Notes under the pieces: model-generated | Seen by the model: the letters and a program-made list of their open reading frames with translations, nothing else | What the model was told of the DNA's origin: nothing | Database searches by the model: none | Position numbers and translations under genes: made by a program | From: Candidatus Cloacimonadales bacterium | GTDB lineage: Bacteria > Cloacimonadota > Cloacimonadia > Cloacimonadales > JAIOQZ01 | Assembly (NCBI GenBank): GCA_963665815.1 | Contig: OY762463.1 | Coordinates: forward strand, 768,001-832,000 | DNA: 64,000 bases | Reading direction: 5' to 3' | Shown: positions 1 to 64,000 of the stretch, in pieces | Position numbering within the stretch: position 1 is the stretch's first letter | Layout of the letters: the number at the start of each line of letters is the position of its first letter

Positions 1-1
1 T

Positions 2-2221
2 ATAATCCAATACAATTATTCCCTTGTATCCGGGGGAGGTATGTATATCAACAACTCTACATCCAGGCTAAATGATATTGAGTTTTTCAGTAACAACTCA
101 CCCGATGGTGCCGGTGCTTTCATCTGTGCAAACTCAAATATTGAAATGTCAAATATCTCATTCCTACAGAATTTCGCATCAAACTCTGGCGGGGGTATAT
201 ATAGTGATGCTTCTTATCTAACAGTAAATTCAGCAATATTTGAGAAAAACTTTTCAGATAATACAGGTGGAGGCTTGTATTTGTGTAACAACTCCGTACT
301 CACTCTTGATGATGCTTTGATAAATGAAAACATAGGTAATTACCATGGTGGCTCCGGAGTGTGCAGCTACGATTCCAGTGTAAATATTTCGAATTCATGC
401 TTTATATTGAATACTACTAACCAGGGATCAGGTGGTGCAATGCTGCTTGTCAACTCCACAACAGACATTTTTAACACCGGATTTGATGATAATCAAGCTC
501 ATTCCGGAGGTGCAATAACTGCCCATGGAGGTACATTTAATTCCTCAGAAAACAGCTACCAGCATAATTCAGCCAGAAATTCCGGTGCCCTGTCAATAAT
601 TGCCAGTTCAACAGCATCCTTCATCAGAGATGAGATTTTTGAGAACTCCGCTTTACTTGATGCCGGTGTATGTGTTGACAGCTCGATTGCCACCTTCTCA
701 TATTGTGGATTTTTATCAAATTCCGCATTAGGTGTTGATTTTGATGGTTCAAAAACAGGACAAACCGGAGCACTGGGTGTTAGGAACTACTCCGATGTAA
801 CCATAGATAACTCACTTTTTAACAGCAATTTTTCTTTTAAAGACGGTGCAATAGCTGTATTTCTGTCCGTTCTGGAAATAACTGACACTGAAATAAGCAG
901 TAATGATACCGGAGAAAACTCCATTGGCGGTGCCATGCGAATTGACTACTTGTCAGATGTAATTATTAATAACTGCGAAATTTATAATAACAGAGCTTCT
1001 CAAGGTGGAGCATTATATGTGAATCAATCCAATTTGACAGTGAATAATGCAAATATTTTTGAGAATTATGCAGAATCCGACAGCATTGATAACATCAGCA
1101 ATTGTGGTGGTGGGATGTATGTAACAAATTCCTGCAATGTATCCATCAATGGTGGAGATATCTATAAGAACAGGTCGTCCGAACATGGAGGAGCCCTATA
1201 TATAGAAAATTCAACATATCATGTTAATGATGTCTTGTTTGGGCTGAACAATGCAGGATATAAGGGTGGAGTTATGTACATGTCAAATTGTAGTAATTCT
1301 GCAATATATGGCTCAGTTATTGAACATAACTGTGCAGATACAGCAGCTGTTATGTACATTACAGATAATACAGACATTAAAATCATAAATTGCGATATAC
1401 ATCAAAATGCTTCAGGTGCCAATAATAGTATCATTTATTGTAACAATGGGGCTGTTCCTGACTTCACAGGGTGTCTTATTTACGACAATTCCTACTCAAA
1501 TCCGGCTATAATATTCCTTACAGATGATTGTATGTCAAAAATAACAAACTGTACTATTGTATATAATGATCAGGTTGCAGTATCAACACTTAGCACTGAG
1601 GTTGATATAAAAAATTGTATTGTATGGCAGAATGCCGCACCAAATATTATCGGTAATCCTGCGGTTACTTTCTCATGTGTTCAGGACGCGTATACAGGTA
1701 CAGGAAACATAAATACCATTCCTGGATTCGTAGACATTGCTGCTAATGACTACAGATTGGTCTCAGGCTCTCCATGCATAGATACCGGATGCCCTGATAC
1801 TACAGGACTTTCCTTACCAGTACTGGATATCGACGGTAACTTCAGAATTTTTGACGGTGATGTTGATCCATCAGTTGTAATAGATATGGGTGCATATGAA
1901 TATACAATACCAATAATCAATACTCATGATGACTCTCCTGTTCCGGAGAAAACAGCTTTAACCAATTATCCGAATCCTTTTAATCCTGAAACATCTATTG
2001 AGTTCAGTCTCCCCCATTCCTCTCAGGTAAACCTTACCGTATATAATATTAAGGGTCAGAAAGTTACTACACTCATAAATGAGCATAGAGATAAAGGAGA
2101 ACACAAGACTGTCTGGAAAGGGACTGATGCAAACGGTGAACCTGTCAGCTCCGGAGTGTATTTCTTTAAGCTGCTGACAGACAAAGAAAGCCTGATTCGT
2201 AAGAGTATCCTATTGAAGTAA
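2..2221 (+). CDS. Secreted right-handed beta-helix (Pmp-like GGA[I/L]/FxxN repeat) protein with C-terminal sorting domain; 5'-truncated by window edge
   Basis: Many GGA(L/I)Y and FxxN repeats, DYRLVSGSPCIDTG...DMGAYE motif and NYPNPFNP...ILLK CTD. The frame is open from position 2 (IIQYNYSLVSGGGM), so the true start lies upstream. Confidence 0.85.
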   Translation: MIQYNYSLVSGGGMYINNSTSRLNDIEFFSNNSPDGAGAFICANSNIEMSNISFLQNFASNSGGGIYSDASYLTVNSAIFEKNFSDNTGGGLYLCNNSVLTLDDALINENIGNYHGGSGVCSYDSSVNISNSCFILNTTNQGSGGAMLLVNSTTDIFNTGFDDNQAHSGGAITAHGGTFNSSENSYQHNSARNSGALSIIASSTASFIRDEIFENSALLDAGVCVDSSIATFSYCGFLSNSALGVDFDGSKTGQTGALGVRNYSDVTIDNSLFNSNFSFKDGAIAVFLSVLEITDTEISSNDTGENSIGGAMRIDYLSDVIINNCEIYNNRASQGGALYVNQSNLTVNNANIFENYAESDSIDNISNCGGGMYVTNSCNVSINGGDIYKNRSSEHGGALYIENSTYHVNDVLFGLNNAGYKGGVMYMSNCSNSAIYGSVIEHNCADTAAVMYITDNTDIKIINCDIHQNASGANNSIIYCNNGAVPDFTGCLIYDNSYSNPAIIFLTDDCMSKITNCTIVYNDQVAVSTLSTEVDIKNCIVWQNAAPNIIGNPAVTFSCVQDAYTGTGNINTIPGFVDIAANDYRLVSGSPCIDTGCPDTTGLSLPVLDIDGNFRIFDGDVDPSVVIDMGAYEYTIPIINTHDDSPVPEKTALTNYPNPFNPETSIEFSLPHSSQVNLTVYNIKGQKVTTLINEHRDKGEHKTVWKGTDANGEPVSSGVYFFKLLTDKESLIRKSILLK

Positions 2222-2277
2222 GGATTTAAGATAATAAATCGCGGAAAAACAGAGGACTGTTTAGAAACAAATATTTG

Positions 2278-2314
2278 AAACCACTTTCAGCTATATATCA
2301 GTTGAGAGTGGTTT
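2278..2314 (+). terminator. Stem-loop / probable intrinsic terminator
   Basis: AAACCACTTTCAGCT pairs with AGTTGAGAGTGGTTT (G.U allowed) and is followed by a T-rich tract, downstream of the CDS. Confidence 0.55.
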
Positions 2315-2418
2315 TCTTTCCTAATTCAAGCTTTTCTTGACAAAGAATCACAATGTTTTCTCAATTCGAACATCATATCATGCACTACATAAATATAAAC
2401 AGGAGGAGCTGATTTTAT

Positions 2419-3045
2419 ATGGGCTTAACTGATAGACTAAGGAAAGCACAGGAACAAGTCAAAGAAGAAGTTCTTGAAAAGATTAATAACATTCTTGCAG
2501 ATGATGAAAAAATCATCTGGGTTGGTAATAGACAGGGACCGGCTTTTAGTTTTATGAATATCCTTTTCTCTTTAATTATCTGTATTGCGCCAATTATTTT
2601 TGTAACATTTTTAATCGATGTAACTAAACTAAGTAAATTGGGGTATAGCTCAAAGACTTTAATTGTCATCTTTTTCGTTGGATCTACAATTTGTATTATA
2701 TTGAAATACATATACACTCACAAGAAGAATTCAGTGTATGTATTAACAACAGAAAGAATCTTAATTCGGACAAAAGTTTTGACTGAGAAAATAAAATATT
2801 GCTTTTATGGCAACATTTCATATGTGAAATACAGCATTGGGTTGTTAATGCGAGGATACATTTTTGCGACAGAAATGAATCTTGTATTTATGACAAATAA
2901 TTCATTCAGAAGAAACCTTTTTAATGGCTCTCCCAAACACTTTGTCTTCGAGGATTTAGAAAACAGTGAAGAAGTTTACAATATCATGTCAAAGTACATA
3001 AGGAAAGGTGCATTAAAAGGTGGTGATATGCTTAGTAAACTATAA
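2419..3045 (+). CDS. Membrane protein with 2 TM helices and a bacterial PH-like domain (paralog 1)
   Basis: AGGAGG RBS; 'EKIIWVG' start motif, two hydrophobic segments, then 'YVLTTERILIR', typical of bPH_2-type proteins. Confidence 0.65.
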   Translation: MGLTDRLRKAQEQVKEEVLEKINNILADDEKIIWVGNRQGPAFSFMNILFSLIICIAPIIFVTFLIDVTKLSKLGYSSKTLIVIFFVGSTICIILKYIYTHKKNSVYVLTTERILIRTKVLTEKIKYCFYGNISYVKYSIGLLMRGYIFATEMNLVFMTNNSFRRNLFNGSPKHFVFEDLENSEEVYNIMSKYIRKGALKGGDMLSKL

Positions 3046-3058
3046 AGGTGGTTAATCC

Positions 3059-3670
3059 ATGTTTTTCTCTAAAAAAATTAATAAGAAGCAGCCGGAAATT
3101 AAGGAAAAAGTTCTGAATGCTATCACAAAAATTCTAGAGACGGATGAAAAAATCATCTGGGTTGGTAATAGACAGGGACCGATATTCAGATTCACAGAAA
3201 TATTTATCTCCTTTTTCTTTCTGATATTCCTGACCACAATTATTAAGAATACTATGTCCATTAATGATAACTCATTCTTCCTAAAGGCAGCATTATGGTT
3301 TGTTAGTGTTCTATTATCAGGGGGAATAACAAGTTTAACTTATTGGTTAATTTACACTCACAAAAAAAATACTGTGTACGTGCTGACAAACAGGAGAATA
3401 ATAATCAGAACGAGAGTCTTTACCGAGAAAGTCAAACACTGTTATTATAGTGACATTAAGTTTGCTCATTATGATACTTTAAAGGGATACCTATTTGCTT
3501 CTTTACGAAAACATAGTCATTTGACAAATCAATGCTTTTGGAGCAATCTGTTGAATGGTTCACCAAGATACTTTGTATTCTTCAACCAGAAAGATCCGGA
3601 AAATACTTATAGATTGTTATCTGACTACATAAACAAAGATGCATTAAATGGAGACAACTTGTTTTGGTAA
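3059..3670 (+). CDS. Membrane protein with bacterial PH-like domain (paralog 2)
   Basis: Clear paralog of 2419-3045 (DEKIIWVGNRQGP, YTHKKN.VYVLT, NGSP..FVF). Confidence 0.65.
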   Translation: MFFSKKINKKQPEIKEKVLNAITKILETDEKIIWVGNRQGPIFRFTEIFISFFFLIFLTTIIKNTMSINDNSFFLKAALWFVSVLLSGGITSLTYWLIYTHKKNTVYVLTNRRIIIRTRVFTEKVKHCYYSDIKFAHYDTLKGYLFASLRKHSHLTNQCFWSNLLNGSPRYFVFFNQKDPENTYRLLSDYINKDALNGDNLFW

Positions 3671-3848
3671 TTTCAAGGAGATAATATGAAATATAATGAA
3701 TTGTTTGTTATATTGGTAATAGTATAATTACATCTCAACTCAAACAAATTTACCCTATCCATTTCGACAACTATAAAAATATATTGACAAATTTATTCTA
3801 CACTTTTGATTTGACTTCGATCTAATTAAATATCCAAGGAGTAATTCT

Positions 3849-4376
3849 ATGATCACCATTAATAATGTGATTGAAAACTACAGGAACTACCTGACTGAAA
3901 CAGCACACAGGTATAACTCGGAGTTTTTCAAGCTGAATGAGGAAAACAGGAAAGACGAAGCTGTTTTCGCAAAGATTAAAGAATCTGCCATTGCTAACAT
4001 GATTGTCGGATTTCTCAATATCTCAGTATCTGCGGCAAAAGCGAACTATGGAGAGATTGAAGACAGACGTTATGAAAAAGGCAGCCTGTTCTGGAAAAAA
4101 TGGGAAAAAGAGATAGGCCCAACAAGTACTGTCGGTGAACGGATATACAAACTGCATGTACTTGGCTGGACTCCCCGAATAAGAAAAGAATCAACCGAGC
4201 TGATGAAGCTTCATAAAGAACATAGCAATAACTCGGAGTTCTTTAAGGAAAAAAGTAAGCTCGATGTTTTAAACGAAACACTGACAGTATTCAAAAGCAT
4301 GTTTAGGGAGCTGCCGACTTACAATAAGAGCTGGGACAGCAGACACTCATACTCAAGAAACGGAGGTACACAATGA
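3849..4376 (+). CDS. Hypothetical protein, translationally coupled to the ArsR regulator
   Basis: AAGGAG RBS, 175-aa ORF, stop overlaps the next start (ATGA). Confidence 0.7.
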   Translation: MITINNVIENYRNYLTETAHRYNSEFFKLNEENRKDEAVFAKIKESAIANMIVGFLNISVSAAKANYGEIEDRRYEKGSLFWKKWEKEIGPTSTVGERIYKLHVLGWTPRIRKESTELMKLHKEHSNNSEFFKEKSKLDVLNETLTVFKSMFRELPTYNKSWDSRHSYSRNGGTQ

Positions 4377-4936
4377 AATTACTGGAATCAATAAAACTGA
4401 TGAAAGCTCTCGCAGACAAATCAAGATTGTTTATCATAAACGCATTGTACGAAAAACCTATGTATGTGGAAGAGATATCTGAGCGGTTAGACTTGGCAGC
4501 ATCCACAGTATCGTTCCATCTGAAAAAACTGGTTGAGAGCGGACTGGTATCATCTCATAAGGAGCAATACTATGTTGTGTATAATCTTGATAAGGCAATA
4601 CTGGATAAGTCTTTAAAAGAGTTGGTTATCATGGACAGGGGAAACAACCTGGAGAAGAAGATTCAAGATGACCGTTTTAACGAATACAGAGCTAAGGTAA
4701 TCAAGACATTCTTCCAGTACGGTAAACTGAAGAAAATGCCTACTCAGCGTAAGAAAAGACTGATTGTTCTCGAAGAAATGCTGAAAGCATTTGAAACGGA
4801 CAGGAAATACACAGAGAAAGAAGTGAACATCATAATTGCCGACTTTAATGATGACTTTTGTACTATCAGACGTGAAATGATTGATGAAAGAATGCTTGAT
4901 CGTGATCAATACGGTAAAGAGTATTGGAAAAAATAA
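4373..4936 (+). CDS. ArsR/SmtB-family transcriptional regulator with C-terminal DUF2087 domain
   Basis: KALADKSRLFII...VEEISERLDLAASTVSFHLKKL ArsR HTH; C-terminal KMPTQRKKRLIVL...YTEKEVN...DFCTIRREMID typical of DUF2087. Confidence 0.88.
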   Translation: MKLLESIKLMKALADKSRLFIINALYEKPMYVEEISERLDLAASTVSFHLKKLVESGLVSSHKEQYYVVYNLDKAILDKSLKELVIMDRGNNLEKKIQDDRFNEYRAKVIKTFFQYGKLKKMPTQRKKRLIVLEEMLKAFETDRKYTEKEVNIIIADFNDDFCTIRREMIDERMLDRDQYGKEYWKK

Positions 4937-4961
4937 GGCAGTGATTTAATTACACTGCCTT
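4935..4961. terminator. Bidirectional terminator between convergent genes
   Basis: AAGGCAGTG-9nt-CACTGCCTT perfect stem. Confidence 0.65.
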
Positions 4962-4971
4962 TCTATAACAC

Positions 4972-5730
4972 TTAAATTTCTATACCAATGGGACAATGAT
5001 CCGATCCCATTACTTCCTGTTGAATAAAAGCATTTTTGACTGAGTCTTTAAATCGTTCATTCACGAAGAAATAGTCGATTCTCCAGCCGGCGTTCTTCTC
5101 TCTTGCTTTAAACCTGTAAGACCACCATGAATATTGCTCCGGAGACTTATCAAACTCCCGGAACGTATCAACAAAACCGTTCGCTATGTATTTATCAATC
5201 CATTCGCGCTCTATTGGCAGGAAACCGGATCTATCTTTATTACTTTTAGGATTTTTCAAATCTATTTCTTTATGAGCTGTATTGTAGTCACCACATACAA
5301 TAACATTCTTTCCTTCGTCATCAAGTTTTTTAACAACTTTCAGGAACTGGTCATAGAAGTCCATTTTATATTGAAGTCTTTCATCGCTCATCTGTCCATT
5401 AGGGAAATAGATGTTATAGAGTATAAAGTCCTTGTATTCCAACCTCAGGATACGTCCTTCATTGTCGAAACGATCTTCTTCAATTGTGTTTGATACTGAT
5501 ATCGGTTCTTCTTTAGTAAAGACTGCAACTCCGGAATATCCTTTTTTCTCGGCAAAACTCCAGTACTTATGATATCCGTTTATTGCCAGTACTTCTTCCG
5601 GTATCTGTTCTTCCTGAAGCTTTGTCTCCTGCAGACATAATATATCGGGAGATTCATCATTTATATAATCCAGAAAATTCTTCTTTATTACAGCTCGCAA
5701 TCCATTTACATTCCATGATATAATTTTCAT
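4972..5730 (-). CDS. xth: Exodeoxyribonuclease III / AP endonuclease
   Basis: [48 protein letters not shown] motifs. Confidence 0.96.
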
Positions 5731-5740
5731 AATTCCTCAT

Positions 5741-6406
5741 TTAATTTTTAGCATGTTTTGTTTTAACATCTACTCTGTTGCACTGATCATATATTATACA
5801 TCGATTACACTCCGGATTAATTGGCTTACAAAGTCTCTGTCCGTAAGAGACAAAAAAGGAGTTAAATTTAACCCAATATTTCTCTGGCATTTTCTTCCTT
5901 AAAGCCATTTCTGATTCAAGTGGAGTCTTTGTTTTTATGTAACCCAACCTGTTCATAATCCTGTGCACGTGAATATCAACACAAACAGCAGGTTTCTGAA
6001 AAGCAACAGCCACAACCAGATTAGCGGTCTTCCTCCCTACTCCGGGAAGCTTTACCAGCTCATCTACAGTATCGGGAATTACACCCTTAAAAAGTTTTTC
6101 TAAAGTGGCAGGCAGTTTTTTCAGGTATGACGCTTTGTTTTTGTAGAAGCCAATCGGGAAAATCAACTCTCTGATCTGCTTTTCAGTGTAATTGTTAAAA
6201 TCTCTGTATGTATTGATCTTTTTGAATAGCTTTTCGCAGACTTCGGCAGTAGTCTGATCTTTTGTTCTGGCACTGAGTATAGTTGCAACCAGAACTTTGA
6301 ACGGATCCTGTGTCTGGATCTGTATAAGATCAACAACTGGAGCAGCAACTTTTTCGAAATCTTTTTCCAATGTGTGATATACTCTATCAATATTAACTTT
6401 TTTCAT
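5741..6406 (-). CDS. nth: Endonuclease III (HhH-GPD DNA glycosylase, [4Fe-4S])
   Basis: LVATILSA, LPGVGRKTAN HhH, VDIHVHR, C-x6-C-x2-C-x5-C cluster motif. Confidence 0.93.
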   Translation of the reverse strand: MKKVNIDRVYHTLEKDFEKVAAPVVDLIQIQTQDPFKVLVATILSARTKDQTTAEVCEKLFKKINTYRDFNNYTEKQIRELIFPIGFYKNKASYLKKLPATLEKLFKGVIPDTVDELVKLPGVGRKTANLVVAVAFQKPAVCVDIHVHRIMNRLGYIKTKTPLESEMALRKKMPEKYWVKFNSFFVSYGQRLCKPINPECNRCIIYDQCNRVDVKTKHAKN

Positions 6407-6520
6407 AGAGGAAAGTATACGAGAATATTTTGTAGTGTCAACAATTTTGTTGCTATTATAAAAATTATGTATTTTTTGATACTCTAAGTAACAATACTCT
6501 TCAAAATGAAGATGCTTATT

Positions 6521-7468
6521 TTATTCTGACACTATCGGTATATCTCTGAATTCGTACTTTTCTTTAGTATTTCCACTCAGAATCTGAAGAAGCAGTATTT
6601 TCTTTATATCAGGATCGACCTTATCAAAAACAAGTGTCATTTCTGCGGTACTTCCAGCAATAATCTTCTTAGAAGCACCATCGTACTGGCTGAGTCCTTT
6701 GATTTTAGTTACATTGCTTCCAAATTTCACGGCGGAAACAATAGTCTCATTACTATTCTGGTCAAAAACTTTTGTTTTATACTGCCAGCCATAGGTAACC
6801 TCAAACTTAACATCATCCGGTCCATTATTAGTTATTTCAAAATCACAGTATAATGTTCTGCCTTTAACTTCAGCTTGTATAAGCTTGATTTTCAGATTAT
6901 TGCGATCAATCTCATAAAGGGATTTTATATATGAAGAAATCTGTTCTTCTCTGTTGATACCAGTCTCCAGCATTGAAACTAAATCCTTATCTTTTATAAC
7001 TGAAGCCGATGCTGCAGAAAGAACTTTTCCGGTTTTAGCAGAGATAACCCGGGCATTAATTCTTATATCCTTACCAATTACAGTTATCGTTCCGGTTACA
7101 ATAGCATCTGCACCAAGAATATTACCTATTGAGACAGCAGTTTGTTCGTCAATGTACCCTGTAAGCCCAAGATTCTGTTCTTTTAGTATTTTCTTAAACA
7201 TTTGTCTCTCAACAATTTCCAGTTTGCTTTTCTGATACAATTTAGTTGTGAGCTCCTCAGCTATATACAATCCAAGTTCGGAAACACTTCCTTTTACATC
7301 GGTGAACTCAGTTATTGCAACAAGCTGATTTTCATTTTGCAGAGTATTGATTATCTTAACAGCAATAGTATCAAGCTGAATATCGAGATCATTTACTACT
7401 GTTGTTTCTTTCACTGCTGTTGAGCACGAGATTATAACCATCGCAAGTAAAATTACATAATATCTCAT
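6521..7468 (-). CDS. Lipoprotein with FlgO/CsgG-like domain
   Basis: Lipobox IISC; VAITEF...IVERQ...LKEQ...IGNILGADAIVTGTI...INARVI fold signature. Confidence 0.75.
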   Translation of the reverse strand: MRYYVILLAMVIISCSTAVKETTVVNDLDIQLDTIAVKIINTLQNENQLVAITEFTDVKGSVSELGLYIAEELTTKLYQKSKLEIVERQMFKKILKEQNLGLTGYIDEQTAVSIGNILGADAIVTGTITVIGKDIRINARVISAKTGKVLSAASASVIKDKDLVSMLETGINREEQISSYIKSLYEIDRNNLKIKLIQAEVKGRTLYCDFEITNNGPDDVKFEVTYGWQYKTKVFDQNSNETIVSAVKFGSNVTKIKGLSQYDGASKKIIAGSTAEMTLVFDKVDPDIKKILLLQILSGNTKEKYEFRDIPIVSE

Positions 7469-7477
7469 AATATATCC

Positions 7478-8434
7478 TTATTTATAGAACACATAGTTTC
7501 TCAGAAATGCATTTAGTACGATAATTGGAGATAGCACAAATATGTAAGCTACAACGGAAACTGGAATTCCAATTTTGAATGCCAAGCCCACTGCAATCAC
7601 AGGATTCAGAACAAATGAATTCTCAGTTCTCCCGCTCCGGAATGTAGTCTCAACATCCCATCCAACAGGTTGATTATTAATAAGTATATCATTCATTTTG
7701 TAATATAACCCGTAGAAGAAGTTTTTAAGCAGACCAGCTACTGGTTTTCTTTCATTTCTCTTTTCAAACAAGTAAGTTGGCACCATATGAGCTTTTTTAT
7801 ACAGCAGTCCTGTCATTAAAAACACTAAGCCAACAATAAGCTGCGGTAATTTCCTGCTCTTATTTACTTCAATAGACAATTCTTCGATCTCTTTATCAGT
7901 TAAGTTAGTCATTTCGTTGTATTTTTTACTTAAAGGCTCAAGCTTCCCTTGAAGCTCGGTGATCTTGTCCAGTTTTTCTTTTTCACTAAATTTGCTATAT
8001 TTCCTATACCCTCTTTTTACATTACTTATTTCTTTCTCATAGTAATGTACTTTTTGATATGCAGATCCAATTTCTTTTTTATACCAATCTTGTGGAGATC
8101 TCATACTAACATCTGGTTTTACGAAAAATGGAATAATATACAATATAAGAGCATAAGCAATCAGTCCAAACCTCACCCAGTTTTTGCCGACATATAGCCT
8201 TTTCTTCTGAAAATTTACTGCATTGAGCAATACTGTGAGTCTTGCTCTCAACTTTTCGTCATCAGGGTTTAGTGATTTTGCTTTATTAAGAAGTTTCTCA
8301 GATTCTTCAACCTGCTTTCGAGTTTTAGGACTCCTTATAACTTCACCGGTATCTTCATTTTCTTCGATTATATCCCAATTAAGAAATACATCTTGCAGTA
8401 TCTGCTTAATCTGTTCATCTTTTTGATTCATCAT
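7478..8434 (-). CDS. Hypothetical membrane protein
   Basis: 318-aa ORF with about 3 hydrophobic segments, co-oriented with the lipoprotein (9-bp gap). Confidence 0.7.
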   Translation of the reverse strand: MMNQKDEQIKQILQDVFLNWDIIEENEDTGEVIRSPKTRKQVEESEKLLNKAKSLNPDDEKLRARLTVLLNAVNFQKKRLYVGKNWVRFGLIAYALILYIIPFFVKPDVSMRSPQDWYKKEIGSAYQKVHYYEKEISNVKRGYRKYSKFSEKEKLDKITELQGKLEPLSKKYNEMTNLTDKEIEELSIEVNKSRKLPQLIVGLVFLMTGLLYKKAHMVPTYLFEKRNERKPVAGLLKNFFYGLYYKMNDILINNQPVGWDVETTFRSGRTENSFVLNPVIAVGLAFKIGIPVSVVAYIFVLSPIIVLNAFLRNYVFYK

Positions 8435-8582
8435 TTTCCTTCAAAACATTTACTTGTATATCTTTTTCAAGTCATACTTCATGCTTTGAAAAAAACATGG
8501 TAACCGGAAAATTATATTGTGTTAACGGTTTCCTATAATTCTTTTTTATAGGTCAGATTTATTTACTAAATTACATATCAAG

Positions 8583-9242
8583 TCAGTATCGCTCTCCAAA
8601 AATAAGTTTTATTGTGCCATAGGCAATATGTCTCATCCACAACCTGGCAAAAAATCCGGGTCTACCTGAAGCAATCACTTTGCCATCTTTGTTAAACTTC
8701 AACTCTGTATACTTTTTGTATACTATTCCATTGTATACAGTATTATTACCAACAACAAGACTCTTAGGAGTTCCATCCTCATAGAATCTTACCGGGGAAA
8801 GCCCACCTGGATCACACTCTATACCATTAATAACACAAGGTTTATACAGAAAAATAGTTTTGAGATTCCCGTTAGGATAAAATGAAGTTGATGCTTTTGT
8901 CTTTCCACCATCGCAGGGATATCCGTTTATCATTAAATCTTCCCAAAGATAAAGATGTGTAACTTCACCTTTTTCGTTCCTGAAAACACGAGTATGGGCA
9001 GGCATTAAAACATTGTATATCTTAGTATCTCTGGCAATATCATAGCTTTTAACTTTACCACTTTCATAGAAATGACACCAGCCGTATAATTCAATACTAT
9101 CAGCAACAATGGGATTTTTCAGAAATACTCTTTTAAGGTTACCATTATCATAATACTTCTTCTTACTTCCCTTATCAGTATCAAATGCATAAGAAGTCAA
9201 ATATGTAAGTGTCAGCAATACAATAAATAAGATTCTTTTCAT
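8583..9242 (-). CDS. Secreted protein with MORN-variant/YwqK-like repeats
   Basis: Signal peptide; repeated (F/Y)YxxGxxKx motifs; GGAGG RBS. Confidence 0.65.
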   Translation of the reverse strand: MKRILFIVLLTLTYLTSYAFDTDKGSKKKYYDNGNLKRVFLKNPIVADSIELYGWCHFYESGKVKSYDIARDTKIYNVLMPAHTRVFRNEKGEVTHLYLWEDLMINGYPCDGGKTKASTSFYPNGNLKTIFLYKPCVINGIECDPGGLSPVRFYEDGTPKSLVVGNNTVYNGIVYKKYTELKFNKDGKVIASGRPGFFARLWMRHIAYGTIKLIFGERY

Positions 9243-9526
9243 TCTTCCTCCATATACATAATTTAATTACTGTTTACTAAAACCTGTAATATCATTACTT
9301 ATTAAAGTGATAACTTATGTTTTTATACAATTTAAGTAAAGCAAAATATACAATTATAGTTTAAATTGAGACATACTAACTCATATATTTTCAAACATTA
9401 TTTTGTAACTCAAAGTACAGGAATTCAGTTTCTGCTATTCAATACAAAAGCAAGTTTTCAAAAAAAATATTTACAGAAATGAAATGTTCTTGTTTTTTTG
9501 TAAAAATTAATCTGTAGGATTTCACT

Positions 9527-10426
9527 ATGAACGAGCAACAGTATATGCAACTTAGAGACAATGCTGTAAGAATAGCATTTAAGATAACAAAAAACCGTGA
9601 TGATGCTGAAGATGTTGCTCAAGAAGCACTGTTAAAGCTTATGATGATGGATAAGGAAATTGAAAATCCTGCAGGTTGGATCACTACTGTAGTCAGAAAT
9701 CAATCTCTTTCAGTTATCAAAAAAAAATCCAGGACAGTAAGATTAACTGATGAAAAGCTTTCAACAGAGAACTCGTTTTCAGAACCTGAACATGATGAAC
9801 TTCCTGATCTTGATATGGATCATGTCAAAGCTCTGCTTTCTGCCGCAGATTTCCGAGTTTACAAAATGATGCTCAAATATAAAACTGTGAAAGCTTATGC
9901 TACTGCTGCAAAGAAAAAGTATTCCAGTACCGCTGCAAATGTACAGAGAATGAAGCAGAATCTTGTTGCCGCCTACAATCGTGATAAGCAAGTTGTAACA
10001 GGTATAAACCTTCTGACATATAATGAAGCTCGTTCCTGTAGAGAGATGCTAAAAATTTTACCTACTATATCTAATAGTGAAGATATGAAAAAGCATGTGA
10101 GATACTTTGAAGAGTATGAGGGTAATTCGTTCAATCTTGATATTGATGCAATAAGAGTATGGAATATTCATCTTAAGAAAAATATTATTAATCTTTTTAT
10201 TACATTTGAGAGCAAGTCGCACGATATAGAAAATTGCAAGATAGATTTTGTGATAAATAAACTTAACAGAATAAAGATTAGAAATATAAGGACACTACCG
10301 ACTGCCAGAATAAAAGATATTGACAAAGAAGAGTTTCTCAGGAAATTTAAATTATCTAAATCAGGAATTCTTAATCTTGATGAAGAAAGTGCTGATATTT
10401 TAGAAAAATTGCTTAAAGATAAATAA
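9527..10426 (+). CDS. ECF-type sigma-70 factor with C-terminal extension
   Basis: Region 2 signature DAEDVAQEALLKL...GWITTVVRN; degenerate region 4; about 140 aa extra C-terminus. Confidence 0.75.
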   Translation: MNEQQYMQLRDNAVRIAFKITKNRDDAEDVAQEALLKLMMMDKEIENPAGWITTVVRNQSLSVIKKKSRTVRLTDEKLSTENSFSEPEHDELPDLDMDHVKALLSAADFRVYKMMLKYKTVKAYATAAKKKYSSTAANVQRMKQNLVAAYNRDKQVVTGINLLTYNEARSCREMLKILPTISNSEDMKKHVRYFEEYEGNSFNLDIDAIRVWNIHLKKNIINLFITFESKSHDIENCKIDFVINKLNRIKIRNIRTLPTARIKDIDKEEFLRKFKLSKSGILNLDEESADILEKLLKDK

Positions 10427-10444
10427 TTGGTATAAAAATTGCAT
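10427..10444 (+). promoter_or_regulatory. Putative sigma54 -24/-12 promoter
   Basis: TTGGTATAAAAATTGCAT: GG-N10-GC, 35 bp before the ATG at 10479. Confidence 0.45.
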
Positions 10445-10478
10445 CTAAATTTTTATAATAATATTCAGGGAGATTATT

Positions 10479-10799
10479 ATGAAAAAGAAAATATTCATAA
10501 TATTATTTTTAACAGTTATTGTACTAAATAGTTTTGCTTTCCCCTTTTTCAAAGTAGGTAAAAAAGGATTCGGAGATAAAGACAAGCTCAAAGAAAAAGG
10601 CAGAACAAGATTTATAGATTTTAATCGTTTAATTCCAATTGATTTTGGTTCCTGGTCATCTTTTGAAGATGCAATTGAAGATTTACCATATATTGATCCC
10701 CATACAGCAAAAAGCGACGGTACAATTCTTTTTATTGGAACTGATTTCATTGTTGTCTGGATAGATGGTCAAGCATATGTATCTACATTAAAACAATAA
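10479..10799 (+). CDS. Small secreted hypothetical protein
   Basis: GGGAG RBS, MKKK-hydrophobic-SFA signal peptide, terminator follows. Confidence 0.7.
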   Translation: MKKKIFIILFLTVIVLNSFAFPFFKVGKKGFGDKDKLKEKGRTRFIDFNRLIPIDFGSWSSFEDAIEDLPYIDPHTAKSDGTILFIGTDFIVVWIDGQAYVSTLKQ

Positions 10800-10819
10800 T
10801 CCAGAATTTTTAAAAATAT

Positions 10820-10845
10820 ACTCCACTAATAGTGGAGTTTTTTTT
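10820..10845 (+). terminator. Rho-independent terminator
   Basis: ACTCCACT-AAT-AGTGGAGT followed by a T run. Confidence 0.8.
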
Positions 10846-11098
10846 GTAAATCATCATATTTCACTGTAAACATTGTACACATAGACTGAACAACAGCAAT
10901 AAACATTTCGGGAAAGATTTATCTCAATATAATTAGTTAATGCACCATTTTTTATTAAGGCTATTTCTTTTTGACTAAGACTCATTTTTATATAGACAAA
11001 CCTGATTTTCTCTTTAAATTTTTGTTCGTAAACTTAAAATATGAGTTTACGATGTCACAATCTATGAACAAAATATAACATGAGAAGAAGGAGAATTT

Positions 11099-13333
11099 AT
11101 GAGAATAAGAGTTATCACGTTTTTTATTTTTGCATTTGTTTCATTGAAATCCATTACAAACTTATCTGAAATATCTATTCTGACCGGGCAGGATCCATAT
11201 AGTACAGAATACAGTAATTACGGATATTGTACTGACATTGAAGGTGATTATGCAGTTATAGGTGCTCCATACTCGGAAAATGGAACAGGTAATGCAATTG
11301 GCGCAGTTTTCGTCTATCATTGGGATGGTTCTCAGTGGACACAACAGAATAAGTTAACCCTTTCCAATCCGGGATATAGCCTGAATTTTGGTGAATCCGT
11401 AGCAATTTCAGGTGATTACATTGTTGTGGGATGTACAGGTCACAGATCCAACGGTGAATTAAGCGGAGCAGCTTATGTATACTACAGATCAGGAACATCC
11501 TGGAATTACCAGGCAATACTTCAGCCTTCATCAGTACAACCCTATGACTACTTTGGAGGACATGTCGACATAAGTGGTGATTATGTTATCGTCGGAGCTC
11601 AACAGCATGATCACAATGGCATGGAAGACTCGGGAGCAGCATACATATTTCACAGGAACGGTACATCCTGGAATGAACAGAGTAAGCTTACAGCCAGCGA
11701 TGCTGCCGAATACAGCTACATTGGTAAAGATGTTGCAATTAGTGGTGACTATTGTACTGTTACAACTGAACACCTTAACAAGGCCTATGTATACCAACGA
11801 GTAAATACAACATGGACACAGCTTCAGATTATCAGTGGAGCAGGCATGCTGGCAGCAGATACTTTTGGCAAATCAGTCACAATGCAGGGAGTATACACAC
11901 TTGTTGGTGGAACATTCTACAATGGTATGGAAGGTGTTGTTTATACTTTCCATAGAGGAGCAACAACTTATTCGGAAGAAGGTAAACTACACCCATCTAA
12001 CGGTTCTCTTGAAGGTTCATTTGGATTCTCGATTTCGTTATCAGGTGATAAAGCAGTAGTTGGTCAATATGCTAATAGTGAAGTTGCAGACTATGCAGGA
12101 AGTGCATATGTTTTCGAACGAACCGGAACAACTTGGAATGAAGTACAACAACTTTTTGGATCACAAATCGGTGAATATGATAATTTCGGATGGGGTGTTG
12201 CAATTTCGGGAGACAAGGCTCTTATTGGTGCTACACAGGATGAAGGAGATCAACCCTACTCCGGAGCCGTGTATGCATATACACTTACAACAACAATTGC
12301 TAATACTAGTGTTCCTGATAATGACCAATCACTCCAACAGCTTCCGGACGCAGATACAGAATTCCAGTTTACTGGAAACCATGCCGCAACAGATATTACT
12401 GTTTCAAGATTCGGACACACACCATCAGTATCCGGTTCTCTCCCGTCTGGAATACAGACTATTGCCTCTGATTCATACTGGCAGGTTTTCTCTTCCGAAG
12501 GTAATGTTGGTTCATATAACATAACTTTTGATCTCTCCGGGGTTTCCGGTATTGAGAATTTCAACACCCTGAAAATACTGAAAAGAGATAATTCTTCAAG
12601 TGAATGGCAGGATGTTACTCTTGCACCACATAATGCCACACTGATATACAACAACCCATACATTACTGTACAAGGATTGAGCAGCTTTTCGGATTTTGTT
12701 CCGGCGGGAAGCGGAGATAACTCTCTACCTGTTGAATTATCATCATTTACAGGTATATTTATTAATGATTTTGTGACAATCAGATGGGAAACAAGCTCAG
12801 AAACAGAGAATAACGGATTCAATATATTCCGCTCTGAAACTGCGGATTTTGCAGAATCAGAAAATGTTAATCCTTACATGATTGCAGCAAACAATTCATC
12901 AACCGGAAGCTCATACTCATTCGATGATACAGATGTTGAAATAAATAAAACCTATTACTACTGGCTTGAAAGTCTTTCATTAGACGGCAATTCAATTCTT
13001 CATAAAAATATCTCAGTCAATACAGATAAGAAAGATGAGGAAATCACACCTGATTTACCGGTTAGAACAGTTTTATTTGATGCTTATCCTAATCCATTCA
13101 ATCCTGAAACAACAATTGAATTCAACGTTAAAGAAAATGAGACTGCAACTTTGACAATTTTCAATTTAAAAGGACAAGTTGTAAAATCATTCCATGAGTT
13201 TAATCCTGGACACCATCAGATTCAGTGGGATGGCCTCGGTGATAACAATGAAGCTTCGTCATCAGGTATTTATTTCTATATTTTACAGTCATTAACAAGC
13301 AAACATTGCAAGAAAATGATTCTTATAAAATAA
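11099..13333 (+). CDS. Secreted FG-GAP repeat beta-propeller protein with CTD
   Basis: Seven FGxxVAISGDxxxVGA...GAAYxF-type repeats, LPVELSSF linker, YPNPFNP CTD. Confidence 0.88.
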   Translation: MRIRVITFFIFAFVSLKSITNLSEISILTGQDPYSTEYSNYGYCTDIEGDYAVIGAPYSENGTGNAIGAVFVYHWDGSQWTQQNKLTLSNPGYSLNFGESVAISGDYIVVGCTGHRSNGELSGAAYVYYRSGTSWNYQAILQPSSVQPYDYFGGHVDISGDYVIVGAQQHDHNGMEDSGAAYIFHRNGTSWNEQSKLTASDAAEYSYIGKDVAISGDYCTVTTEHLNKAYVYQRVNTTWTQLQIISGAGMLAADTFGKSVTMQGVYTLVGGTFYNGMEGVVYTFHRGATTYSEEGKLHPSNGSLEGSFGFSISLSGDKAVVGQYANSEVADYAGSAYVFERTGTTWNEVQQLFGSQIGEYDNFGWGVAISGDKALIGATQDEGDQPYSGAVYAYTLTTTIANTSVPDNDQSLQQLPDADTEFQFTGNHAATDITVSRFGHTPSVSGSLPSGIQTIASDSYWQVFSSEGNVGSYNITFDLSGVSGIENFNTLKILKRDNSSSEWQDVTLAPHNATLIYNNPYITVQGLSSFSDFVPAGSGDNSLPVELSSFTGIFINDFVTIRWETSSETENNGFNIFRSETADFAESENVNPYMIAANNSSTGSSYSFDDTDVEINKTYYYWLESLSLDGNSILHKNISVNTDKKDEEITPDLPVRTVLFDAYPNPFNPETTIEFNVKENETATLTIFNLKGQVVKSFHEFNPGHHQIQWDGLGDNNEASSSGIYFYILQSLTSKHCKKMILIK

Positions 13334-13341
13334 TTTATCTT

Positions 13342-13378
13342 AGAAGCTGTCTGATACATCTACTATCTGACAGCTTCT
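13342..13378 (+). terminator. Stem-loop after FG-GAP gene
   Basis: AGAAGCTGTC...GACAGCTTCT stem. Confidence 0.5.
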
Positions 13379-13574
13379 TCCCTACTTTATACCCATTGTT
13401 AACACACTGCTTTTCAACTGAAAGTTTTTTAATATTATATTTGACTACTTTTCAATCATTTACAATTTTTGTAATTATTACAATTTGCATTATTTCATAC
13501 ATCATTTATATTATAACTGTAAGTTGAATTGTAATGTTAATAAAGAAATAGAAGAGAAATATAAAGGAGATGAT

Positions 13575-15806
13575 TTGAGAGTAAAAATACTGCTCTTGAG
13601 TCTCATCTCTGTAGTGGCACTATCTATGAGTGCTGTTCCGAGAAATATTCTCGGAGAGTTATTCACTGAAACATGTTCCAGCTGCGGAGGGGACTATTCA
13701 TCAGCGCGGTCTGCGTTGATTCAACTCGCTGATCAAAACAGCAACATCGTACCGATTATCTGGCAGACGTCTGATCCTCAGTCGCCGGGTCTTTCGGACA
13801 GAATGAACATGTATAACGTGAGTCTTATTCCACATGCGTGGTTTAATGGTCTTATGAACTATCAGGGAGAAGACTACGTTGTTGATAATTATGGCAATAT
13901 AGTTAATCAGCTTAGTAATCTTCAATCACCAATTGCCATTGAAATGGATCTGGAAACACACAATGATACACTAAGAGCTGTAGCCCATATATCACTTGAA
14001 AATGATATTACAGGTGGAAACTCCATGTATTTTCTGCTGACTAATAGAGATAATTCCAACTATTCTTCACTAATCATTCAAAATTCAGGATCTCAACCAT
14101 TTAATCTTGTAACATCCGGACAAAACCAGTCATACACACATGACTTCAGGTTAGATCCTGATGTAAACATAGATGACTATAGAGCTGTTGTATTCATCCA
14201 GAATGATGCTACAAATGAAATTTTACAGACAAAACAAACAATTGTTACGGACCTGAGAGCTGACTTCAATGTTGCCAGTCAGGTTGGTCCTGCAAGTTTT
14301 CTTGCCAGCTTTGAAAATCTTTCTCAACCTGAAGGCAGAATTACTCAATGGATGTGGGATTTCCAGAACGATGGAACTATTGACAGCTATGAAGAAAATC
14401 CACGTTTTCTTTATGATACCCCTGAAGTTTATGATGTAGCACTATATGTCAGTGACGGAGAAGATACTATCAGTATTGTTAAGCAAAGGGCTGTATTTGT
14501 TACGGATGCATCCAATGTTGGAGGAAATGTTACCGGTATCTGGAGAGCGGAATACTCACCATACATTATTACACTTGATACTGTTGTGCCAGATTACGGA
14601 GAGCTGACAATTGAACCGGGAGTGGAAGTCCGATTTAATACCGGAAAAAAGATGACCATCTTTGGCAAAATTGCTATTGATGCTGATCCTGACACCAAAG
14701 TTCTAATGTTCTCTGAAACAAACTGGAAAGGATTGAAGCTCGTCAACTCACAGCATAACAATCTTATAAGAAATGTTGAAATACGTAATGCCACTTTGAG
14801 CGGAATCTATCTGACAACATCCAATGCAGAGATTGATGGAGTCTGGGTTCATAACAATAATACCGGGCTTCTTGCCGGAGGTATTGAAATATTTAATTCT
14901 GATTCTGTAACAGTTAAAAACAGTGTTATCAGTAACAACATATCTGATGATAATGCAGGTGGCATTGGTATAAGAAGTTCAAATGTCACATTGAAGAATA
15001 CTGTAATTGTAAATAATTCGGGACTTACTGCCGGAAGCATATCTGTCAGTGGTGACTCCCTGTTTATAGCAGTTAATAACACAATGTCACACAATATAGG
15101 AATTGATAATGCATCTGTTCTAATTGATGCGGATAATGCTGTATTCAAGAATAATATCGTATATTCTGCATCTGATATCCAGGTTAACGGATCCAATGTT
15201 GATGTTTCTTACTCAAATATAAGCGGATATTCTGGTGGAACGGGTAATATTGACTCTGATCCGTTATTTGTAAATCCAACTTCAGGTTATGGACCTAACT
15301 TCCCGGCTCAGAATTCTGACTGGCGATTAAGTGCTTCTTCCCCATCTGTTGATGCAGGAGATCCCTCATCAGACTATAATGATGTGAACGATCCGGAAAA
15401 TCCGGGTTATGCTCTGTTCCCTGCAATGGGAACCATAAGAAACGACATGGGAGCCTTTGGAGGAAGAGGCAATTATGTTGATATAACAGAAATAGAAGAT
15501 GAAAATAAGATAAATACCCCATCCCGCTCCTTAATATCAAATTACCCCAATCCATTCAATCCTAAAACAACGATACAGGTGTCACTCAGTAAAAACGATG
15601 CAAATGAACAGGTGAATATATCAATATACAATCTGAAAGGACAGAGAGTGACGACTTTGTACAATGATATACCGAAGCAGGAAAAATATAATATTGTCTG
15701 GAATGGGACAAGTTCGAGTGGTCTAAATGTCGCAAGTGGAATTTACTTCGTTAAATTAACTACACAGACAGAACATTCAATGAAAAAAATCGTTCTATTA
15801 AAGTAA
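13575..15806 (+). CDS. Secreted Omp28-like/thioredoxin + PKD + beta-helix protein with CTD
   Basis: Likely TTG start at 13575 after AAAGGAG; ELFTETCSSC (CxxC), PHAWFNG, AVVFIQ (Omp28-like); WMWDFQNDG...ENP PKD; SPSVDAG...NDMGAFGG; CTD. Confidence 0.8.
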   Translation: MRVKILLLSLISVVALSMSAVPRNILGELFTETCSSCGGDYSSARSALIQLADQNSNIVPIIWQTSDPQSPGLSDRMNMYNVSLIPHAWFNGLMNYQGEDYVVDNYGNIVNQLSNLQSPIAIEMDLETHNDTLRAVAHISLENDITGGNSMYFLLTNRDNSNYSSLIIQNSGSQPFNLVTSGQNQSYTHDFRLDPDVNIDDYRAVVFIQNDATNEILQTKQTIVTDLRADFNVASQVGPASFLASFENLSQPEGRITQWMWDFQNDGTIDSYEENPRFLYDTPEVYDVALYVSDGEDTISIVKQRAVFVTDASNVGGNVTGIWRAEYSPYIITLDTVVPDYGELTIEPGVEVRFNTGKKMTIFGKIAIDADPDTKVLMFSETNWKGLKLVNSQHNNLIRNVEIRNATLSGIYLTTSNAEIDGVWVHNNNTGLLAGGIEIFNSDSVTVKNSVISNNISDDNAGGIGIRSSNVTLKNTVIVNNSGLTAGSISVSGDSLFIAVNNTMSHNIGIDNASVLIDADNAVFKNNIVYSASDIQVNGSNVDVSYSNISGYSGGTGNIDSDPLFVNPTSGYGPNFPAQNSDWRLSASSPSVDAGDPSSDYNDVNDPENPGYALFPAMGTIRNDMGAFGGRGNYVDITEIEDENKINTPSRSLISNYPNPFNPKTTIQVSLSKNDANEQVNISIYNLKGQRVTTLYNDIPKQEKYNIVWNGTSSSGLNVASGIYFVKLTTQTEHSMKKIVLLK

Positions 15807-16070
15807 TGTCATAATTTAGATGGAAAGCGGATTAGCCCGGTTTTCATCAACTTTACTAACTATTAAAGTAATGTCATAATTTAGATGGAAAGCGGATTAG
15901 CCCGGTTTTCATCAACTTTACTAACTATTAAAGTAATGTCATAATTTAGATGGAAAACGGATTAGTCCGGTTTTCATCAACTTTACTAACTATTAAAGTA
16001 ATGTCATAATTTAGATGGAAAACGGATTAGTCCGGTTTTCATAACTTTTACATTCTATTAAATTAATGTC
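15795..16070. repeat. Tandem repeat, 4 x 65 bp plus a partial degenerate 5th copy
   Basis: Unit CTATTAAAGTAATGTCATAATTTAGATGGAAA(G/A)CGGATTAG(C/T)CCGGTTTTCATCAACTTTACTAA starts at 15795, 15860, 15925, 15990 and (partially) 16055. Confidence 0.95.
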
Positions 16071-16082
16071 GTAACCATAGTG

Positions 16083-16114
16083 AGACCTGCTGAATATTTG
16101 GCAGGTCTTTTTTT
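16083..16114 (+). terminator. Rho-independent terminator
   Basis: AGACCTGC...GCAGGTCT plus T run. Confidence 0.8.
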
Positions 16115-16625
16115 GCTTTAGTTATCTACTTAGTTCAGATGAAAAACGATTAATTTTTCTTTTTGAAAATTACAATACAGACAAGGTCTGCTGAGTAATC
16201 GGCAGACCTTATATCGCGGGAGTGCGATGACTTGTGTCGAAGTTATACTGACAGATATTCAGTTGACTCAGTATCTTCTTAAGATGTTTATACAAAACAT
16301 CATATCCTGGATAAAAGATCGAGTATTCGCCATCAGTCAATATGAACTGCATTTCATTGATAATACTGTTTTTGCAGGGATTAGATTAATTAAAAAAATA
16401 CTATGGAATTATACTATATATGACACAACTTGGCATATATGGCAATAGCATTCATCAGGGAACTGTTTATATTAGGGGAATTATTGATAGATTATATTTT
16501 TTTTCTTAAATTACTCTGCTTAAAATTACATTCCATTTTCGACATAGACAATTTAAGGAGCACATTTCTCTTGACTGCAATAGTAAATGATGACTTTCTG
16601 AGTTAATAATGCTGATTAATGGGAA

Positions 16626-17075
16626 ATGTTAATGAAACACAGTAAAACAGTCCTGATTAAATTATATGGTGTATCAGTAGTTACAACATTGGTTATATTT
16701 GCCATGGCTATCGGTTTATTAAAAACAAGCATCTCAGAAACAAGAGACTACAAAGCTATGCAGAAAATCGATATGAATACTGACCTTATCGATGCTATTG
16801 TTCCACTTAGAATACCAATGAATGACGTAAAAAAAATAGCTGAGGAAGAGGGTTGGGACCTTTATAAGAGCTTTGAGGAAAACGAGATTTATCCGAGCAG
16901 ACTTATTGCAATGTCCACAATAGAGCAATTCCCAATGAGTCGAGCGATCTTGGGATATATACTCTCCTTTCTGATGCTTGTTATTGTTACAATATACTTC
17001 ATATATCAGACTTCGATTACAATAAAAGGTTTAAAGGGATGCAAAAACAGAAGTGCAGAAGAAAAAAATGAGTAA
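16626..17075 (+). CDS. Hypothetical membrane protein (2 TM)
   Basis: 149-aa ORF with N- and C-terminal hydrophobic helices. Confidence 0.6.
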   Translation: MLMKHSKTVLIKLYGVSVVTTLVIFAMAIGLLKTSISETRDYKAMQKIDMNTDLIDAIVPLRIPMNDVKKIAEEEGWDLYKSFEENEIYPSRLIAMSTIEQFPMSRAILGYILSFLMLVIVTIYFIYQTSITIKGLKGCKNRSAEEKNE

Positions 17076-17164
17076 AAAACGCCGCACGCCTTTACTTACA
17101 ACTGTTTACACGATATGAGGACAATGGCAGGAATAAAGAATTTACAACATTTTAGCCACTTTTT

Positions 17165-17303
17165 GCAATATATTTAGAGAATTTTTAAAGACTTTTTAAG
17201 AAAACCACTCCCATTTTGGGCAAAAATTACAGAGAATAAAACACCTTTCTATTTTCGCAATAATTAAAGAGAATTTCTAAAACGTGCAAAAATTAGAGAG
17301 AAT
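17165..17303. repeat. Four direct copies of an 18-bp motif, GCAA(A/T)AATTnnAGAGAAT-like
   Basis: Copies at 17165, 17220, 17257 and 17286; further copies at 19319 and 19809. Confidence 0.7.
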
Positions 17304-17307
17304 TAGC

Positions 17308-19239
17308 CTACTTTTGTTTTTTTATCACATTATATAGCCTATTAATATCTGCATTATTTGCATCTACATTTGCTCTGTAGTTCTCAAGCAAATCCAGAGC
17401 TTCTTCTTCTCTATTAGTTATTACATACAGAACAGCCAGATTGTTATGTGCTTCATCCCTGTCCGGTTTAATCTCTATTGCTCTCTGATAATGCTTTTCT
17501 GCTTTATCATACTCTTTCATGCTTTGGTATAGATTAGCCAGATTGTAATGTGATGAATCCTTGTCCAGTTTAATCTCTATTGCTCTTTGATAATGCTTTT
17601 CTGCTTTATCATACTCTTTCAGATCAGCATACAGAACAGCCAGATTGTAATGTGCTTCATACATGTCCGGTTTAATCTCTATTGCTCTAAGATAATGCTT
17701 TTCTGCTTTATCATACTCTTTCTTGTCTTGGTATAGAAGACCCAGATTGTAATGTGCTTCAAGCATGTCCGGTTTAATCTCTATTGCTCTCAGATAATGC
17801 TTTTCTGCTTTATCATACTCTTTCAGATCAATGTATAGATTTGCCAGATTGTAATGTGCTTCATCCTTGTCCGGTTTAATCTCTATTGCTCTCAGAAAAT
17901 GCTTTTCTGCTTTGTAATACTCTTTCAGATCAGCATACAGATTAGCCAGATTGTTATGTGCTTCATCCTTGTCCGGTTTAATCTCTATTGCTCTAAGATA
18001 ATGCTTTTCTGCTTTATCATACTCTTTCAGATCACCATACAGAACAGCCAGATTGTTATGAGCTTCATACATGTCCGGTTTAATCTCTATTGCTCTCAGG
18101 TAGTGCTTTTCTGCTTTGTAATACTCTTTCAGATCAGCATAAAGAACAGCCAGATTGTAATGTGCTTCATACATGTCCGGTTTAATCTCTATTGCTCTCA
18201 GAAAATGCTTTTCTGCTTTGTAATACTCTTTCAGATCAGCATACAGATTAGCCAGATTGTAATGTGCTTCATCCTTGTCCGGTTTAATCTCTATTGCTCT
18301 CAGATAATGCTTTTCTGCTTTATCATACTCTTTCTTGTCTTGGTATAGAAGACCCAGATTGTTATGTGCTAAACCATTGTCCGGATTAATCTCTATTGCT
18401 CTCAGATAATGCTTTTCTGCTTTATCATACTCTTTCAGATCACCATACAGAACAGCCAGATTGTTATGTGCATCATCCTTGTCCGGATTAATCTCTATTG
18501 CTTTAGTGTAGTAGAGTTCAGCTTTGCCTGTATTGCCTTTGTTCTGTGCTTCACATGCTCTGGCAAACCATACATCAGAGTTATCTGGATTATCTAATAC
18601 TAATTTCTCCAGCTCTAAATCAAGTTTCTCATAATCATCTTTATATTTTTGTATTATCTCAATAATTTTGTACATAATGTCATCTTCAGATATTCCTATA
18701 TGATCCAGAAGTGTTCTGAAGTTTTCATTCTTTAATTTCTTATAAGTAAGATATTTCCTGCTGCACAGCTCCTCTAAGAAAGTATTGATCTCGTTCTGGA
18801 TCAACTGATAGTGTTTCAGTTTTACTGAGAATTCAGCATTTGCCGACATTGGTATATCACGCATTTTTTCTTCATGAGCTCTACATTGCTCAGCCCAATA
18901 TTTAACAAGTTTAAACCTATAATCATCCGTGAGAAAATCTGAGTCCTTTTCCTTAATTATTATAGGGAGAATCTTATCCCAGGAATCTTGCTCTTTTCTC
19001 ACTTCAAGGATCTCATACAGGCAATAGTATGAATGCAGATACTCATTACTTATCAGTAGTAATGCATGATCCTTCTCCCTAATTGAATCCATGAATTTCT
19101 TGAAGCTTTGCTTATACTTCACATCCCTTATGTCTCTATTGACTGTTATAGGTAAAGATTTAAATATATTGTCAATTTCATCTGCAATTTCTTCGTTCTT
19201 TGAGCAGTAAGATAGAAACATTGTCTTTTGTTCTGACAT
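17308..19239 (-). CDS. TIR-domain protein with an array of near-identical TPRs
   Basis: N-terminal MFLSY...LLISNEYLHSYYCLYEILE TIR (catalytic Glu position occupied); ten 34-aa TPRs encoded by 102-bp near-identical repeats. Confidence 0.9.
   Translation of the reverse strand: MSEQKTMFLSYCSKNEEIADEIDNIFKSLPITVNRDIRDVKYKQSFKKFMDSIREKDHALLLISNEYLHSYYCLYEILEVRKEQDSWDKILPIIIKEKDSDFLTDDYRFKLVKYWAEQCRAHEEKMRDIPMSANAEFSVKLKHYQLIQNEINTFLEELCSRKYLTYKKLKNENFRTLLDHIGISEDDIMYKIIEIIQKYKDDYEKLDLELEKLVLDNPDNSDVWFARACEAQNKGNTGKAELYYTKAIEINPDKDDAHNNLAVLYGDLKEYDKAEKHYLRAIEINPDNGLAHNNLGLLYQDKKEYDKAEKHYLRAIEIKPDKDEAHYNLANLYADLKEYYKAEKHFLRAIEIKPDMYEAHYNLAVLYADLKEYYKAEKHYLRAIEIKPDMYEAHNNLAVLYGDLKEYDKAEKHYLRAIEIKPDKDEAHNNLANLYADLKEYYKAEKHFLRAIEIKPDKDEAHYNLANLYIDLKEYDKAEKHYLRAIEIKPDMLEAHYNLGLLYQDKKEYDKAEKHYLRAIEIKPDMYEAHYNLAVLYADLKEYDKAEKHYQRAIEIKLDKDSSHYNLANLYQSMKEYDKAEKHYQRAIEIKPDRDEAHNNLAVLYVITNREEEALDLLENYRANVDANNADINRLYNVIKKQK
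17440..18500 (-). repeat. Intragenic 102-bp tandem repeats (TPR units)
   Basis: Recurrent TTTAATCTCTATTGCTCT..GATAATGCTTTTCTGCTTT at 102-bp period; boundaries approximate. Confidence 0.9.
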
Positions 19240-19292
19240 GGTGGACTCCCTGATATTCTGTGCTTATGCCATTAATAAGTAATGAAACACAA

Positions 19293-19825
19293 ACTTGTCA
19301 ACACATTTCCAAAAGTTCGCAAAAATTACAGAGAAATACAGTCAAAATGTCCTCATTATACAATAAAGTCAATTATGTAAACTATTTACAGCACGCCACG
19401 AAACAGCCTATAACAACAAAAACAGGCGTTTTACCGCCTGTTAGAGTTCTTTTCTACTCCGGTATGTTAACTTATATTAACATTTATTAACTAAATAGAC
19501 TGGAATTAACTATTCTAAATCTTTTAACTCGTATTTGCTGCTTAAGAAGACAACACCATGCATATAAATATCTAAATCATCTTCAGATAGTTGATGATGA
19601 TGATTCTTTAATGTGGTTTTTAATGATTTCCAGTGTTTCAGTCTTTCTGCGTTTGAAAGACTATCTAAATACTTCTCAAAACAAATTTTATAAGGCTTCT
19701 TGTCTCTTCTTCTATCTTCCACTCTCACTCCCTTCCCTCATAAAAGACATACCCTATTACAAAAGCTTGTCCATTTCTCTACACTTGTCAACATATTTCC
19801 AAAAGTTCGCAATAATTCCAGAGAA
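19293..19825. repeat. Pair of ~43-bp direct repeats (19293-19335, 19783-19825)
   Basis: ACTTGTCAACA(C/T)ATTTCCAAAAGTTCGCAA(A/T)AATT(A/C)CAGAGAA, offset 490 bp; each contains TTGACA on the minus strand. Confidence 0.8.
19510..19728 (-). CDS. Small hypothetical protein
   Basis: GTG start preceded by purine-rich AGGGAAGGGA, with a minus-strand TTGACA upstream. Confidence 0.4.
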   Translation of the reverse strand: MRVEDRRRDKKPYKICFEKYLDSLSNAERLKHWKSLKTTLKNHHHQLSEDDLDIYMHGVVFLSSKYELKDLE

Positions 19826-19913
19826 TTTTTATATTGACGACAGTTCACAAATTATGTTGACAGCTTTCAATCTACCATTTATAAACCGGATCACCACAAC
19901 ACGGAGGAAAAAT

Positions 19914-20522
19914 ATGAAAAAGAGTGTATTAATAATTTGTATTATGTCCATAGTATCACTTGTTTGTGCTTATAACATCGAACTAAAAAGCGGAGAAACT
20001 ATCAAGGATGTAGACATCCTGGGTAAAGAGTCTGACAAGCTATATATTATTCATAATAAAAGGATTGTAATGATTAATTATAATGATGTATCTGCAATTT
20101 GGAGTTATGGTGTTAATAAAAAGAAAAACTGGGATGAGAGAGATTTAGAGGTCAGTGCAGAGCTGAAATCTAAGGCTAAAAATATCGATTTCTCTGAATC
20201 CGGTATAGACGATGAGCTGAGTAATATTGGTAAATACCATATAAAGGTTAACTATTTGAATGCTGCCTTTACAATAGGCTTTGCTGTCTTGGCTTATGAC
20301 AAGTTTTCGGAAGCCGGAGACTATAATGATTTAGCTGACATATATGGTGATCTCGGAAATGATAAGCTAAAAGATAAGATGGAAGATCAGGCAAGTAAGG
20401 CTACTACAAGAGGAGTTGTTTTTGCAGGTGTTGCCGTTGTTGGAGCTTTTAATACTTTTGAAAAAGTCCGAGTACAGGTCGAACCGGATAAGGTTGCTGT
20501 TACTTACAGCATTAAATTTTAA
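19914..20522 (+). CDS. Secreted / outer-membrane-associated hypothetical protein
   Basis: True start at MKKSVLII (GGAGG RBS), signal peptide, C-terminal ...VTYSIKF. Confidence 0.7.
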   Translation: MKKSVLIICIMSIVSLVCAYNIELKSGETIKDVDILGKESDKLYIIHNKRIVMINYNDVSAIWSYGVNKKKNWDERDLEVSAELKSKAKNIDFSESGIDDELSNIGKYHIKVNYLNAAFTIGFAVLAYDKFSEAGDYNDLADIYGDLGNDKLKDKMEDQASKATTRGVVFAGVAVVGAFNTFEKVRVQVEPDKVAVTYSIKF

Positions 20523-20528
20523 CTCACC

Positions 20529-20554
20529 AAGCCCACTTCACCAGGTGGGCTTTT
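20529..20554 (+). terminator. Rho-independent terminator
   Basis: AAGCCCAC...GTGGGCTTTT. Confidence 0.7.
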
Positions 20555-20649
20555 CTTATCCCATCTCTCCCCCCAATCACAGCATCCCTGCTCAATAAAC
20601 TTGACAATTGTATCATTATAGTTACATATTGTACCGTTAAGGAGAATAT

Positions 20650-23600
20650 ATGGATTATAATATTGTCAGACAGATTGGTGAAGGGGCTTTTTCAGAAGTA
20701 TTCCTCGTGGAGAAAGATAACACACAATACATACTTAAACGTTTCCGCAGTAAAGATATAAAAGAAGCTGAAAGAGAATTTCTTTTTCTCAAAATGATTA
20801 ACTCTTCCCATGTACCGGAAGCAGTCGAGATTGTGAAAGATGAGTATCCGGGAATTATCGAGGAGTATATTGCAGGAACTTCTCTCGAGGTTTATCTGAA
20901 AGAGAATCCGGATAAAAAAGCCATTCTGCAGGTCAGACTGTGCGAAGTGCTTTCGGAAATCCATTCCTTTGGCATCTGCCTTAACGATATAAAGCCCGAC
21001 AATATCATAATCCGTAACGACATCCCTGTGTTTATTGACTTCGGGCTGGCAACCCTGAATAATTTCTGGGACAAACGTATTAGAGGATCTATCTCCTATT
21101 CCTCACCGGAAAAGCTGAAAAAACAGATTAACACACAGGCATCCGATGTATTTTCCCTGGGACTTGTGCTATACTATACAGATACACTAAAACATTTTGC
21201 CGATAACTTTGAACCTGCCGAATATCAGAGCATTCTGGCTGATAATACCAGATGGAGCGAAGCAAGAGACAGATTTATTTCAAATCCTGTTATTGCCGAA
21301 CTGACAGACTATACTCCTGACAACCGACCTTCGGCTATTTCCCTTTTCCTGAGTATAGCAGAAAAAACCGGTTATGATATCGGAGAAAGCAGTTTCAATC
21401 TGCTTAAGTCCTATGTATTCACCTGTCACCAGAAAGCCTTGTCAATATTGAAGAGAAATCGTAAACTTACTATTACAGCAGAGGACGAACCGGATATTAT
21501 CACCAGTTTGTTTATCACCAAAGAAATCTCCGAGAATAACAAAGTTGCAGTGATTGATGAAGAATTGTTTACCTATAACACCGAACTGTTTATGTCAAGA
21601 TTGAGAGATATTGTTGAGTTCAAAGATGCTAATGAGAAAAACCTGATTGATATGCTGATTGCTTCGGAATTCAAGATATTGCTGATCACAAAAAATAATC
21701 TTGAAGGCTTTTTCTACCGGCTTCACTCAAATAAAAACACTTATATTCTTATGATGTCCGAAACTGTCAGCGAAGCACCACTGGTAGATGAAGAAGAATT
21801 GAAAGAGCTTTCTGAAAGATTTAGCTCAGATATTGACTTTGATCTTTTTAAGGGAGTTAAACCGCTATCTGCCAAAAAGATATTCGAGAAACAGGATTCA
21901 GACAGCAATGAATATATACAAGATATTGAACAGTTTACCAGGCTATACAATTTCTTCCGGCTACCCATACCTTTGAAACTCTTTCAGAAACTTTTCTCCA
22001 ACTGGGCAGGCTTACTGAAATTTATGCTGAGCAATTCGATTGTCATTATATCTGAAAATGCCATATCTCTGAAATCCACAGGTGATAACAGTTTAGAGCT
22101 GAATTTAAGTGACATAGAACTAGTGGAATCAATCTTCCATGGCTGGGAAGCCGATATGCTGAAGACGGTTTATTATGTAAAAACAGATGAAACTGACAAA
22201 GCTGTTCAATCAACTCTGGATTACTTCAAAAATCTTGCAGACAGACAACTTTATATGCAGATTTACTTTTCTTACAGTCAAATTGGAAATATTTCAGATT
22301 CAATATTCTTAGATTACTTTTTAGGAAAACTTAGTGCTTCATCCATCAGCCATGCAGGTTTTAAAGAAGAAGCTCTAAAGCTGTACGGCAAATTGAGTGA
22401 AACATTAGAAGGCAATCAAAAGGCCACAATAGCAATGGATAAGGCAAAAGTTTTACAAGAATTGCACAAGTGGGATCAAGCAGAAAAGGAATATGCGATT
22501 GCAACTGGTATCTTCAATGTTTCAGGTAATACAATGGGACAAATACGTATTGCAAATAATCTTGGGGCAATGTACACAACCAATAAAGATTACAAAAAAG
22601 CTCAATTTAATTTATATAGGGTAATTGAATTGAGTGATTTAATTTCGGATATTGTTAAGCAAAATATCTACAGAATGGTTGCGTATTATAATCTTGCTGA
22701 GTTATGTCTTTTTAATGGTTTATGGAAAAAAAGTATTCAACTGACAAAAAAATCTCTTGAGCTTGCTATCCGAGATAAAAATAAAGCTATCCAGAATTAT
22801 TGTGATTCTAACCTTCTGACAGCAATGCTTGCCGATGGTCAACTAGAAGGTACTTCAGAACTGGCTTCTGAACTAATCACTGCTATAGAGCACGAACAAG
22901 AACGAGACACTGCAGACTTTATGTTAGCAAAAGTACTCTTTTGGTCAAATATTAATGATCATGATAAATATTTTAAACTCATAGAAAGCAATATCGATAG
23001 ACTTAATAATACCATTTCAAAAGAGCTTTTAACAGAGTTCTTCTTCTATGCACTTAAGGCTATGAATGTTAATACACTTATCAAGATTACTGAGATAATG
23101 CCCGATATCCAGTATAGAAATATAATAATGGCAGTAATTGAGAAAGACAATGATAGAATTCTGGATACTTTACGTCAGTTTGCATCAAATGATGATATTT
23201 TTCAGTTTCTACATATTTCTTATTATTTGATCAAGTATGAATTAATCGATCATGGTAGTAAAACTGAAAATTATATTAACGATTTTCTTGAATACAACGA
23301 ATTCTATCCAATCAAACAAATTCAGCAAAAAGAAACTGATAACAATACAAGTAGCGGAATATTCTGGGATGCATTTTCCAGGATACAAGCTCAAACAGAT
23401 TTTGAATCAATTGCAATGGAAACCTTAAAAAGCATTCTCAAAGTCGGTAATTTGGAAAGAGCTATTTTCTTCGGATATAAAAAAGGAGAATTCATTACCG
23501 AGCTCTGCATAAATGACCAGATGGATATTCTGCCAAAAGAGAACATGAAGGTCAGCAAAACAATCCTCATGGAGACCGTTCAGGAAAAGAAGATGATGTA

Positions 23601-24822
23601 CTATTTCAACTTACAGGAAGATACACCATTTGACCTACACTCCAGTATTTTTGGGTTAGGACTGAGAACTGCAATATGCTACCCGGTTATAATAAACAAA
23701 ACAACAAAAGGTGTTATATATTCTGATGCCCAGTCAGACAGAACATTCAGTGATGAAGAGAAAAAAATGCTGGAAACATTCCTGATGCTTTGCGAGTCTA
23801 TCATGGAAAAGAACCAGCTTCTCGATGATATAAATAATCCTGTTCTTTCCTCTGCAAACTTCAGTACACCTAATCAATATTATGAGATTATCGGGACAAG
23901 CAGAAAGATGCAGAAAGTATTTTCTCTGATGAATGTAGTCGCTAAACACAATGTAAATGTACTTATCACCGGAGAAACAGGTTCGGGTAAAGAACTTATT
24001 GCCAGAGCATTGCATAAGGATTACACCAAGTCTGCCCCGTTTGTTGCCGTGAACTGTGCAGCCATACCGGAAAACCTTTTGGAAAGTGAATTATTCGGTT
24101 ATGTAAAAGGAGCTTTCACCGGAGCTGTGCAAAATAAGATGGGTAAACTTGAACTGGCTAATAATGGAACTCTCTTTCTCGATGAAATCGGAGATATGCC
24201 GTTCCAGTTACAGGCTAAACTACTACGGGTAATTCAGGAACGAGAATTTACACCTGTTGGAGATGTGAAGCCAAAACCGGTTTCAGTTAGAATAATTTCC
24301 GCAACGAACAGGAAGCTGGAAGAAATGGTCAGTTCGAACGAGTTCAGGCAGGATCTGCTTTTCAGACTGAAAGTGTTCGAAATAGAAATCCCACCATTGA
24401 GAGAGAGAAAAGATGATATCCCACTTCTTATACATCACTTTATTAAACTTAACAACAACAAATTCGGGAAATCCATTAAAGGTATTTCAGCTGATGCCGT
24501 ATCCATGCTCCAGAGCAGAGAATGGAAAGGTAATGTCAGAGAGTTACAGAATGAAATCGAAAAAGCATCAATCCTCTGTCAGGCAGATGTGATATCGGAG
24601 GAACAATTTCTCAATCCATCAAACAGTAACGGATTTAACCTTATAGATGAAATGCCTGACAAATGGGCTGATTTCCTCAATTATAAAAGGAACATTACTC
24701 GAAAATTGGATAAGATATATATTGATAAAATATTAAAGACTACAGAAGGCAATATATCTCAGGCAGGTAAACTCTCAGGGATACCGAGAAATCAGATATA
24801 CAGGATAATGAAACTTTCTTGA
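20650..24822 (+). CDS. Ser/Thr kinase-TPR-GAF-sigma54 enhancer-binding protein (Fis HTH)
   Basis: GEGAFSEV, DIKPDN, DFG, SPE, SDVFSLG kinase motifs; TPR-like helices; GAF (LRTAICYPV...GVIYSD); GETGSGKE, ESELFG, GAFTGA, LFLDEIG, FRQDLLFRL; C-terminal HTH. Confidence 0.92.
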   Translation: MDYNIVRQIGEGAFSEVFLVEKDNTQYILKRFRSKDIKEAEREFLFLKMINSSHVPEAVEIVKDEYPGIIEEYIAGTSLEVYLKENPDKKAILQVRLCEVLSEIHSFGICLNDIKPDNIIIRNDIPVFIDFGLATLNNFWDKRIRGSISYSSPEKLKKQINTQASDVFSLGLVLYYTDTLKHFADNFEPAEYQSILADNTRWSEARDRFISNPVIAELTDYTPDNRPSAISLFLSIAEKTGYDIGESSFNLLKSYVFTCHQKALSILKRNRKLTITAEDEPDIITSLFITKEISENNKVAVIDEELFTYNTELFMSRLRDIVEFKDANEKNLIDMLIASEFKILLITKNNLEGFFYRLHSNKNTYILMMSETVSEAPLVDEEELKELSERFSSDIDFDLFKGVKPLSAKKIFEKQDSDSNEYIQDIEQFTRLYNFFRLPIPLKLFQKLFSNWAGLLKFMLSNSIVIISENAISLKSTGDNSLELNLSDIELVESIFHGWEADMLKTVYYVKTDETDKAVQSTLDYFKNLADRQLYMQIYFSYSQIGNISDSIFLDYFLGKLSASSISHAGFKEEALKLYGKLSETLEGNQKATIAMDKAKVLQELHKWDQAEKEYAIATGIFNVSGNTMGQIRIANNLGAMYTTNKDYKKAQFNLYRVIELSDLISDIVKQNIYRMVAYYNLAELCLFNGLWKKSIQLTKKSLELAIRDKNKAIQNYCDSNLLTAMLADGQLEGTSELASELITAIEHEQERDTADFMLAKVLFWSNINDHDKYFKLIESNIDRLNNTISKELLTEFFFYALKAMNVNTLIKITEIMPDIQYRNIIMAVIEKDNDRILDTLRQFASNDDIFQFLHISYYLIKYELIDHGSKTENYINDFLEYNEFYPIKQIQQKETDNNTSSGIFWDAFSRIQAQTDFESIAMETLKSILKVGNLERAIFFGYKKGEFITELCINDQMDILPKENMKVSKTILMETVQEKKMMYYFNLQEDTPFDLHSSIFGLGLRTAICYPVIINKTTKGVIYSDAQSDRTFSDEEKKMLETFLMLCESIMEKNQLLDDINNPVLSSANFSTPNQYYEIIGTSRKMQKVFSLMNVVAKHNVNVLITGETGSGKELIARALHKDYTKSAPFVAVNCAAIPENLLESELFGYVKGAFTGAVQNKMGKLELANNGTLFLDEIGDMPFQLQAKLLRVIQEREFTPVGDVKPKPVSVRIISATNRKLEEMVSSNEFRQDLLFRLKVFEIEIPPLRERKDDIPLLIHHFIKLNNNKFGKSIKGISADAVSMLQSREWKGNVRELQNEIEKASILCQADVISEEQFLNPSNSNGFNLIDEMPDKWADFLNYKRNITRKLDKIYIDKILKTTEGNISQAGKLSGIPRNQIYRIMKLS

Positions 24823-25036
24823 TACATATGCTTCTTTTTTGTTACGTATTCTTTATACTCTATATTTGCAGTATATTATAATTTTTCTATAATTTTCTTT
24901 CAACACAAATATTCGAATGTGTTTCTTTTTTGTTACAGTTCAAACCTTAACATCAATAATCAGCCTAAGATAATAACTGTTTTATCTTGTTTATTAACAG
25001 CATGTTACATGCTAAGGCAACTTTCGTTTTCAGCAA

Positions 25037-25054
25037 TTGGAAGAGGATTTGCAA
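25037..25054 (+). promoter_or_regulatory. Sigma54 -24/-12 promoter
   Basis: TTGGAAGAGGATTTGCAA (GG-N10-GC) directly downstream of a sigma54 activator gene and 53 bp before the ATG at 25107. Confidence 0.7.
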
Positions 25055-25106
25055 TTAGGATGTGTGAAAATAATAGGCTTGTGATGAATTTTCAAAAGGA
25101 GTATCG

Positions 25107-26987
25107 ATGAAAAAGTTTATATTTGTACTAATACTAACAGCTTTGACCTTGTCATGTTTTTCGGCAAGCATATCTGGAAGAGTACTAACAGATAATGATG
25201 TTAATGGTATCCCCGGGATACGAGTTGCTTATATCGGTGACTCCCTGTTTACTATTCCCATGTTAGATAGTATATATAGTAATGGTATAAATATTGAAAA
25301 CTATATATTGGCTTATGATATTACAGACCAGAATGGGTATTATTCAATCCAGATAACTCCCGGAACTGAGGGAATTGTTGTTGCTCAGGACATTTTGAAT
25401 TTTCATTTTATGGAACAGTTCATAGGAATTGGTGAGGATTCAGTAAATGATTTTGAGAATGCCGGAATATTTGTTTTTGATGAAATGGATATCAACTTCA
25501 CTCAATTTGATTTTATGCTTCATACAATAAATCTTATTGGAAACAACACAATCTCCGGAACTATAACACCTCCGACAAACACAGCAGGGCTCAATATTGA
25601 ATTTGATGTAAGACTTGAGTATCTTCATTCACATGTATTACCACCTTACACATGTACTGTCAGTACCAATAGTCCTTCTTTTGCTTTTAATAATATAAGA
25701 GATGGTGTATATAGATTGAAAGTTTTCTCAAGGTTCAACCCAAACGGGAACTTCTATCATCGTAATGATACATTGATGTTTGCCAGATTAGCTGTCAGAG
25801 GAGGTCAAACAATTGACACAGTTAATGTTGAACTTCCAGACATACAGTATAATACTATTACATTCAGCGTTAATGATGATTCAGAAAATCCGCTATCTGA
25901 TGCTGAAGTAACACTTGTTTCTCTGAATTCAGACCTGAACTACAGCATCATTACAGATACAAACGGTTCAGCAGTTATTGATAATCTTATAAACGGAAGA
26001 TATACAATATCAGTAGAGAAGGATAATTTCCAGAGAACAGATAACTATGGTAACATTATTACTGTAAGCAATGATCAAAACTACACTTTCGAGATGTCCC
26101 CCGTACAGGTTTTTGATAACTCAATTTCCGGAGTAGTTTCAACAAGTCATGACTTTGTTGATCCTCCCACATTCCCGACAATGGCAATTGCCGTATCAAG
26201 TGATGATGAAGAGTCATGGGTAAGAACATCCACAGTTGGCGGTAGTACTGGTCAATTCGTTTTAAGAAATCTACCGTCAGATGATTACTATGTGTATGTT
26301 ATTTCCAGTGATGCTCCTCCAACATTCTTCCCTAATACCGATACATGGGAAACAGCCCAGACAGTTCTGGCCACTGGTGATGTAGAAAATATCGATGTAG
26401 TTATCACACCGGCAACAAACGAAGGATCATTCTCTGTTTCCGGTAATGTGATGGAGCAAAGCGGAAGAGCCCTAATATCTGAAGCATCTGTTATTCTATA
26501 TAATGATGATAATGTACCTGTAGGATTTTCAATAACAGGTGAAAATGGCAGATATTTTATAAATAATCTCAGATCAGGTAATTACACAAGAAAAGTTACA
26601 AAACTGAACTATAACAGTCAAAGTCAGCCATTCCAGTTACTGGGTAACAGTTCATGCGACTTGTTTATTCAGGAAACTCAAACAGCTAATGATAATGTAA
26701 ACATAGCGAGCGAAGCTATTGAACTGAGGTGCTACCCAAATCCGTTTAATCCGGAGACAACTATTGAGTATTCAATAAACAGAGATTCTAACGTCGAAAT
26801 TATAGTGTTTAATATCAAGGGACAGAAAGTGTACACTTTCCAACCTGAATTTAAAGAAAAAGGGATTCATAAAGTCAAATGGAGCGGAGTGTCAGACAGT
26901 AATCAACCTGTGGCTTCCGGAGTTTACTTCTATCAGCTTAAGACTGAGACAGAATCCAGAATCAGAAAAATGTTACTACTGAAATAA
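25107..26987 (+). CDS. Secreted protein with carboxypeptidase-regulatory-like/CnaB-type beta-sandwich repeats and CTD
   Basis: Signal peptide; ISG.V...TDxNGxY/F repeats; YPNPFNP...KMLLLK. Confidence 0.82.
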   Translation: MKKFIFVLILTALTLSCFSASISGRVLTDNDVNGIPGIRVAYIGDSLFTIPMLDSIYSNGINIENYILAYDITDQNGYYSIQITPGTEGIVVAQDILNFHFMEQFIGIGEDSVNDFENAGIFVFDEMDINFTQFDFMLHTINLIGNNTISGTITPPTNTAGLNIEFDVRLEYLHSHVLPPYTCTVSTNSPSFAFNNIRDGVYRLKVFSRFNPNGNFYHRNDTLMFARLAVRGGQTIDTVNVELPDIQYNTITFSVNDDSENPLSDAEVTLVSLNSDLNYSIITDTNGSAVIDNLINGRYTISVEKDNFQRTDNYGNIITVSNDQNYTFEMSPVQVFDNSISGVVSTSHDFVDPPTFPTMAIAVSSDDEESWVRTSTVGGSTGQFVLRNLPSDDYYVYVISSDAPPTFFPNTDTWETAQTVLATGDVENIDVVITPATNEGSFSVSGNVMEQSGRALISEASVILYNDDNVPVGFSITGENGRYFINNLRSGNYTRKVTKLNYNSQSQPFQLLGNSSCDLFIQETQTANDNVNIASEAIELRCYPNPFNPETTIEYSINRDSNVEIIVFNIKGQKVYTFQPEFKEKGIHKVKWSGVSDSNQPVASGVYFYQLKTETESRIRKMLLLK

Positions 26988-27039
26988 GGGAATGAAAATG
27001 ACCTTAAAATTGATCAATACAAAGAGCAAAGGAGAAACT

Positions 27040-29892
27040 ATGAGAACGAAACAAATTAAGTTCTTACTGGCTGCAGTTGTTTTCATGATGTTGAGCGGCA
27101 TCATGAATGCTGTGACATTCAGCGGCCATGTTACATCTGCCGAAGATGGTTCTGATGTAGCCAATGCAAATGTTATCTGCTTCATAATGCCAGATGACTC
27201 AACAGGTACCGGTAACAGACCGGAATCCACAACCACAGATGTGAGCGGAAACTTTACATTTTATAATATCAACGATGGTTCTAATGTAATGCTTGAAGTT
27301 TCACACGGTGACTTTTTGCTATTCAACCAGAACTATACCGTGAATGGTAATATGTCTGTAGATATAGCGCTTAGTACCATGAATAACGTGACAACATACT
27401 CTGTTAGTGGCGTTGTAATAGACAGTCTGAATAACCAGCCTGTTCCAAACCTGAATATTATTCTGGGGGGAAGCCTTCTGGAAATAGCTTATAATGCTGT
27501 AACAGACGCAAATGGAGCATTCAGTTTTGCAGAAGTGATTTCACAGGAATATGACATTTATCTTGGTAATCCAAACTTCATACCTCCTGCATACCATATC
27601 ACTGTGGATCAGGATTTGAATCTTACATTATATCACACTCCTGCTAATACTAACAACCATGTTGTAGGAACAATAGTTGATGAAAATGGAAATCCTGTTC
27701 CTCATCTTCCTGTAGCAATTGCAGGTAACCTCATGGATGTCATGTATCTTGAACAGACAAACAATAATGGAGTGGTACACTTTAATGATGTTGTGACACA
27801 ACCTTATAATGTATATCTCGGACCACGCAATCCAATGCAGGTTCCTGATGCGGTCATCAATGTTGATGGTGATAATCAATTTACAGCCGTATTTGGAAAC
27901 AATAATCCTGATACTATGTATACGGTTACAATAAATATTGTAGATGAAAACAATGCTCCTGTTCAGTTCACACAGTTCGTTATAGCCGGTCAATTAATGG
28001 ATATTGGTTACAACGGCATTACAGACAATATGGGAACAGCAGTTATAACAGGCGTTATCCCACAACCGTATAATCTTTACATTGGTAACCACGGTCCCAT
28101 GGTTAATCCGGATGCAAGCTTCATAGTAGACAGCGACACATTAATAACTGTTGTATATACAGACACTGTAATGACAGATACATATACTTTATCCGGAGAC
28201 GTAATTGACTTTGATACAAATCAACCTTTACAGGGGATTGAAATTGTTATTTCTTATCGTAACCCATGGAATCAGGATTCTGTTGTTTTAACAGATGCTG
28301 CTGGTCATTTCAATGTGGACTCTCTTTCTGCCGGACGTTATTTCGTGTCTATTACAGATCCTGCCTATAATGTCTATATGAACGAAGTTATTCTTGATCA
28401 GGATATCAATCTCAGCATACCTCTTCACACTTTTGCAGGTGGAGACATAACTTTCTCAGGTAGCGTATTCAATGCAAGAACAGGTATGCCTGTTGATGGA
28501 ATCAATGTTACACTTACAGAAATTGACAGTAATAATACAACAGAAAATTATTCTGTTGTTACAGATTATCAGGGACAATTTGTAATTGATAATATGACCG
28601 CAGGTAATTATGAAGTAACACTTATGCTTAATGGTATGATGCTTTCATATCAAATAGTACACATTAATCATTCAAGACATATGAACTTCCCTGTCAGAGT
28701 TATTCAAATTGATGCTCCTGTTCTCAGCGGAAGAGTAATGGACTTCAATAGAAACCCTGTAGTTAATGCAGCAGTTGAAATTTACTGTGAATTCCTTGAT
28801 TGTGCTCCGGAAACAGTATATACAGATAATAGAGGTTTCTATAATACTGATCAGGTAATTAATGATGAACCTTACATTGTAACAGTTCAAGAAACCGGCT
28901 ACTTACCTTTCGAAGGAAGAGTTTTTGTCAATGGTGATACCAGATTTGACGTAAGACTGATTGGCGATGACATGGTTATCAATTCTTCAGTTTCAGGAAC
29001 AGTAATATCAGACGATACAAGTAATCCTGTTAGTAATGCTGTTGTTCATTTAATCCCTGAAAATGGCGGATTCCACAATCCATTCTTAACCGCTATGACA
29101 GATGTAAACGGACAATATACTATCAACGTTCCTGCAGGGAACTATATGGCTGTATGTCATGTAAGAAATGTAGAATTCTGGAATACAGATTCATTATACA
29201 TTAATTACTACAGAGAGTTTTATGATGATACGCAAGAAATCGAAACCGCACAGCTCATTACTGTAGGTGATGATCAGGATGTTAGTGGTATCGATTTTGG
29301 TGTACCCGATTATAACTCAACCTTTGATCCTGTTTTCCCTGAAATCTTTGGGCTTCTTGACACAGACGACAGAACAAATCTTCAAATCGCTCAGATTACT
29401 CTGAAAGACACTGATAATAACATATTAGCTCAGACAACTTCTGGTGATGACGGAAGATTTTCATTTGAAGGAGCAAGAGAAGGTAATTCATACACAGTTA
29501 TTGTTGAACTTGATGGTTATGAAACTCAAACAATAGAGTTAACTCATTATGGCATGGATTCATTCTTGAGCTTTGATATGGAAGCAGTTATTGCTAATGA
29601 TCCAGTTAATGAGTTTGAAGAGTTATCACTTGGAAACTATCCAAATCCATTTAATCCGGAAACTACAATAAATTATTCACTTACTAATGATGAAAGAGTC
29701 GAAATATCAATATATAACCTTAAGGGACAAAAAGTAAAAACACTCATTAATGGTCATCAAACCGCAGGAAAGCATGAAGTAATGTGGAATGGTACAAACA
29801 ACAGTAACAATCCTGTTGCTTCAGGTGTTTACTTTACGATCCTTAAAACATCAAAAGAAACTTTGAAACACAAAGTTTTGTTATTGAAATAG
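27040..29892 (+). CDS. Secreted protein with multiple carboxypeptidase-regulatory-like repeats and CTD
   Basis: Start MRTKQ after AAAGGAG; about 9 (S)GxVxD...TDxxGxF domains; CTD. Confidence 0.85.
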   Translation: MRTKQIKFLLAAVVFMMLSGIMNAVTFSGHVTSAEDGSDVANANVICFIMPDDSTGTGNRPESTTTDVSGNFTFYNINDGSNVMLEVSHGDFLLFNQNYTVNGNMSVDIALSTMNNVTTYSVSGVVIDSLNNQPVPNLNIILGGSLLEIAYNAVTDANGAFSFAEVISQEYDIYLGNPNFIPPAYHITVDQDLNLTLYHTPANTNNHVVGTIVDENGNPVPHLPVAIAGNLMDVMYLEQTNNNGVVHFNDVVTQPYNVYLGPRNPMQVPDAVINVDGDNQFTAVFGNNNPDTMYTVTINIVDENNAPVQFTQFVIAGQLMDIGYNGITDNMGTAVITGVIPQPYNLYIGNHGPMVNPDASFIVDSDTLITVVYTDTVMTDTYTLSGDVIDFDTNQPLQGIEIVISYRNPWNQDSVVLTDAAGHFNVDSLSAGRYFVSITDPAYNVYMNEVILDQDINLSIPLHTFAGGDITFSGSVFNARTGMPVDGINVTLTEIDSNNTTENYSVVTDYQGQFVIDNMTAGNYEVTLMLNGMMLSYQIVHINHSRHMNFPVRVIQIDAPVLSGRVMDFNRNPVVNAAVEIYCEFLDCAPETVYTDNRGFYNTDQVINDEPYIVTVQETGYLPFEGRVFVNGDTRFDVRLIGDDMVINSSVSGTVISDDTSNPVSNAVVHLIPENGGFHNPFLTAMTDVNGQYTINVPAGNYMAVCHVRNVEFWNTDSLYINYYREFYDDTQEIETAQLITVGDDQDVSGIDFGVPDYNSTFDPVFPEIFGLLDTDDRTNLQIAQITLKDTDNNILAQTTSGDDGRFSFEGAREGNSYTVIVELDGYETQTIELTHYGMDSFLSFDMEAVIANDPVNEFEELSLGNYPNPFNPETTINYSLTNDERVEISIYNLKGQKVKTLINGHQTAGKHEVMWNGTNNSNNPVASGVYFTILKTSKETLKHKVLLLK

Positions 29893-29898
29893 GAATTT

Positions 29899-30310
29899 AT
29901 ATGCTTCAGCTTAATTATACCCCTAATGAAAATAATGTAGATTACCCCCCTGTAATTTACAATACCCCTACAGCTGAACGCATGTTTAACAGAGCAGGAG
30001 CCCCTAACTCCTGCTCTTTCCCCTCAGCGTTTAAAAGTAACTTGAAATATAAAGCATTGATTACGAAATACCCCTATACCCCTAAATCTGCATTTTACTA
30101 CCCGGTATCATGCAAAGATAAGTTTTCAATGCTGAATGAGAACGGATTTTCCCCTAAATCCGACTCTTATTTCGAAGTTAGTTTCATACATAATCTACAC
30201 CGGAGTCTAATTACCCCTAATGAAAATAATGTAGATTACCCCCCTGTAATTTACAGTACCCTAAACTCCGAGTGTAAGATTATCGGAGCGGGATCCCCCT
30301 ATCCCGCTCC
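29899..30310 (+). ncRNA. Candidate modular structured RNA with multiple CCCCU-loop hairpins (unknown family)
   Basis: Nested stems visible by eye, 11 CCCCT motifs, a 44-bp identical core (29918-29961 = 30212-30255) enclosed by unrelated but pairing stems; G.U pairs favour the + strand. Confidence 0.65.
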
Positions 30311-30415
30311 ACATTTTATCAATTGATATTACATTAAACCTCTTCCCCTCTTCTTTGACATATTTAATTCATTGACATTTTATCCAGCAAACTGAACCTC
30401 TTAACTGAGGTAAAA

Positions 30416-31924
30416 ATGTTTGAAAAAGTTCATGAAGCTATAAAATTACTGATTGATTTGTCGAAGAGCGAAACAGATCATATCAGTTTTCTTGAAAATG
30501 CCGTACATTCTCTATCTGAATCCTTTAAATTAAGCAAGTCGTTGACTGTTTTTGGAATTGACGGTCAGATTTTCGAGTGCGAATACTCCCAAAAAAGAAA
30601 TCAGTTCACTAATTATGTTCTTAAAGAAGAGTCACTCAATGATAGACTCAGCAGCATAATTGCTGATAAATCAGAAGAATATGGTCACAGTCTTACTATT
30701 CATGATAATAAAGACTCACTGACCGGAATTATAAATTTTTCATTAACTGATAACACTGAAAATGCCTTTGAAATTCTTACTGAGGCAAAAGATATTTTTC
30801 ATCTGATTTTTACTTACCATTACCGTCAGTTTCAACTCGGGGAGAGAGTTAAAGAACTTTCATGTCTGCATCAGATAAACAAAATTGCCAAACAGGTTGA
30901 TTTAAGTACAGATGAATTACTGAGTAAAATTGTGAAACTTCTACCTCCCGCATGGCAATTCCCTACATACACATATTCACGAATCACTTTCAATAAAAAC
31001 GTTTTCATCTCCGAGCCTTTTGTTGAAACTAATTTATTGTTGAAATCTGAAATTATTATTGATAAAGAAAATTCAGGGCATGTTGAAGTATTTCTTGCTG
31101 AGAGCTTCAGAAAACCCTTGAATGAACCTTTCCTGAAGGAAGAGGAAATTCTGATATCTACAATAGCTCAGGAACTGAAAAATATACTCAAAAGAAGAAT
31201 CATTGAAGAAGAGAGGAAGCAACTTGAACAACAATTACTTCATGCAGACAGGCTCGCGACACTTGGTCAGCTTTCAGCAGGAATTGCGCATGAGATAAAT
31301 GAACCTCTTGCCGGAATTCTTGGTCTTGCTCAGTTAATGGAAAAAAATCCCAGTCTTAATAACGAAGCGATGTCTGATCTTGAAAACATAATCTCTGCAT
31401 CACTTCATGCTCGTGAAGTAGTGAAAAAGCTCATGTTGTTTGCCAGACAGATGCCAAGTTCTCACAGTAAACTTAACCTTAATGATGCTGTAAAAAATGC
31501 CCAGTTCTTTCTTGAGTCGCGATGTAATAAAGAAGGCATCAGGATTGAACTGAACCTTGCAGAGAATATTCCGATGATATCTGCTGATTCATCACAAATA
31601 CACCAGGTACTTATAAATCTGATTGTCAATGCTATGCAGGCAATGAATGACGGTGGTAAAATCACAATATCAACATACTTTGATGAGTTTAACATATATC
31701 TTAAATGTGAAGATACCGGTTCCGGGATTCCTGAAGAAATTATTGATAAAATATTCAATCCTTTTTTTACAACTAAAAAGGTCAACGAGGGAACAGGGCT
31801 TGGATTGTCAGTTGTGCACGGAATCATATACTCACATAACGGAGAGATTACTGTAAGCAGTAAGGAGAATATTGGCACGGAATTCATTGTATCTTTACCG
31901 GGGATAGAAAGTTATGAAAAATAA
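30416..31924 (+). CDS. Sensor histidine kinase (NtrB-like) with GAF-like input domain
   Basis: LATLGQLSAGIAHEINEPL H-box, QVLINLIVNA N-box, DTGSGI, FNPFFTTK, GTGLGL. Confidence 0.93.
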   Translation: MFEKVHEAIKLLIDLSKSETDHISFLENAVHSLSESFKLSKSLTVFGIDGQIFECEYSQKRNQFTNYVLKEESLNDRLSSIIADKSEEYGHSLTIHDNKDSLTGIINFSLTDNTENAFEILTEAKDIFHLIFTYHYRQFQLGERVKELSCLHQINKIAKQVDLSTDELLSKIVKLLPPAWQFPTYTYSRITFNKNVFISEPFVETNLLLKSEIIIDKENSGHVEVFLAESFRKPLNEPFLKEEEILISTIAQELKNILKRRIIEEERKQLEQQLLHADRLATLGQLSAGIAHEINEPLAGILGLAQLMEKNPSLNNEAMSDLENIISASLHAREVVKKLMLFARQMPSSHSKLNLNDAVKNAQFFLESRCNKEGIRIELNLAENIPMISADSSQIHQVLINLIVNAMQAMNDGGKITISTYFDEFNIYLKCEDTGSGIPEEIIDKIFNPFFTTKKVNEGTGLGLSVVHGIIYSHNGEITVSSKENIGTEFIVSLPGIESYEK

Positions 31925-33242
31925 AGTAATTGTTATTCTGGATGATAATGCTGTAACACGAGATATTATAAAAAGAAATCTGAAGAAACATGGTTATGCT
32001 ACTTTTACTGCAATGAATTTCAATATTGCAAAAGAAATCTTGCAAAAAGAAAAACCTGATCTGATTATTACAGATCTTATGATGCCGGATGTCAGTGGAC
32101 TGGATGTTATTCGTTATGTTAAAGAAAATCATACAAACACAGAAATCATAGTTCTTACCGGTTACCCAACAATTAACACTGCTGTTGATGCAGTAAAACT
32201 CGGTGCAGATGATTATCTGACAAAACCTTTTACAGATGTCGAACTTCATCTTGCCGTGAAAAAGACACTTGAAAAAGCAGAAGCCAGAAAATCCTTGAGT
32301 ATCGCAACAAAAAATGATTTCGAAACAAAATTTGGAATAATCGGTAAGTCAAAACTTATGCTCGAAGTATTTAAAACTATTGAAAAAGCTTCAGACATTA
32401 AAAGTACTGTTCTTATTACCGGTGAAAGCGGTACAGGAAAAGAGTTGATTGCCAGGGCTATTCATTATGGAGGCAAGAGATCAGCTGAGCATTTTGTTCC
32501 GATTAATTGTGGAGCAATTCCTGAAACGCTGCTTGAAAGCGAACTGTTTGGTTACAGAAAGGGTGCATTTACTAATGCAAATGTGGATAGAGACGGTTTT
32601 TTCCAAAGTGCTGACAGAGGAACAATCTTTCTGGATGAGATATCAGAAACCAGTTCTCTGATGCAGATCAAACTTCTTCGTGTTATTCAGGAGAAAGAAG
32701 TTTATAGAATTGGATCTAACTCAGCAGAGAAAGTCGATGTAAGAATCCTTGTTGCCTCTAACAAAGATCTATATGAACTCGTTGAACATAATAGATTCAG
32801 GCAGGATTTGTTCTATAGACTCAATGTACTTACAATCAGCGTACCTCCTCTCAGAGATCGAGGTAATGATATTCTTCTACTGACCAATTACTTCAGCAGT
32901 AAATTCTCCAATGAATTTGGGAAACCGGCTCCAGAATTCAGCGATGACGTTCTGGAAGTCTTCAAAAAATACATCTGGCCCGGAAATGTTAGAGAATTGG
33001 AAAACCTTATTCACAGATTGATAATTATGAATGAGGGAGAATGCATCTCTTTATCAGATCTGCCTGAGTTGATGAAAACAAGACAGGAAACCAGATACGA
33101 CATAAACAAACCATTGAAGGAAGTTGAAAAAGAACACATTATGAATGTTCTTGAATATGTTGATAACAATAAATCCAAAGCTGCAGATATTCTCAAAATC
33201 GACAGAAAGACACTGCACAACAAACTTAAGCAATATGAGTAA
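31914..33242 (+). CDS. Sigma54-dependent response regulator (NtrC/AtoC family)
   Basis: Receiver (LDD, TDLMMP, TKP), GESGTGKE, GAFTNA, FLDEI, WPGNVREL, Fis HTH. Confidence 0.93.
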   Translation: MKNKVIVILDDNAVTRDIIKRNLKKHGYATFTAMNFNIAKEILQKEKPDLIITDLMMPDVSGLDVIRYVKENHTNTEIIVLTGYPTINTAVDAVKLGADDYLTKPFTDVELHLAVKKTLEKAEARKSLSIATKNDFETKFGIIGKSKLMLEVFKTIEKASDIKSTVLITGESGTGKELIARAIHYGGKRSAEHFVPINCGAIPETLLESELFGYRKGAFTNANVDRDGFFQSADRGTIFLDEISETSSLMQIKLLRVIQEKEVYRIGSNSAEKVDVRILVASNKDLYELVEHNRFRQDLFYRLNVLTISVPPLRDRGNDILLLTNYFSSKFSNEFGKPAPEFSDDVLEVFKKYIWPGNVRELENLIHRLIIMNEGECISLSDLPELMKTRQETRYDINKPLKEVEKEHIMNVLEYVDNNKSKAADILKIDRKTLHNKLKQYE

Positions 33243-33270
33243 TTTTTCCCCAATGAGGTTGAATTACTCA
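33236..33270. promoter_or_regulatory. Tandem 17-bp palindromic enhancer (UAS) candidates
   Basis: TGAGTAATTTTTCCCCA (33236-33252) and TGAGGTTGAATTACTCA (33254-33270), about 130-165 bp upstream of the sigma54 site. Confidence 0.55.
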
Positions 33271-33401
33271 TATTTTCACATAATCACTACTTCTACAATT
33301 TAACCATAAAATTTCAACTATTCTCATTTACTAGCCTATCTAACTGTATATAAATCTTTTATCCTGAATCTCAGTTATAATAAACTGTCATTATTCAGAA
33401 A

Positions 33402-33417
33402 TGGCAAACAGATTGCT
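33402..33417 (+). promoter_or_regulatory. Sigma54 -24/-12 promoter of the gdh operon
   Basis: TGGCAAACAGATTGCT, close to the TGGCAC-N5-TTGC consensus. Confidence 0.8.
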
Positions 33418-33442
33418 TTAATCAGAGTAAAAATACCTGGAG

Positions 33443-34732
33443 ATGAATATGAGTTATTCGTTTAACGCTTATGCAATGGCTCAGGAACAGTTTGATTCAA
33501 TAGCAGATAAACTTAGTCTGGATCGTGCTGCCCGAGATTTACTTCGAAATCCAATGAGAGAATTTCATTTCAACATTCCGATTAAAATGGACGATGGGAC
33601 TTCACGAGTATTCAGAGGATTCAGAATTCAGCATAATGATGCTCTTGGACCAGCCAAAGGCGGAATAAGATTTCATCCTCAGGAAACCGCAGACACAGTG
33701 AGAGCTTTAGCAATGTGGATGACATGGAAAACATCTGTTGTAGATATTCCGCTTGGAGGCGGAAAAGGTGGAGTTGTGTGTGATCCGCATAATTTATCTT
33801 TCAGAGAACAGGAACAGATCTGCAGAGGTTATGTTAGACAACTTGGGCAAAATATTGGACCGTTGCGAGATGTTCCGGCTACAGATATCATGACAAACGG
33901 ACAGCATATGGTCTGGATGCTTGATGAATACGAAACGATGACCGGCAAAAAATATCCAGGAATGATTACAGGGAAACCTGTTGGCATGGGTGGGTCACTT
34001 GGAAGAACCGAAGCAACCGGATATGGTGTAATCTTTAATATTCGTGAAGCCCTGAAGCAGATGAATATCCGACCTGCTGAAACGACTGCATCTTTTCAGG
34101 GTTTTGGAAACGTAGCTCAACATGCAATCAAGCTGTATAATCAGATGGGTGGAACAGTTCTCTGTGTATCTTCATGGGATCAGGATGACCAGAAGTCTTA
34201 CGCATTTTACAAGAAAGATGGTATTATTCTTACAGAACTCCAGAAAATAACAGACCATTTTGGCGGAATTGATAAAAGCAGAGCTAAAGATGCAGGCTAC
34301 ACAGTTATGCCAGGAGATAAATGGGTTGAAATAGAGTGCGATATACTTATTCCTTCTGCTCTGGAAAACCAGATTACCGAAGTAAATGCCAAACTGATTA
34401 ACAACAAAGTAAAAATTATTGCAGAAGGTGCTAACGGACCAACAAACCCAAAAGCAGATAAAATTCTTCACGAAAGAGGAATTTTCCTCATTCCTGATTT
34501 TCTTTGTAATGCCGGAGGCGTAACATGCAGTTATTTTGAGCAGGTGCAGTGCAATATGAACTATTTCTGGAGTAAGGATGAAGTTCTGGGAAAACTGGAT
34601 TATAAACTTACTTCTGCATATCATAAAGTATCTACTCTGGCGAGAAACAAGAATCTTTATATGAGGGATGCAGCATATATGATCTCTATTGATCGTGTTG
34701 TAAGAACCGCAAGAGCAAGAGGATGGATTTAA
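33443..34732 (+). CDS. gdhA: Glu/Leu/Phe/Val dehydrogenase (glutamate dehydrogenase)
   Basis: GPAKGGIRFHP, MTWKT, PLGGGKGG, ITGKP...GGSLGRTEATGYG, GFGNVA, EGANGPT, PDFLCNAGGVTCSYFE. Confidence 0.92.
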   Translation: MNMSYSFNAYAMAQEQFDSIADKLSLDRAARDLLRNPMREFHFNIPIKMDDGTSRVFRGFRIQHNDALGPAKGGIRFHPQETADTVRALAMWMTWKTSVVDIPLGGGKGGVVCDPHNLSFREQEQICRGYVRQLGQNIGPLRDVPATDIMTNGQHMVWMLDEYETMTGKKYPGMITGKPVGMGGSLGRTEATGYGVIFNIREALKQMNIRPAETTASFQGFGNVAQHAIKLYNQMGGTVLCVSSWDQDDQKSYAFYKKDGIILTELQKITDHFGGIDKSRAKDAGYTVMPGDKWVEIECDILIPSALENQITEVNAKLINNKVKIIAEGANGPTNPKADKILHERGIFLIPDFLCNAGGVTCSYFEQVQCNMNYFWSKDEVLGKLDYKLTSAYHKVSTLARNKNLYMRDAAYMISIDRVVRTARARGWI

Positions 34733-36462
34733 TGTACGATTTGACTTCCGGTTTACTGGACACTTATACAGAATCAAAACCTGAAAAAATTAGATTTATA
34801 GGATCAGGTTTACCGGGAGGAAAAGCTTCCGGACTTATAAAATTGAACGACATACTTGATAAGCATCTCCCTGAAAGGGAAATTGATGGCATGAAAGTAG
34901 ATATTCCTGGAATGTTCGTAATATTGAGTGATGTATTCGATCAGTTCATGAGCAATAACAATCTTTATGAGATTGCTCTCTCAGATACTTCTGATGAGGA
35001 AATAGCACTTGCTTTTGTAAACGCTTCAATAGGACCATTATTCACAGGTGAATTGTATGAAGTAATTGATTCAATCAATGAACCTCTTGCAATTCGGTCT
35101 TCCAGTATTTGCGAAGACTCCATGAATGAGCCTTTTGCCGGAGTATATGAAACAAAAATGATAGCTAATAATCAATTTGAGAAATCAGTAAGATTCAAGT
35201 CTTTTGTTGATGCTGTGAAATTTGTTTATGCTTCTTTATTTTTCAGGCAATCAAAAGAATACTTTAAAGCAACAGGCTATGACATAAAACAGGAAAAAAT
35301 GGCTGTAATTGTTCAGGCTGTTACAGGAGATCACTATGGTGAATACTATCACCCGATGATTTCCGGAGTATTAAAGTCTTACAATTTCTATCCGTCTGAA
35401 GCAATCAAACCTGACTCCGGTTTCGCAGCTCTGGCATATGGTATGGGTAAAACTATCGTAGATGGAGGGACCTGTTGGAGCTATTGCCCGTCTTGTCCGC
35501 AAACTCCTCAGCCTTTCAATGGCATTAAAGATATGCTTAACAATACGCAAAAAAAATTCTGGTCGGTAAACCTTCAGGCTACAAATAATTATAATCCGGT
35601 ATCTCAAGACGAATATATGATAAAGAAATCAATATTTGATAAAGACATAAGAGGACAACTTCAACAAGTATGCTGCTCATATGATTATCGAAATGACATG
35701 CTTATTCCCGGTATTGCAGAAATGTGTTCACCAGTGATGGACTTTTCCCCTATCCTTAAGGATGAAACATTGCCTTTGAATAGCATTGTTCGAAAAATTA
35801 TGGATATCTGCGAAAATGAAACAAACGAAAAAGTCGAAATAGAATTTGCGGTTTCGCATAATAGACATACAGAGCACAAGCCTTTTTTCAGCTTGCTGCA
35901 GCTAAGACCAATTAATATTTCACACGACCTTATTGATGTTCCGGTTGAAATGTTCAAGTCAAGAGATACAATTCTTAGTTCCGATAAAGTAATGGGAAAC
36001 GGTTCATGTAATACAATTAAAGATATAATTTACATTAAACCGGAAGCATTTAACATCACTGAAACTGAGCAGATTGCTTCTGATGTTTCAGAACTGAACT
36101 ACAATTTCAGAAATGGAGGCAGGTATCTTCTTATTGGATTTGGTCGCTGGGGAACTTCAGATAAATGGTGCGGAATTCCAGTCAACTGGTCACAAATATC
36201 CAGAGCCAAAGCAATAGTTGAAACAGTATTACCTACAATGAAATCCGATTTCAGTCAAGGTGCTCACTTCTTCCATAATATGACTGCACACCATGTTTTC
36301 TATTTTTCAGTTAACAATGAACATGCTAAAAATCTCGATTGGACCTGGATACAGAATCAAAAAGTAGTAAATGAAACTCGATACGTTCGTCATGTAAGAC
36401 TTGAAGGAGAACTTACAATCCTCGTTGATGGCAGAACAAATAGAGGAGTTATACTTAAATGA
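34732..36462 (+). CDS. PEP/pyruvate-binding (PPDK_N, ATP-grasp) domain protein
   Basis: GGKASGL, AIRSSSICEDS...FAGVYET, MAVIVQ, EIEFAV, LLQLRP, GRWG; likely start overlaps the gdh stop (TAATG); no His-swivel or TIM-barrel domain recognisable. Confidence 0.85.
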   Translation: MYDLTSGLLDTYTESKPEKIRFIGSGLPGGKASGLIKLNDILDKHLPEREIDGMKVDIPGMFVILSDVFDQFMSNNNLYEIALSDTSDEEIALAFVNASIGPLFTGELYEVIDSINEPLAIRSSSICEDSMNEPFAGVYETKMIANNQFEKSVRFKSFVDAVKFVYASLFFRQSKEYFKATGYDIKQEKMAVIVQAVTGDHYGEYYHPMISGVLKSYNFYPSEAIKPDSGFAALAYGMGKTIVDGGTCWSYCPSCPQTPQPFNGIKDMLNNTQKKFWSVNLQATNNYNPVSQDEYMIKKSIFDKDIRGQLQQVCCSYDYRNDMLIPGIAEMCSPVMDFSPILKDETLPLNSIVRKIMDICENETNEKVEIEFAVSHNRHTEHKPFFSLLQLRPINISHDLIDVPVEMFKSRDTILSSDKVMGNGSCNTIKDIIYIKPEAFNITETEQIASDVSELNYNFRNGGRYLLIGFGRWGTSDKWCGIPVNWSQISRAKAIVETVLPTMKSDFSQGAHFFHNMTAHHVFYFSVNNEHAKNLDWTWIQNQKVVNETRYVRHVRLEGELTILVDGRTNRGVILK

Positions 36463-39400
36463 GACATAATAATGACTCAAGGCACATCATATATGAATTA
36501 ACAGAAAGGCAGAAAGAGCTTAATTGTATTCATGATGTTGAGAACATTCTTACCAACTTTGATTTATCTTATGATGAAATCTTTAAATCTCTTCTTCAGA
36601 TACTTCCACTTGGCTGGCAGTTTCCTGAACAGTGTTTCTGTGAAATTGAATATCTGAATAATATATATAAGAATTCAAATAATGGAGTAAAAAAATACTC
36701 TCAGTCTTCCCCACTTCATAAAAACAACGTACATTATGGTGAAATTTGTATTTACTACAAAGATGTACCTGAACAACACAAAGATAAACCTTTTCTTCTC
36801 GAAGAATATTCTCTTCTTAACACTATTGCCAGCATGCTTGCTTCTTATCTTGCTGTAAGATCAATCAAATCAACAGAAAAACCGGAAAAAGCAGAAACTC
36901 CCAACAGAAGTGAATGGAAAATAGTTGTTAACATGCTGAAAAACACAGATGTCAGGTTATATATCAAGATAGCGAGAAAAGTACTGAATCTGATGTTTCA
37001 GACAGGTGTATCCGATCATGTAGATATTTTCTCAATTCTGGGGAAAAATCCTGAGTTAACCAACCCTGAAGTATTTCAGGATATAAATACTCCATCTAAG
37101 AAGAATGAATTTCAAGCGTCTATAGCCCAAAGTACAAAGTTGTTTGAACTGGCTGAAAAAAATCTGTCAGGTGAAGATCTGATGCTAAATGTAAACAGGT
37201 GGATTCAGGAGGATAAGCTTAGCTTCCTCATAGCTGCTTTAAAAAACAAACACACTCCACTATATGGGATTCAAGATGCTATAACTCGCTACGTTAATCT
37301 TGAAATGGATGAAAGTAAACTTTCTCCATATTCTCACATGAATGTAAAAGTTCTTCTCATTCAACGATTGTTTACGAGCCACCTGAAATTTGTAAACATT
37401 GCAAAAAACTATATTGAACTTACTGATTTCCATGATGTTCTGCAACATACAATATATCCAACAAATTCGCATGGAAAACTTGGTGGGAAAAGTACAGGTT
37501 TATATTTTGCTAACAATATTATAAAAAGGGAAACAGATCCGGAATTTCATAAAGGTGTTAAAACCCCTGAAACATGGTACATAGCTTCTGATGCTATGCT
37601 TAGTTTTCTTCATTTCAATAATCTGGAAGAAATGGTAGAGCAAAAGTACAAAGACATTGAGCAAGTAAGAGCTGAATACAGTAATATTATACAAATTTTT
37701 AAAAATTCAAGTTTCCCTCACGAGATTTCAAAGGGTCTGTCTCACATTTTGGACTCCTTAGGTAACAAACCTGTAATTGTCAGAAGTTCTTCACTCCTGG
37801 AGGACAGTTTCGGAGCTGCTTTCTCCGGTAAATACAAAAGCCTCTTCTTAGCAAACCAGGGAACAAAAGAAGAACGGCTTGCAGCTCTTAAGGACGCTAT
37901 TGCAGAAGTATACGCATCAATTGTCGGGCCAGACCCTATTGAGTATCGTAAGGAACATGGATTCATTGATTTTCAGGAAGAAATGGCAATCCTGATTCAG
38001 GAAGTTGTCGGAGTAAAAACAGGTAAATACTTCCTGCCGGCTTTTGCTGGAGTTGCATTTTCTAATAATGAGTTCCGCTGGTCTTCACGAATAGAAAGAA
38101 ATGATGGGCTTGTAAGACTTGTTCCGGGACTGGGAACAAGAGCTGTAGATCGTCTCAGCAGTGATTACTGCATTCTGGCATCCCCCGGAAAACCGGGAAT
38201 CAGAGTAAACGCCTCAACAGATGAATTCCTGAGATATTGCCCGAGATACATTGACTTGATTAATCTTGAAACCAATACTTTTGAAACTCTCCCTATTTCT
38301 GATGTAATTAGGGAATGCAAGGATGATTTCCCAATGTTTCAGAAACTGTTTTCCGTATACAGTGATGGAAATCTTCATGAGAAATCCGGATTTACAATTG
38401 ATTTTGATAAAGAACAGTTAATTGTCACAGGGAACAATCTCATCAACAACACAAATTTCCTGAAAAGAATGAATACAATACTACAGGTACTGAACACTAA
38501 AATGGGAACTCCGGTAGATATTGAGTTTGCTGTTGTTAACGATGATATTTACCTGCTTCAATGCAGACCGCAGACTTTCTCTGTTAATGATGAACCATTG
38601 CCAATACCAAAAGATATACCGAAAAAGGATGTCATTTTTTCTGCCAATAAGTATATTTCAAATGGTAGAGTTCCGGAAATCACTCATATTGTTTATGTTG
38701 ATCCTGAAAAATACTCAGACTTACGCAGAATAGATGATCTGAAAAACGTAGGACGTTGTATTGGAAAACTAAATCTCCTGTTGCCAAAGAAAAAATTCAT
38801 TCTGCTTGGTCCCGGAAGATGGGGATCAAAAGGGGACATTAAACTTGGAGTTAATGTCACATATTCCGATATTAATAAAACTGCAGTTCTGATTGAAATT
38901 GCAAAGGAAAAAGGTCGATACTTGCCAGATTTGTCATTCGGAACACATTTCTTTCAAGACCTTGTCGAAGCACAGATAAGATACATCCCGCTTTATCCTG
39001 ACAAGAAAGAAATCATATTCAACGATGCGTTTTTCAATTGTGCAGAGAATATTCTTGTAAAAATGCTGCCGGAGTACAAAGACATCTCTGATGTTGTTAA
39101 AGTTATAGATGTTCAAGCTGAAACCGGAGGTAACATTCTTAATATTGTGATGAACTCGGAACTTGAAGAAGCACTTGCTTTTATAAAGAAACCGGAGACT
39201 CATACAGACCACACATCATACTTATATAACAGCTCGGATATCATTGATGATAATCATTGGTACTGGCGTATGGAAATCGCTGAATATATAGCTTCGCAAC
39301 TGGAATCTGACTTTTTTGGTGTAAAAAACCTTTACATTTTTGGCTCTGTAAAAAATGCAAGTTCTGGACCATCAAGTGATATAGATTTGATTGTACACTT

Positions 39401-39614
39401 CGATGGAACTGATGAACAGAAAGAGAAATTGAGCATCTGGTTCAATGCCTGGAGTATGTGTCTTGATCATATAAACTACCTGAAAACCGGATACAGATGC
39501 GGCGGACTTCTCGATGTTCACTTTGTCACTGACGAAGACATAAAAAACAAATCCAGCTTTGCTGTAAAAATAAATGCAGTAACAGATGCTGCAAAAAAAC
39601 TGGAGATTAGATAA
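36459..39614 (+). CDS. GAF-like + PPDK_N (ATP-grasp) + C-terminal nucleotidyltransferase protein
   Basis: N-terminal ERQKELNC...GWQFPE; GGKSTGL, VRSSSLLEDS...FSGKY, DIEFA, LLQCRP, GPGRWGS; C-terminal YIFGSV...SDIDL...LDV Pol-beta NTase motif. Confidence 0.85.
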   Translation: MRHNNDSRHIIYELTERQKELNCIHDVENILTNFDLSYDEIFKSLLQILPLGWQFPEQCFCEIEYLNNIYKNSNNGVKKYSQSSPLHKNNVHYGEICIYYKDVPEQHKDKPFLLEEYSLLNTIASMLASYLAVRSIKSTEKPEKAETPNRSEWKIVVNMLKNTDVRLYIKIARKVLNLMFQTGVSDHVDIFSILGKNPELTNPEVFQDINTPSKKNEFQASIAQSTKLFELAEKNLSGEDLMLNVNRWIQEDKLSFLIAALKNKHTPLYGIQDAITRYVNLEMDESKLSPYSHMNVKVLLIQRLFTSHLKFVNIAKNYIELTDFHDVLQHTIYPTNSHGKLGGKSTGLYFANNIIKRETDPEFHKGVKTPETWYIASDAMLSFLHFNNLEEMVEQKYKDIEQVRAEYSNIIQIFKNSSFPHEISKGLSHILDSLGNKPVIVRSSSLLEDSFGAAFSGKYKSLFLANQGTKEERLAALKDAIAEVYASIVGPDPIEYRKEHGFIDFQEEMAILIQEVVGVKTGKYFLPAFAGVAFSNNEFRWSSRIERNDGLVRLVPGLGTRAVDRLSSDYCILASPGKPGIRVNASTDEFLRYCPRYIDLINLETNTFETLPISDVIRECKDDFPMFQKLFSVYSDGNLHEKSGFTIDFDKEQLIVTGNNLINNTNFLKRMNTILQVLNTKMGTPVDIEFAVVNDDIYLLQCRPQTFSVNDEPLPIPKDIPKKDVIFSANKYISNGRVPEITHIVYVDPEKYSDLRRIDDLKNVGRCIGKLNLLLPKKKFILLGPGRWGSKGDIKLGVNVTYSDINKTAVLIEIAKEKGRYLPDLSFGTHFFQDLVEAQIRYIPLYPDKKEIIFNDAFFNCAENILVKMLPEYKDISDVVKVIDVQAETGGNILNIVMNSELEEALAFIKKPETHTDHTSYLYNSSDIIDDNHWYWRMEIAEYIASQLESDFFGVKNLYIFGSVKNASSGPSSDIDLIVHFDGTDEQKEKLSIWFNAWSMCLDHINYLKTGYRCGGLLDVHFVTDEDIKNKSSFAVKINAVTDAAKKLEIR

Positions 39615-40498
39615 TGATAAAAGCTTTGTTTACAAGTGATCTTCACTGTAAAAAACATAAATACGAATTTCTGTTTAGAAATATCAGAACAGAAAAACCG
39701 GATGTTGTTTTTATATCAGGAGATTTAACAAGCTTATCATGCAATCATGATCAACAGAAAATATTCAGTAACTTTTACAGCGATTATCTTGCAGAAAAAC
39801 TGTTTGCTTTAAAAAATGAACTTAAAGAAGAATATCCTGATATCTTTGTTATTCCCGGGAATGACGATGGAAAGGCTGCCATCGCTCCATTAAAAGAAAT
39901 GGAAGAAAGGCATCTGCTTACTAATGTTAACGAACGATTCTTAAACTTTGGCAAATTCACAGTTTTTGGATATTCCTATGTACCGCCAACTCCGTTCATG
40001 AATAAAGACTGGGAAAAGTATGATGTTTCGGCATTTGTGGATGTCGGATGTGTATCACCTGAAGAAGGATACAGATCAGAAGAAGTCAGCTTTCATGATT
40101 TACGTTATTATACAATAAAGAAGGATCTGGAAATACTTTTTGAGGAAAGAAATCCGGAATCCCTGATCTGTATGTTTCATTCTCCACCTTATCAAACTAA
40201 TCTTGATAGAGCAGCTCTCGATGGTAAACTTTTTAATGGTGTTCCATTAGATGTACATGTGGGAAGCATTGCTATAAAAGATTTTATTATTAATAAAAAA
40301 CCTCTGTTATCTCTGCATGGACATGTCCATGAGTCCACCACAATAACCGGATCATGGAAAGAGCGTTTGAATTCAACTGTCTGCCTGCAGGGAGCATCAT
40401 TAATGAATGAATCAGTTGTAATAAAATTAGATCTGGAAAATCCGGAATCTGCAGAGATACTAAAGAATCCAAAGACGAATGATTCCGGATATAAGTGA
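39614..40498 (+). CDS. Calcineurin-like metallophosphoesterase
   Basis: SDLH, GDL, GNDD, HSPP, HVGS, GHVHE motifs. Confidence 0.88.
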   Translation: MIKALFTSDLHCKKHKYEFLFRNIRTEKPDVVFISGDLTSLSCNHDQQKIFSNFYSDYLAEKLFALKNELKEEYPDIFVIPGNDDGKAAIAPLKEMEERHLLTNVNERFLNFGKFTVFGYSYVPPTPFMNKDWEKYDVSAFVDVGCVSPEEGYRSEEVSFHDLRYYTIKKDLEILFEERNPESLICMFHSPPYQTNLDRAALDGKLFNGVPLDVHVGSIAIKDFIINKKPLLSLHGHVHESTTITGSWKERLNSTVCLQGASLMNESVVIKLDLENPESAEILKNPKTNDSGYK

Positions 40499-40700
40499 AA
40501 GTATTATTAAAATACTATAAATAACTCCAATTGAAAGAAGCCTGTTTACGAGTTAACACTAACCCACCAAGCCTTGTGTTACAGTAAGCAGGCGTTTTTT
40601 ATTATTGAAATTCATCTCTACAATAAATCATCTTCGTAATACTTGACTTATTTTGTGACATGTACTTTGTTAGAAGTCAAGATAATTTTATGGAGATTAT

Positions 40701-40985
40701 ATGATTTCTGTTTGTGGAGTTATATGCAAAACTGATTGCGGCTCATTTGAAAATCCATGTAAAGGCTGTAATGAACTCAAAGGGGAAGTATCCTGGGTTG
40801 AATTTATTGGCAAAAAAGTATGTCCAATTTATCAATGTGTTATTGATAAAAAAATTACCACATGCGCTTCATGTGAAGAAAGACCATGTGATATCTGGTT
40901 AGTCGAAACTAGGAATCCTTCCGTATCAGATGAAGAATTTATGCAAGATATACAGAGTAGACTTAAGAATTTAAAAAAGCTCTGA
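40701..40985 (+). CDS. Small Cys-rich protein (DUF3795-like)
   Basis: CGVIC..C...C.GC...CPIYQC...CASC...PC pattern; GGAG RBS. Confidence 0.75.
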   Translation: MISVCGVICKTDCGSFENPCKGCNELKGEVSWVEFIGKKVCPIYQCVIDKKITTCASCEERPCDIWLVETRNPSVSDEEFMQDIQSRLKNLKKL

Positions 40986-41132
40986 TCCAAACATATTGAC
41001 ATACAAATATCATAGTATGGATTACAATTATTTTTGCAGATGCACATTGCAAAATCTCAAACATAGTGCAACAAAGTTAAATTTTCGATGTTAACCCCCA
41101 AACATCACTTATGTTCAGGAGAAATCTCTGAC

Positions 41133-41160
41133 AAAAAAAGGCTTCCATGTAAAGGAAGCC
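41133..41160 (-). terminator. Rho-independent terminator (minus strand)
   Basis: GGCTTCC...GGAAGCC stem with an adjacent A run on the plus strand. Confidence 0.75.
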
Positions 41161-41180
41161 CCTGAAGTGTTAATCCGATT

Positions 41181-41930
41181 CTAATTCGCCGGTTTGAGGT
41201 TATACATATCAAGAATTTCTTTTATCTTGCCTGAATCGGTTAACTCTTTCAGTTTATTGTTAAATTTGTCGAAAGTTGCTTTATCAATATTGTCTTTCAG
41301 GAATCCAATAAAATAGTTTAGTTTTTTTGAATGACCGGCATATCTTACATTTTTCAATTTAAGCTTGCGTACAAGCTGATTTCCGACATCCACGTTTGAA
41401 AAAACAGCTTGAGTATCTTTGAGGGAAAGATTCTGGAAAGCAGCTTCATCAAGTGGATACACTTCAATATTAATAGATTTTTCCTGCTCAGCTATCTTCC
41501 TGAGACTTTTTTCGGTATTTGAAGGACCATAAACACCAATTTTATAATCAAGAAGCTGACGCGGATTCTTATATTCAAGGTCATCTGATGTCTTCACAAA
41601 GAAACCATACTCAGTTTCGTTAATCGGATGACTGAAATATAACCATGATTCTCTGCTTTTGTTTTTCCCCATAACAAACAGTGCATGGGCTTCACCTTTT
41701 TTTGCTCTCTCTTGTGCATCTCCCCATTCAAAAAGTCCGATTTCTGCTTCAACTCCAATTTCCTTGCATACAAGTTTTATTATATCTACATATGGACCGC
41801 TAATCTGTCCGTTGAATGTAAAACTGAATGGAGGAAAGTCCTGGGTGTAAAATACAATCTTATCGACTGCAATTGCATAGGTTGCTGCAAGTATTAAAAT
41901 TAAAAGTACTGCTATTCTTTTTTTTAACAT
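41181..41930 (-). CDS. Periplasmic solute-binding protein, family 3 (amino-acid type)
   Basis: Signal peptide; DFPPFSF...G...G..VDI, RESWLYFSHP, FN..L..L..SG...I...Y. Confidence 0.85.
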   Translation of the reverse strand: MLKKRIAVLLILILAATYAIAVDKIVFYTQDFPPFSFTFNGQISGPYVDIIKLVCKEIGVEAEIGLFEWGDAQERAKKGEAHALFVMGKNKSRESWLYFSHPINETEYGFFVKTSDDLEYKNPRQLLDYKIGVYGPSNTEKSLRKIAEQEKSINIEVYPLDEAAFQNLSLKDTQAVFSNVDVGNQLVRKLKLKNVRYAGHSKKLNYFIGFLKDNIDKATFDKFNNKLKELTDSGKIKEILDMYNLKPAN

Positions 41931-41974
41931 TCTTAACCTCTCTCATCTTGATTTATAAATACAAACAAATGTAA

Positions 41975-42790
41975 TTATGTTAATAGTGATCCATTTTCAG
42001 CAAGATAATCAACAATAATAAGATTATCATATTTAGCAGCAACATGTAAAGCATTAAGAAAATCCTTATTTTTAATGTTTACATCCGCTTTATTTTTTAT
42101 CAGAAGACGCACAATATCCAAATGATCGTTACGGGCAGCTTCATGTAAGGGGGTGTTTCCGTACTTATTAATTGCGTTAATGTTAGCACCTTTAGTAATA
42201 AGGTATTCAACAATTTCTTTGTGTCCGTTTCTGGCAGAAACATGCAAAGGCGTAGAGTGATCTGCCGTCTGAGGAGAATTCATGACGAGGTCATTATCTT
42301 CATCCACAAGTGATTTCACGATTTCAAGATAACCGTTAAGTGAAGATTTATGCAATGCATAGTCTTTATCGTAGATGGTTTTTGCCTTATGAGCACCCTT
42401 ATTTACTAAATATTCTACAATTTCAGTGTAACCTGCTACAAGAGCTTCATACAATGGATTCTTACCGTAAGAACTTTCAGCATTGATGTTTGCTCCGTTA
42501 CTTATAAGGTATTCAACTATTTCAGAGTTCCCTCTTCTGATAGCTTCGTGCAATGCAGTTAAACCATCATGTTCATTCTTTGCATTGACATCTGCCCCAT
42601 TTTCAACCAGAAACTTAATCACATCTAATTGTCCATGATATGCGGCAACCGGTAAGGCTTTTTCACCATTTTCAGATTGAGTATTAATATTCACACCACT
42701 TTTAAGTAGCTCTTTCATTCTTTCGATATTTCCGCTTATAATTGAGGAAAAGAATTTTCTTGTTAACATTTTATCTCCAATGACTGTCAA
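41975..42790 (-). CDS. Ankyrin-repeat protein
   Basis: Repeated TPLHxAAxxGHxEIVxYLIxxGANINA. Confidence 0.92.
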   Translation of the reverse strand: MTVIGDKMLTRKFFSSIISGNIERMKELLKSGVNINTQSENGEKALPVAAYHGQLDVIKFLVENGADVNAKNEHDGLTALHEAIRRGNSEIVEYLISNGANINAESSYGKNPLYEALVAGYTEIVEYLVNKGAHKAKTIYDKDYALHKSSLNGYLEIVKSLVDEDNDLVMNSPQTADHSTPLHVSARNGHKEIVEYLITKGANINAINKYGNTPLHEAARNDHLDIVRLLIKNKADVNIKNKDFLNALHVAAKYDNLIIVDYLAENGSLLT

Positions 42791-42796
42791 ACAATA

Positions 42797-42994
42797 TTAA
42801 ATCTTATCTTTCAGCTTTAACATTAAATTTTTCTTAGCCTTTTTGATTGTAATTCCGACGCCTGTAATTGTAATAAACTCAGGTTGATTATTGGTTTGCA
42901 TATCTCTTTTTGAAAAATCTTCTTTAGCCAACAGAGCAACCACATAATAAACACCATTAATTAATTTAGGTTTAAAGAACTTTCTTATGTACAT
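42797..42994 (-). CDS. Small hypothetical protein
   Basis: AAGGAG RBS, 65 aa, ends 6 bp before the ankyrin ORF. Confidence 0.5.
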   Translation of the reverse strand: MYIRKFFKPKLINGVYYVVALLAKEDFSKRDMQTNNQPEFITITGVGITIKKAKKNLMLKLKDKI

Positions 42995-43213
42995 TTCTTT
43001 CTCCTTGTGCTTTTGAAAATAATATATTCATTTTTTGGGAAAAAGTAAACATTTAAAAATTAACTACACTCAGTAATTATTTACCATGAAAAGCAATTAT
43101 TAGTTTTTTCACAGAAATAAATCAGAATACTTTTAATCAACTGCTTAGTTTGTAGCCTTGATTGATTAATCATTAGTTAACATCTTTTAGCATAAAGTAA
43201 AATGTATGTCAAC

Positions 43214-43240
43214 AAAAAAAAGACAGCTTTTCGCTGTCTT
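43214..43240 (-). terminator. Terminator at the end of the FG-GAP array
   Basis: AAGACAGC...GCTGTCTT with a poly-A flank; related hairpin near 48536-48565. Confidence 0.75.
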
Positions 43241-43264
43241 ATACTGTTTGATAGTATTAAATTA

Positions 43265-45790
43265 TTATTTCAAAAGTAACATTTTTTTATTTTGAACACC
43301 ATCTGCTGTTTTCAGTCTGTAGAAATACACGCCACTGGATACATCTGCTCCATTCAGGTCTTTACCGTTCCAGATTATAGAATGCTCACCTGCATCTACA
43401 TGATCATTCACCAGATTCTTAACTTTCTGTCCCTTAATGTTGTATATTGTGAGTTCTGCATCTCCAGCCTTCGCCATAGAATAACTGATCTTTGTTTCAG
43501 GATTGAAAGGATTGGGGTAGTTGGAAAGGAGATGTGTTTTGTATTGCGGAATTTGCTCGTCTGTGTTTACGGGATTGCCAAAATTATATTTAACTTTGAA
43601 CTTTCCATCAAAGTAATCTATATAAGCAAGGTCTTCACAACCATCTCCATTAAAATCAACCATTGAATAAGAATAGAAACTGTTACCATCCATATTTATA
43701 TTATAAGTGTTCCAGTCGCTGTTTCTTCCATTATTTACTATTGCTTTCAAAGTTGATGCAAGCATTCCTTGCCTGAAAACGATATCCATATCATTATCAT
43801 TATCAATATCCGAAAGTAGTATTCTTTCAAATGGAAAAGTCAGAATAGGCCGAAACCATCCTGCGGAGATACTATCTAGGCTTTCCTCAAAGTAATCTTC
43901 ACTATTATCTCCCCAAAGAACAGAGAATTCACCAGAATCCTGATAGTCTATTGCAAAAACAATATCGAGATATCCATCATTGTCAAAATCGTTACACTCA
44001 TATGTCACATTGGGTGCAGGGAAATTATATAAAGTACTTTCATGATTGAACCCATTCCCGTTATTATTGATGAAACACCCAATTTCTGCAATTCCAAAGT
44101 AGATTCTGACAAATAGTATATCGGGATAGTTGTCTCCATTAATATCAGCAAAAATTAATGGCAAGTTATCAATATAATTCAGTTCAAAATAATCTTCAAG
44201 AGAGAACTGTCCGTTTCGATTTAGATAAATCTTTAATGGAGAAAAGATACCCTGAACAAGAATATCTTGATCTCCATCACAGTCAATATCAATAAAATCA
44301 CATCTAATCTTAAACATAACTTCATCATTTAACGACAAATCTGGAATTCCGGAAGAGTTCATGTACAGACATAATCTGCCTGGAGTTCTATAAGGAAGCG
44401 ATTGAACTTCTTCTATAGTAATGAAATCTGCAATCTCATTGCCATCAATATCACCGATATCATAATCAACTATTAGATTCGTTCTTACAATATTGCTTAA
44501 TGTATCACTTAATGAGCTATTTTGATTAAATAGTGACATGCAATTATTTGTTACTAAAAGGTTAATGTCTTCTTCCTGCAATTTCTCAATGCACTTAACA
44601 GATCTGTAATCCTGCAAACAGAATGCTTCATTAGAATAACTACCATTTACATTATAGTGGACCAGAGGTGCTCCCCCTGTAAATGATGTGTTATGTGTAC
44701 GTCTATAAAATGAGATAACATCTTCATATCCATTGCCATCGAAATCTACAATATCTACAATAGAATTGCATTTAGGGAATGACGGATCAGGTATATAACT
44801 ATCTCCACTTAATCGGTATAGCATTGAATTAAAATTGAAATCGACGAAAATTTCAAATATGTTGTCAATATTGATATCTCTTACTATAACATTTTTAACT
44901 CCTCTTTGAGTTTCAATAATGTTATAAGTATATGTAAATAACTGATTGCTATCATTCAATATAACAGTCAAATGACTATCATCTCTATCAGAATATATTA
45001 GATCTATTAATCAGTCTTCGTTAAAATCAAAGAAACCAATAAAGTCATTACTTTCTGCATCAGGTAGAACTGGATGATAGTTAGTAAAACTCATTAGCGC
45101 AGAATCAAACTCCAGCCACCCAAAAGAATTACGAGCTTCTGTCATAACAAAAAGATCTTTGTCTCCATCTAAATCTACATCATATGCCGATTTATTACTG
45201 TATGCGATGTAATTAACTGTATCCTGGATTTGAACAATGTTGAATGTATCATTTACAGTTGCTCGCCATAGAAAAAGCATATAATTACCACTACAACAAA
45301 GATCTGTTACTCCATCATTATTAAAATCATCACCTACAGTAATTGCTTGCCCCATCAGATCAGAAAAGGAAATTACAGAATCTGTAAAATTTCCAAATCC
45401 ATTATTTTTGTATAGTTTCACCCATATATTTGTTGTATGAACAATATCATTATCACCATCATCATCAATATCAAAAATCGAAATGTTTCTCATTGAAGTT
45501 AAATAGTCCCCAATAATGTTCTCTTCACCTAAAATACCATTATTATTTTTGAACCAGACAAGTTGATGGCTTTGAGTGGAATAAGTGACTAAATCCTTTA
45601 AACCATCCCCATCAATGTCTCCAAAAATAGATTCACTACCCATTATTTTGGGCACAACAGATGAATAATCAATCGAACTTTGAAAATAAGGATCCGAAAA
45701 GCACTCAGGGATTATAATTAGTAGAAATGCAATAGACAGAAATAGTTTTAACTTATTGTATCCACATGTATTTATGATACTAATTTCCAT
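43265..45790 (-). pseudogene. FG-GAP/VCBS repeat protein with CTD, interrupted by one in-frame TGA (45011-45013)
   Basis: ORFs 45011-45790 and 43265-44971 are in the same frame; read-through gives FDFNED*LIDLIYSDRDDSHLTVILND. Confidence 0.8.
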
Positions 45791-45831
45791 GTAAACTCCT
45801 TAATAATTTTGATAACTACTTCTTATATACA

Positions 45832-48279
45832 CTATTTAAGAAGTAACATTTTTCTATTTTGAACACCATCTGCTGTTTTCAGTCTGTAGAAATACACGCC
45901 ACTGGATACATCTGCTCCATTCTGGTCTTTACCGTTCCAGATTATAGAATGTTCTCCTGCTTCGACATGATCGTTCACCAGAGTTTTTACTTTCTGCCCT
46001 TTTATGTTATAGATTGTAAGCTCTGCATTGCCGGTCTTTGCCATAGAGAAACCGATCTTTGTTTCAGGATTGAAAGGATTGGGATAGTTGGAAAGAAGAG
46101 TTGTCTTATAATGCGAGATTAGTTGGTCATTACAACCCAACAAAGACTCATTATAGATAAGATTGAGCTTACCGGAAAGCCTGTCTACATAGACAATATC
46201 AACTAAATCATCACTATTAAAGTCCACGCAAACAGCACTTACCATGCCTTCTTCTTCAATTAGAGATATTTGATTCCAGGACTCATCAGCACCTCGGTTC
46301 TCATATATAGTGATAGATCCTCGAGTGTCACTATTATATCCTCTACCGACATATAACAGATCTTTATCTCCATCATTATCAAAATCTACAACTGAAGAAT
46401 TCGAAAAGAAAAAATCATTATCACCAATAACCTGTTCCTCGCTGTTCATGAAGTTATAATTAGAATTTCCGGTGAAAATGCAAATAGTATTATTGCTGTT
46501 TACTCCATATACTATTAAATCTTTGTAGCCATCATTATCCACGTCTTCTAGAAGATAATAATTTATCGGTGAATCTCCGATAGCACTATGTTGTGTAAAA
46601 GTGAAGTCTCCATTTCCGTCCATATTGACTAGTTCTCCTGTATCTTTACAATATAGAATATCCGGCACACCATCATTATTTAAGTCATCTATTGTCATTT
46701 TTCTCCAATAATCCTGAAGTGTTTCATCGGCTAAGAAGTTAAAGATTCCTTCGTCGTTCTCATAGAATCTTATTACACCTCTTGAGAAGTCGTAAATATC
46801 CATATCTCCATCTGCATCAAAATCAGAAAATCCCCAACTAAGTCCTCCCTGATCTGCTAAAGATAAATGCTGGTATGGTTGTTGTCCATCATATGTAAGA
46901 TGCAAGAAACGTCCTATTGGATCATCATTCATTCTTGCATAAAAGATATAGTCAAGTTGTCCATTTGAATTCACATCCACACAATCAAATCCGGACAAGT
47001 CTCTGCAACATAGCACGGTGCTCAGAGAAACACCCATATCATCATTAAACCTCATCTCACCTAACACATTGCGATTACAGTATGAAATCAAAGTTTCACC
47101 GGCAACATCACTGAGCTTTAGACCATGAACGTCTATGAGGGAATTTACTTCAATGTTTTCTCTGGAGAACTGCCCATTATTATTAAGATGAACACAAAAA
47201 ATATCATCGGCAATTTCAGTTACAATCTCAGGGTAATTATCATCATTGCAGTCCCTGATCCATATATGCAAGGCATGCTCCATGTTTTGGGTAATTAGTT
47301 GATAACTTGTATCTGTTTTCATGAATATATAAATTCTATCATTCCGGTTACTATGTAGAACAAAATCATCCAGATTATCATCATTTAAGTCAGTCTTTAA
47401 AACACTTGTTAAAAGATCAAAGAAGTACCCCGCAACAAGTGTACTATCAGAGAAGCTCTGATTAATATCATTTTCATAAACTATTACACAACTGAGATCA
47501 CTGTTCCAATGAAGAATATCTGGCAAATCATCATCATTATAGTTTATTAGAATAAACAAATCGTGTTCAGTAATATTAACTGGTAGTGTATGCCTTACAA
47601 AATTAACAATTAACGGATCGAACTCAAACCAGACAGCAACACTGTCGGTATAGTCGTATCCCAGAATATCGTCATATCCATCATTGTTTAAATCTGCAAT
47701 GAAATCATATTTCTGACTGCTTTTGTTAAATGATGTATGCTGATTCAGAATTACTGCAAATGAATCAGTAACAGTCGATCTCCATATTAATGCAGAACCT
47801 GAATTACCTGCAGTATAAATATCCATAATACCATCAAGGTTGAAATCATTTACTACAAGTAATTCTCCATTCATCAGTTGCGAATCAATAGTTATTGAAT
47901 TGTTTACATTGAACTGTCCGTTTCCATCATTAAAATAAATATTTATGTTTTGATCTAGTTCTGTTGAAACTACCAGATCAAGTGCAGCATCATTATTCAT
48001 ATCAAAGCAATCAAGAGATAAAATAGATGTCAGCTGCAAATCCATACGATGTTCAGAATCAAAAACCCCATCAATATCAGAATCTTCAACCCAATAAATA
48101 CCATCCAGATCAAAATCTACAACATCAATAACACTGTCATTATTGATATCTACTTCTAAGTTATTACCTTCTTTATAGTTGCTGTTACTATTGTAAATTT
48201 CTAAGGGTTCACTGAAACTAATAGCCCCCAATAAACACCAGATTGACATCATTATTATAGAAACCAGTTTAACTTGCAT
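45832..48279 (-). CDS. Secreted FG-GAP/VCBS repeat protein with CTD
   Basis: Start MQVK after GGAGG; many DxNxDGxxD repeats; CTD. Confidence 0.88.
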
Positions 48280-48584
48280 TTTTCCTCCAAAATACATATT
48301 GCCTTAAGAAAATATTACATTGCTTATCAGTTTTTAAAAATTATAAGAAAAAATAGTTAGAAACATGCAATTTATAAGTAATTGCAATTTTGATTGAAAG
48401 AATATGAATATATGATTTCACAACCTATACTTATAACAACTTTTAAGCCTTGTAACCTCCGCTTATATGTATCTCTGGATTAAAAAAAAATGAAAACTAA
48501 ACCGACAATTCACACGCATATCTTAATCTGTCAATAAAAAAGACAGCCGAAGCTGCCTTTTTTTTAGTTGACTTGATTAATACA

Positions 48585-51134
48585 TTATTTCAAAAGTAAC
48601 ATTTTTTTATTTTGAACACCATCTGCTGTTTTCAGTCTGTAGAAATACACGCCACTGGATACATCTGCTCCATTCAGGTCTTTACCGTTCCAGATTATAG
48701 AATGCTCACCTGCATCTACATGATCATTCACCAGATTCTTAACTTTCTGTCCCTTTATGTTGTAGATTGTGAGTTCTGCATCTCCAGCCTTCGCCATAGA
48801 ATAACTGATCTTTGTTTCAGGATTGAATGGATTGGGGTAGTTAGCGTTTAAGACATTACTGAAGTCAGAAGTTTCATCTTCTCGATTTGATATATGTACT
48901 GGCTCTACTTCTATACTGCAAATATCATTAGTTCTATAATCCATAAATATGAACTCATTCAGATTGTCTTCATCCATACCAGCAATTCCTACTTTCAAAG
49001 CGCAATAATCTTCAGGAATATCAATTGTGCATGGATACCATGAATCATTGTTATTCTGAAGAATAACCAGTCCTTCTGGATTCATTACGGAATGAACAAT
49101 TAGATCCTTGTCTCCGTCAAAATCAATATCTTCTACCTTCACATATCTGCCTTCAAACTCTAAACTATTATACTCTATATTGTCAGTATATATGATTTCA
49201 CCTGATTGATTTACCATAGAGCTGTCATTAATACCATAATGAATAGCAACATTACTACCGTTTGCCATATAGCTTGAATATATGATAAAATCATCCTTGG
49301 AATCCATGTTTAAATCATCTACTACAACCTCATCAAAACTGACTGATGGTGTCAGTAAAACATTGAAATCTCCAAAATTCTGATTTCCATCATTAAGAGA
49401 ATATACAATCTGGCCTGTATTGTAACTCACCACTATAATATCCTTATATCCATCATTATTAACATCCGAGACATTAACTGAGCTAATTCTAATAATATCA
49501 TGATCACAAACTACAGATATATCTCTAATACTCCTTCTATCGATCTGCTGAGTATTATCTAAACGAGTTGATGAACAATGCAATGTCATCCTGTGAAAAC
49601 CTTTTTCGAATAGAATGTAATCATTAATTGAGTCAGAATCAATATCCTCAACATATATCCCCGGATACCCCCCGTATGAATCGTAAACATCCGGACGTAT
49701 TGTTGAAGACTGGTCCAGACAATAGTAAAAATAGTTCATATCAGATGTATGATTCTGAATTTTCTTAAGTACCATTATTTCATAAGCGTTGTCACTATCA
49801 AAATTATTAACTGCTGAGCAAGTCGTAATTCCTCTTGGAGTATCAATAAAAAAAGGACTCTGAATTCCATTATCACCGCATTCTAAAGATCCAAAGTAAA
49901 GACTTTTTAGAAACAGTTCCATTGTTCCGTTGTCATCATAATCAATATAACTTACTTCAGCATTTCGATTTATTCCCCTAACAATACCAGTGTTCAGATT
50001 AGTACTTAGATTTTGACCATACACAAGATAATCTAAACCATTATAACAATATACTAAGTCTTGCTTTCCATCTCCATCAATATCGCATAAACTTGTGTTA
50101 AAATTTATCTGATCGCTTTGTGATTCTACATGTAGCCTTCCATTTTCAAAGTCAAGTATCTCAATACTGAACTTATTGGTAATAATTGTTTCTGTTTCAT
50201 CATCATCATCAATGTTGCCCTGTATAATTATACCTTCAGGGTCGAAGACACAACTGTTTGTTACAGAAGTATATGATGTAAGGAAATTATCCTGCAAATT
50301 GCTGAGTGTATCTGCTTCATTAACTCTAACCTCAAAGTTGTTGTTTGTATCAAAGAAAATCATATCTGAAAATGAGCCTGCTCCCGGTTCTGCCATAATC
50401 AGTTTTGAGAACATTGGAAAATAGAAGTTGAATGTAATAATATTATCATATAAACACAATGCACTATTGTTCAACATCCAGATACACTCCAAAGAGTCTG
50501 TTTCTGAATTAAACTTATAAGCAAGAATATCAACATCAGAGTCATTTTCAAAATCACTGAATATTTTCTCGTAACTATTATAAAAAGCCATATCGAAGTC
50601 AGAAGTCAAACAATGAGTATCGAAGTCATTATTTAAAAAATTTCTCTTGAAGTATGAGTTTTCCCCCATTACCAGAATCTCTGAAACACCATCGCCATCC
50701 AGATCTGCAACTCTGAACTCCTCACTTTGATTAACAACATTAAAAATATTTTGACCTGAGAGATGCTGGTATGTTGAATCTCCATAGAATATTCTTCCAT
50801 GGCCACTGTTAATGCAGAAAAAGTCATTGAAATTGTCTCCATTAAAGTCAGCAACGTAATCAATATCATAGCTATCAATGTAGTTTGTACTGAAACCCAA
50901 CGGGATCAAACCATTAAAATCGGAATTATCATTTCTTATCCAGAAAAGCTCTCGACTTGAACGTTTCTGAGTAATAATATCGTCATCTCCATCCATATCA
51001 AGATCAATAAAAATTGAGTTTTCTACTCTGAAATCATCATATAGTGACTTCAGAACAATTGGTTCATTATATGTAAATTCTCCAGATAGAACTGCAATAA
51101 CTAACCATAGGTAACAAGCAGCAGCATACTTCAT
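48585..51134 (-). CDS. Secreted FG-GAP/VCBS repeat protein with CTD
   Basis: Start MKYAAA after GAGGAGG; DxDxDGxxD repeats; CTD. Confidence 0.88.
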
Positions 51135-51240
51135 AATTCCTCCTCTTATACTACTATAGAATATTGATTCCCCAATCTGTTCCATCATAAATATCTTCCT
51201 GTTTTGCCATGAACTCAAAAAAATTACGATGCATATCAAG

Positions 51241-51290
51241 TTTGAGAGCTTTGCTGATTAATCATATATTGACAGAGCAAAGCTCTCAAA
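51241..51290 (-). other. Conserved post-stop hairpin (GAGAGCTT...AAGCTCTC family)
   Basis: Perfect 15-bp stem TTTGAGAGCTTTGCT/AGCAAAGCTCTCAAA; relatives at 56365-56410, 58994-59039, 61576-61625. Confidence 0.8.
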
Positions 51291-51294
51291 GTCA

Positions 51295-53763
51295 TTATTT
51301 CAAAAGTAACATTTTTCTGTTTTGAACACCATCTGCTGTTTTCAGTCTGTAGAAATATACACCACTGGAAACATCAGAACCTTTTTCATCTTTACCATTC
51401 CAGATTATAGAATGCTCACCTGCATCTACATGATCGTTCACCAGATTCTTAACTTTCTGTCCCTTTATGTTGTAGATTGTGAGTTCTGCATCTCCAGCCT
51501 TCGCCATAGAATAACTGATCTTTGTTTCTGGATTGAATGGGTTAGGGTAGTTGGAAAGGAGTTGAGTAGAGTATTCAAACTTGTTATAATCCATATTGGC
51601 AATAGAATTATCACAGTTGTTTTCAAATAGATATATTTTCCCGTTTGAGAAATCATGGAAAAGAATATCCACATCATTATCATAATTAAGTGTGAAAGTA
51701 CTACAACTCGTCAAATCCATCAACCCCAGAACGTTGTTTAAGTTAATTGAATCTCTTCCGCAATTTTCAGCAATAACTAATTCGTAATGTTCAGGCTCAT
51801 TCTTAACATAGTAAATATCCAGATCATCATCGTTGTCAAAATCAGCAATACCACTAAAACTATATCTTGCTCCATGGGTATCAATTACTCTTACATCCTT
51901 GAGAAGAGAATCCTGAAAGCTATAGAATATTTTTGTTGTGTCACCGGAAGCGCAAAAATCCAAGCGTCCATCCATATCAAAATCAACAATTTTGACATTC
52001 TGAAAATGATTCAGTTCAGAATAAGAGCTAATCAATGTGAAACCAAAATTCTCGTTATTCTGAAACAAACTGTAACCGGCATTCATTTCACTTCCCGAAA
52101 AATCAACTAATCCATCATCATTAAGATCTATAAAATCAGTTTTCTTGCTAAAGGACACATCACAAAGCGTATTAACAAGAGAAAACTGATTATTGCAGTT
52201 CTCAAAAAAGAATAATTTATTCACTCTGTTCTGTAAGTTTAAAGTTGCATTGCAGACAATATCCAAATCAGAATCATTATCAAAATCAATAAATTTCAGG
52301 AACGAGCAACTACCATATTCCGATAAATCATTTAATGATAAAAGTACTTGAGTTTTAACTCCATTAATATATACACAGAGAAAATCTTCTAATTCGCCGG
52401 GGATTAAACAGTTATAGTAAGAAAAAATAATATAGTCTCTTACGCCGTTGTTATCCAGATCTGCATCATCGTGAAGATTAATCCATGACAAACCTGACAG
52501 TGGAGGATCAATATAAGCCAGAGTATCCTGAGTCTATACCAGTCCTCCTATGATGTGTCTGCCTCTATAGGAAATAATGTTATCATCACATTTGTAACAA
52601 TTTAGGAACACAGAACTGAGGCTTCTCAAATCTGCATTACAAGAGTAAAAACAACCGTTATCACTGTAGATTACGTTCCCGCTTGAACAGATTAAGTCTT
52701 TATAACCGTCATTGTTAACATCATAAGTATTTACAGGGAGAAAACCCTTCAAAGTGCTCTCATGAATAAAGCTCATGCTGCTTCCTGAAGTCACATTCTT
52801 GTAAACCCAAGCATCACCGATTTGTTTTTGCACAACGAAATCATCTCTTCCATCATTATTGAAGTCATCAAAATAGATATGCCAAAAGTCCCTGAGGCTA
52901 TCCTGCAGAATTACCTGATCTGAAAATCCGAAACCTGAGTTATTCAGCAAAAATCTTATTCCTTCATCAATCATACTTATTCCAATATCAGGAAAGCAAT
53001 CCCCATTCAATTCAATAACCTCAGGCACGCAATATTCATCTGTTTGAGGTGCTACATTATGTGTAATACTGAAGTTATTTATGTTCATGTCGAACTCAAG
53101 CCAGGCAAGAGAATCTCCAGCAGAATTACTTCCAAAAATATCTAAATCTCCATCATTGTCGAAGTCTGCAATAGATTGAATATTTTGTACGGATATTCTA
53201 TTACTCTTGAAAATAAAATCACATAAAGAAGTATTAACACTGAAGTCATCATCAGTAAAATTTCTGGTGCAGAAAGCAATAGTATTTGTAAAATTATCTG
53301 CTGCAAGTATATCTTCAAGATTGTCATTATTGATATCATCAATTATCAGATTTGTAATATTGCTCAGACCTGTTTCAAACTGTCTGTACAAATTGAAGTT
53401 TCCGGTTCCATCATTATAATAAATATAAATAGTTCCTGATGTTTCATTGCAGATAACAACATCTTCAAACCCATCATTAGTCACATTTGCCACACTGGCA
53501 TGAATATAATAATTATCAAATTCATGGATTACGTGGCAAATATCACCATTATTGTCACAATCTGTATCTTCATCCCAAACAACTTGGCAGCTAGTGATTC
53601 GAATCCTGTCCAGATCACCGTCCTGATCCACATCCAGAATAGATTCATGACTCCAGAATTTATGCCCACCGTTATTATATGCAAGAGATGCCTTGTTAAA
53701 CTCAATTTCACCAAAGAGAAAAACTGATGTAAAAAAAATGATAAGAACTAATATCTTTCCCAT
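51295..53763 (-). pseudogene. FG-GAP/VCBS repeat protein with CTD, interrupted by one in-frame TAG (52534-52536)
   Basis: ORFs 52534-53790 and 51295-52491 share a frame; read-through gives [27 protein letters not shown]; likely start MGKILV at 53763. Confidence 0.8.
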
Positions 53764-53814
53764 TATTTCCTCATTATTTATTTGTTCCAAGTGTTATTAC
53801 TATTCATTTTAGAG

Positions 53815-56265
53815 TTACTTCAAAAGTAACATTTTCCTGTTTTGAACACCATCTGCTGTTTTCAGTCTGTAGAAATACACACCACTTGAAACATCAGAGT
53901 CTTTTTCATCTTTACCATTCCAGATTATAGAATGCTCTCCGGATTCGACATGATCGTTTATCAGAGTTTTTACTTTCTGTCCCTTTATGTTATATATTGT
54001 CAGATTTGCACTGCCGGCTTTCGCCATTGAATATTTGATATTTGTTTCCGGATTGAACGGATTTGGGTAGTTAGCGTAGAGTTGTGTATTACAGAACGAC
54101 AAATCATGTTTTCTTATTCCCGTATGTATGTTGTTATATAATATGTACATTTCCCCTGTCACATTATCAAGGTAAACAATATCATCAGTTCCATTCTGAT
54201 CAACATCACCTGAAGACATTCTCACTATGTTATCAGGTATATGAGCAAGAGTCACTATTTCCCAGTTTGTGCTATCAACCGGATTTAGAGCAACATCAAT
54301 CAAACTTTCCCAAACGATTTCACCATAATGAAAATTGTTAACAGCAATATCTTTAACACCATCATTATTGAAATCTCCAAGTTCAATACTATATATATAT
54401 CCTGGGAAAAATAATGTATCAGGTACCTGACTGAAGCTGAAAGAAGAGTTACTACCCTCTCCATAACGAATGAGGAGATTATTTCTGGAAGAATCATCCT
54501 TGACAATCATATCAATGCGTCCATCCAGGTTAAGATCGTCAAAGGCAATGATATCAGAACTGATATCTGCTATCCATTCTGATAATCCAAAGCTGAATAA
54601 GCCATTATTCTTTATCCAGAAAAGTTGATCATTACTTCCAGTATATACAATATCCCTGATGCCGTCATTATCCATATCAACATATTTGCATGTATTTCTG
54701 TAAAATAGATTATCTGTATTCACAACCACAGAGTCTACTAAAGTTCCATTTTCATTGCTGAATAAATGGGTATTCTCATTGCGTATATCAATTAAGTCCA
54801 TATCTCCGTCAAAATCAAGATCAACAAACATTAATTCACGTCCACCACGATAATTACTATCATCAAGGATGATGTTCTGACCATTCAAAGACAAAATCAG
54901 TGCTTTGGTATCATCGTCGGTATAAGTTGCATAAGCGCAGTCAAGTTGTCCATCCCCATCTACATCTGCAAAAGCAGCGTCACTTACCGTAGCTATCCCT
55001 GGAGTAAGAAAATTTGAGTGAACAAACATACTGTCTTCTAACATGAGATAATTAAGATTGTAACGATGTCTGCACCCCAAAAAAAACCGATCATCATGAA
55101 TTATTAATGATATCTCATCCGTATTTCTAAATGAACTCACTCTTATGTTTTCATTATCGATATTTCCATTGTTGTTCTTATATACTCTGAAAATATACGT
55201 GTCAGGTTCGGTAACAATTTCTTTGTACTCATCTCCATCAAAATCTTTGAACCAGAGGTTACCCCCTGTACCATACAAATTGCAATCAAAAATAAAACCG
55301 GTTCCATTATTTACATATATGCCTGCCTTCTCTCCATAGTATAAGATAATTAAATCATCACGGGCATCCTGATTCAGGTCATATTTGTAGATATCATAGA
55401 CTGAATCCAGATTGTTAAACAGAATTGAAGAGTTTGAGAAGCTCTGATTTTCATCATTTTCGAACATCTGAATTGCATTCAAACTATCTGAATAAACCAG
55501 GAGGTCTGTTAAACCGTCTGAATTGACATCAATTGGAGTAATACCGGAATTTTCCCCCATGAATCTAATCGGAAGTTGATGATATATAAAACTATTTGTA
55601 TTGGGATCGAACTCACGCCAGTTATAAGGTTCGTTATATCCTGCAAAACCAACAACATCCATATAACTATCATTATTTAAATCAGCAAGAGAACAATATC
55701 TGTCATATTTATCCTGAATTGTTCCATATGGTAATGCAATTGAATTGAAAGGTGCCGTTGTCTGAGTTCTGGAAAAGTACTTAACTGAATCACCATCACA
55801 GGTATAAATATCCTGAATTCCGTCCTGATTAAAATCATGAATGAGAATCATTCCAAAATTTCCAATAGAAGTTTCCAGTGCATCCATATTATTCATGCTG
55901 AAGTCACCTGTTCCATTTCCGTAGAATATATACAAGTTATGATCCCCATCGAATTTAGCAATGATTTCTTCAGTTCCATCATTATTCATATCAACATAAT
56001 CCAACGAATAAAAATTGTTTGTAAAATGACCAACATAATGTTTGGTGTCCGGGATGGAATCTCCATCAGTGTCCTCAGCCCAGTATGGACCATCCTGATC
56101 ATAAAATATAACATCGAGATTGCCATCCGAGTTCACATCATCAACAAATCCGTCCTGATCAAGGAAGTTTTGATCACTATTGGCAATTTCAACCGGACCG
56201 GTAAAATCAACTGCCCAAATATTGCAAACCATTAACAAAACAATTGATACAAGATGATGTCTCAT
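53815..56265 (-). CDS. Secreted FG-GAP/VCBS repeat protein with CTD
   Basis: Start MRHH after GGAGG; repeats; CTD; closest paralog 56420-58894. Confidence 0.88.
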
Positions 56266-59200
56266 TTTTCCTCCGTTCTGTATCAATATCCCAACATACT
56301 GATTTAATATTATATTTAAACTTTCATTCAAATGAAAGATTGCACTACATAGACGTATCAATTCGAGAGCTTCACCGGAACTCTCTGTCTGCTAATCAGG
56401 TAAAGCTCTCAATTATTATTTATTTCAAAAGTAACATTTTTTTATTTTGAACACCATCTGCTGTTTTCAGTCTGTAGAAATACACACCACTGGAAACATC
56501 AGAGTCTTTTTCATCTTTACCATTCCAGATTATAGAATGTTCTCCTGCTTCGACATGATCGTTAACCAGAGTTTTTACTCTCTGTCCTTTAATATTATAA
56601 ATTGTCAGCTCCGCATTACCTGAATTTGCCATTGAATAGCTGATTTTTGTTTCCGGGTTGAACGGATTCGGGTAGTTGCCAAGGAGTTGTGTATTACAGA
56701 ACGATAAATCATTATTTTCTTTGATTCCGATAAGAGGATTGTTATAGAGTACTTTAATCTCGCCTGTGCTATTATCTACATAAGCAATATCATCAGTACC
56801 GTTTTCATCAAGATCTGCACCAGCCATTCTAATTTCGGTATCTGATATATTCAGCAAACTGACAACTTCCCAATTATTATCAATTACTGGATTTATCGCA
56901 ACACTGACACTGCTTGAATGTCCATGATTATCATGATAGAAGCAATTTACTGCAATATCATCAACACCGTCATTATTATAGTCTCCCAGCTCAAGTTCAG
57001 TTATATCTCCCGGTAGTAACAATGTGTCTGCAGATTGACTGAAACTGAAATTATAGTCATTACCTTCTCCGTAACGTACAAGCAAATGGTTTGGAGCAAA
57101 GTCATCTCTTACAAGCATATCAATGCGTCCATCCAGATTTAGATCAGTAAAAGCAATTATATCTGAACTAATTGTTGTTAGCAGCTCTGATTCTCCAAAG
57201 TTGAAAGAACCATTATTCTTGATCCAGAACAGTTGATTATTGCTTCCTGTATAAACAATATCCCTGATGCCATCATTATCCATATCAATATATTTACTTT
57301 TACTTCCCTCAAAAACAAATCCTAAATCATCTGTATCGATAACAACAGAATCAATTAATGTTCCATTTATATAATTGTAAAAATGAGTATATTCAATGCC
57401 GAAATCAACTAAATCACTATCTCCATCATCATCCAGATCCGCAAACATTAATCCACGTCCACCACGATAATTACTATTCTCGAGAATCATATTCTGACCA
57501 TTCAGAGATAGTATCAGGTTTTTAGTATAAGAATTATCATAGAAATTAATTGCGTAAACATAATCAAGCTGTCCATTGCCGTCTATGTCAGCACAATCTG
57601 ATTTATTTATTTCACCAACTGAAACTGATGGTGCTTGAATATTTGACAGATCTGCAATACCATCATCCAACATCAGATAGTTAAAATTATAAAAGTGGCT
57701 GCAAGATATAAAGGTGAGGTTATCCGATTCTCTTATTGATAACCTATCTGTGTTTCTGAATGAACTGATTCTTACATCATCATTACTGAAACTACCATTG
57801 CTATTATTGAAGACTTTGAAAACATCATTTTCAGATTCTGTAACAATCTCTTTATAACCATCTCCATCTAAATCTTTGAACCAGAGGTAATCTCCTGTTC
57901 CATAAATATCTGTGATATAATTGAATCCATTCCCATTGTTTAGATATATGTTTGCTATTTTCCAATCAGTTTGGATTACAAGATCTTCTAGTCCATCTGA
58001 ATTTAAATCACATTTATAGATATTTCTGACATTTCCAACATTATTTATCAAAATTGATGAATTTGAAAAACTTTGGGTTGCATCATTTTCATATAGTACA
58101 CAAGCGTTAAGACTATCTTCATAAACCAAAAGATCAATTAAACCGTCAGTATTTCCATCAATTGGAGTGATTCCGCTACTTACTCCCCTAAACCAGAGAG
58201 GAAGATAGTGATGTATGAAACTGTTTGTCGCAGGATCAAACTCTTGCCATGAATAAGGCTCGTCATAACTCCAAAAACCGACAATGTCCATGTAGCCATC
58301 GTTATTTATGTCTGCAAGGCAGCTTGATTTGACATACCTATGCTGACTCGTTCCATTCTGAAGATCAACTAAAATGAATTGAGACCAGGCTTGAGTTTTG
58401 TAAAAGTATTTGCATGATCCGCCTGAAGTATAAATATCCTGTATTCCATCATGATTAAAATCATGAATAAGAATAAGCCCATCTTTATAAACACCACTAT
58501 CCAGAATATCCATGTCATTTAGGCTGAAGTTCCCTGTACCGTGACCATAAAATATATAGAGATTAGTATCAGCTTCAAAATTAACAATAATATCTTTCTC
58601 CCCATCATTATTCATATCAATATAATCTAATGAAGACAACATTTGAGTAAAGTTACCTACATGATGTTTTGTATCAGGAAAACCATCCCCATTAGTATCT
58701 TCAGCCCAGTATGGGCCATTATAATCATCATAAAAAATCACATCAGGACTGCCATCTGAATTTACATCATCAATAAATCCGTTCTGATCAAAGTAGTTTT
58801 GACCACTGTTTGCTATCTCTACCGGAACATTAAAATCCACAGCTCCAATATTAGAAAGCACTACTAAAATAATTACTACAAAGTTAAGTCTCATTTTTCC
58901 TCCGTTTTGTATCAATATCCCAACATACTGATTTAATATTATATTTAAACTTTCATTCAAATGAAAGATTGCACTACATAGACGTATCAATTCGAGAGCT
59001 TCACCGGAACTCTCTGTCTGCTAATCAGGTAAAGCTCTCAATTATTATTTATTTCAAAAGTAACATTTTTTTATTTTGAACACCATCTGCTGTTTTCAGT
59101 CTGTAGAAATACACACCACTGGAAACATCAGAGTCTTTTTCATCTTTACCATTCCAGATTATAGAATGTTCTCCTGCTTCGACATGATCGTTAACCAGAG

Positions 59201-59291
59201 TTTTTACTCTCTGTCCTTTAATATTATAAATTGTCAGCTCCGCATTACCTGAATTTGCCATTGAATAGCTGATTTTTGTTTCCGGGTTGAA
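56259..59291. repeat. 404-bp near-identical direct repeat (56259-56662 and 58888-59291)
   Basis: Offset 2629; one mismatch seen (56278 C vs T); covers a CTD, the intergenic hairpin, the RBS and the next start codon. Confidence 0.9.
56420..58894 (-). CDS. Secreted FG-GAP/VCBS repeat protein with CTD
   Basis: Start MRLNF after GGAGG; repeats; CTD. Confidence 0.88.
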   Translation of the reverse strand: MRLNFVVIILVVLSNIGAVDFNVPVEIANSGQNYFDQNGFIDDVNSDGSPDVIFYDDYNGPYWAEDTNGDGFPDTKHHVGNFTQMLSSLDYIDMNNDGEKDIIVNFEADTNLYIFYGHGTGNFSLNDMDILDSGVYKDGLILIHDFNHDGIQDIYTSGGSCKYFYKTQAWSQFILVDLQNGTSQHRYVKSSCLADINNDGYMDIVGFWSYDEPYSWQEFDPATNSFIHHYLPLWFRGVSSGITPIDGNTDGLIDLLVYEDSLNACVLYENDATQSFSNSSILINNVGNVRNIYKCDLNSDGLEDLVIQTDWKIANIYLNNGNGFNYITDIYGTGDYLWFKDLDGDGYKEIVTESENDVFKVFNNSNGSFSNDDVRISSFRNTDRLSIRESDNLTFISCSHFYNFNYLMLDDGIADLSNIQAPSVSVGEINKSDCADIDGNGQLDYVYAINFYDNSYTKNLILSLNGQNMILENSNYRGGRGLMFADLDDDGDSDLVDFGIEYTHFYNYINGTLIDSVVIDTDDLGFVFEGSKSKYIDMDNDGIRDIVYTGSNNQLFWIKNNGSFNFGESELLTTISSDIIAFTDLNLDGRIDMLVRDDFAPNHLLVRYGEGNDYNFSFSQSADTLLLPGDITELELGDYNNDGVDDIAVNCFYHDNHGHSSSVSVAINPVIDNNWEVVSLLNISDTEIRMAGADLDENGTDDIAYVDNSTGEIKVLYNNPLIGIKENNDLSFCNTQLLGNYPNPFNPETKISYSMANSGNAELTIYNIKGQRVKTLVNDHVEAGEHSIIWNGKDEKDSDVSSGVYFYRLKTADGVQNKKMLLLK

Positions 59292-61532
59292 TGGGTTAGG
59301 GTAGTTGCAGAGAAGTTGTGTTCTATATTCAGGAAAATCAGTGTCTTCATTAGGAGTGATTTCGGTAGTATTGATATGAGCTTTTATCTTCTTTGAGCTA
59401 TAATCAATAAACATAATATCCTGTAATCCATCCTCATTCACATCAGCTGCACAATGTAATATTTGATTATTGAAAATGTAGGAAGAACTGTCTAAAAGCA
59501 TAGTATTTATTAGATTCACGCTTCCATCGTTCTCTGCAACTTCCATTTTAACAGTCTGAAAATCATAATAATGAAGCTGAGTATATAAAAAATCATTATC
59601 ATTATCATTATCTAAATCAACGAAATCAAAACTTCTATAATAGCCACTTGGACCAACAATAATGGGAACTGTTGCGAAACCATTTGATAATCCAAGATAA
59701 GCCTTAGGAGCTGAACCAGTATTGAAATCCCAGGTTACAATATCTTTTACACCATCACCATTTGCGTCCCTATATTCAAAATCACTGAAAACCGTACTCA
59801 ATATTGAGACCGGATCATCAAAGCTAAATCCACCCAGATTATATGCTAAATTCAGTGAACCAGTTACATTAGTATAGAGTAAATCGCAAAAACCATCTTC
59901 ATTAATATCAGAAAAATCAAATCTTCTGACATAAGATGGTCCGTCAACATGGTATAGATTTGAGAATGTACAATTGTTGTTTTCATATACTTTAATTCTG
60001 AAGACATCATCATCAACAGAATAGCATGTAATATCAAAATCCCCATCGTTATCTACATCGTTGAACTCAGCACATGCAATTAGGTTTTCAGATGCGAACG
60101 AAACAATATCCTGCATTCTGGTTCCATTAAGATAAAAAATTATTTTGTCCTTTAAAAAGCCTTGCTCAACATATTCCTCAACAAAAATATAATCTAATAC
60201 TCCATTGTTATCAATATCTTCACAATCAAAATCATTGAAGAATCTGATATCTCTTACTGGTCGATCTTGAATTATGATCTCACCATCAACCAGCTCTGCT
60301 TCAGCAACATAATAATATCCTGCAATTACATATCTGTCCGTACCGGAAACATTCTTTTTAAAGAAGGATTGAACGTATTTCAAAGGAAGTATTTTTGAAT
60401 TATCAAAACTGAATGATCCGTTGCTATTCAGATAAATCATATAGTCCCCACCAAGATCACACGTCATATCAAGTTCACCGTCATCATTCATGTCTTCAAT
60501 CCAGAAATTAGTTACATCAGAAGTTATTTCTGATGATATTTGAAGTCCGGATGTGCTGTTTAGATAAACTTGCATTTTGGCATTCCCTGATTCCTTACAA
60601 CTTAGTTCAAAATCAGGCAGACCATCATTATTAACATCATAGGACTCCATTTGATATATTCTATCAATATTATCAGCAAAAGGTGTCAAATTTGTGAAGC
60701 CATTTGTCTGATTATTCTGAACAATCCTGATAGTTTGAGCATTTCTGTCATAGACAATAACATCTGCATACCCGTCATTATTCATGTCGCTTACTATAAA
60801 TGAGCTGTAATCATTACAGTTGCATATAAAATGAGAAGTGTTAAAAGAGTTAGTACCTGGATCAAACTCATACCAGACAATTTGCCCCGTATCTGTCTTA
60901 AGTCCAATATAATCCATATAACCATCATTATTAACATCTGCAATGTTTGAATTATCATTATATACACCATTTCTTAAACATAACATATTATCGTTTAGCT
61001 GATTAACTCTGAATGTATCATTCACAGATGGTCGAGTGAGATACACAGATTTACTGTTATCAGAGATTATTATATCCTGAATTCCATCAAGATTGAAATC
61101 ATATATGGTCATAGCAAAGCCAAAGTAATGCGATGTATGATAATCTTCTCTGGAAAAAATTCCAGTACCGTCGTTTGTGTAAATATAAAGTAGATCTCTC
61201 GCATCATCTGCTGTAACTAAATCTTTGAAACCATCATTATTCATATCTACATAGTATAATGTCCCAGAAACAGTTTGGTCTATTAGATGCGTCATGTCAA
61301 TACAATCGTCAAAGACACCATTATTGTTTGAGTCCTCATGCCAGAGAACACCATTACTATGCTTTGGAATGAAATCATCATCACCATCATTATCAATGTC
61401 ATCAACAATAAATTGATTCTTGTCAACACAACCATATTCCTGATTGGATATTGTAACCGGAGCAGCAAACTCTATAGCTGTAATACTACTAATCAACAAT
61501 ACAAGAATTCCTATACAAAAAATCTTTTTCAT
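59049..61532 (-). CDS. Secreted FG-GAP/VCBS repeat protein with CTD
   Basis: Start MKKIF after GGAGG; repeats; CTD; closest paralog 61633-64000. Confidence 0.88.
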   Translation of the reverse strand: MKKIFCIGILVLLISSITAIEFAAPVTISNQEYGCVDKNQFIVDDIDNDGDDDFIPKHSNGVLWHEDSNNNGVFDDCIDMTHLIDQTVSGTLYYVDMNNDGFKDLVTADDARDLLYIYTNDGTGIFSREDYHTSHYFGFAMTIYDFNLDGIQDIIISDNSKSVYLTRPSVNDTFRVNQLNDNMLCLRNGVYNDNSNIADVNNDGYMDYIGLKTDTGQIVWYEFDPGTNSFNTSHFICNCNDYSSFIVSDMNNDGYADVIVYDRNAQTIRIVQNNQTNGFTNLTPFADNIDRIYQMESYDVNNDGLPDFELSCKESGNAKMQVYLNSTSGLQISSEITSDVTNFWIEDMNDDGELDMTCDLGGDYMIYLNSNGSFSFDNSKILPLKYVQSFFKKNVSGTDRYVIAGYYYVAEAELVDGEIIIQDRPVRDIRFFNDFDCEDIDNNGVLDYIFVEEYVEQGFLKDKIIFYLNGTRMQDIVSFASENLIACAEFNDVDNDGDFDITCYSVDDDVFRIKVYENNNCTFSNLYHVDGPSYVRRFDFSDINEDGFCDLLYTNVTGSLNLAYNLGGFSFDDPVSILSTVFSDFEYRDANGDGVKDIVTWDFNTGSAPKAYLGLSNGFATVPIIVGPSGYYRSFDFVDLDNDNDNDFLYTQLHYYDFQTVKMEVAENDGSVNLINTMLLDSSSYIFNNQILHCAADVNEDGLQDIMFIDYSSKKIKAHINTTEITPNEDTDFPEYRTQLLCNYPNPFNPETKISYSMANSGNAELTIYNIKGQRVKTLVNDHVEAGEHSIIWNGKDEKDSDVSSGVYFYRLKTADGVQNKKMLLLK

Positions 61533-61632
61533 CTTTTCCTCCAACAAAAAGATCGTGGCACCCCAACGTGCCTAATTGAGAGCTTTGCAACAATTCACAC
61601 CTTATGAATTATGCAAAGCCCCCAAATATTTA

Positions 61633-63999
61633 TTATTTCAAAAGCAACATTTTTCTATTTTGAACACCTTCTGCTGTTTTCAGTCTGTAGAAATATACAC
61701 CACTGGAAACATCAGAATCTTTGTCATCCTTACCATTCCAGATTATAGAATGCTCTCCGGATTCGACATGATCATTCACCAGAGTTTTTACTCTCTGTCC
61801 TTTAATATTATAAATTGTTAGCTCCGCATTACCCGTTTCTGCAAGTGAATAGTTGATCTTAGTTTCCGGATTGAACGGATTGGGATAGTTGCCATAAAGC
61901 TTTGTTGAATACTCTGGTATATCGGTATCTGAATTGGAAGTTACTATTGTGTTATTGATATATGTTTTTATTTTTTTTGTACTGTAATCAATGTACATAA
62001 TATCCTGCAAACCATCTTCGTTTACATCAGCAGTGCAATGCAGTATTTGGCTATTTATCATATAAAAACAGCTATCCAGGAGTACAGAATTAGTAAGGTT
62101 CATTGTTCCATCATTCTCTAAAATCTCCATTTCCAGATATTCATAACTATTATTATGCAAGTGTGTTAATAGAACATCGTTATCATTGTCGTTATCAAAA
62201 TCTACAAAATCAAGACTTCTATACCGACATTCAGAACCAATTGTTACAGGTGTTGATGAAAAATTACTACTTGATGTACCTAAGTATACTTCCGGAGCTA
62301 CATAATTCTCAAAATTCCAGGTTACAATGTCTTTCACTCCATCTCCGTTGGCATCTTTATGTTCAAAATCACTGAAAACCGTACTCAATAGTGAGATCGG
62401 AGCATCAAAGCTCATTCCTCCCAGATTATATGCCACGTTTAATGAGCTATTTACATCTGTATAAAGTAAATCACAGAAACCATCACCATTAACATCAGCA
62501 AAATCATGCCTTCTAATTGAAGACTGAGCTACTTCATCATACTGATTAAAGAAAACACAATTACAGTTTTCATATACTTTTACACTGCTTACACCATCAT
62601 CAACTCCATAAAATGTAATATCATAGTTTCCGTCATTATCTACATCATTGAATTCAGCATCTTTAATAGAATTCCAGGAAGCAGATGATACTAAATCCTG
62701 CATTCTGGTTCCATTAATATAGAGTACTATTTTTTGTTTAGTCAATCCCTGCACAGAATAACTCTCAACAAAGATGTAATCCAAAACACCATTGTTGTCA
62801 ATATCTTCACAATCAAAATCATTGAAGAATCTGATATCCCTTACAGGTTTATCTTCAATAATCATCTCACCATTAATCAATTCAGCTTCTACAATATAAT
62901 AATATCCTGCAATGATATATCTGTCTGAGCCCAAAACATTTTTTTTAGTAATAGATTGAACTTGCTCTAATGGAATTATTTTTGAATTATCGAAACTAAA
63001 TATACCGTTGTCATTCAGATAAATCATAAAATCATTTCCAATATCACATAACATATCAAGTTCACCATCTTCATTAATGTCTTCAATCCAGAAGTAACGA
63101 AAGTCAGATTGAATTTCTGAGGATAATTGAAGCCCGGAAGTACTGTTCAGGTATATACTCTTCTTTGTGTTCGAGGATTCACCATAACTTACTGCAATAT
63201 CGAGCAGACCATCGTTGTTAAAATCATAAGATTCAATCTGTGAAAGATAATCAATACTATAAACAAAAGGAGTCTGGCTTGAAAAACCATTAGCCTGATT
63301 ATTCAAAACCACTCTAAGAGAGTAAGCATTATTGTCATAAATGATAATATCGGAATTCCCATCATTATTAATATCACTAAAAATGAATGTACCATAATCA
63401 GGATTATTACAGATAGAGTGAGAATTTGTAAAAGTATTAACATTCGGATCAAATTCATACCAGACAACTTGATTTGTATATATGTCATAACCGATATAAT
63501 CCATATATCCATCATTGTTAACATCAATAATGTTTGAGTTGTCGTTATATAAACCATTTTTGAGATACAACACATGGTCGTTTAAATGATTAACTTGAAA
63601 TGTATCATTAACAGATGATCTTGTAAGATAGACAGATTTACTGTCACTGGAAATAAATAAATCCTGAACTCCATCAATATTAAAATCATAAATGTTTATT
63701 GCAAAAGCCATATACATAGATGTACAATATGCTTCTTTCGAAAAAAATCCTGTTCCGTTATTAGTAAATATATACAATGAGTCATGGCTTTGACCAGTAG
63801 TGACAATATCTTTAACACCATCATTATTCATGTCCACATAGTATAATCCCGAATGACAAATTCTATCTATAGAATGAGGCATATCTATACAACCATCATA
63901 AACACTATTACCATTAATGTCTTCATACCAGTAAACATTATTACCAAACTTTGGAATAAAGTCATCATCACCATCATTATCAACGTCATCAACGATAAA
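61633..63999 (-). CDS. Secreted FG-GAP/VCBS repeat protein with CTD; 5' end beyond window
   Basis: Frame open to the window edge (FIVDDVDNDGDDDFIPK...), aligning with the N-terminus of 59049-61532. Confidence 0.88.
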   Translation of the reverse strand, partial: FIVDDVDNDGDDDFIPKFGNNVYWYEDINGNSVYDGCIDMPHSIDRICHSGLYYVDMNNDGVKDIVTTGQSHDSLYIFTNNGTGFFSKEAYCTSMYMAFAINIYDFNIDGVQDLFISSDSKSVYLTRSSVNDTFQVNHLNDHVLYLKNGLYNDNSNIIDVNNDGYMDYIGYDIYTNQVVWYEFDPNVNTFTNSHSICNNPDYGTFIFSDINNDGNSDIIIYDNNAYSLRVVLNNQANGFSSQTPFVYSIDYLSQIESYDFNNDGLLDIAVSYGESSNTKKSIYLNSTSGLQLSSEIQSDFRYFWIEDINEDGELDMLCDIGNDFMIYLNDNGIFSFDNSKIIPLEQVQSITKKNVLGSDRYIIAGYYYIVEAELINGEMIIEDKPVRDIRFFNDFDCEDIDNNGVLDYIFVESYSVQGLTKQKIVLYINGTRMQDLVSSASWNSIKDAEFNDVDNDGNYDITFYGVDDGVSSVKVYENCNCVFFNQYDEVAQSSIRRHDFADVNGDGFCDLLYTDVNSSLNVAYNLGGMSFDAPISLLSTVFSDFEHKDANGDGVKDIVTWNFENYVAPEVYLGTSSSNFSSTPVTIGSECRYRSLDFVDFDNDNDNDVLLTHLHNNSYEYLEMEILENDGTMNLTNSVLLDSCFYMINSQILHCTADVNEDGLQDIMYIDYSTKKIKTYINNTIVTSNSDTDIPEYSTKLYGNYPNPFNPETKINYSLAETGNAELTIYNIKGQRVKTLVNDHVESGEHSIIWNGKDDKDSDVSSGVYFYRLKTAEGVQNRKMLLLK

Positions 64000-64000
64000 A

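Follow-up and report, generated by a model that had tools for sequence, protein, structure and literature searches.

Several kinds of described bacterial RNA each share some features with the element that we report here. The CrcZ and CrcY RNAs of Pseudomonas are about 400 nt long, carry several short unpaired motifs that are A-rich and have Hfq/Crc as partner, and lie beside cbrAB, which encodes a histidine kinase together with a sigma-54 activator. CsrB, RsmY and RsmZ are multi-hairpin RNAs that repeat in their loops the GGA motif read by CsrA. C-rich hairpin loops, for which G-rich sites are the presumed partners, occur in the actinobacterial 6C RNA and in the alphaproteobacterial cuckoo (CcsR) RNAs. 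The dual-function RNAs RNAIII/hld and SgrS/SgrT combine a regulatory RNA with a reading frame, and in the mgtL and mgtP leaders of Salmonella the translation of proline codons picks between RNA folds; in all of these the frame is no longer than a few tens of codons and takes up just part of the RNA. RoxS is an RNA of about 100 nt. It has a duplicated unpaired CCCCUUUGUU and C-rich regions, CRR1-4, that pair with G-rich Shine-Dalgarno (SD) regions, and the expression of RsaE/RoxS (Rfam RF01820) is set by the two-component system ResDE (PMC4409812).

The element reported here occupies positions 29897-30320 of the + strand, with putative ends that make it ~420 nt long, in the window (the whole 64,000-nt stretch of Cloacimonadales DNA that was analysed). 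It resembles RsaE/RoxS in that its CCCCU motifs, predicted to be unpaired, are complementary to AGGGG where that sequence takes the SD position, but it has 11 such motifs in three stem-enclosed modules, as against the four C-rich regions given for RoxS (PMC4409812). It also belongs to another phylum than the Firmicutes that carry RsaE/RoxS, is co-extensive with an open reading frame, and has targets that are candidates only. Like CrcZ, it is ~400 nt long and displays many unpaired copies of a motif with a kinase and a sigma-54 activator alongside, but the motif is CCCCU, the genome has no Hfq, the RNA lies upstream of the kinase, and no sigma-54 element stands directly before it. Like CsrB, RsmY and RsmZ, it repeats one motif in the loops of several hairpins in a genome that encodes CsrA; because these loops carry CCCCU, the GGA loop motif being absent from the element, we rejected a CsrB/RsmZ-type CsrA sponge. 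C-rich hairpin loops are shared with the 6C and cuckoo RNAs, which differ in being short, with about two hairpins, and in coming from high-G+C phyla. With the dual-function RNAs and proline-codon leaders it shares the pairing of a putative regulatory RNA with a frame, except that its 141 codons, whose translation is putative, cover the whole fold including the terminator. Rfam 15 gave no match at gathering score anywhere in the window, RsaE (RF01820), 6C, CsrB/RsmZ, CrcZ and cuckoo included, consistent with the suggestion of the first-pass annotation, made from the sequence alone, that the RNA might be undescribed. A permissive search of 29000-31000 (E up to 10) returned 10 matches, none to these five, the best being a plant miRNA model at 20.6 bits against a threshold of 50.

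The + strand of the element folds with a minimum free energy (MFE) of -122.4 kcal/mol, compared with -64.4 ± 4.9 for 100 dinucleotide shuffles, none of which equalled it (z -11.8); the - strand reached z -5.9. All of the stems that the first-pass annotation had listed in proposing a modular fold occur in the + strand MFE structure. The + strand is favoured, as that annotation had also argued, because all of the one-sided changes that keep a pair between species are exchanges between A-U and G.U, where the opposite strand would have A.C, and the terminator and the neighbouring genes lie on the + strand as well.

Module 1 (29899-29985; MFE fold, pair counts and 162.5 bits with model R1) is closed by a 13-bp stem (29899-29911 with 29972-29985, one bulged C) that encloses single-stranded UACCCCUAAUGAAAAUAAU, a CCCCCU-loop hairpin (29936-29961) and single-stranded ACCCCU. 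An inverted repeat that is 100% complementary follows, forming the 10-bp hairpin AGAGCAGGAG/CUCCUGCUCU with loop CCCCUAA (29991-30017), and then single-stranded UUUCCCCU. Module 2 (30038-30180), defined by the consensus fold of the window's species and a sister species, comprises an outer stem running inwards from 30038/30168, a AGCAUUGA/UCAAUGCU stem, an inner hairpin (30086-30119) and the hairpin CGGAUUU-UCCCCU-AAAUCCG (30143-30162); the AGCAUUGA arm is separated from the inner hairpin by single-stranded AUACCCCUAUACCCCUAAAU (30068-30087), which stands at the beginning of 64 nt (30061-30124) that are identical in both species. Module 3 (30190-30283; MFE fold and 89.5 bits with R1) is closed by a bulged 17-bp stem (30190-30206/30265-30283) around the same core as module 1. 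The last part is a terminator-like hairpin, GGAGCGGGAU-CCCCCU-AUCCCGCUCC followed by ACAUUUUAUC (30285-30320), in which the terminator scan found a G+C-rich stem (30285-30310; 10 pairs, 7 of them G-C) and a U-rich run; the region has four terminator-like sites, versus 0.6 ± 0.7 in shuffles. The sequence of this hairpin is the same in both species, and each of its three differences from the module 1 hairpin is compensatory. At the other end, a possible sigma-70-type promoter (29863-29890: TTGAAA at 29863-29868, a 16-nt spacer and TGAAAT at 29885-29890) overlaps the end of the upstream gene. A consensus promoter scan missed it because of the G at position 2 of the second hexamer, which reads TAAAAT in the aligned sister species. 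A transcription start near 29897-29899 would follow from this promoter-like sequence.

The common core of modules 1 and 3, and covariation between their stems, had been pointed out in the first-pass annotation, and both hold. A 28-nt core probe matched twice, in these two modules, with no match expected, and the modules form an 87-nt repeat that is 82% identical and was duplicated at an offset of 294 nt, in frame. In the two species, seven pairs are altered on both sides between modules 1 and 3, and 92.4% of cells are paired, versus 32-50% when the partners are slid. Between species, the element is 93-96% identical in nucleotide sequence while the flanking genes are 49-92% identical (the kinase protein, 80%). 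Ten of the 23 substitutions are unpaired and 13 paired, the latter comprising three compensatory pairs (30048/30169, 30143/30162 and 30197/30275, the last in module 3), four one-sided swaps and two breaks, both at helix ends. Placing the same substitutions at random broke 9.5 ± 1.8 pairs and gave an MFE of -98.5 ± 6.8, compared with 2 pairs and -121.7 observed, and none of 500 such simulations matched the observed value on either measure. Within module 2, whose consensus fold has 47 pairs, two pairs are kept through changes on both sides and four through changes on one, with none broken.

A third homolog is known as protein alone, and its nucleotides were derived solely at positions that the amino acids dictate, which yields 37 changes required under any codon choice. 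Five pairs are changed on both sides and all five still pair (simulated mean 0.41, with 0 of 20,000 simulations reaching 5), while six pairs are broken versus ~17.4 expected. Among the double changes predicted in this homolog are 30088/30117 and 30091/30112 in module 2, in addition to the two noted above, and 30198/30274 and 30205/30266 in module 3. The covariation comes from few lineages, since just two DNA sequences and one protein-inferred homolog are available. With the fold and its compensatory conservation in hand, we consider it very probable that the element is a selected functional RNA structure.

Within its genome the element is a single locus. A BLAST test for dispersed repeats returned the one locus and a covariance model found just two modules of it, and because no further copies exist we rejected REP, MITE and integron attC elements. 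Its spread is equally narrow: a six-frame protein profile found it in 2 of 203 genomes of the order, both in the window's genus, and the covariance model of module 1 in 2 of 151 genomes of the order. BLASTN against 60 relatives gave, besides the sister genome, four matches of 22-28-nt pieces. A search of species-representative genomes for the loop pattern gave six loci, of which the sister genome's is real and the other five have no CCCCT cluster. Genera of the same family (50-56% G+C) have an ortholog of the kinase with no CCCCT cluster within ~1 kb upstream. Sediment metagenome contigs from two runs carry the sister-species variant only, and among JGI metagenome contigs 112 matches to six frame-derived peptide patterns yielded none that was confirmed. 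P0008, a 143-aa repeat ORF weakly similar to the translation of the module 2 hairpin (E 6e-4), was dropped as a probable chance match; 232 genomes of the phylum offered one weak match for it, broken by four stops, and the JGI contigs none.

The 11 CCCCT motifs of the first-pass annotation were all counted within 29899-30310, at 29920, 29947, 29965, 30001, 30020, 30071, 30079, 30151, 30214, 30241 and 30296; a twelfth, at 30345, is outside the fold. The genome (3.96 Mb, 36% G+C) has 834 CCCCT on its + strand, and its densest 450-nt interval is the one that holds the element, with 12, followed by a runner-up with 6; on the other strand no such interval of the whole genome has 6. The six-copy cluster was rejected as an unrelated coding repeat in a 726-codon frame. 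Folding predicts all 11 motifs to be exposed in loops and joints, with a probability of being unpaired of 0.84-1.00 versus 0.41 across the element, and the hairpin loops read CCCCCU, CCCCUAA, UCCCCU and CCCCCU. The motifs use rare C-ending codons, CCC being the rarest proline codon of the genome (1051, versus 5170 for CCT), and the amino-acid pairs that encode them are retained in the third homolog but for P16S, which still allows CCCCU. The 16S rRNA 3′ end is CACCUCCUUUCUA, so that the anti-SD of the organism is CCUCC and not CCCCU, which pairs with the AGGGG variant of the SD only.

The element follows two adjacent secreted-protein genes (25107-26987 and 26992-29892, + strand; Pfam, ORF list), beginning 5-7 nt past the stop codon of the second. 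Both products have CarboxypepD_reg repeats and a type IX secretion C-terminal sorting domain (Pfam), a domain carried by at least 150 genes of the genome. Downstream on the same strand lie genes for a histidine kinase (30416-31924; HisKA, HATPase_c), a sigma-54-activator-type response regulator (31914-33242; Response_reg, Sigma54_activat, HTH_8) and glutamate dehydrogenase (gdh, 33443-34732; Pfam). A separate promoter-like sequence is found ahead of the kinase gene. Scored against the consensus, sigma-54-type -24/-12 elements on the + strand are TGGAAGAGGATTTGCA at 25038-25053, ~55 nt before the first secreted gene (two mismatches), and TGGCAAACAGATTGCT at 33402-33417, before gdh (one mismatch); in the sister species TGG-N9-TTGCA is kept at the former amid diverged flanks and is likewise conserved at the latter. 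The sigma-54/kinase control proposed in the first-pass annotation is made plausible by these conserved elements, but none stands directly before the RNA, where the best match (29805-29820) has three mismatches and lacks the GG, and the nearest conserved one is 4.8 kb upstream, before the operon. The observations of that annotation are confirmed, and its interpretation is partly supported. Of the outcomes that it had named as refuting, three did not occur: the fold is better than that of shuffles, Rfam gave no match, and the homologs keep the pairing with an ORF omega that is not low.

Our best explanation, to which we assign a probability of roughly 0.45 as a whole, is a lineage-specific RNA that acts in trans by pairing its CCCCU motifs with G-tracts in mRNAs. 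We infer a structured + strand transcript of ~420 nt that would lie at the 3′ end of the two-gene operon for type-IX-secreted proteins (probably under sigma-54), might also use its own promoter, and would end at the intrinsic terminator. Its three stem-enclosed modules would display the 11 CCCCU in hairpin loops and single-stranded joints and would act most likely on AGGGG tracts that some mRNAs carry in their 5′ leaders or ribosome-binding regions, as do the C-rich regions of RsaE/RoxS. That such pairing is the main mode of action is a more tentative proposition. The organism uses SD sequences, and AGGGG is in SD position at 74 ORFs, or 4.6% of its occurrences, versus ~1% for control pentamers. 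Among genomic 11-mers complementary to the C-tracts of the element, 10 of 47 fall in start regions, compared with 4 of 115 for a reversed control; the corresponding 10-mer counts are 29 of 185 and 13 of 351.

The best candidate targets of such pairing would be six secreted-protein mRNAs with UAUAGGGGUAU in their leaders. In the invariant part of module 2, ATACCCCTATA (30068-30078) is the exact complement of TATAGGGGTAT, which lies 16-29 nt upstream of the start codons of six genes, all with a type IX sorting domain, and is retained in three orthologous sister-species leaders despite differing flanks. This lead is post hoc, and the six leaders belong to paralogs and represent four contexts. Taken together, the type-IX cargo genes gave no significant signal as targets: G-tracts occur in 10 of their 148 start regions versus 124 of 2696 (Fisher p 0.23), and their predicted duplexes are no better (Mann-Whitney p 0.43). 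The remaining candidates share no function; they include a VWA protein, a cation efflux protein, a hibernation factor, an epimerase, an ABC-2 permease, a receiver protein, PheS, trigger factor and MarR.

A protein decoy would account for eleven copies of one motif no less well than an RNA that pairs. Under the decoy explanation, the motifs would titrate a protein that binds C-rich single-stranded RNA, much as CsrB/RsmZ or CrcZ do, under the control of the kinase and sigma-54 activator. An RNA of ~400 nt with many copies of a short motif, all predicted to be unpaired, has the form of a decoy, and it adjoins a kinase and sigma-54 activator pair as crcZ adjoins cbrAB. The loop of the 29991-30017 hairpin is changed at three positions in the sister species and still contains CCCCU, shifted by one base. 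The genome has no Hfq but encodes candidate readers, namely KhpA/KhpB-type KH proteins (three matches, two over cut-off) and one RRM protein. Against this, no CCCCU-binding protein is known in the phylum, and CsrA, the only classic sponge partner present, reads GGA; nor does a decoy under sigma-54 control sit easily with the missing element directly before the RNA. On balance we regard a decoy as rather unlikely.

The first-pass annotation called the region a gap and named its ORF only among the refuting outcomes, which gave that ORF too little weight; the region is not free of ORFs. An open frame of 141 codons (29901-30326, + strand; ORF list) spans the whole element, from an AUG within the module 1 closing stem, 6 nt after AGGA and 8 nt past the stop of the upstream gene, to a stop 13 nt beyond the terminator stem. 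A forward frame of at least 141 codons arose in none of 20,000 dinucleotide shuffles (3 of 20,000 on either strand), and the other two forward frames have many stops. The frame is open in all three known homologs, one with a one-codon insertion, and is called as protein in three assemblies. Its openness is strongly non-random, and our best explanation does not account for it. The third homolog came from a protein search, which can find only open frames, and openness in the sister species has P ~0.35 under 23 random changes. In contrast to the pairing, which the homologs conserve, the amino-acid sequence is without constraint. The omega of the frame is 0.77, similar to that of the other two frames (0.66 and 0.77) and far from the 0.02-0.21 of neighbouring genes; its dS is 0.069, where the flanking genes have 1.0 and 3.0; codon positions 1, 2 and 3 carry 10, 4 and 9 substitutions; and amino-acid identity (88%) is under nucleotide identity (94%). 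Compensatory RNA changes bring about radical amino-acid exchanges: S63F together with D73N, and A64V together with C71Y.

A frame kept open with no regard for its amino acids is what would be expected if translation alone mattered. One alternative is a translated, ribosome-gated leader or dual-function RNA: translation, perhaps coupled to that of the upstream gene, would melt the modules and terminator and cover C-rich, G-poor stretches on which Rho could load, and would thereby set whether transcription yields a terminated, stable RNA or continues into the kinase and regulator genes. The AGGA, the position of the stop and the lack of shorter fragments of the frame in the protein collection are consistent with this alternative, as are 16 proline codons among the 141, a codon score of 0.108 that lies between those of genes (0.30 ± 0.09) and off-frames (-0.10), and the three CCCCU so phased that AA after them would make an in-frame TAA, which have CA or AU there instead. 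Opposing it are the AUG buried in a 13-bp stem, the unremarkable openness in the sister species, the blindness of a protein search to closed frames, and the promoter-like sequence that the kinase gene has for itself. Known leader peptides are moreover much shorter and end before the terminator; because this frame has 141 codons and ends after the terminator stem, we rejected a leader-peptide attenuator. Ribosome gating in this general form seems unlikely to us. A fuller version, in which the whole 420-nt riboregulator is also translated and serves as a switch, its amino-acid sequence being irrelevant, is less likely still. Ribosomes would re-initiate 8 nt after the secreted gene and slow at CCC-CCU proline codons, unfolding the three modules and terminator and shielding the C-rich RNA from Rho, such that one molecule would be either a terminated, folded trans-acting RNA that displays the 11 CCCCU or a translated message that reads through to encode the kinase and the sigma-54 activator.

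A conventional gene whose product is a small Pro/Tyr/Asn-rich protein, with an RNA fold that is incidental or stabilises the message, could claim the open frame, the SD-like AGGA, the protein calls and the in-frame duplication of module 1 into module 3, but it is made very improbable by the omega, the spread of changes over codon positions and the replacements imposed by compensatory changes. The product also has no Pfam family and only two relatives among 5.8 billion proteins, with nothing credible outside the clade among 1.84 billion representatives; five other matches (E 1e-5 to 6e-4) are four multi-stretch proteins of 1323-2502 aa and one repeat ORF. AlphaFold2 gave it a mean pLDDT of 33 and no confident fold, from a shallow alignment. 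Equally improbable is a passive 3′ untranslated tail whose stem-loops terminate the operon message and guard it from 3′ exonucleases with no action in trans, for although the element runs from just past the last stop of the operon to its first downstream terminator-like hairpin, stabilisation needs neither 11 conserved, exposed CCCCU nor a 64-nt invariant region, nor 420 nt at 93-96% identity while adjacent synonymous sites are saturated.

Our full-text literature search did not turn up any regulatory RNA described from Cloacimonadota. Because the element is confined to one genus of the searched genomes and one metagenome relative, the general reach of the finding is limited. None of the public sequencing runs listed as carrying the locus is an RNA run. 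The strain may be in culture, and the element thus testable, because the runs carrying the locus bear an organism label and not a metagenome label. A selected RNA fold that coincides with a selected-looking, amino-acid-neutral frame of 141 codons is unusual, and if its translation is real it would be a natural case of ribosome traffic and RNA structure sharing one sequence; if the ribosome-gated reading is true, it would be a regulatory RNA of a size and layout so far undescribed. Its setting ties the element to sigma-54 control and to type-IX-secreted proteins, and with a single locus, covariation that is strong for so few sequences and the most extreme motif clustering of the genome, it offers a clean entry point to regulatory RNA in this phylum.

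The structured element (29897–30320, + strand) lies directly 3′ of the stop codon (29890–29892) of the second of two adjacent CarboxypepD_reg-repeat genes with type-IX-secretion sorting domains (25107–26987 and 26992–29892, +; ORF list and Pfam). A histidine kinase gene begins 90 nt downstream (30416–31924, +), followed by genes for a sigma-54-activator-type response regulator (31914–33242, +) and glutamate dehydrogenase (gdh, 33443–34732, +).

The first-pass annotation had described a three-module plus-strand fold, and all of its listed stems were present in the minimum-free-energy (MFE) structure, which reached −122.4 kcal/mol compared with −64.4 ± 4.9 for 100 dinucleotide shuffles (z −11.8; opposite strand, z −5.9). 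We also recovered the eleven CCCCT motifs that it had counted within the fold (29899–30310), and found a twelfth at 30345. CCCCT occurs 834 times on the + strand of the genome (3.96 Mb, 36% G+C), and among 450-nt windows genome-wide only the one at the element held 12, the second best holding six. That runner-up (G000:C1:3433251–3433450, in the same genome; six copies) is a short tandem coding repeat of palindromic CCCCTTTAGGGG-like units within a 726-codon frame and is not a comparable element; it adjoins a stretch that, on visual inspection alone, resembles an endonuclease module of the DUF559 type. All eleven CCCCU motifs were predicted by the partition function to be unpaired (P 0.84–1.00, versus 0.41 overall), five in hairpin loops and six in single-stranded joints, and the terminator scan marked the last hairpin (30285–30310) and the adjoining ACAUUUUAUC as terminator-like.

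Twenty-three substitutions separate the element from its counterpart in G001, the genome of a congeneric sister species. Ten fell at unpaired positions, six formed three compensatory pairs (U-A to C-G at 30048/30169, C-G to A-U at 30143/30162 and A-U to G-C at 30197/30275), four were one-sided A-U/G.U exchanges, and two broke pairs, both at helix ends. Placing the same types of substitution at random (n = 500) broke 9.5 ± 1.8 pairs and gave an MFE of −98.5 ± 6.8, compared with −121.7 for the real G001 sequence, which no placement matched on broken pairs or on MFE. Module 2 alone (30038–30180; 47 consensus pairs) had two compensatory changes, four one-sided changes and no broken pair. For P0003, a third homolog known as protein only, we considered only the 37 nucleotide changes that its amino-acid sequence makes unavoidable whichever codons are used. 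These altered both members of five pairs without loss of pairing in any; two of the five turn C-G into U-A, at the cost of S63F plus D73N (30088/30117) and of A64V plus C71Y (30091/30112). Random placement (n = 20,000) gave a mean of 0.41 such double changes and never five, and the six pairs that P0003 broke compare with ~17 expected. The internal covariation proposed between modules 1 (29899–29985) and 3 (30190–30283) held up, with seven pairs changed on both sides across the two species; a single model paired 92.4% of cells in both, versus 32–50% with partners slid, a figure somewhat favoured by the alignment having been fitted to the model. The strand preference suggested earlier also stood: every one-sided change that was kept exchanges A-U and G.U when read on the + strand, whereas the opposite strand would have A.C at those positions, and these changes, the terminator and the direction of the genes jointly fix the strand as +. 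Judged from these substitution patterns, selection acts on the element's RNA.

How might such an RNA act? The organism uses Shine-Dalgarno sequences (16S rRNA 3′ end, CACCUCCUUUCUA), with 17.7% of GGAGG occurrences preceding ORF starts. AGGGG(G/A) is a Shine-Dalgarno variant found before 74 frames of at least 80 codons; its pairing to the 16S tail CCUCCU would need a G.U pair, and CCCCU is the exact complement of AGGGG. The exposed CCCCU motifs may pair with AGGGG-type G-tracts in start regions. Genomic 11-mers complementary to the C-tract segments lay in start regions in 10 of 47 cases, versus 4 of 115 for the reversed control, as did 29 of 185 10-mers, versus 13 of 351. The clearest pairing candidate is ATACCCCTATA (30068–30078), within the invariant centre of module 2, whose complement TATAGGGGTAT is present at six sites beyond the element, each 16–29 nt upstream of a start codon (G000:C1 2886517(+), 2980012(−), 3391859(−), 3787033(−), 3789890(−) and 3793065(−); loci L029–L034), although this lead is post hoc and the six genes are paralogs. 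They encode type-IX sorting-domain proteins of 867–937 residues with FG-GAP or PKD domains; each leader has a second G-tract after the 11-mer, in Shine-Dalgarno position, three have a sigma-54-like TGG-N9-TTGCA about 35 nt upstream, and the 11-mer is conserved in three orthologous leaders of G001. Other candidate targets had mixed functions, and type-IX cargo genes as a class gave no target signal (p 0.23 and 0.43). This cargo repertoire is very large for a 3.96-Mb genome, comprising at least 150 frames with a Por_Secre_tail domain (of 184 candidates, 150 were scored and none of these failed). Nine or more paralogous sorting-domain genes stand in tandem on the minus strand (~43280–64000; matches at genome 811280–832474), where the exact 16-mer TTGAACACCATCTGCT recurs on the + strand every 2.5–2.8 kb (43292, 45859, 48612, 51322, 53842 and 56447).

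Eleven copies of one exposed motif would as naturally suit a protein decoy, for which KhpA/B-type KH proteins and one RRM protein encoded in the genome are candidate readers. CsrA is also encoded, but the motif that it reads differs from CCCCU, and Hfq is not encoded in the genome. Both this alternative and G-tract pairing concern an RNA; the same stretch also holds a 141-codon frame (29901–30326) that covers the whole fold.

Identity between the two species was 93–96% across the element (100-nt bins), versus 49–92% in flanking coding DNA and 80% for the kinase protein. The frame (29901–30323) had dS 0.069, dN 0.053 and omega 0.77 (0.66 and 0.77 in the other two frames), compared with dS 1.03 and omega 0.12 for the upstream secreted-protein gene and dS 2.96 and omega 0.02 for the kinase gene, so all of its codon positions are ~15–40 times tighter than neighbouring synonymous sites. 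The first-pass annotation had set conservation of this ORF at low dN/dS against conservation of pairing, and it is the pairing that is conserved. The frame shows no preference for amino-acid-preserving changes, and we consider an ordinary gene very unlikely on its omega, the spread of substitutions over codon positions 1, 2 and 3 (10, 4 and 9), an amino-acid identity (88%) below the nucleotide identity (94%), the lack of a Pfam family or of any credible match among 1.84 billion representative proteins outside the known homologs, a predicted structure with pLDDT 33, and the dependence of the C-tracts on rare C-ending codons. Yet the frame is open beyond chance: across 20,000 dinucleotide shuffles the longest forward frame averaged 50 codons and never reached 141 (3 of 20,000 did so when either strand counted), and the remaining two forward frames have many stops. 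It is open in G001, an outcome with a probability of ~0.35 if 23 changes fall at random (a stop arises from 4.4% of single changes), and in P0003, with a one-codon insertion, by a search that sees open frames only; shorter protein fragments, sought in the same protein collection, were not found. Its codon score (0.108) exceeds that of off-frames (about −0.10) but falls short of real genes (0.30 ± 0.09). This frame, both non-random and amino-acid-neutral, is the feature that the RNA alone least readily explains.

A sigma-54-type TGG-N9-TTGC[A/T] (25038–25053, +) precedes the first secreted-protein gene, and a near-consensus −24/−12 element, TGGCAAACAGATTGCT (33402–33417, +), stands ~25 nt before gdh, immediately downstream of the sigma-54 activator gene. 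G001 retains both (the latter at L028:494–509) while the sequence around them diverges, so both units are plausibly under the local activator, with gdh a probable direct target of the two-component system. We infer that the secreted-protein unit would end in the element; the scan found no sigma-54 element directly upstream of it. A sigma-70-like TTGAAA-16-TGAAAT overlapping the upstream stop codon (TAAAAT in G001), read from sequence and alignment and absent from the promoter scan's list, could start an independent RNA near 29897. Ahead of the kinase gene, 30354–30415 contains a pair of TTGACA hexamers separated by 16 nt, together with a short hairpin, CCUC-UUAACU-GAGG, into which the gene's ribosome-binding site (GAGG) is folded; the sister species conserves the hairpin and the second hexamer, and the region may be the kinase gene's own promoter with a sequestered Shine-Dalgarno sequence.

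No Rfam 15 family reached threshold in the whole window, or came near it in a permissive search of 29000–31000, in keeping with the suggestion of an undescribed RNA, and full-text literature on Cloacimonadota and small RNA yielded nothing relevant. BLAST placed the element at one locus only in its own genome, and among 60 relatives BLASTN matched it only in G001 (full length, 94%). A covariance model of module 1 found it in 2 of 151 genomes of the order, a six-frame profile of the translation in 2 of 203, and a loop-based DNA pattern across all species-representative genomes in G001 plus five chance matches; peptide-derived patterns gave no confirmed match in JGI metagenome contigs. Among 5.8 billion predicted proteins we found the G001 copy and P0003 (142 aa, 73% identical, on an ENA metagenome contig), and two sediment metagenome runs contained the G001 variant only. 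In architecture and context, we take CrcZ and CsrB/RsmZ to be the closest analogues. The closest functional analogue is RsaE/RoxS, whose C-rich regions pair with Shine-Dalgarno sequences and which is under two-component control (PMC4409812). The Rfam result and the CCCCU motif place the element outside all of these families. We conclude that the element is genuine and encodes a lineage-specific structured RNA that is under selection and belongs to a new family, a putative transcript resembling known multi-motif regulators.

Follow-up and report, generated by a model that had tools for sequence, protein, structure and literature searches.

The stretch of DNA analysed here (the window; 64,000 nt, positions 768,001-832,000 of the forward strand of contig OY762463.1 of Candidatus Cloacimonadales bacterium, GCA_963665815.1) raises the question of how neighbouring genes with highly divergent bodies (passengers) come to carry C-terminal domains (CTDs) that are in part almost identical in DNA. 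The answer that we regard as highly probable is that these genes form a tandem array of paralogs, the passengers of which diverged long ago, while purifying selection and repeated gene conversion have together kept the tails alike. The array is co-oriented on the minus strand, with the units in direct orientation and spaced by approximately 2.6 kb. At least eight FG-GAP proteins were expected from the preliminary description, and this number is not only reached but exceeded, because eight units lie at 43265-64000 of the window and two more past its end. The genes g1 (43265..45790) and g2 (45832..48297) are assigned as FG-GAP propeller genes encoding cargo of the type IX secretion system (T9SS) from ORF calls and Pfam and NCBIfam matches, and are followed by the cargo genes g3 (48585..51239), g4 (51295..53790), g5 (53815..56361), g6 (56420..58990), g7 (59049..61547) and g8 (61633..64000), all on the minus strand. 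The last of these is truncated at the window end, the whole gene reaching window-equivalent position 64134. The remaining two, g9 and g10, are minus-strand ORFs of the genome at window-equivalent positions 64220-66685 and 66734-69136. The start of g3 is likely the methionine of MKYAAAC near 51134, and the true start of g5 is probably that of MRHHLV near 56268. The genes g2, g3 and g5-g7 are uninterrupted, and g1 and g4 each contain an in-frame stop.

FG-GAP_3 (PF13517) matches all ten ORF pieces of the window with 41-134 bits (cut-off 26.9). All eight tail-bearing pieces match TIGR04183 (Por_Secre_tail) with 37.0-44.9 bits against a curated cut-off of 23, and PF18962 with 30.6-36.5 bits against a cut-off of 27, and these sorting-domain matches stop 3-4 residues short of the C-terminus. 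A hydrophobic, signal-peptide-like N-terminus is present in all ten units, as judged by eye. These sequence matches show that the tail of the array is a T9SS type A C-terminal sorting domain, i.e. a secretion signal, and that each unit consists of a putative Sec signal peptide, FG-GAP repeats and this domain. The proteins would then be exported by the type IX route and displayed at the surface, most likely as cell-surface binding proteins. The genome encodes the T9SS sortase PorU (532.6 bits, cut-off 420) and the translocon protein SprA (pieces totalling 461 bits, cut-off 200), and its best match to PorV scores 126.7 bits, under the cut-off of 250. The AlphaFold model of g7 (pLDDT 82, pTM 0.71) has a helix at residues 2-17, is all-beta over residues 41-719 with two beta-propellers, and ends in a CTD of seven strands (residues 739-825, pLDDT ~82-87) that forms a beta-sandwich. 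The two-propeller fold is proposed for g7 only, because g7 is the one copy modelled and because the number of DxDxDG-like calcium-loop motifs varies widely (6-14 per unit in the ten array units, g10 having 6, and 4-14 in the five units of a congener, h5 having 4). The best 50 Foldseek matches of this model are mostly DDB1 and SF3b-core entries, the top ones with E values of ~1e-13 and TM-scores of 0.33-0.37. PorZ of Porphyromonas gingivalis (5m11), in which a T9SS CTD sandwich likewise comes after two beta-propellers, ranks fifth with a TM-score of 0.20-0.22, and the NCBIfam PorZ model matches two of the ten pieces, in the tail region only, with 19.8-20.3 bits against a cut-off of 260. PorZ and the g7 model have an architecture in common, which does not establish orthology.

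The passengers are as divergent as had been described, with protein identities of 15-37% across the array (15-20% for g3, the most divergent one), except for the pairs g5/g6 (62%) and g7/g8 (67%). Passenger pS is 0.61-0.77 in 45 of 45 pairs, which is near saturation. The tandem, co-oriented arrangement of ~2.6-kb units and the two passenger pairs at 62-67% would be consistent with a scenario in which the units were duplicated in tandem very recently and the passengers then changed extremely fast under diversifying selection, the tails being unchanged remnants. However, selection at the protein level cannot yield saturation at synonymous sites, passenger pN/pS is far under 1 (0.22/0.61 for g5/g6 and 0.13/0.46 for g6 and its congener counterpart h1), and passenger orthologs are found in the congener, so that such a recent origin is extremely unlikely. 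The divergence of the passengers is more probably old and took place under moderate purifying selection.

Among g1-g9, the CTDs are 82-100% identical in protein and 80.4-98.8% identical in nucleotide sequence (85 codons; median 85.9%). The earlier statement that they are almost identical in DNA therefore holds for certain pairs only, CTD pS reaching 0.5-0.6 between the two tail types. The pairs g1/g3, g6/g7 and g8/g9 have CTD pS of 0.06, 0.06 and 0.14 respectively, beside passenger pS of 0.70-0.72. The CTDs of g1 and g3, which had been described as equal, differ at 3 of 258 nt. Most CTD pairs have not undergone recent conversion. The tail types of g1-g4 and g6-g9 differ from each other with a pS of 0.47-0.61, which is near the passenger level, and this result indicates that purifying selection is in large part responsible for their protein identity of 82-91%. 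The congener likewise keeps the tail type, and the final 21 codons show low synonymous difference also in four of five non-array ortholog pairs. These three observations could be accounted for by purifying selection alone, if narrow recognition by the T9SS kept the tails alike without any exchange of DNA. However, the g10 CTD has drifted to only ~53% identity to the others, even though its passenger belongs to the same family, indicating that constraint alone does not keep the CTDs at 82-100%. Among the array paralogs, CTD pN is at most ~0.2 of passenger pN (0.00-0.09 vs 0.19-0.60), whereas it is 0.4-1.0 of passenger pN in ortholog pairs (0.09 vs 0.13 for g6/h1, 0.13 vs 0.32 for g10/h5 and 0.03 vs 0.03 for gY/hY).

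Selection alone is also difficult to reconcile with the exact identical runs in the array, which are 384, 217, 172+62, 92 and 80 bp long. The 384-bp tract (56279..56662, minus strand) spans the g6 CTD with its stop codon, the hairpin in the spacer, and the leader and beginning of g5, and is identical to 58908..59291 (minus strand), which spans the g7 CTD through the start of g6; the equality noted before for the CTDs of the genes at 56420 and 59049 is thus confirmed. The 217-bp tract (61528..61744, minus strand) takes in the 3' half of a CTD together with the spacer and the beginning of the following gene, and is identical to the g9/g8 junction at window-equivalent positions 64115-64331. These two tracts run on across the spacer as far as the neighbouring gene, with 105-141 nt of non-coding DNA beyond the stop codon, which selection alone cannot produce. 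The g1 CTD (43264..43507, minus strand) shares with the g3 CTD a run of 172 bp (43264-43435 = 48584-48755) and one of 62 bp (43446-43507 = 48766-48827). The g4 CTD had been described as a mosaic, and this is the case: a 92-bp run (51437..51528, minus strand) is identical to g3 48727-48818 and represents the 5' donor part of the tail, which then continues as the DEK type (pairwise permutation p = 2e-4).

Statistical tests detect recombination among the tails. The run-length permutation test (5000 permutations per test) gives p = 2e-4 to 4e-4 in four of 36 pairs, values that remain significant when corrected for the 36 tests, and a PHI-like test on the CTDs gives p = 2e-4. Separate trees of CTDs and passengers also conflict, as had been noted for the tail and passenger relationships. 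When AU tests are performed with the CTD data, three of five passenger-based groupings are rejected at p < 0.05, among them (g7,g8) with a p-AU of 2.4e-4 and (g9,h2) with 0.0014; the passenger-based groupings (g6,h1) and (g5,g6) are not rejected (p = 0.077 and 0.11 respectively). With the passenger data, (g6,g7) is rejected with a p-AU of 1.5e-5. The CTD tree itself is poorly resolved, 11 of its 15 inner branches being open. Selection alone leaves the mosaic runs, the PHI-like result and the tree conflict unexplained, cannot yield a CTD pS of 0.06 beside a passenger pS of 0.70-0.72, and is already contradicted for g1/g3, g6/g7, g8/g9 and g3/g4; as a full account it is very unlikely. The exact tracts, the mosaic tail and the tests together indicate that gene conversion has acted repeatedly on top of purifying selection.

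Identical copies may also arise when reads from paralogous tails are mis-assigned during assembly or polishing, and repeats of this kind favour polishing errors. Logan contigs from three runs show no differences to each passenger, and cover 43478-45884 of g1 and 51523-53866 of g4 with no differences. The three runs all derive from a single sample, from which the assembly itself was probably made, and the contigs break ~29 nt inside both ends of the 384-bp tract without bridging the exact repeats, which would be compatible with such an artefact. However, these independent k-mer contigs stop inside the tracts rather than continuing across them with differences, as would be expected of a k-mer graph at true repeats. 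In addition, the genome is closed as a single 3.96-Mb contig that contains no N, the borders of the tracts are sharp and set in divergent context, and similar blocks occur in many other places of the genome. There is therefore hardly any likelihood that the identity of the tails is an artefact.

Genome-wide, 51 of 172 CTD ORFs fall into 14 CTD clusters (>= 80% nucleotide identity), and some of the homogenised CTD blocks lie megabases apart. There are 37 CTD pairs with at least 90% nucleotide identity, only six of which belong to the ten-gene array, and in 32 of the 37 the passengers are less than 70% identical or without a match. This result shows that other cargo families of the genome undergo the same tail homogenisation. 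In the congener, five array genes are present against ten here, flanked on both sides by the same genes, which fits gain and loss of units. Copy-number variants at the level of strains are not seen. Its gene h1 is the ortholog of g6 by passenger but has another tail type, g6 bearing the tail of g7. The four array tails of the congener contain no near-identical pair (pS 0.31-0.65), so that recent conversion is not seen there.

The proposal that the constant CTD acts as a recombination platform is thus supported as far as conversion and the re-pairing of tails and passengers are concerned, and needs correction in that the constancy is partly due to purifying selection on the T9SS signal; much of it at the protein level must be so, because CTD pS reaches 0.6. 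The unit that is kept alike would be a junction module, which begins with the CTD and its stop codon, continues through a conserved hairpin in the spacer and the ribosome-binding site, and includes the first codons of the gene that follows. Two processes may act on this module together: purifying selection, directed at the secretion signal, and repeated gene conversion or unequal exchange of the RecA type between neighbours; the overwriting of tails would proceed regardless of the passenger. The blocks of perfect homology (60-380 bp) recur in direct orientation every ~2.6 kb and would be likely to serve as substrates for duplication and deletion of units, and tail homology may accordingly be the cause of the change in copy number.

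The spacers of the array are 24-287 nt long and ORF-free. An array-specific hairpin, GAGAGCTTT...AAGCTCTC (56365..56410, minus strand), is located directly 3' of the g6 stop, and comparison of the spacers reveals similar minus-strand copies at 51244-51287 (after g4), 58994-59039 (after g7) and 61578-61623 (after g8). A terminator-like hairpin with a T-run follows g1, the final gene of the array (43220..43240, minus strand). In the nine spacers, a ribosome-binding site of the GGAGG type is plain upstream of g4-g9, and is weaker or not evident for g1-g3. The conserved hairpin, and the combination of constant ends with variable bodies, would suit a dedicated variation system resembling polymorphic toxins or antigenic variation, in which the tail is a programmed switch site through which silent passengers come to be expressed. 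Two of the eight window units, in which an in-frame stop separates two ORFs, could pass for silent copies: g1 by a TGA at 45011-45013, which falls on the conserved Gly of a DxNxDG motif (ORFs 45011-45790, with the signal peptide, and 43265-44971, with the CTD), and g4 by a TAG at 52534-52536 (ORFs 52534-53790 and 51295-52491). However, these stops are single nonsense changes in otherwise full-length genes, and the signal-peptide-like N-terminus in all units and the plain GGAGG before g4-g9 also argue against silent cassettes. No recombinase, immunity-size ORF or promoterless orphan cassette is found within the array, and no toxin domain is found above cut-off in the window pieces, TcdB_toxin_midN reaching 15.8-22.6 bits against 24.8 in repeat regions. 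Polymorphic toxin loci such as Rhs and CDI join a constant part to variable parts and are shaped by recombination, but in this array the constant part is a C-terminal secretion signal, and the toxin tip, the immunity gene and the orphan cassette are lacking. The likeness to a polymorphic-toxin locus proposed earlier is therefore not supported, and a dedicated variation system is highly improbable. The array represents a case of real, yet fairly ordinary, gene conversion.

Gene conversion among outer-membrane paralogs with divergent middles and conserved ends for export or insertion is known for babA/babB of Helicobacter pylori. The conserved end of these dispersed genes is a beta-barrel, whereas that of the ten-gene tandem array is a sorting domain of the cleaved type that belongs to another secretion route. 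The T9SS cargo paralogs RgpA, Kgp and HagA of P. gingivalis have a conserved CTD and, according to the part of the source considered, owe their diversity to homologous recombination or gene conversion (PMC5266723). As described there, adhesin domains are shuffled between dispersed genes and strains, whereas here the tail and spacer are exchanged within one array. The KLIKK proteases of Tannerella forsythia are, in the sections consulted, clustered T9SS cargo with near-identical CTDs and differing passengers (PMC4404884; PMC11285876), the passengers being of disparate catalytic classes and paired with inhibitor genes (PMC9890683). Their origin has been proposed to be a fusion of conserved parts onto pre-existing protease genes, recombination being unmentioned in the consulted part of that paper and the word itself having no occurrence in its text (PMC4404884). 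As far as these excerpts go, both systems have a basic hydrophobic tail end (KLIKK in Tannerella and KMLLLK here) and an array that a close relative lacks or has in another form, the likeness drawn here being one of organisation. They differ in that all passengers here are homologous FG-GAP proteins without partner genes, and in that the array is from Cloacimonadota and the KLIKK proteases are from Bacteroidota. Conversion tracts, mosaic tails and statistical tests are documented for the present array.

The genome studied (G000) is a closed genome of 3.96 Mb with 36% GC, assembled as a single contig without N, in which the window corresponds to G000:C1:768001-832000. The minus strand from position 43265 to the window end carries eight gene units (g1-g8), each about 2.5-2.65 kb long. 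Two further units, g9 (64220-66685, minus strand) and g10 (66734-69136, minus strand), are read from the genome beyond the window in window-equivalent coordinates. Unrelated genes lie beyond g10, and a terminator-like hairpin is present after g1, the last unit of the array. FG-GAP_3 (PF13517) is matched in all 10 ORF pieces of the window, and the type A sorting domain of the type IX secretion system (T9SS; TIGR04183, PF18962) is detected above the curated cut-offs at the extreme C-terminus of all eight tail-bearing pieces. This C-terminal domain is termed CTD or tail, and the rest of the protein is termed passenger. Each of the 10 units contains 6-14 DxDxDG-like motifs. In two of them, g1 and g4, a single stop codon on the minus strand interrupts the gene and leaves two ORFs that are in frame with each other. 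The stop of g1 is TGA at 45011-45013, a position occupied in five paralogs by the Gly of a DxNxDG motif, and that of g4 is TAG at 52534-52536. Both sites show 0 differences in the contigs of three public runs (one sample). Decoding of TGA as an amino acid is unneeded, because TGA terminates four and TAG 61 of the 172 CTD ORFs of the genome, and because the internal stops of g1 and g4 are different codons.

The genome encodes PorU and SprA, both scoring above the cut-off, and PorV-like barrels scoring below it, and about 172 of its ORFs end in a T9SS type A tail. AlphaFold modelling covered g7 only. The g7 model, built from a 25-row alignment (pLDDT 82, pTM 0.71), is all-beta with a C-terminal seven-stranded sandwich. 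The top Foldseek matches of this model are mostly entries of DDB1, a multi-propeller protein, and of the SF3b core, and PorZ, a two-propeller T9SS protein, is found at rank 5 with a TM of 0.20-0.22. The DDB1-type matches are read as suggesting a propeller fold for g7. Full-length relatives of the passengers are found only in G000 and in a genome of the same genus (G001, the congener) among 31 related genomes, and a scan of the genome contigs for such relatives yields, apart from the congener, only distant FG-GAP proteins. A database search adds one further contig (383,511 bp), from a third genome, with the relatives P0003, P0006 and P0007; the remaining matches, from Bacteroidota among others, are generic FG-GAP/T9SS proteins with identities of 28% or less.

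The passengers share 15-37% protein identity, except for g5/g6 (62%) and g7/g8 (67%), and their proportion of synonymous differences (pS) is 0.61-0.77 in all 45 pairs. The CTDs of g1-g9 share 82-100% protein identity, and that of g10 shares about 53% with the other CTDs of the array. CTD pS is 0.06 for g1/g3 and g6/g7, 0.14 for g8/g9 and 0.47-0.61 between the g1-g4 and g6-g9 types. The preliminary description had stated that particular CTD pairs are equal, and these statements are borne out by the measured identities and exact tracts. Its claim that the CTDs are generally almost identical in DNA is too strong, because the nucleotide identity among g1-g9 over 85 codons is only 80.4-98.8%, with a median of 85.9%. 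When the g1 tail is compared with the genome by blastn, 67 matches are obtained, of which nine, all inside the array, show 81-100% identity over 257-258 nt; the longer matches outside the array do not exceed 78%, and a few short ones (29-47 nt) reach 81-97%.

Exact runs were determined by ungapped comparisons anchored on the stop codons. The longest is shared by g6 and g7 (384 bp, 56279-56662 = 58908-59291), followed by those of g8/g9 (217 bp), g1/g3 (172 and 62 bp), g3/g4 (92 bp), and g6/g9 and g7/g9 (80 bp). The g6/g7 and g8/g9 tracts continue beyond the stop codon for 141 and 105 nt, respectively, through the spacer to the start of the next gene, and therefore the exchanged unit is the junction composed of tail, spacer and leader. 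A run-length permutation over 36 pairs (75 polymorphic sites in a 258-nt alignment of the g1-g9 tails, 5000 shuffles of site order) gives p = 2e-4 for g3/g4, g6/g9 and g7/g9 and 4e-4 for g6/g7, and a PHI-like test on the same nine tails gives p = 2e-4. Thus, the proposal that the CTDs recombine is supported by the exact tracts and by both tests, and the finding on the array tails is real and statistically supported.

Separate trees of tails and passengers had been expected to conflict. In the passenger tree, g6 pairs with h1, g9 with h2, g10 with h5, and (g7,g8) with hX, where h1-h5 are the array units of the congener and hX is a further gene of it. The tail data reject (g7,g8) (p-AU 2.4e-4), (g9,h2) (0.0014) and (g5,g6,h1) (0.024), and the passenger data reject (g6,g7) (p-AU 1.5e-5). 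The expected conflict is therefore seen for these groupings, but not for (g6,h1) and (g5,g6), which the tail data do not reject by the AU test (0.077 and 0.11). The tail of g6 is that of g7, whereas h1, the ortholog of g6, has another tail type, which suggests that g6 was converted in the G000 lineage.

Likeness of the tails by constraint alone has to be weighed against exchange. Between G000 and the congener, flanking orthologs show pS of 0.53-0.79 and array tails pS of 0.31-0.65, the latter still encoding one protein type. The proportion of nonsynonymous differences (pN) in the tail amounts to 0.4-1.0 of that in the passenger for ortholog pairs, but to at most about 0.2 for array paralogs. 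Because this ratio is far lower in paralogs than in orthologs, constraint alone is insufficient to account for the likeness of paralogous tails. The tail of g10, itself a member of this family within the array, has drifted down to about 53% identity with the others. Selection also acts on the array tails besides exchange, and the CTD pattern is well explained if purifying selection is combined with gene conversion that recurs at the junctions of tail, spacer and leader in this T9SS cargo array.

The identity of the tails might also have arisen from assembly collapse. Logan contigs of three runs, which represent one sample that is probably the source of the assembly, show 0 differences to each passenger and do not bridge the exact repeats. 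They end about 29 nt within the ends of the exact tracts (e.g. 54043-56308 and 56633-58937), and these breaks are the behaviour of a k-mer graph at true repeats. Contig joints such as those from 56675 to 61868 and from 46090 to 56652 were rejected as deletion or copy-number variants; their sides are 20-23 letters long and located at shared tail k-mers. A further run labelled as the same species contains next to no words of the locus, and no independent sample with the locus was found.

The congener has the same flanks as G000: genes for a periplasmic binding protein and an ankyrin protein border one end of the array, and a deaminase gene borders the other end. The ankyrin-repeat gene (41975-42790) directly adjoins the array, and its position is conserved in the congener. 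Between these flanks the congener array contains only five units, compared with ten in G000, arranged in another order and with different content. The (g7,g8)-like gene of the congener is located elsewhere, and h2, the ortholog of g9, is paired with a leader of the g5/g6 type. These differences between the two species fit gain, loss and shuffling of units.

A hairpin with a stem of 12-14 bp (GAGAGCTTTGCA...TGCAAAGCTCTC) immediately follows the stop codon at the junctions of g4, g6, g7, g8, g9, h2, h3 and h4. In the window, these hairpins are located directly 3' of the stop codons at 51244-51287, 56365-56410, 58994-59039 and 61578-61623. A small second hairpin comes next at the junctions after g8, g9, h2, h3 and h4, and a GGAGG site and ATG are present downstream of the spacer hairpins. 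Two-sided change is observed in five of the 21 predicted pairs, and the G-U wobbles fit the sense strand. The exact hairpin pattern occurs at one site in the whole genome. A relaxed 7-mer search detects it after five array genes and otherwise gives only two unrelated chance matches among the 172 CTD genes, so that the hairpin is not a genome-wide repeat. A search of 42600-64000 against Rfam at E <= 1 gives three sub-threshold chance matches and assigns neither the spacer hairpin nor the region 3' of g1 to a family. A sigma-70 promoter scan gives 115 sites as compared with 110 in shuffled sequences, without excess, and is therefore uninformative on promoters in the spacers. We guess that the hairpin serves transcript processing or stability.

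The last 63 nt of the array genes (e.g. 43268-43330) are nearly invariant among 13 genes of two species, and the majority base differs between the species at one of these 63 positions as compared with 29 of the 192 preceding ones. The low synonymous divergence of the last 21 codons is weakened as an array-specific feature, because a weaker form is seen in four of five non-array ortholog pairs. It is conceivable, though we think it improbable, that the junction module (roughly the final 63 nt of the CTD, the array-specific spacer hairpin and the leader) is a cassette selected at the nucleic acid level and not a passive by-product. Such a cassette could control the processing or stability of a polycistronic transcript and, as an anchor of homology, could also allow the array to evolve as a surface repertoire. 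The non-coding DNA that separates g1 from the ankyrin gene (42965-43264) is 92% identical to its counterpart in the congener over 287 nt, as against the pS of 0.53-0.79 of the flanking ORFs. It has no Rfam match and might have a conserved regulatory role or encode a conserved RNA.

All 14,533 tail pairs of the genome show a median nucleotide identity of 53%, with a 99th percentile of 68%. Clustering at 80% or more nucleotide identity gives fourteen clusters that contain 51 of the 172 tails, a count that suggests frequent concerted evolution of sorting domains. In 32 of the 37 tail pairs with at least 90% identity, the passengers are less than 70% identical, partly alike or without match. Only six of the 37 belong to this array, which is the largest tandem example of this genome-wide tail homogenisation. 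The similarity between tails stops at about the stop codon in the remaining families, and extension into the spacer is seen only in this array.

The nearest described organisation is that of the KLIKK proteases of T. forsythia, T9SS cargo proteins whose clustered genes encode nearly identical CTDs (PMC4404884). A second parallel is the gingipain/HagA family of P. gingivalis, for which surface-protein diversity has been attributed to recombination and gene conversion (PMC5266723). The presence of T9SS in Cloacimonadota has been mentioned as possible (PMC11285876). The analogy to a polymorphic-toxin locus fails with respect to the toxin domain, immunity genes and orphan cassettes, and the array reveals no new kind of system. 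In a limited literature search, concerted evolution of T9SS sorting domains was found to be addressed only for P. gingivalis, without a general statement, and what was found on concerted evolution together with type IX secretion concerns machinery genes. It is conceivable, though again we think it improbable, that T9SS-bearing phyla in general show concerted evolution of sorting domains within their cargo families. The case presented here shows in detail that, in a surface-protein family of an uncultured phylum, the secretion signal is shared and exchanged as a module together with the adjoining spacer. Because the tail is exchangeable, likeness of T9SS cargo tails is no sign of a recent common origin of whole genes, and CTD and passenger are best handled apart when T9SS cargo is annotated by pipelines or placed in phylogenies.

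Outside the array, other tandem cargo pairs (G000:C1:3908142-3913800 and 853267-856907) have tails with 98.5-99.6% nucleotide identity, whereas their passengers are only 47-49% identical, and one of them contains a 476-bp block with 0 mismatches. A family of eight large cargo genes encoding 1344-2413 aa (G000 1273253, 1496200, 3134847, 3602300, 3627833, 3636162, 3647699 and 3690259), dispersed over megabases, shows 79-99% identity in tail DNA and 33-85% in the passengers, and represents tail homogenisation across distant loci. A lone FG-GAP member (G000:C1:513789-518130) shares 92% nucleotide identity in its tail with an unrelated neighbour of 585 aa. Its passenger differs from that of its ortholog on G001 C14 with a pS of only 0.19, as compared with 0.53-0.79 for the array flanks, which hints at a recent exchange between the two species.
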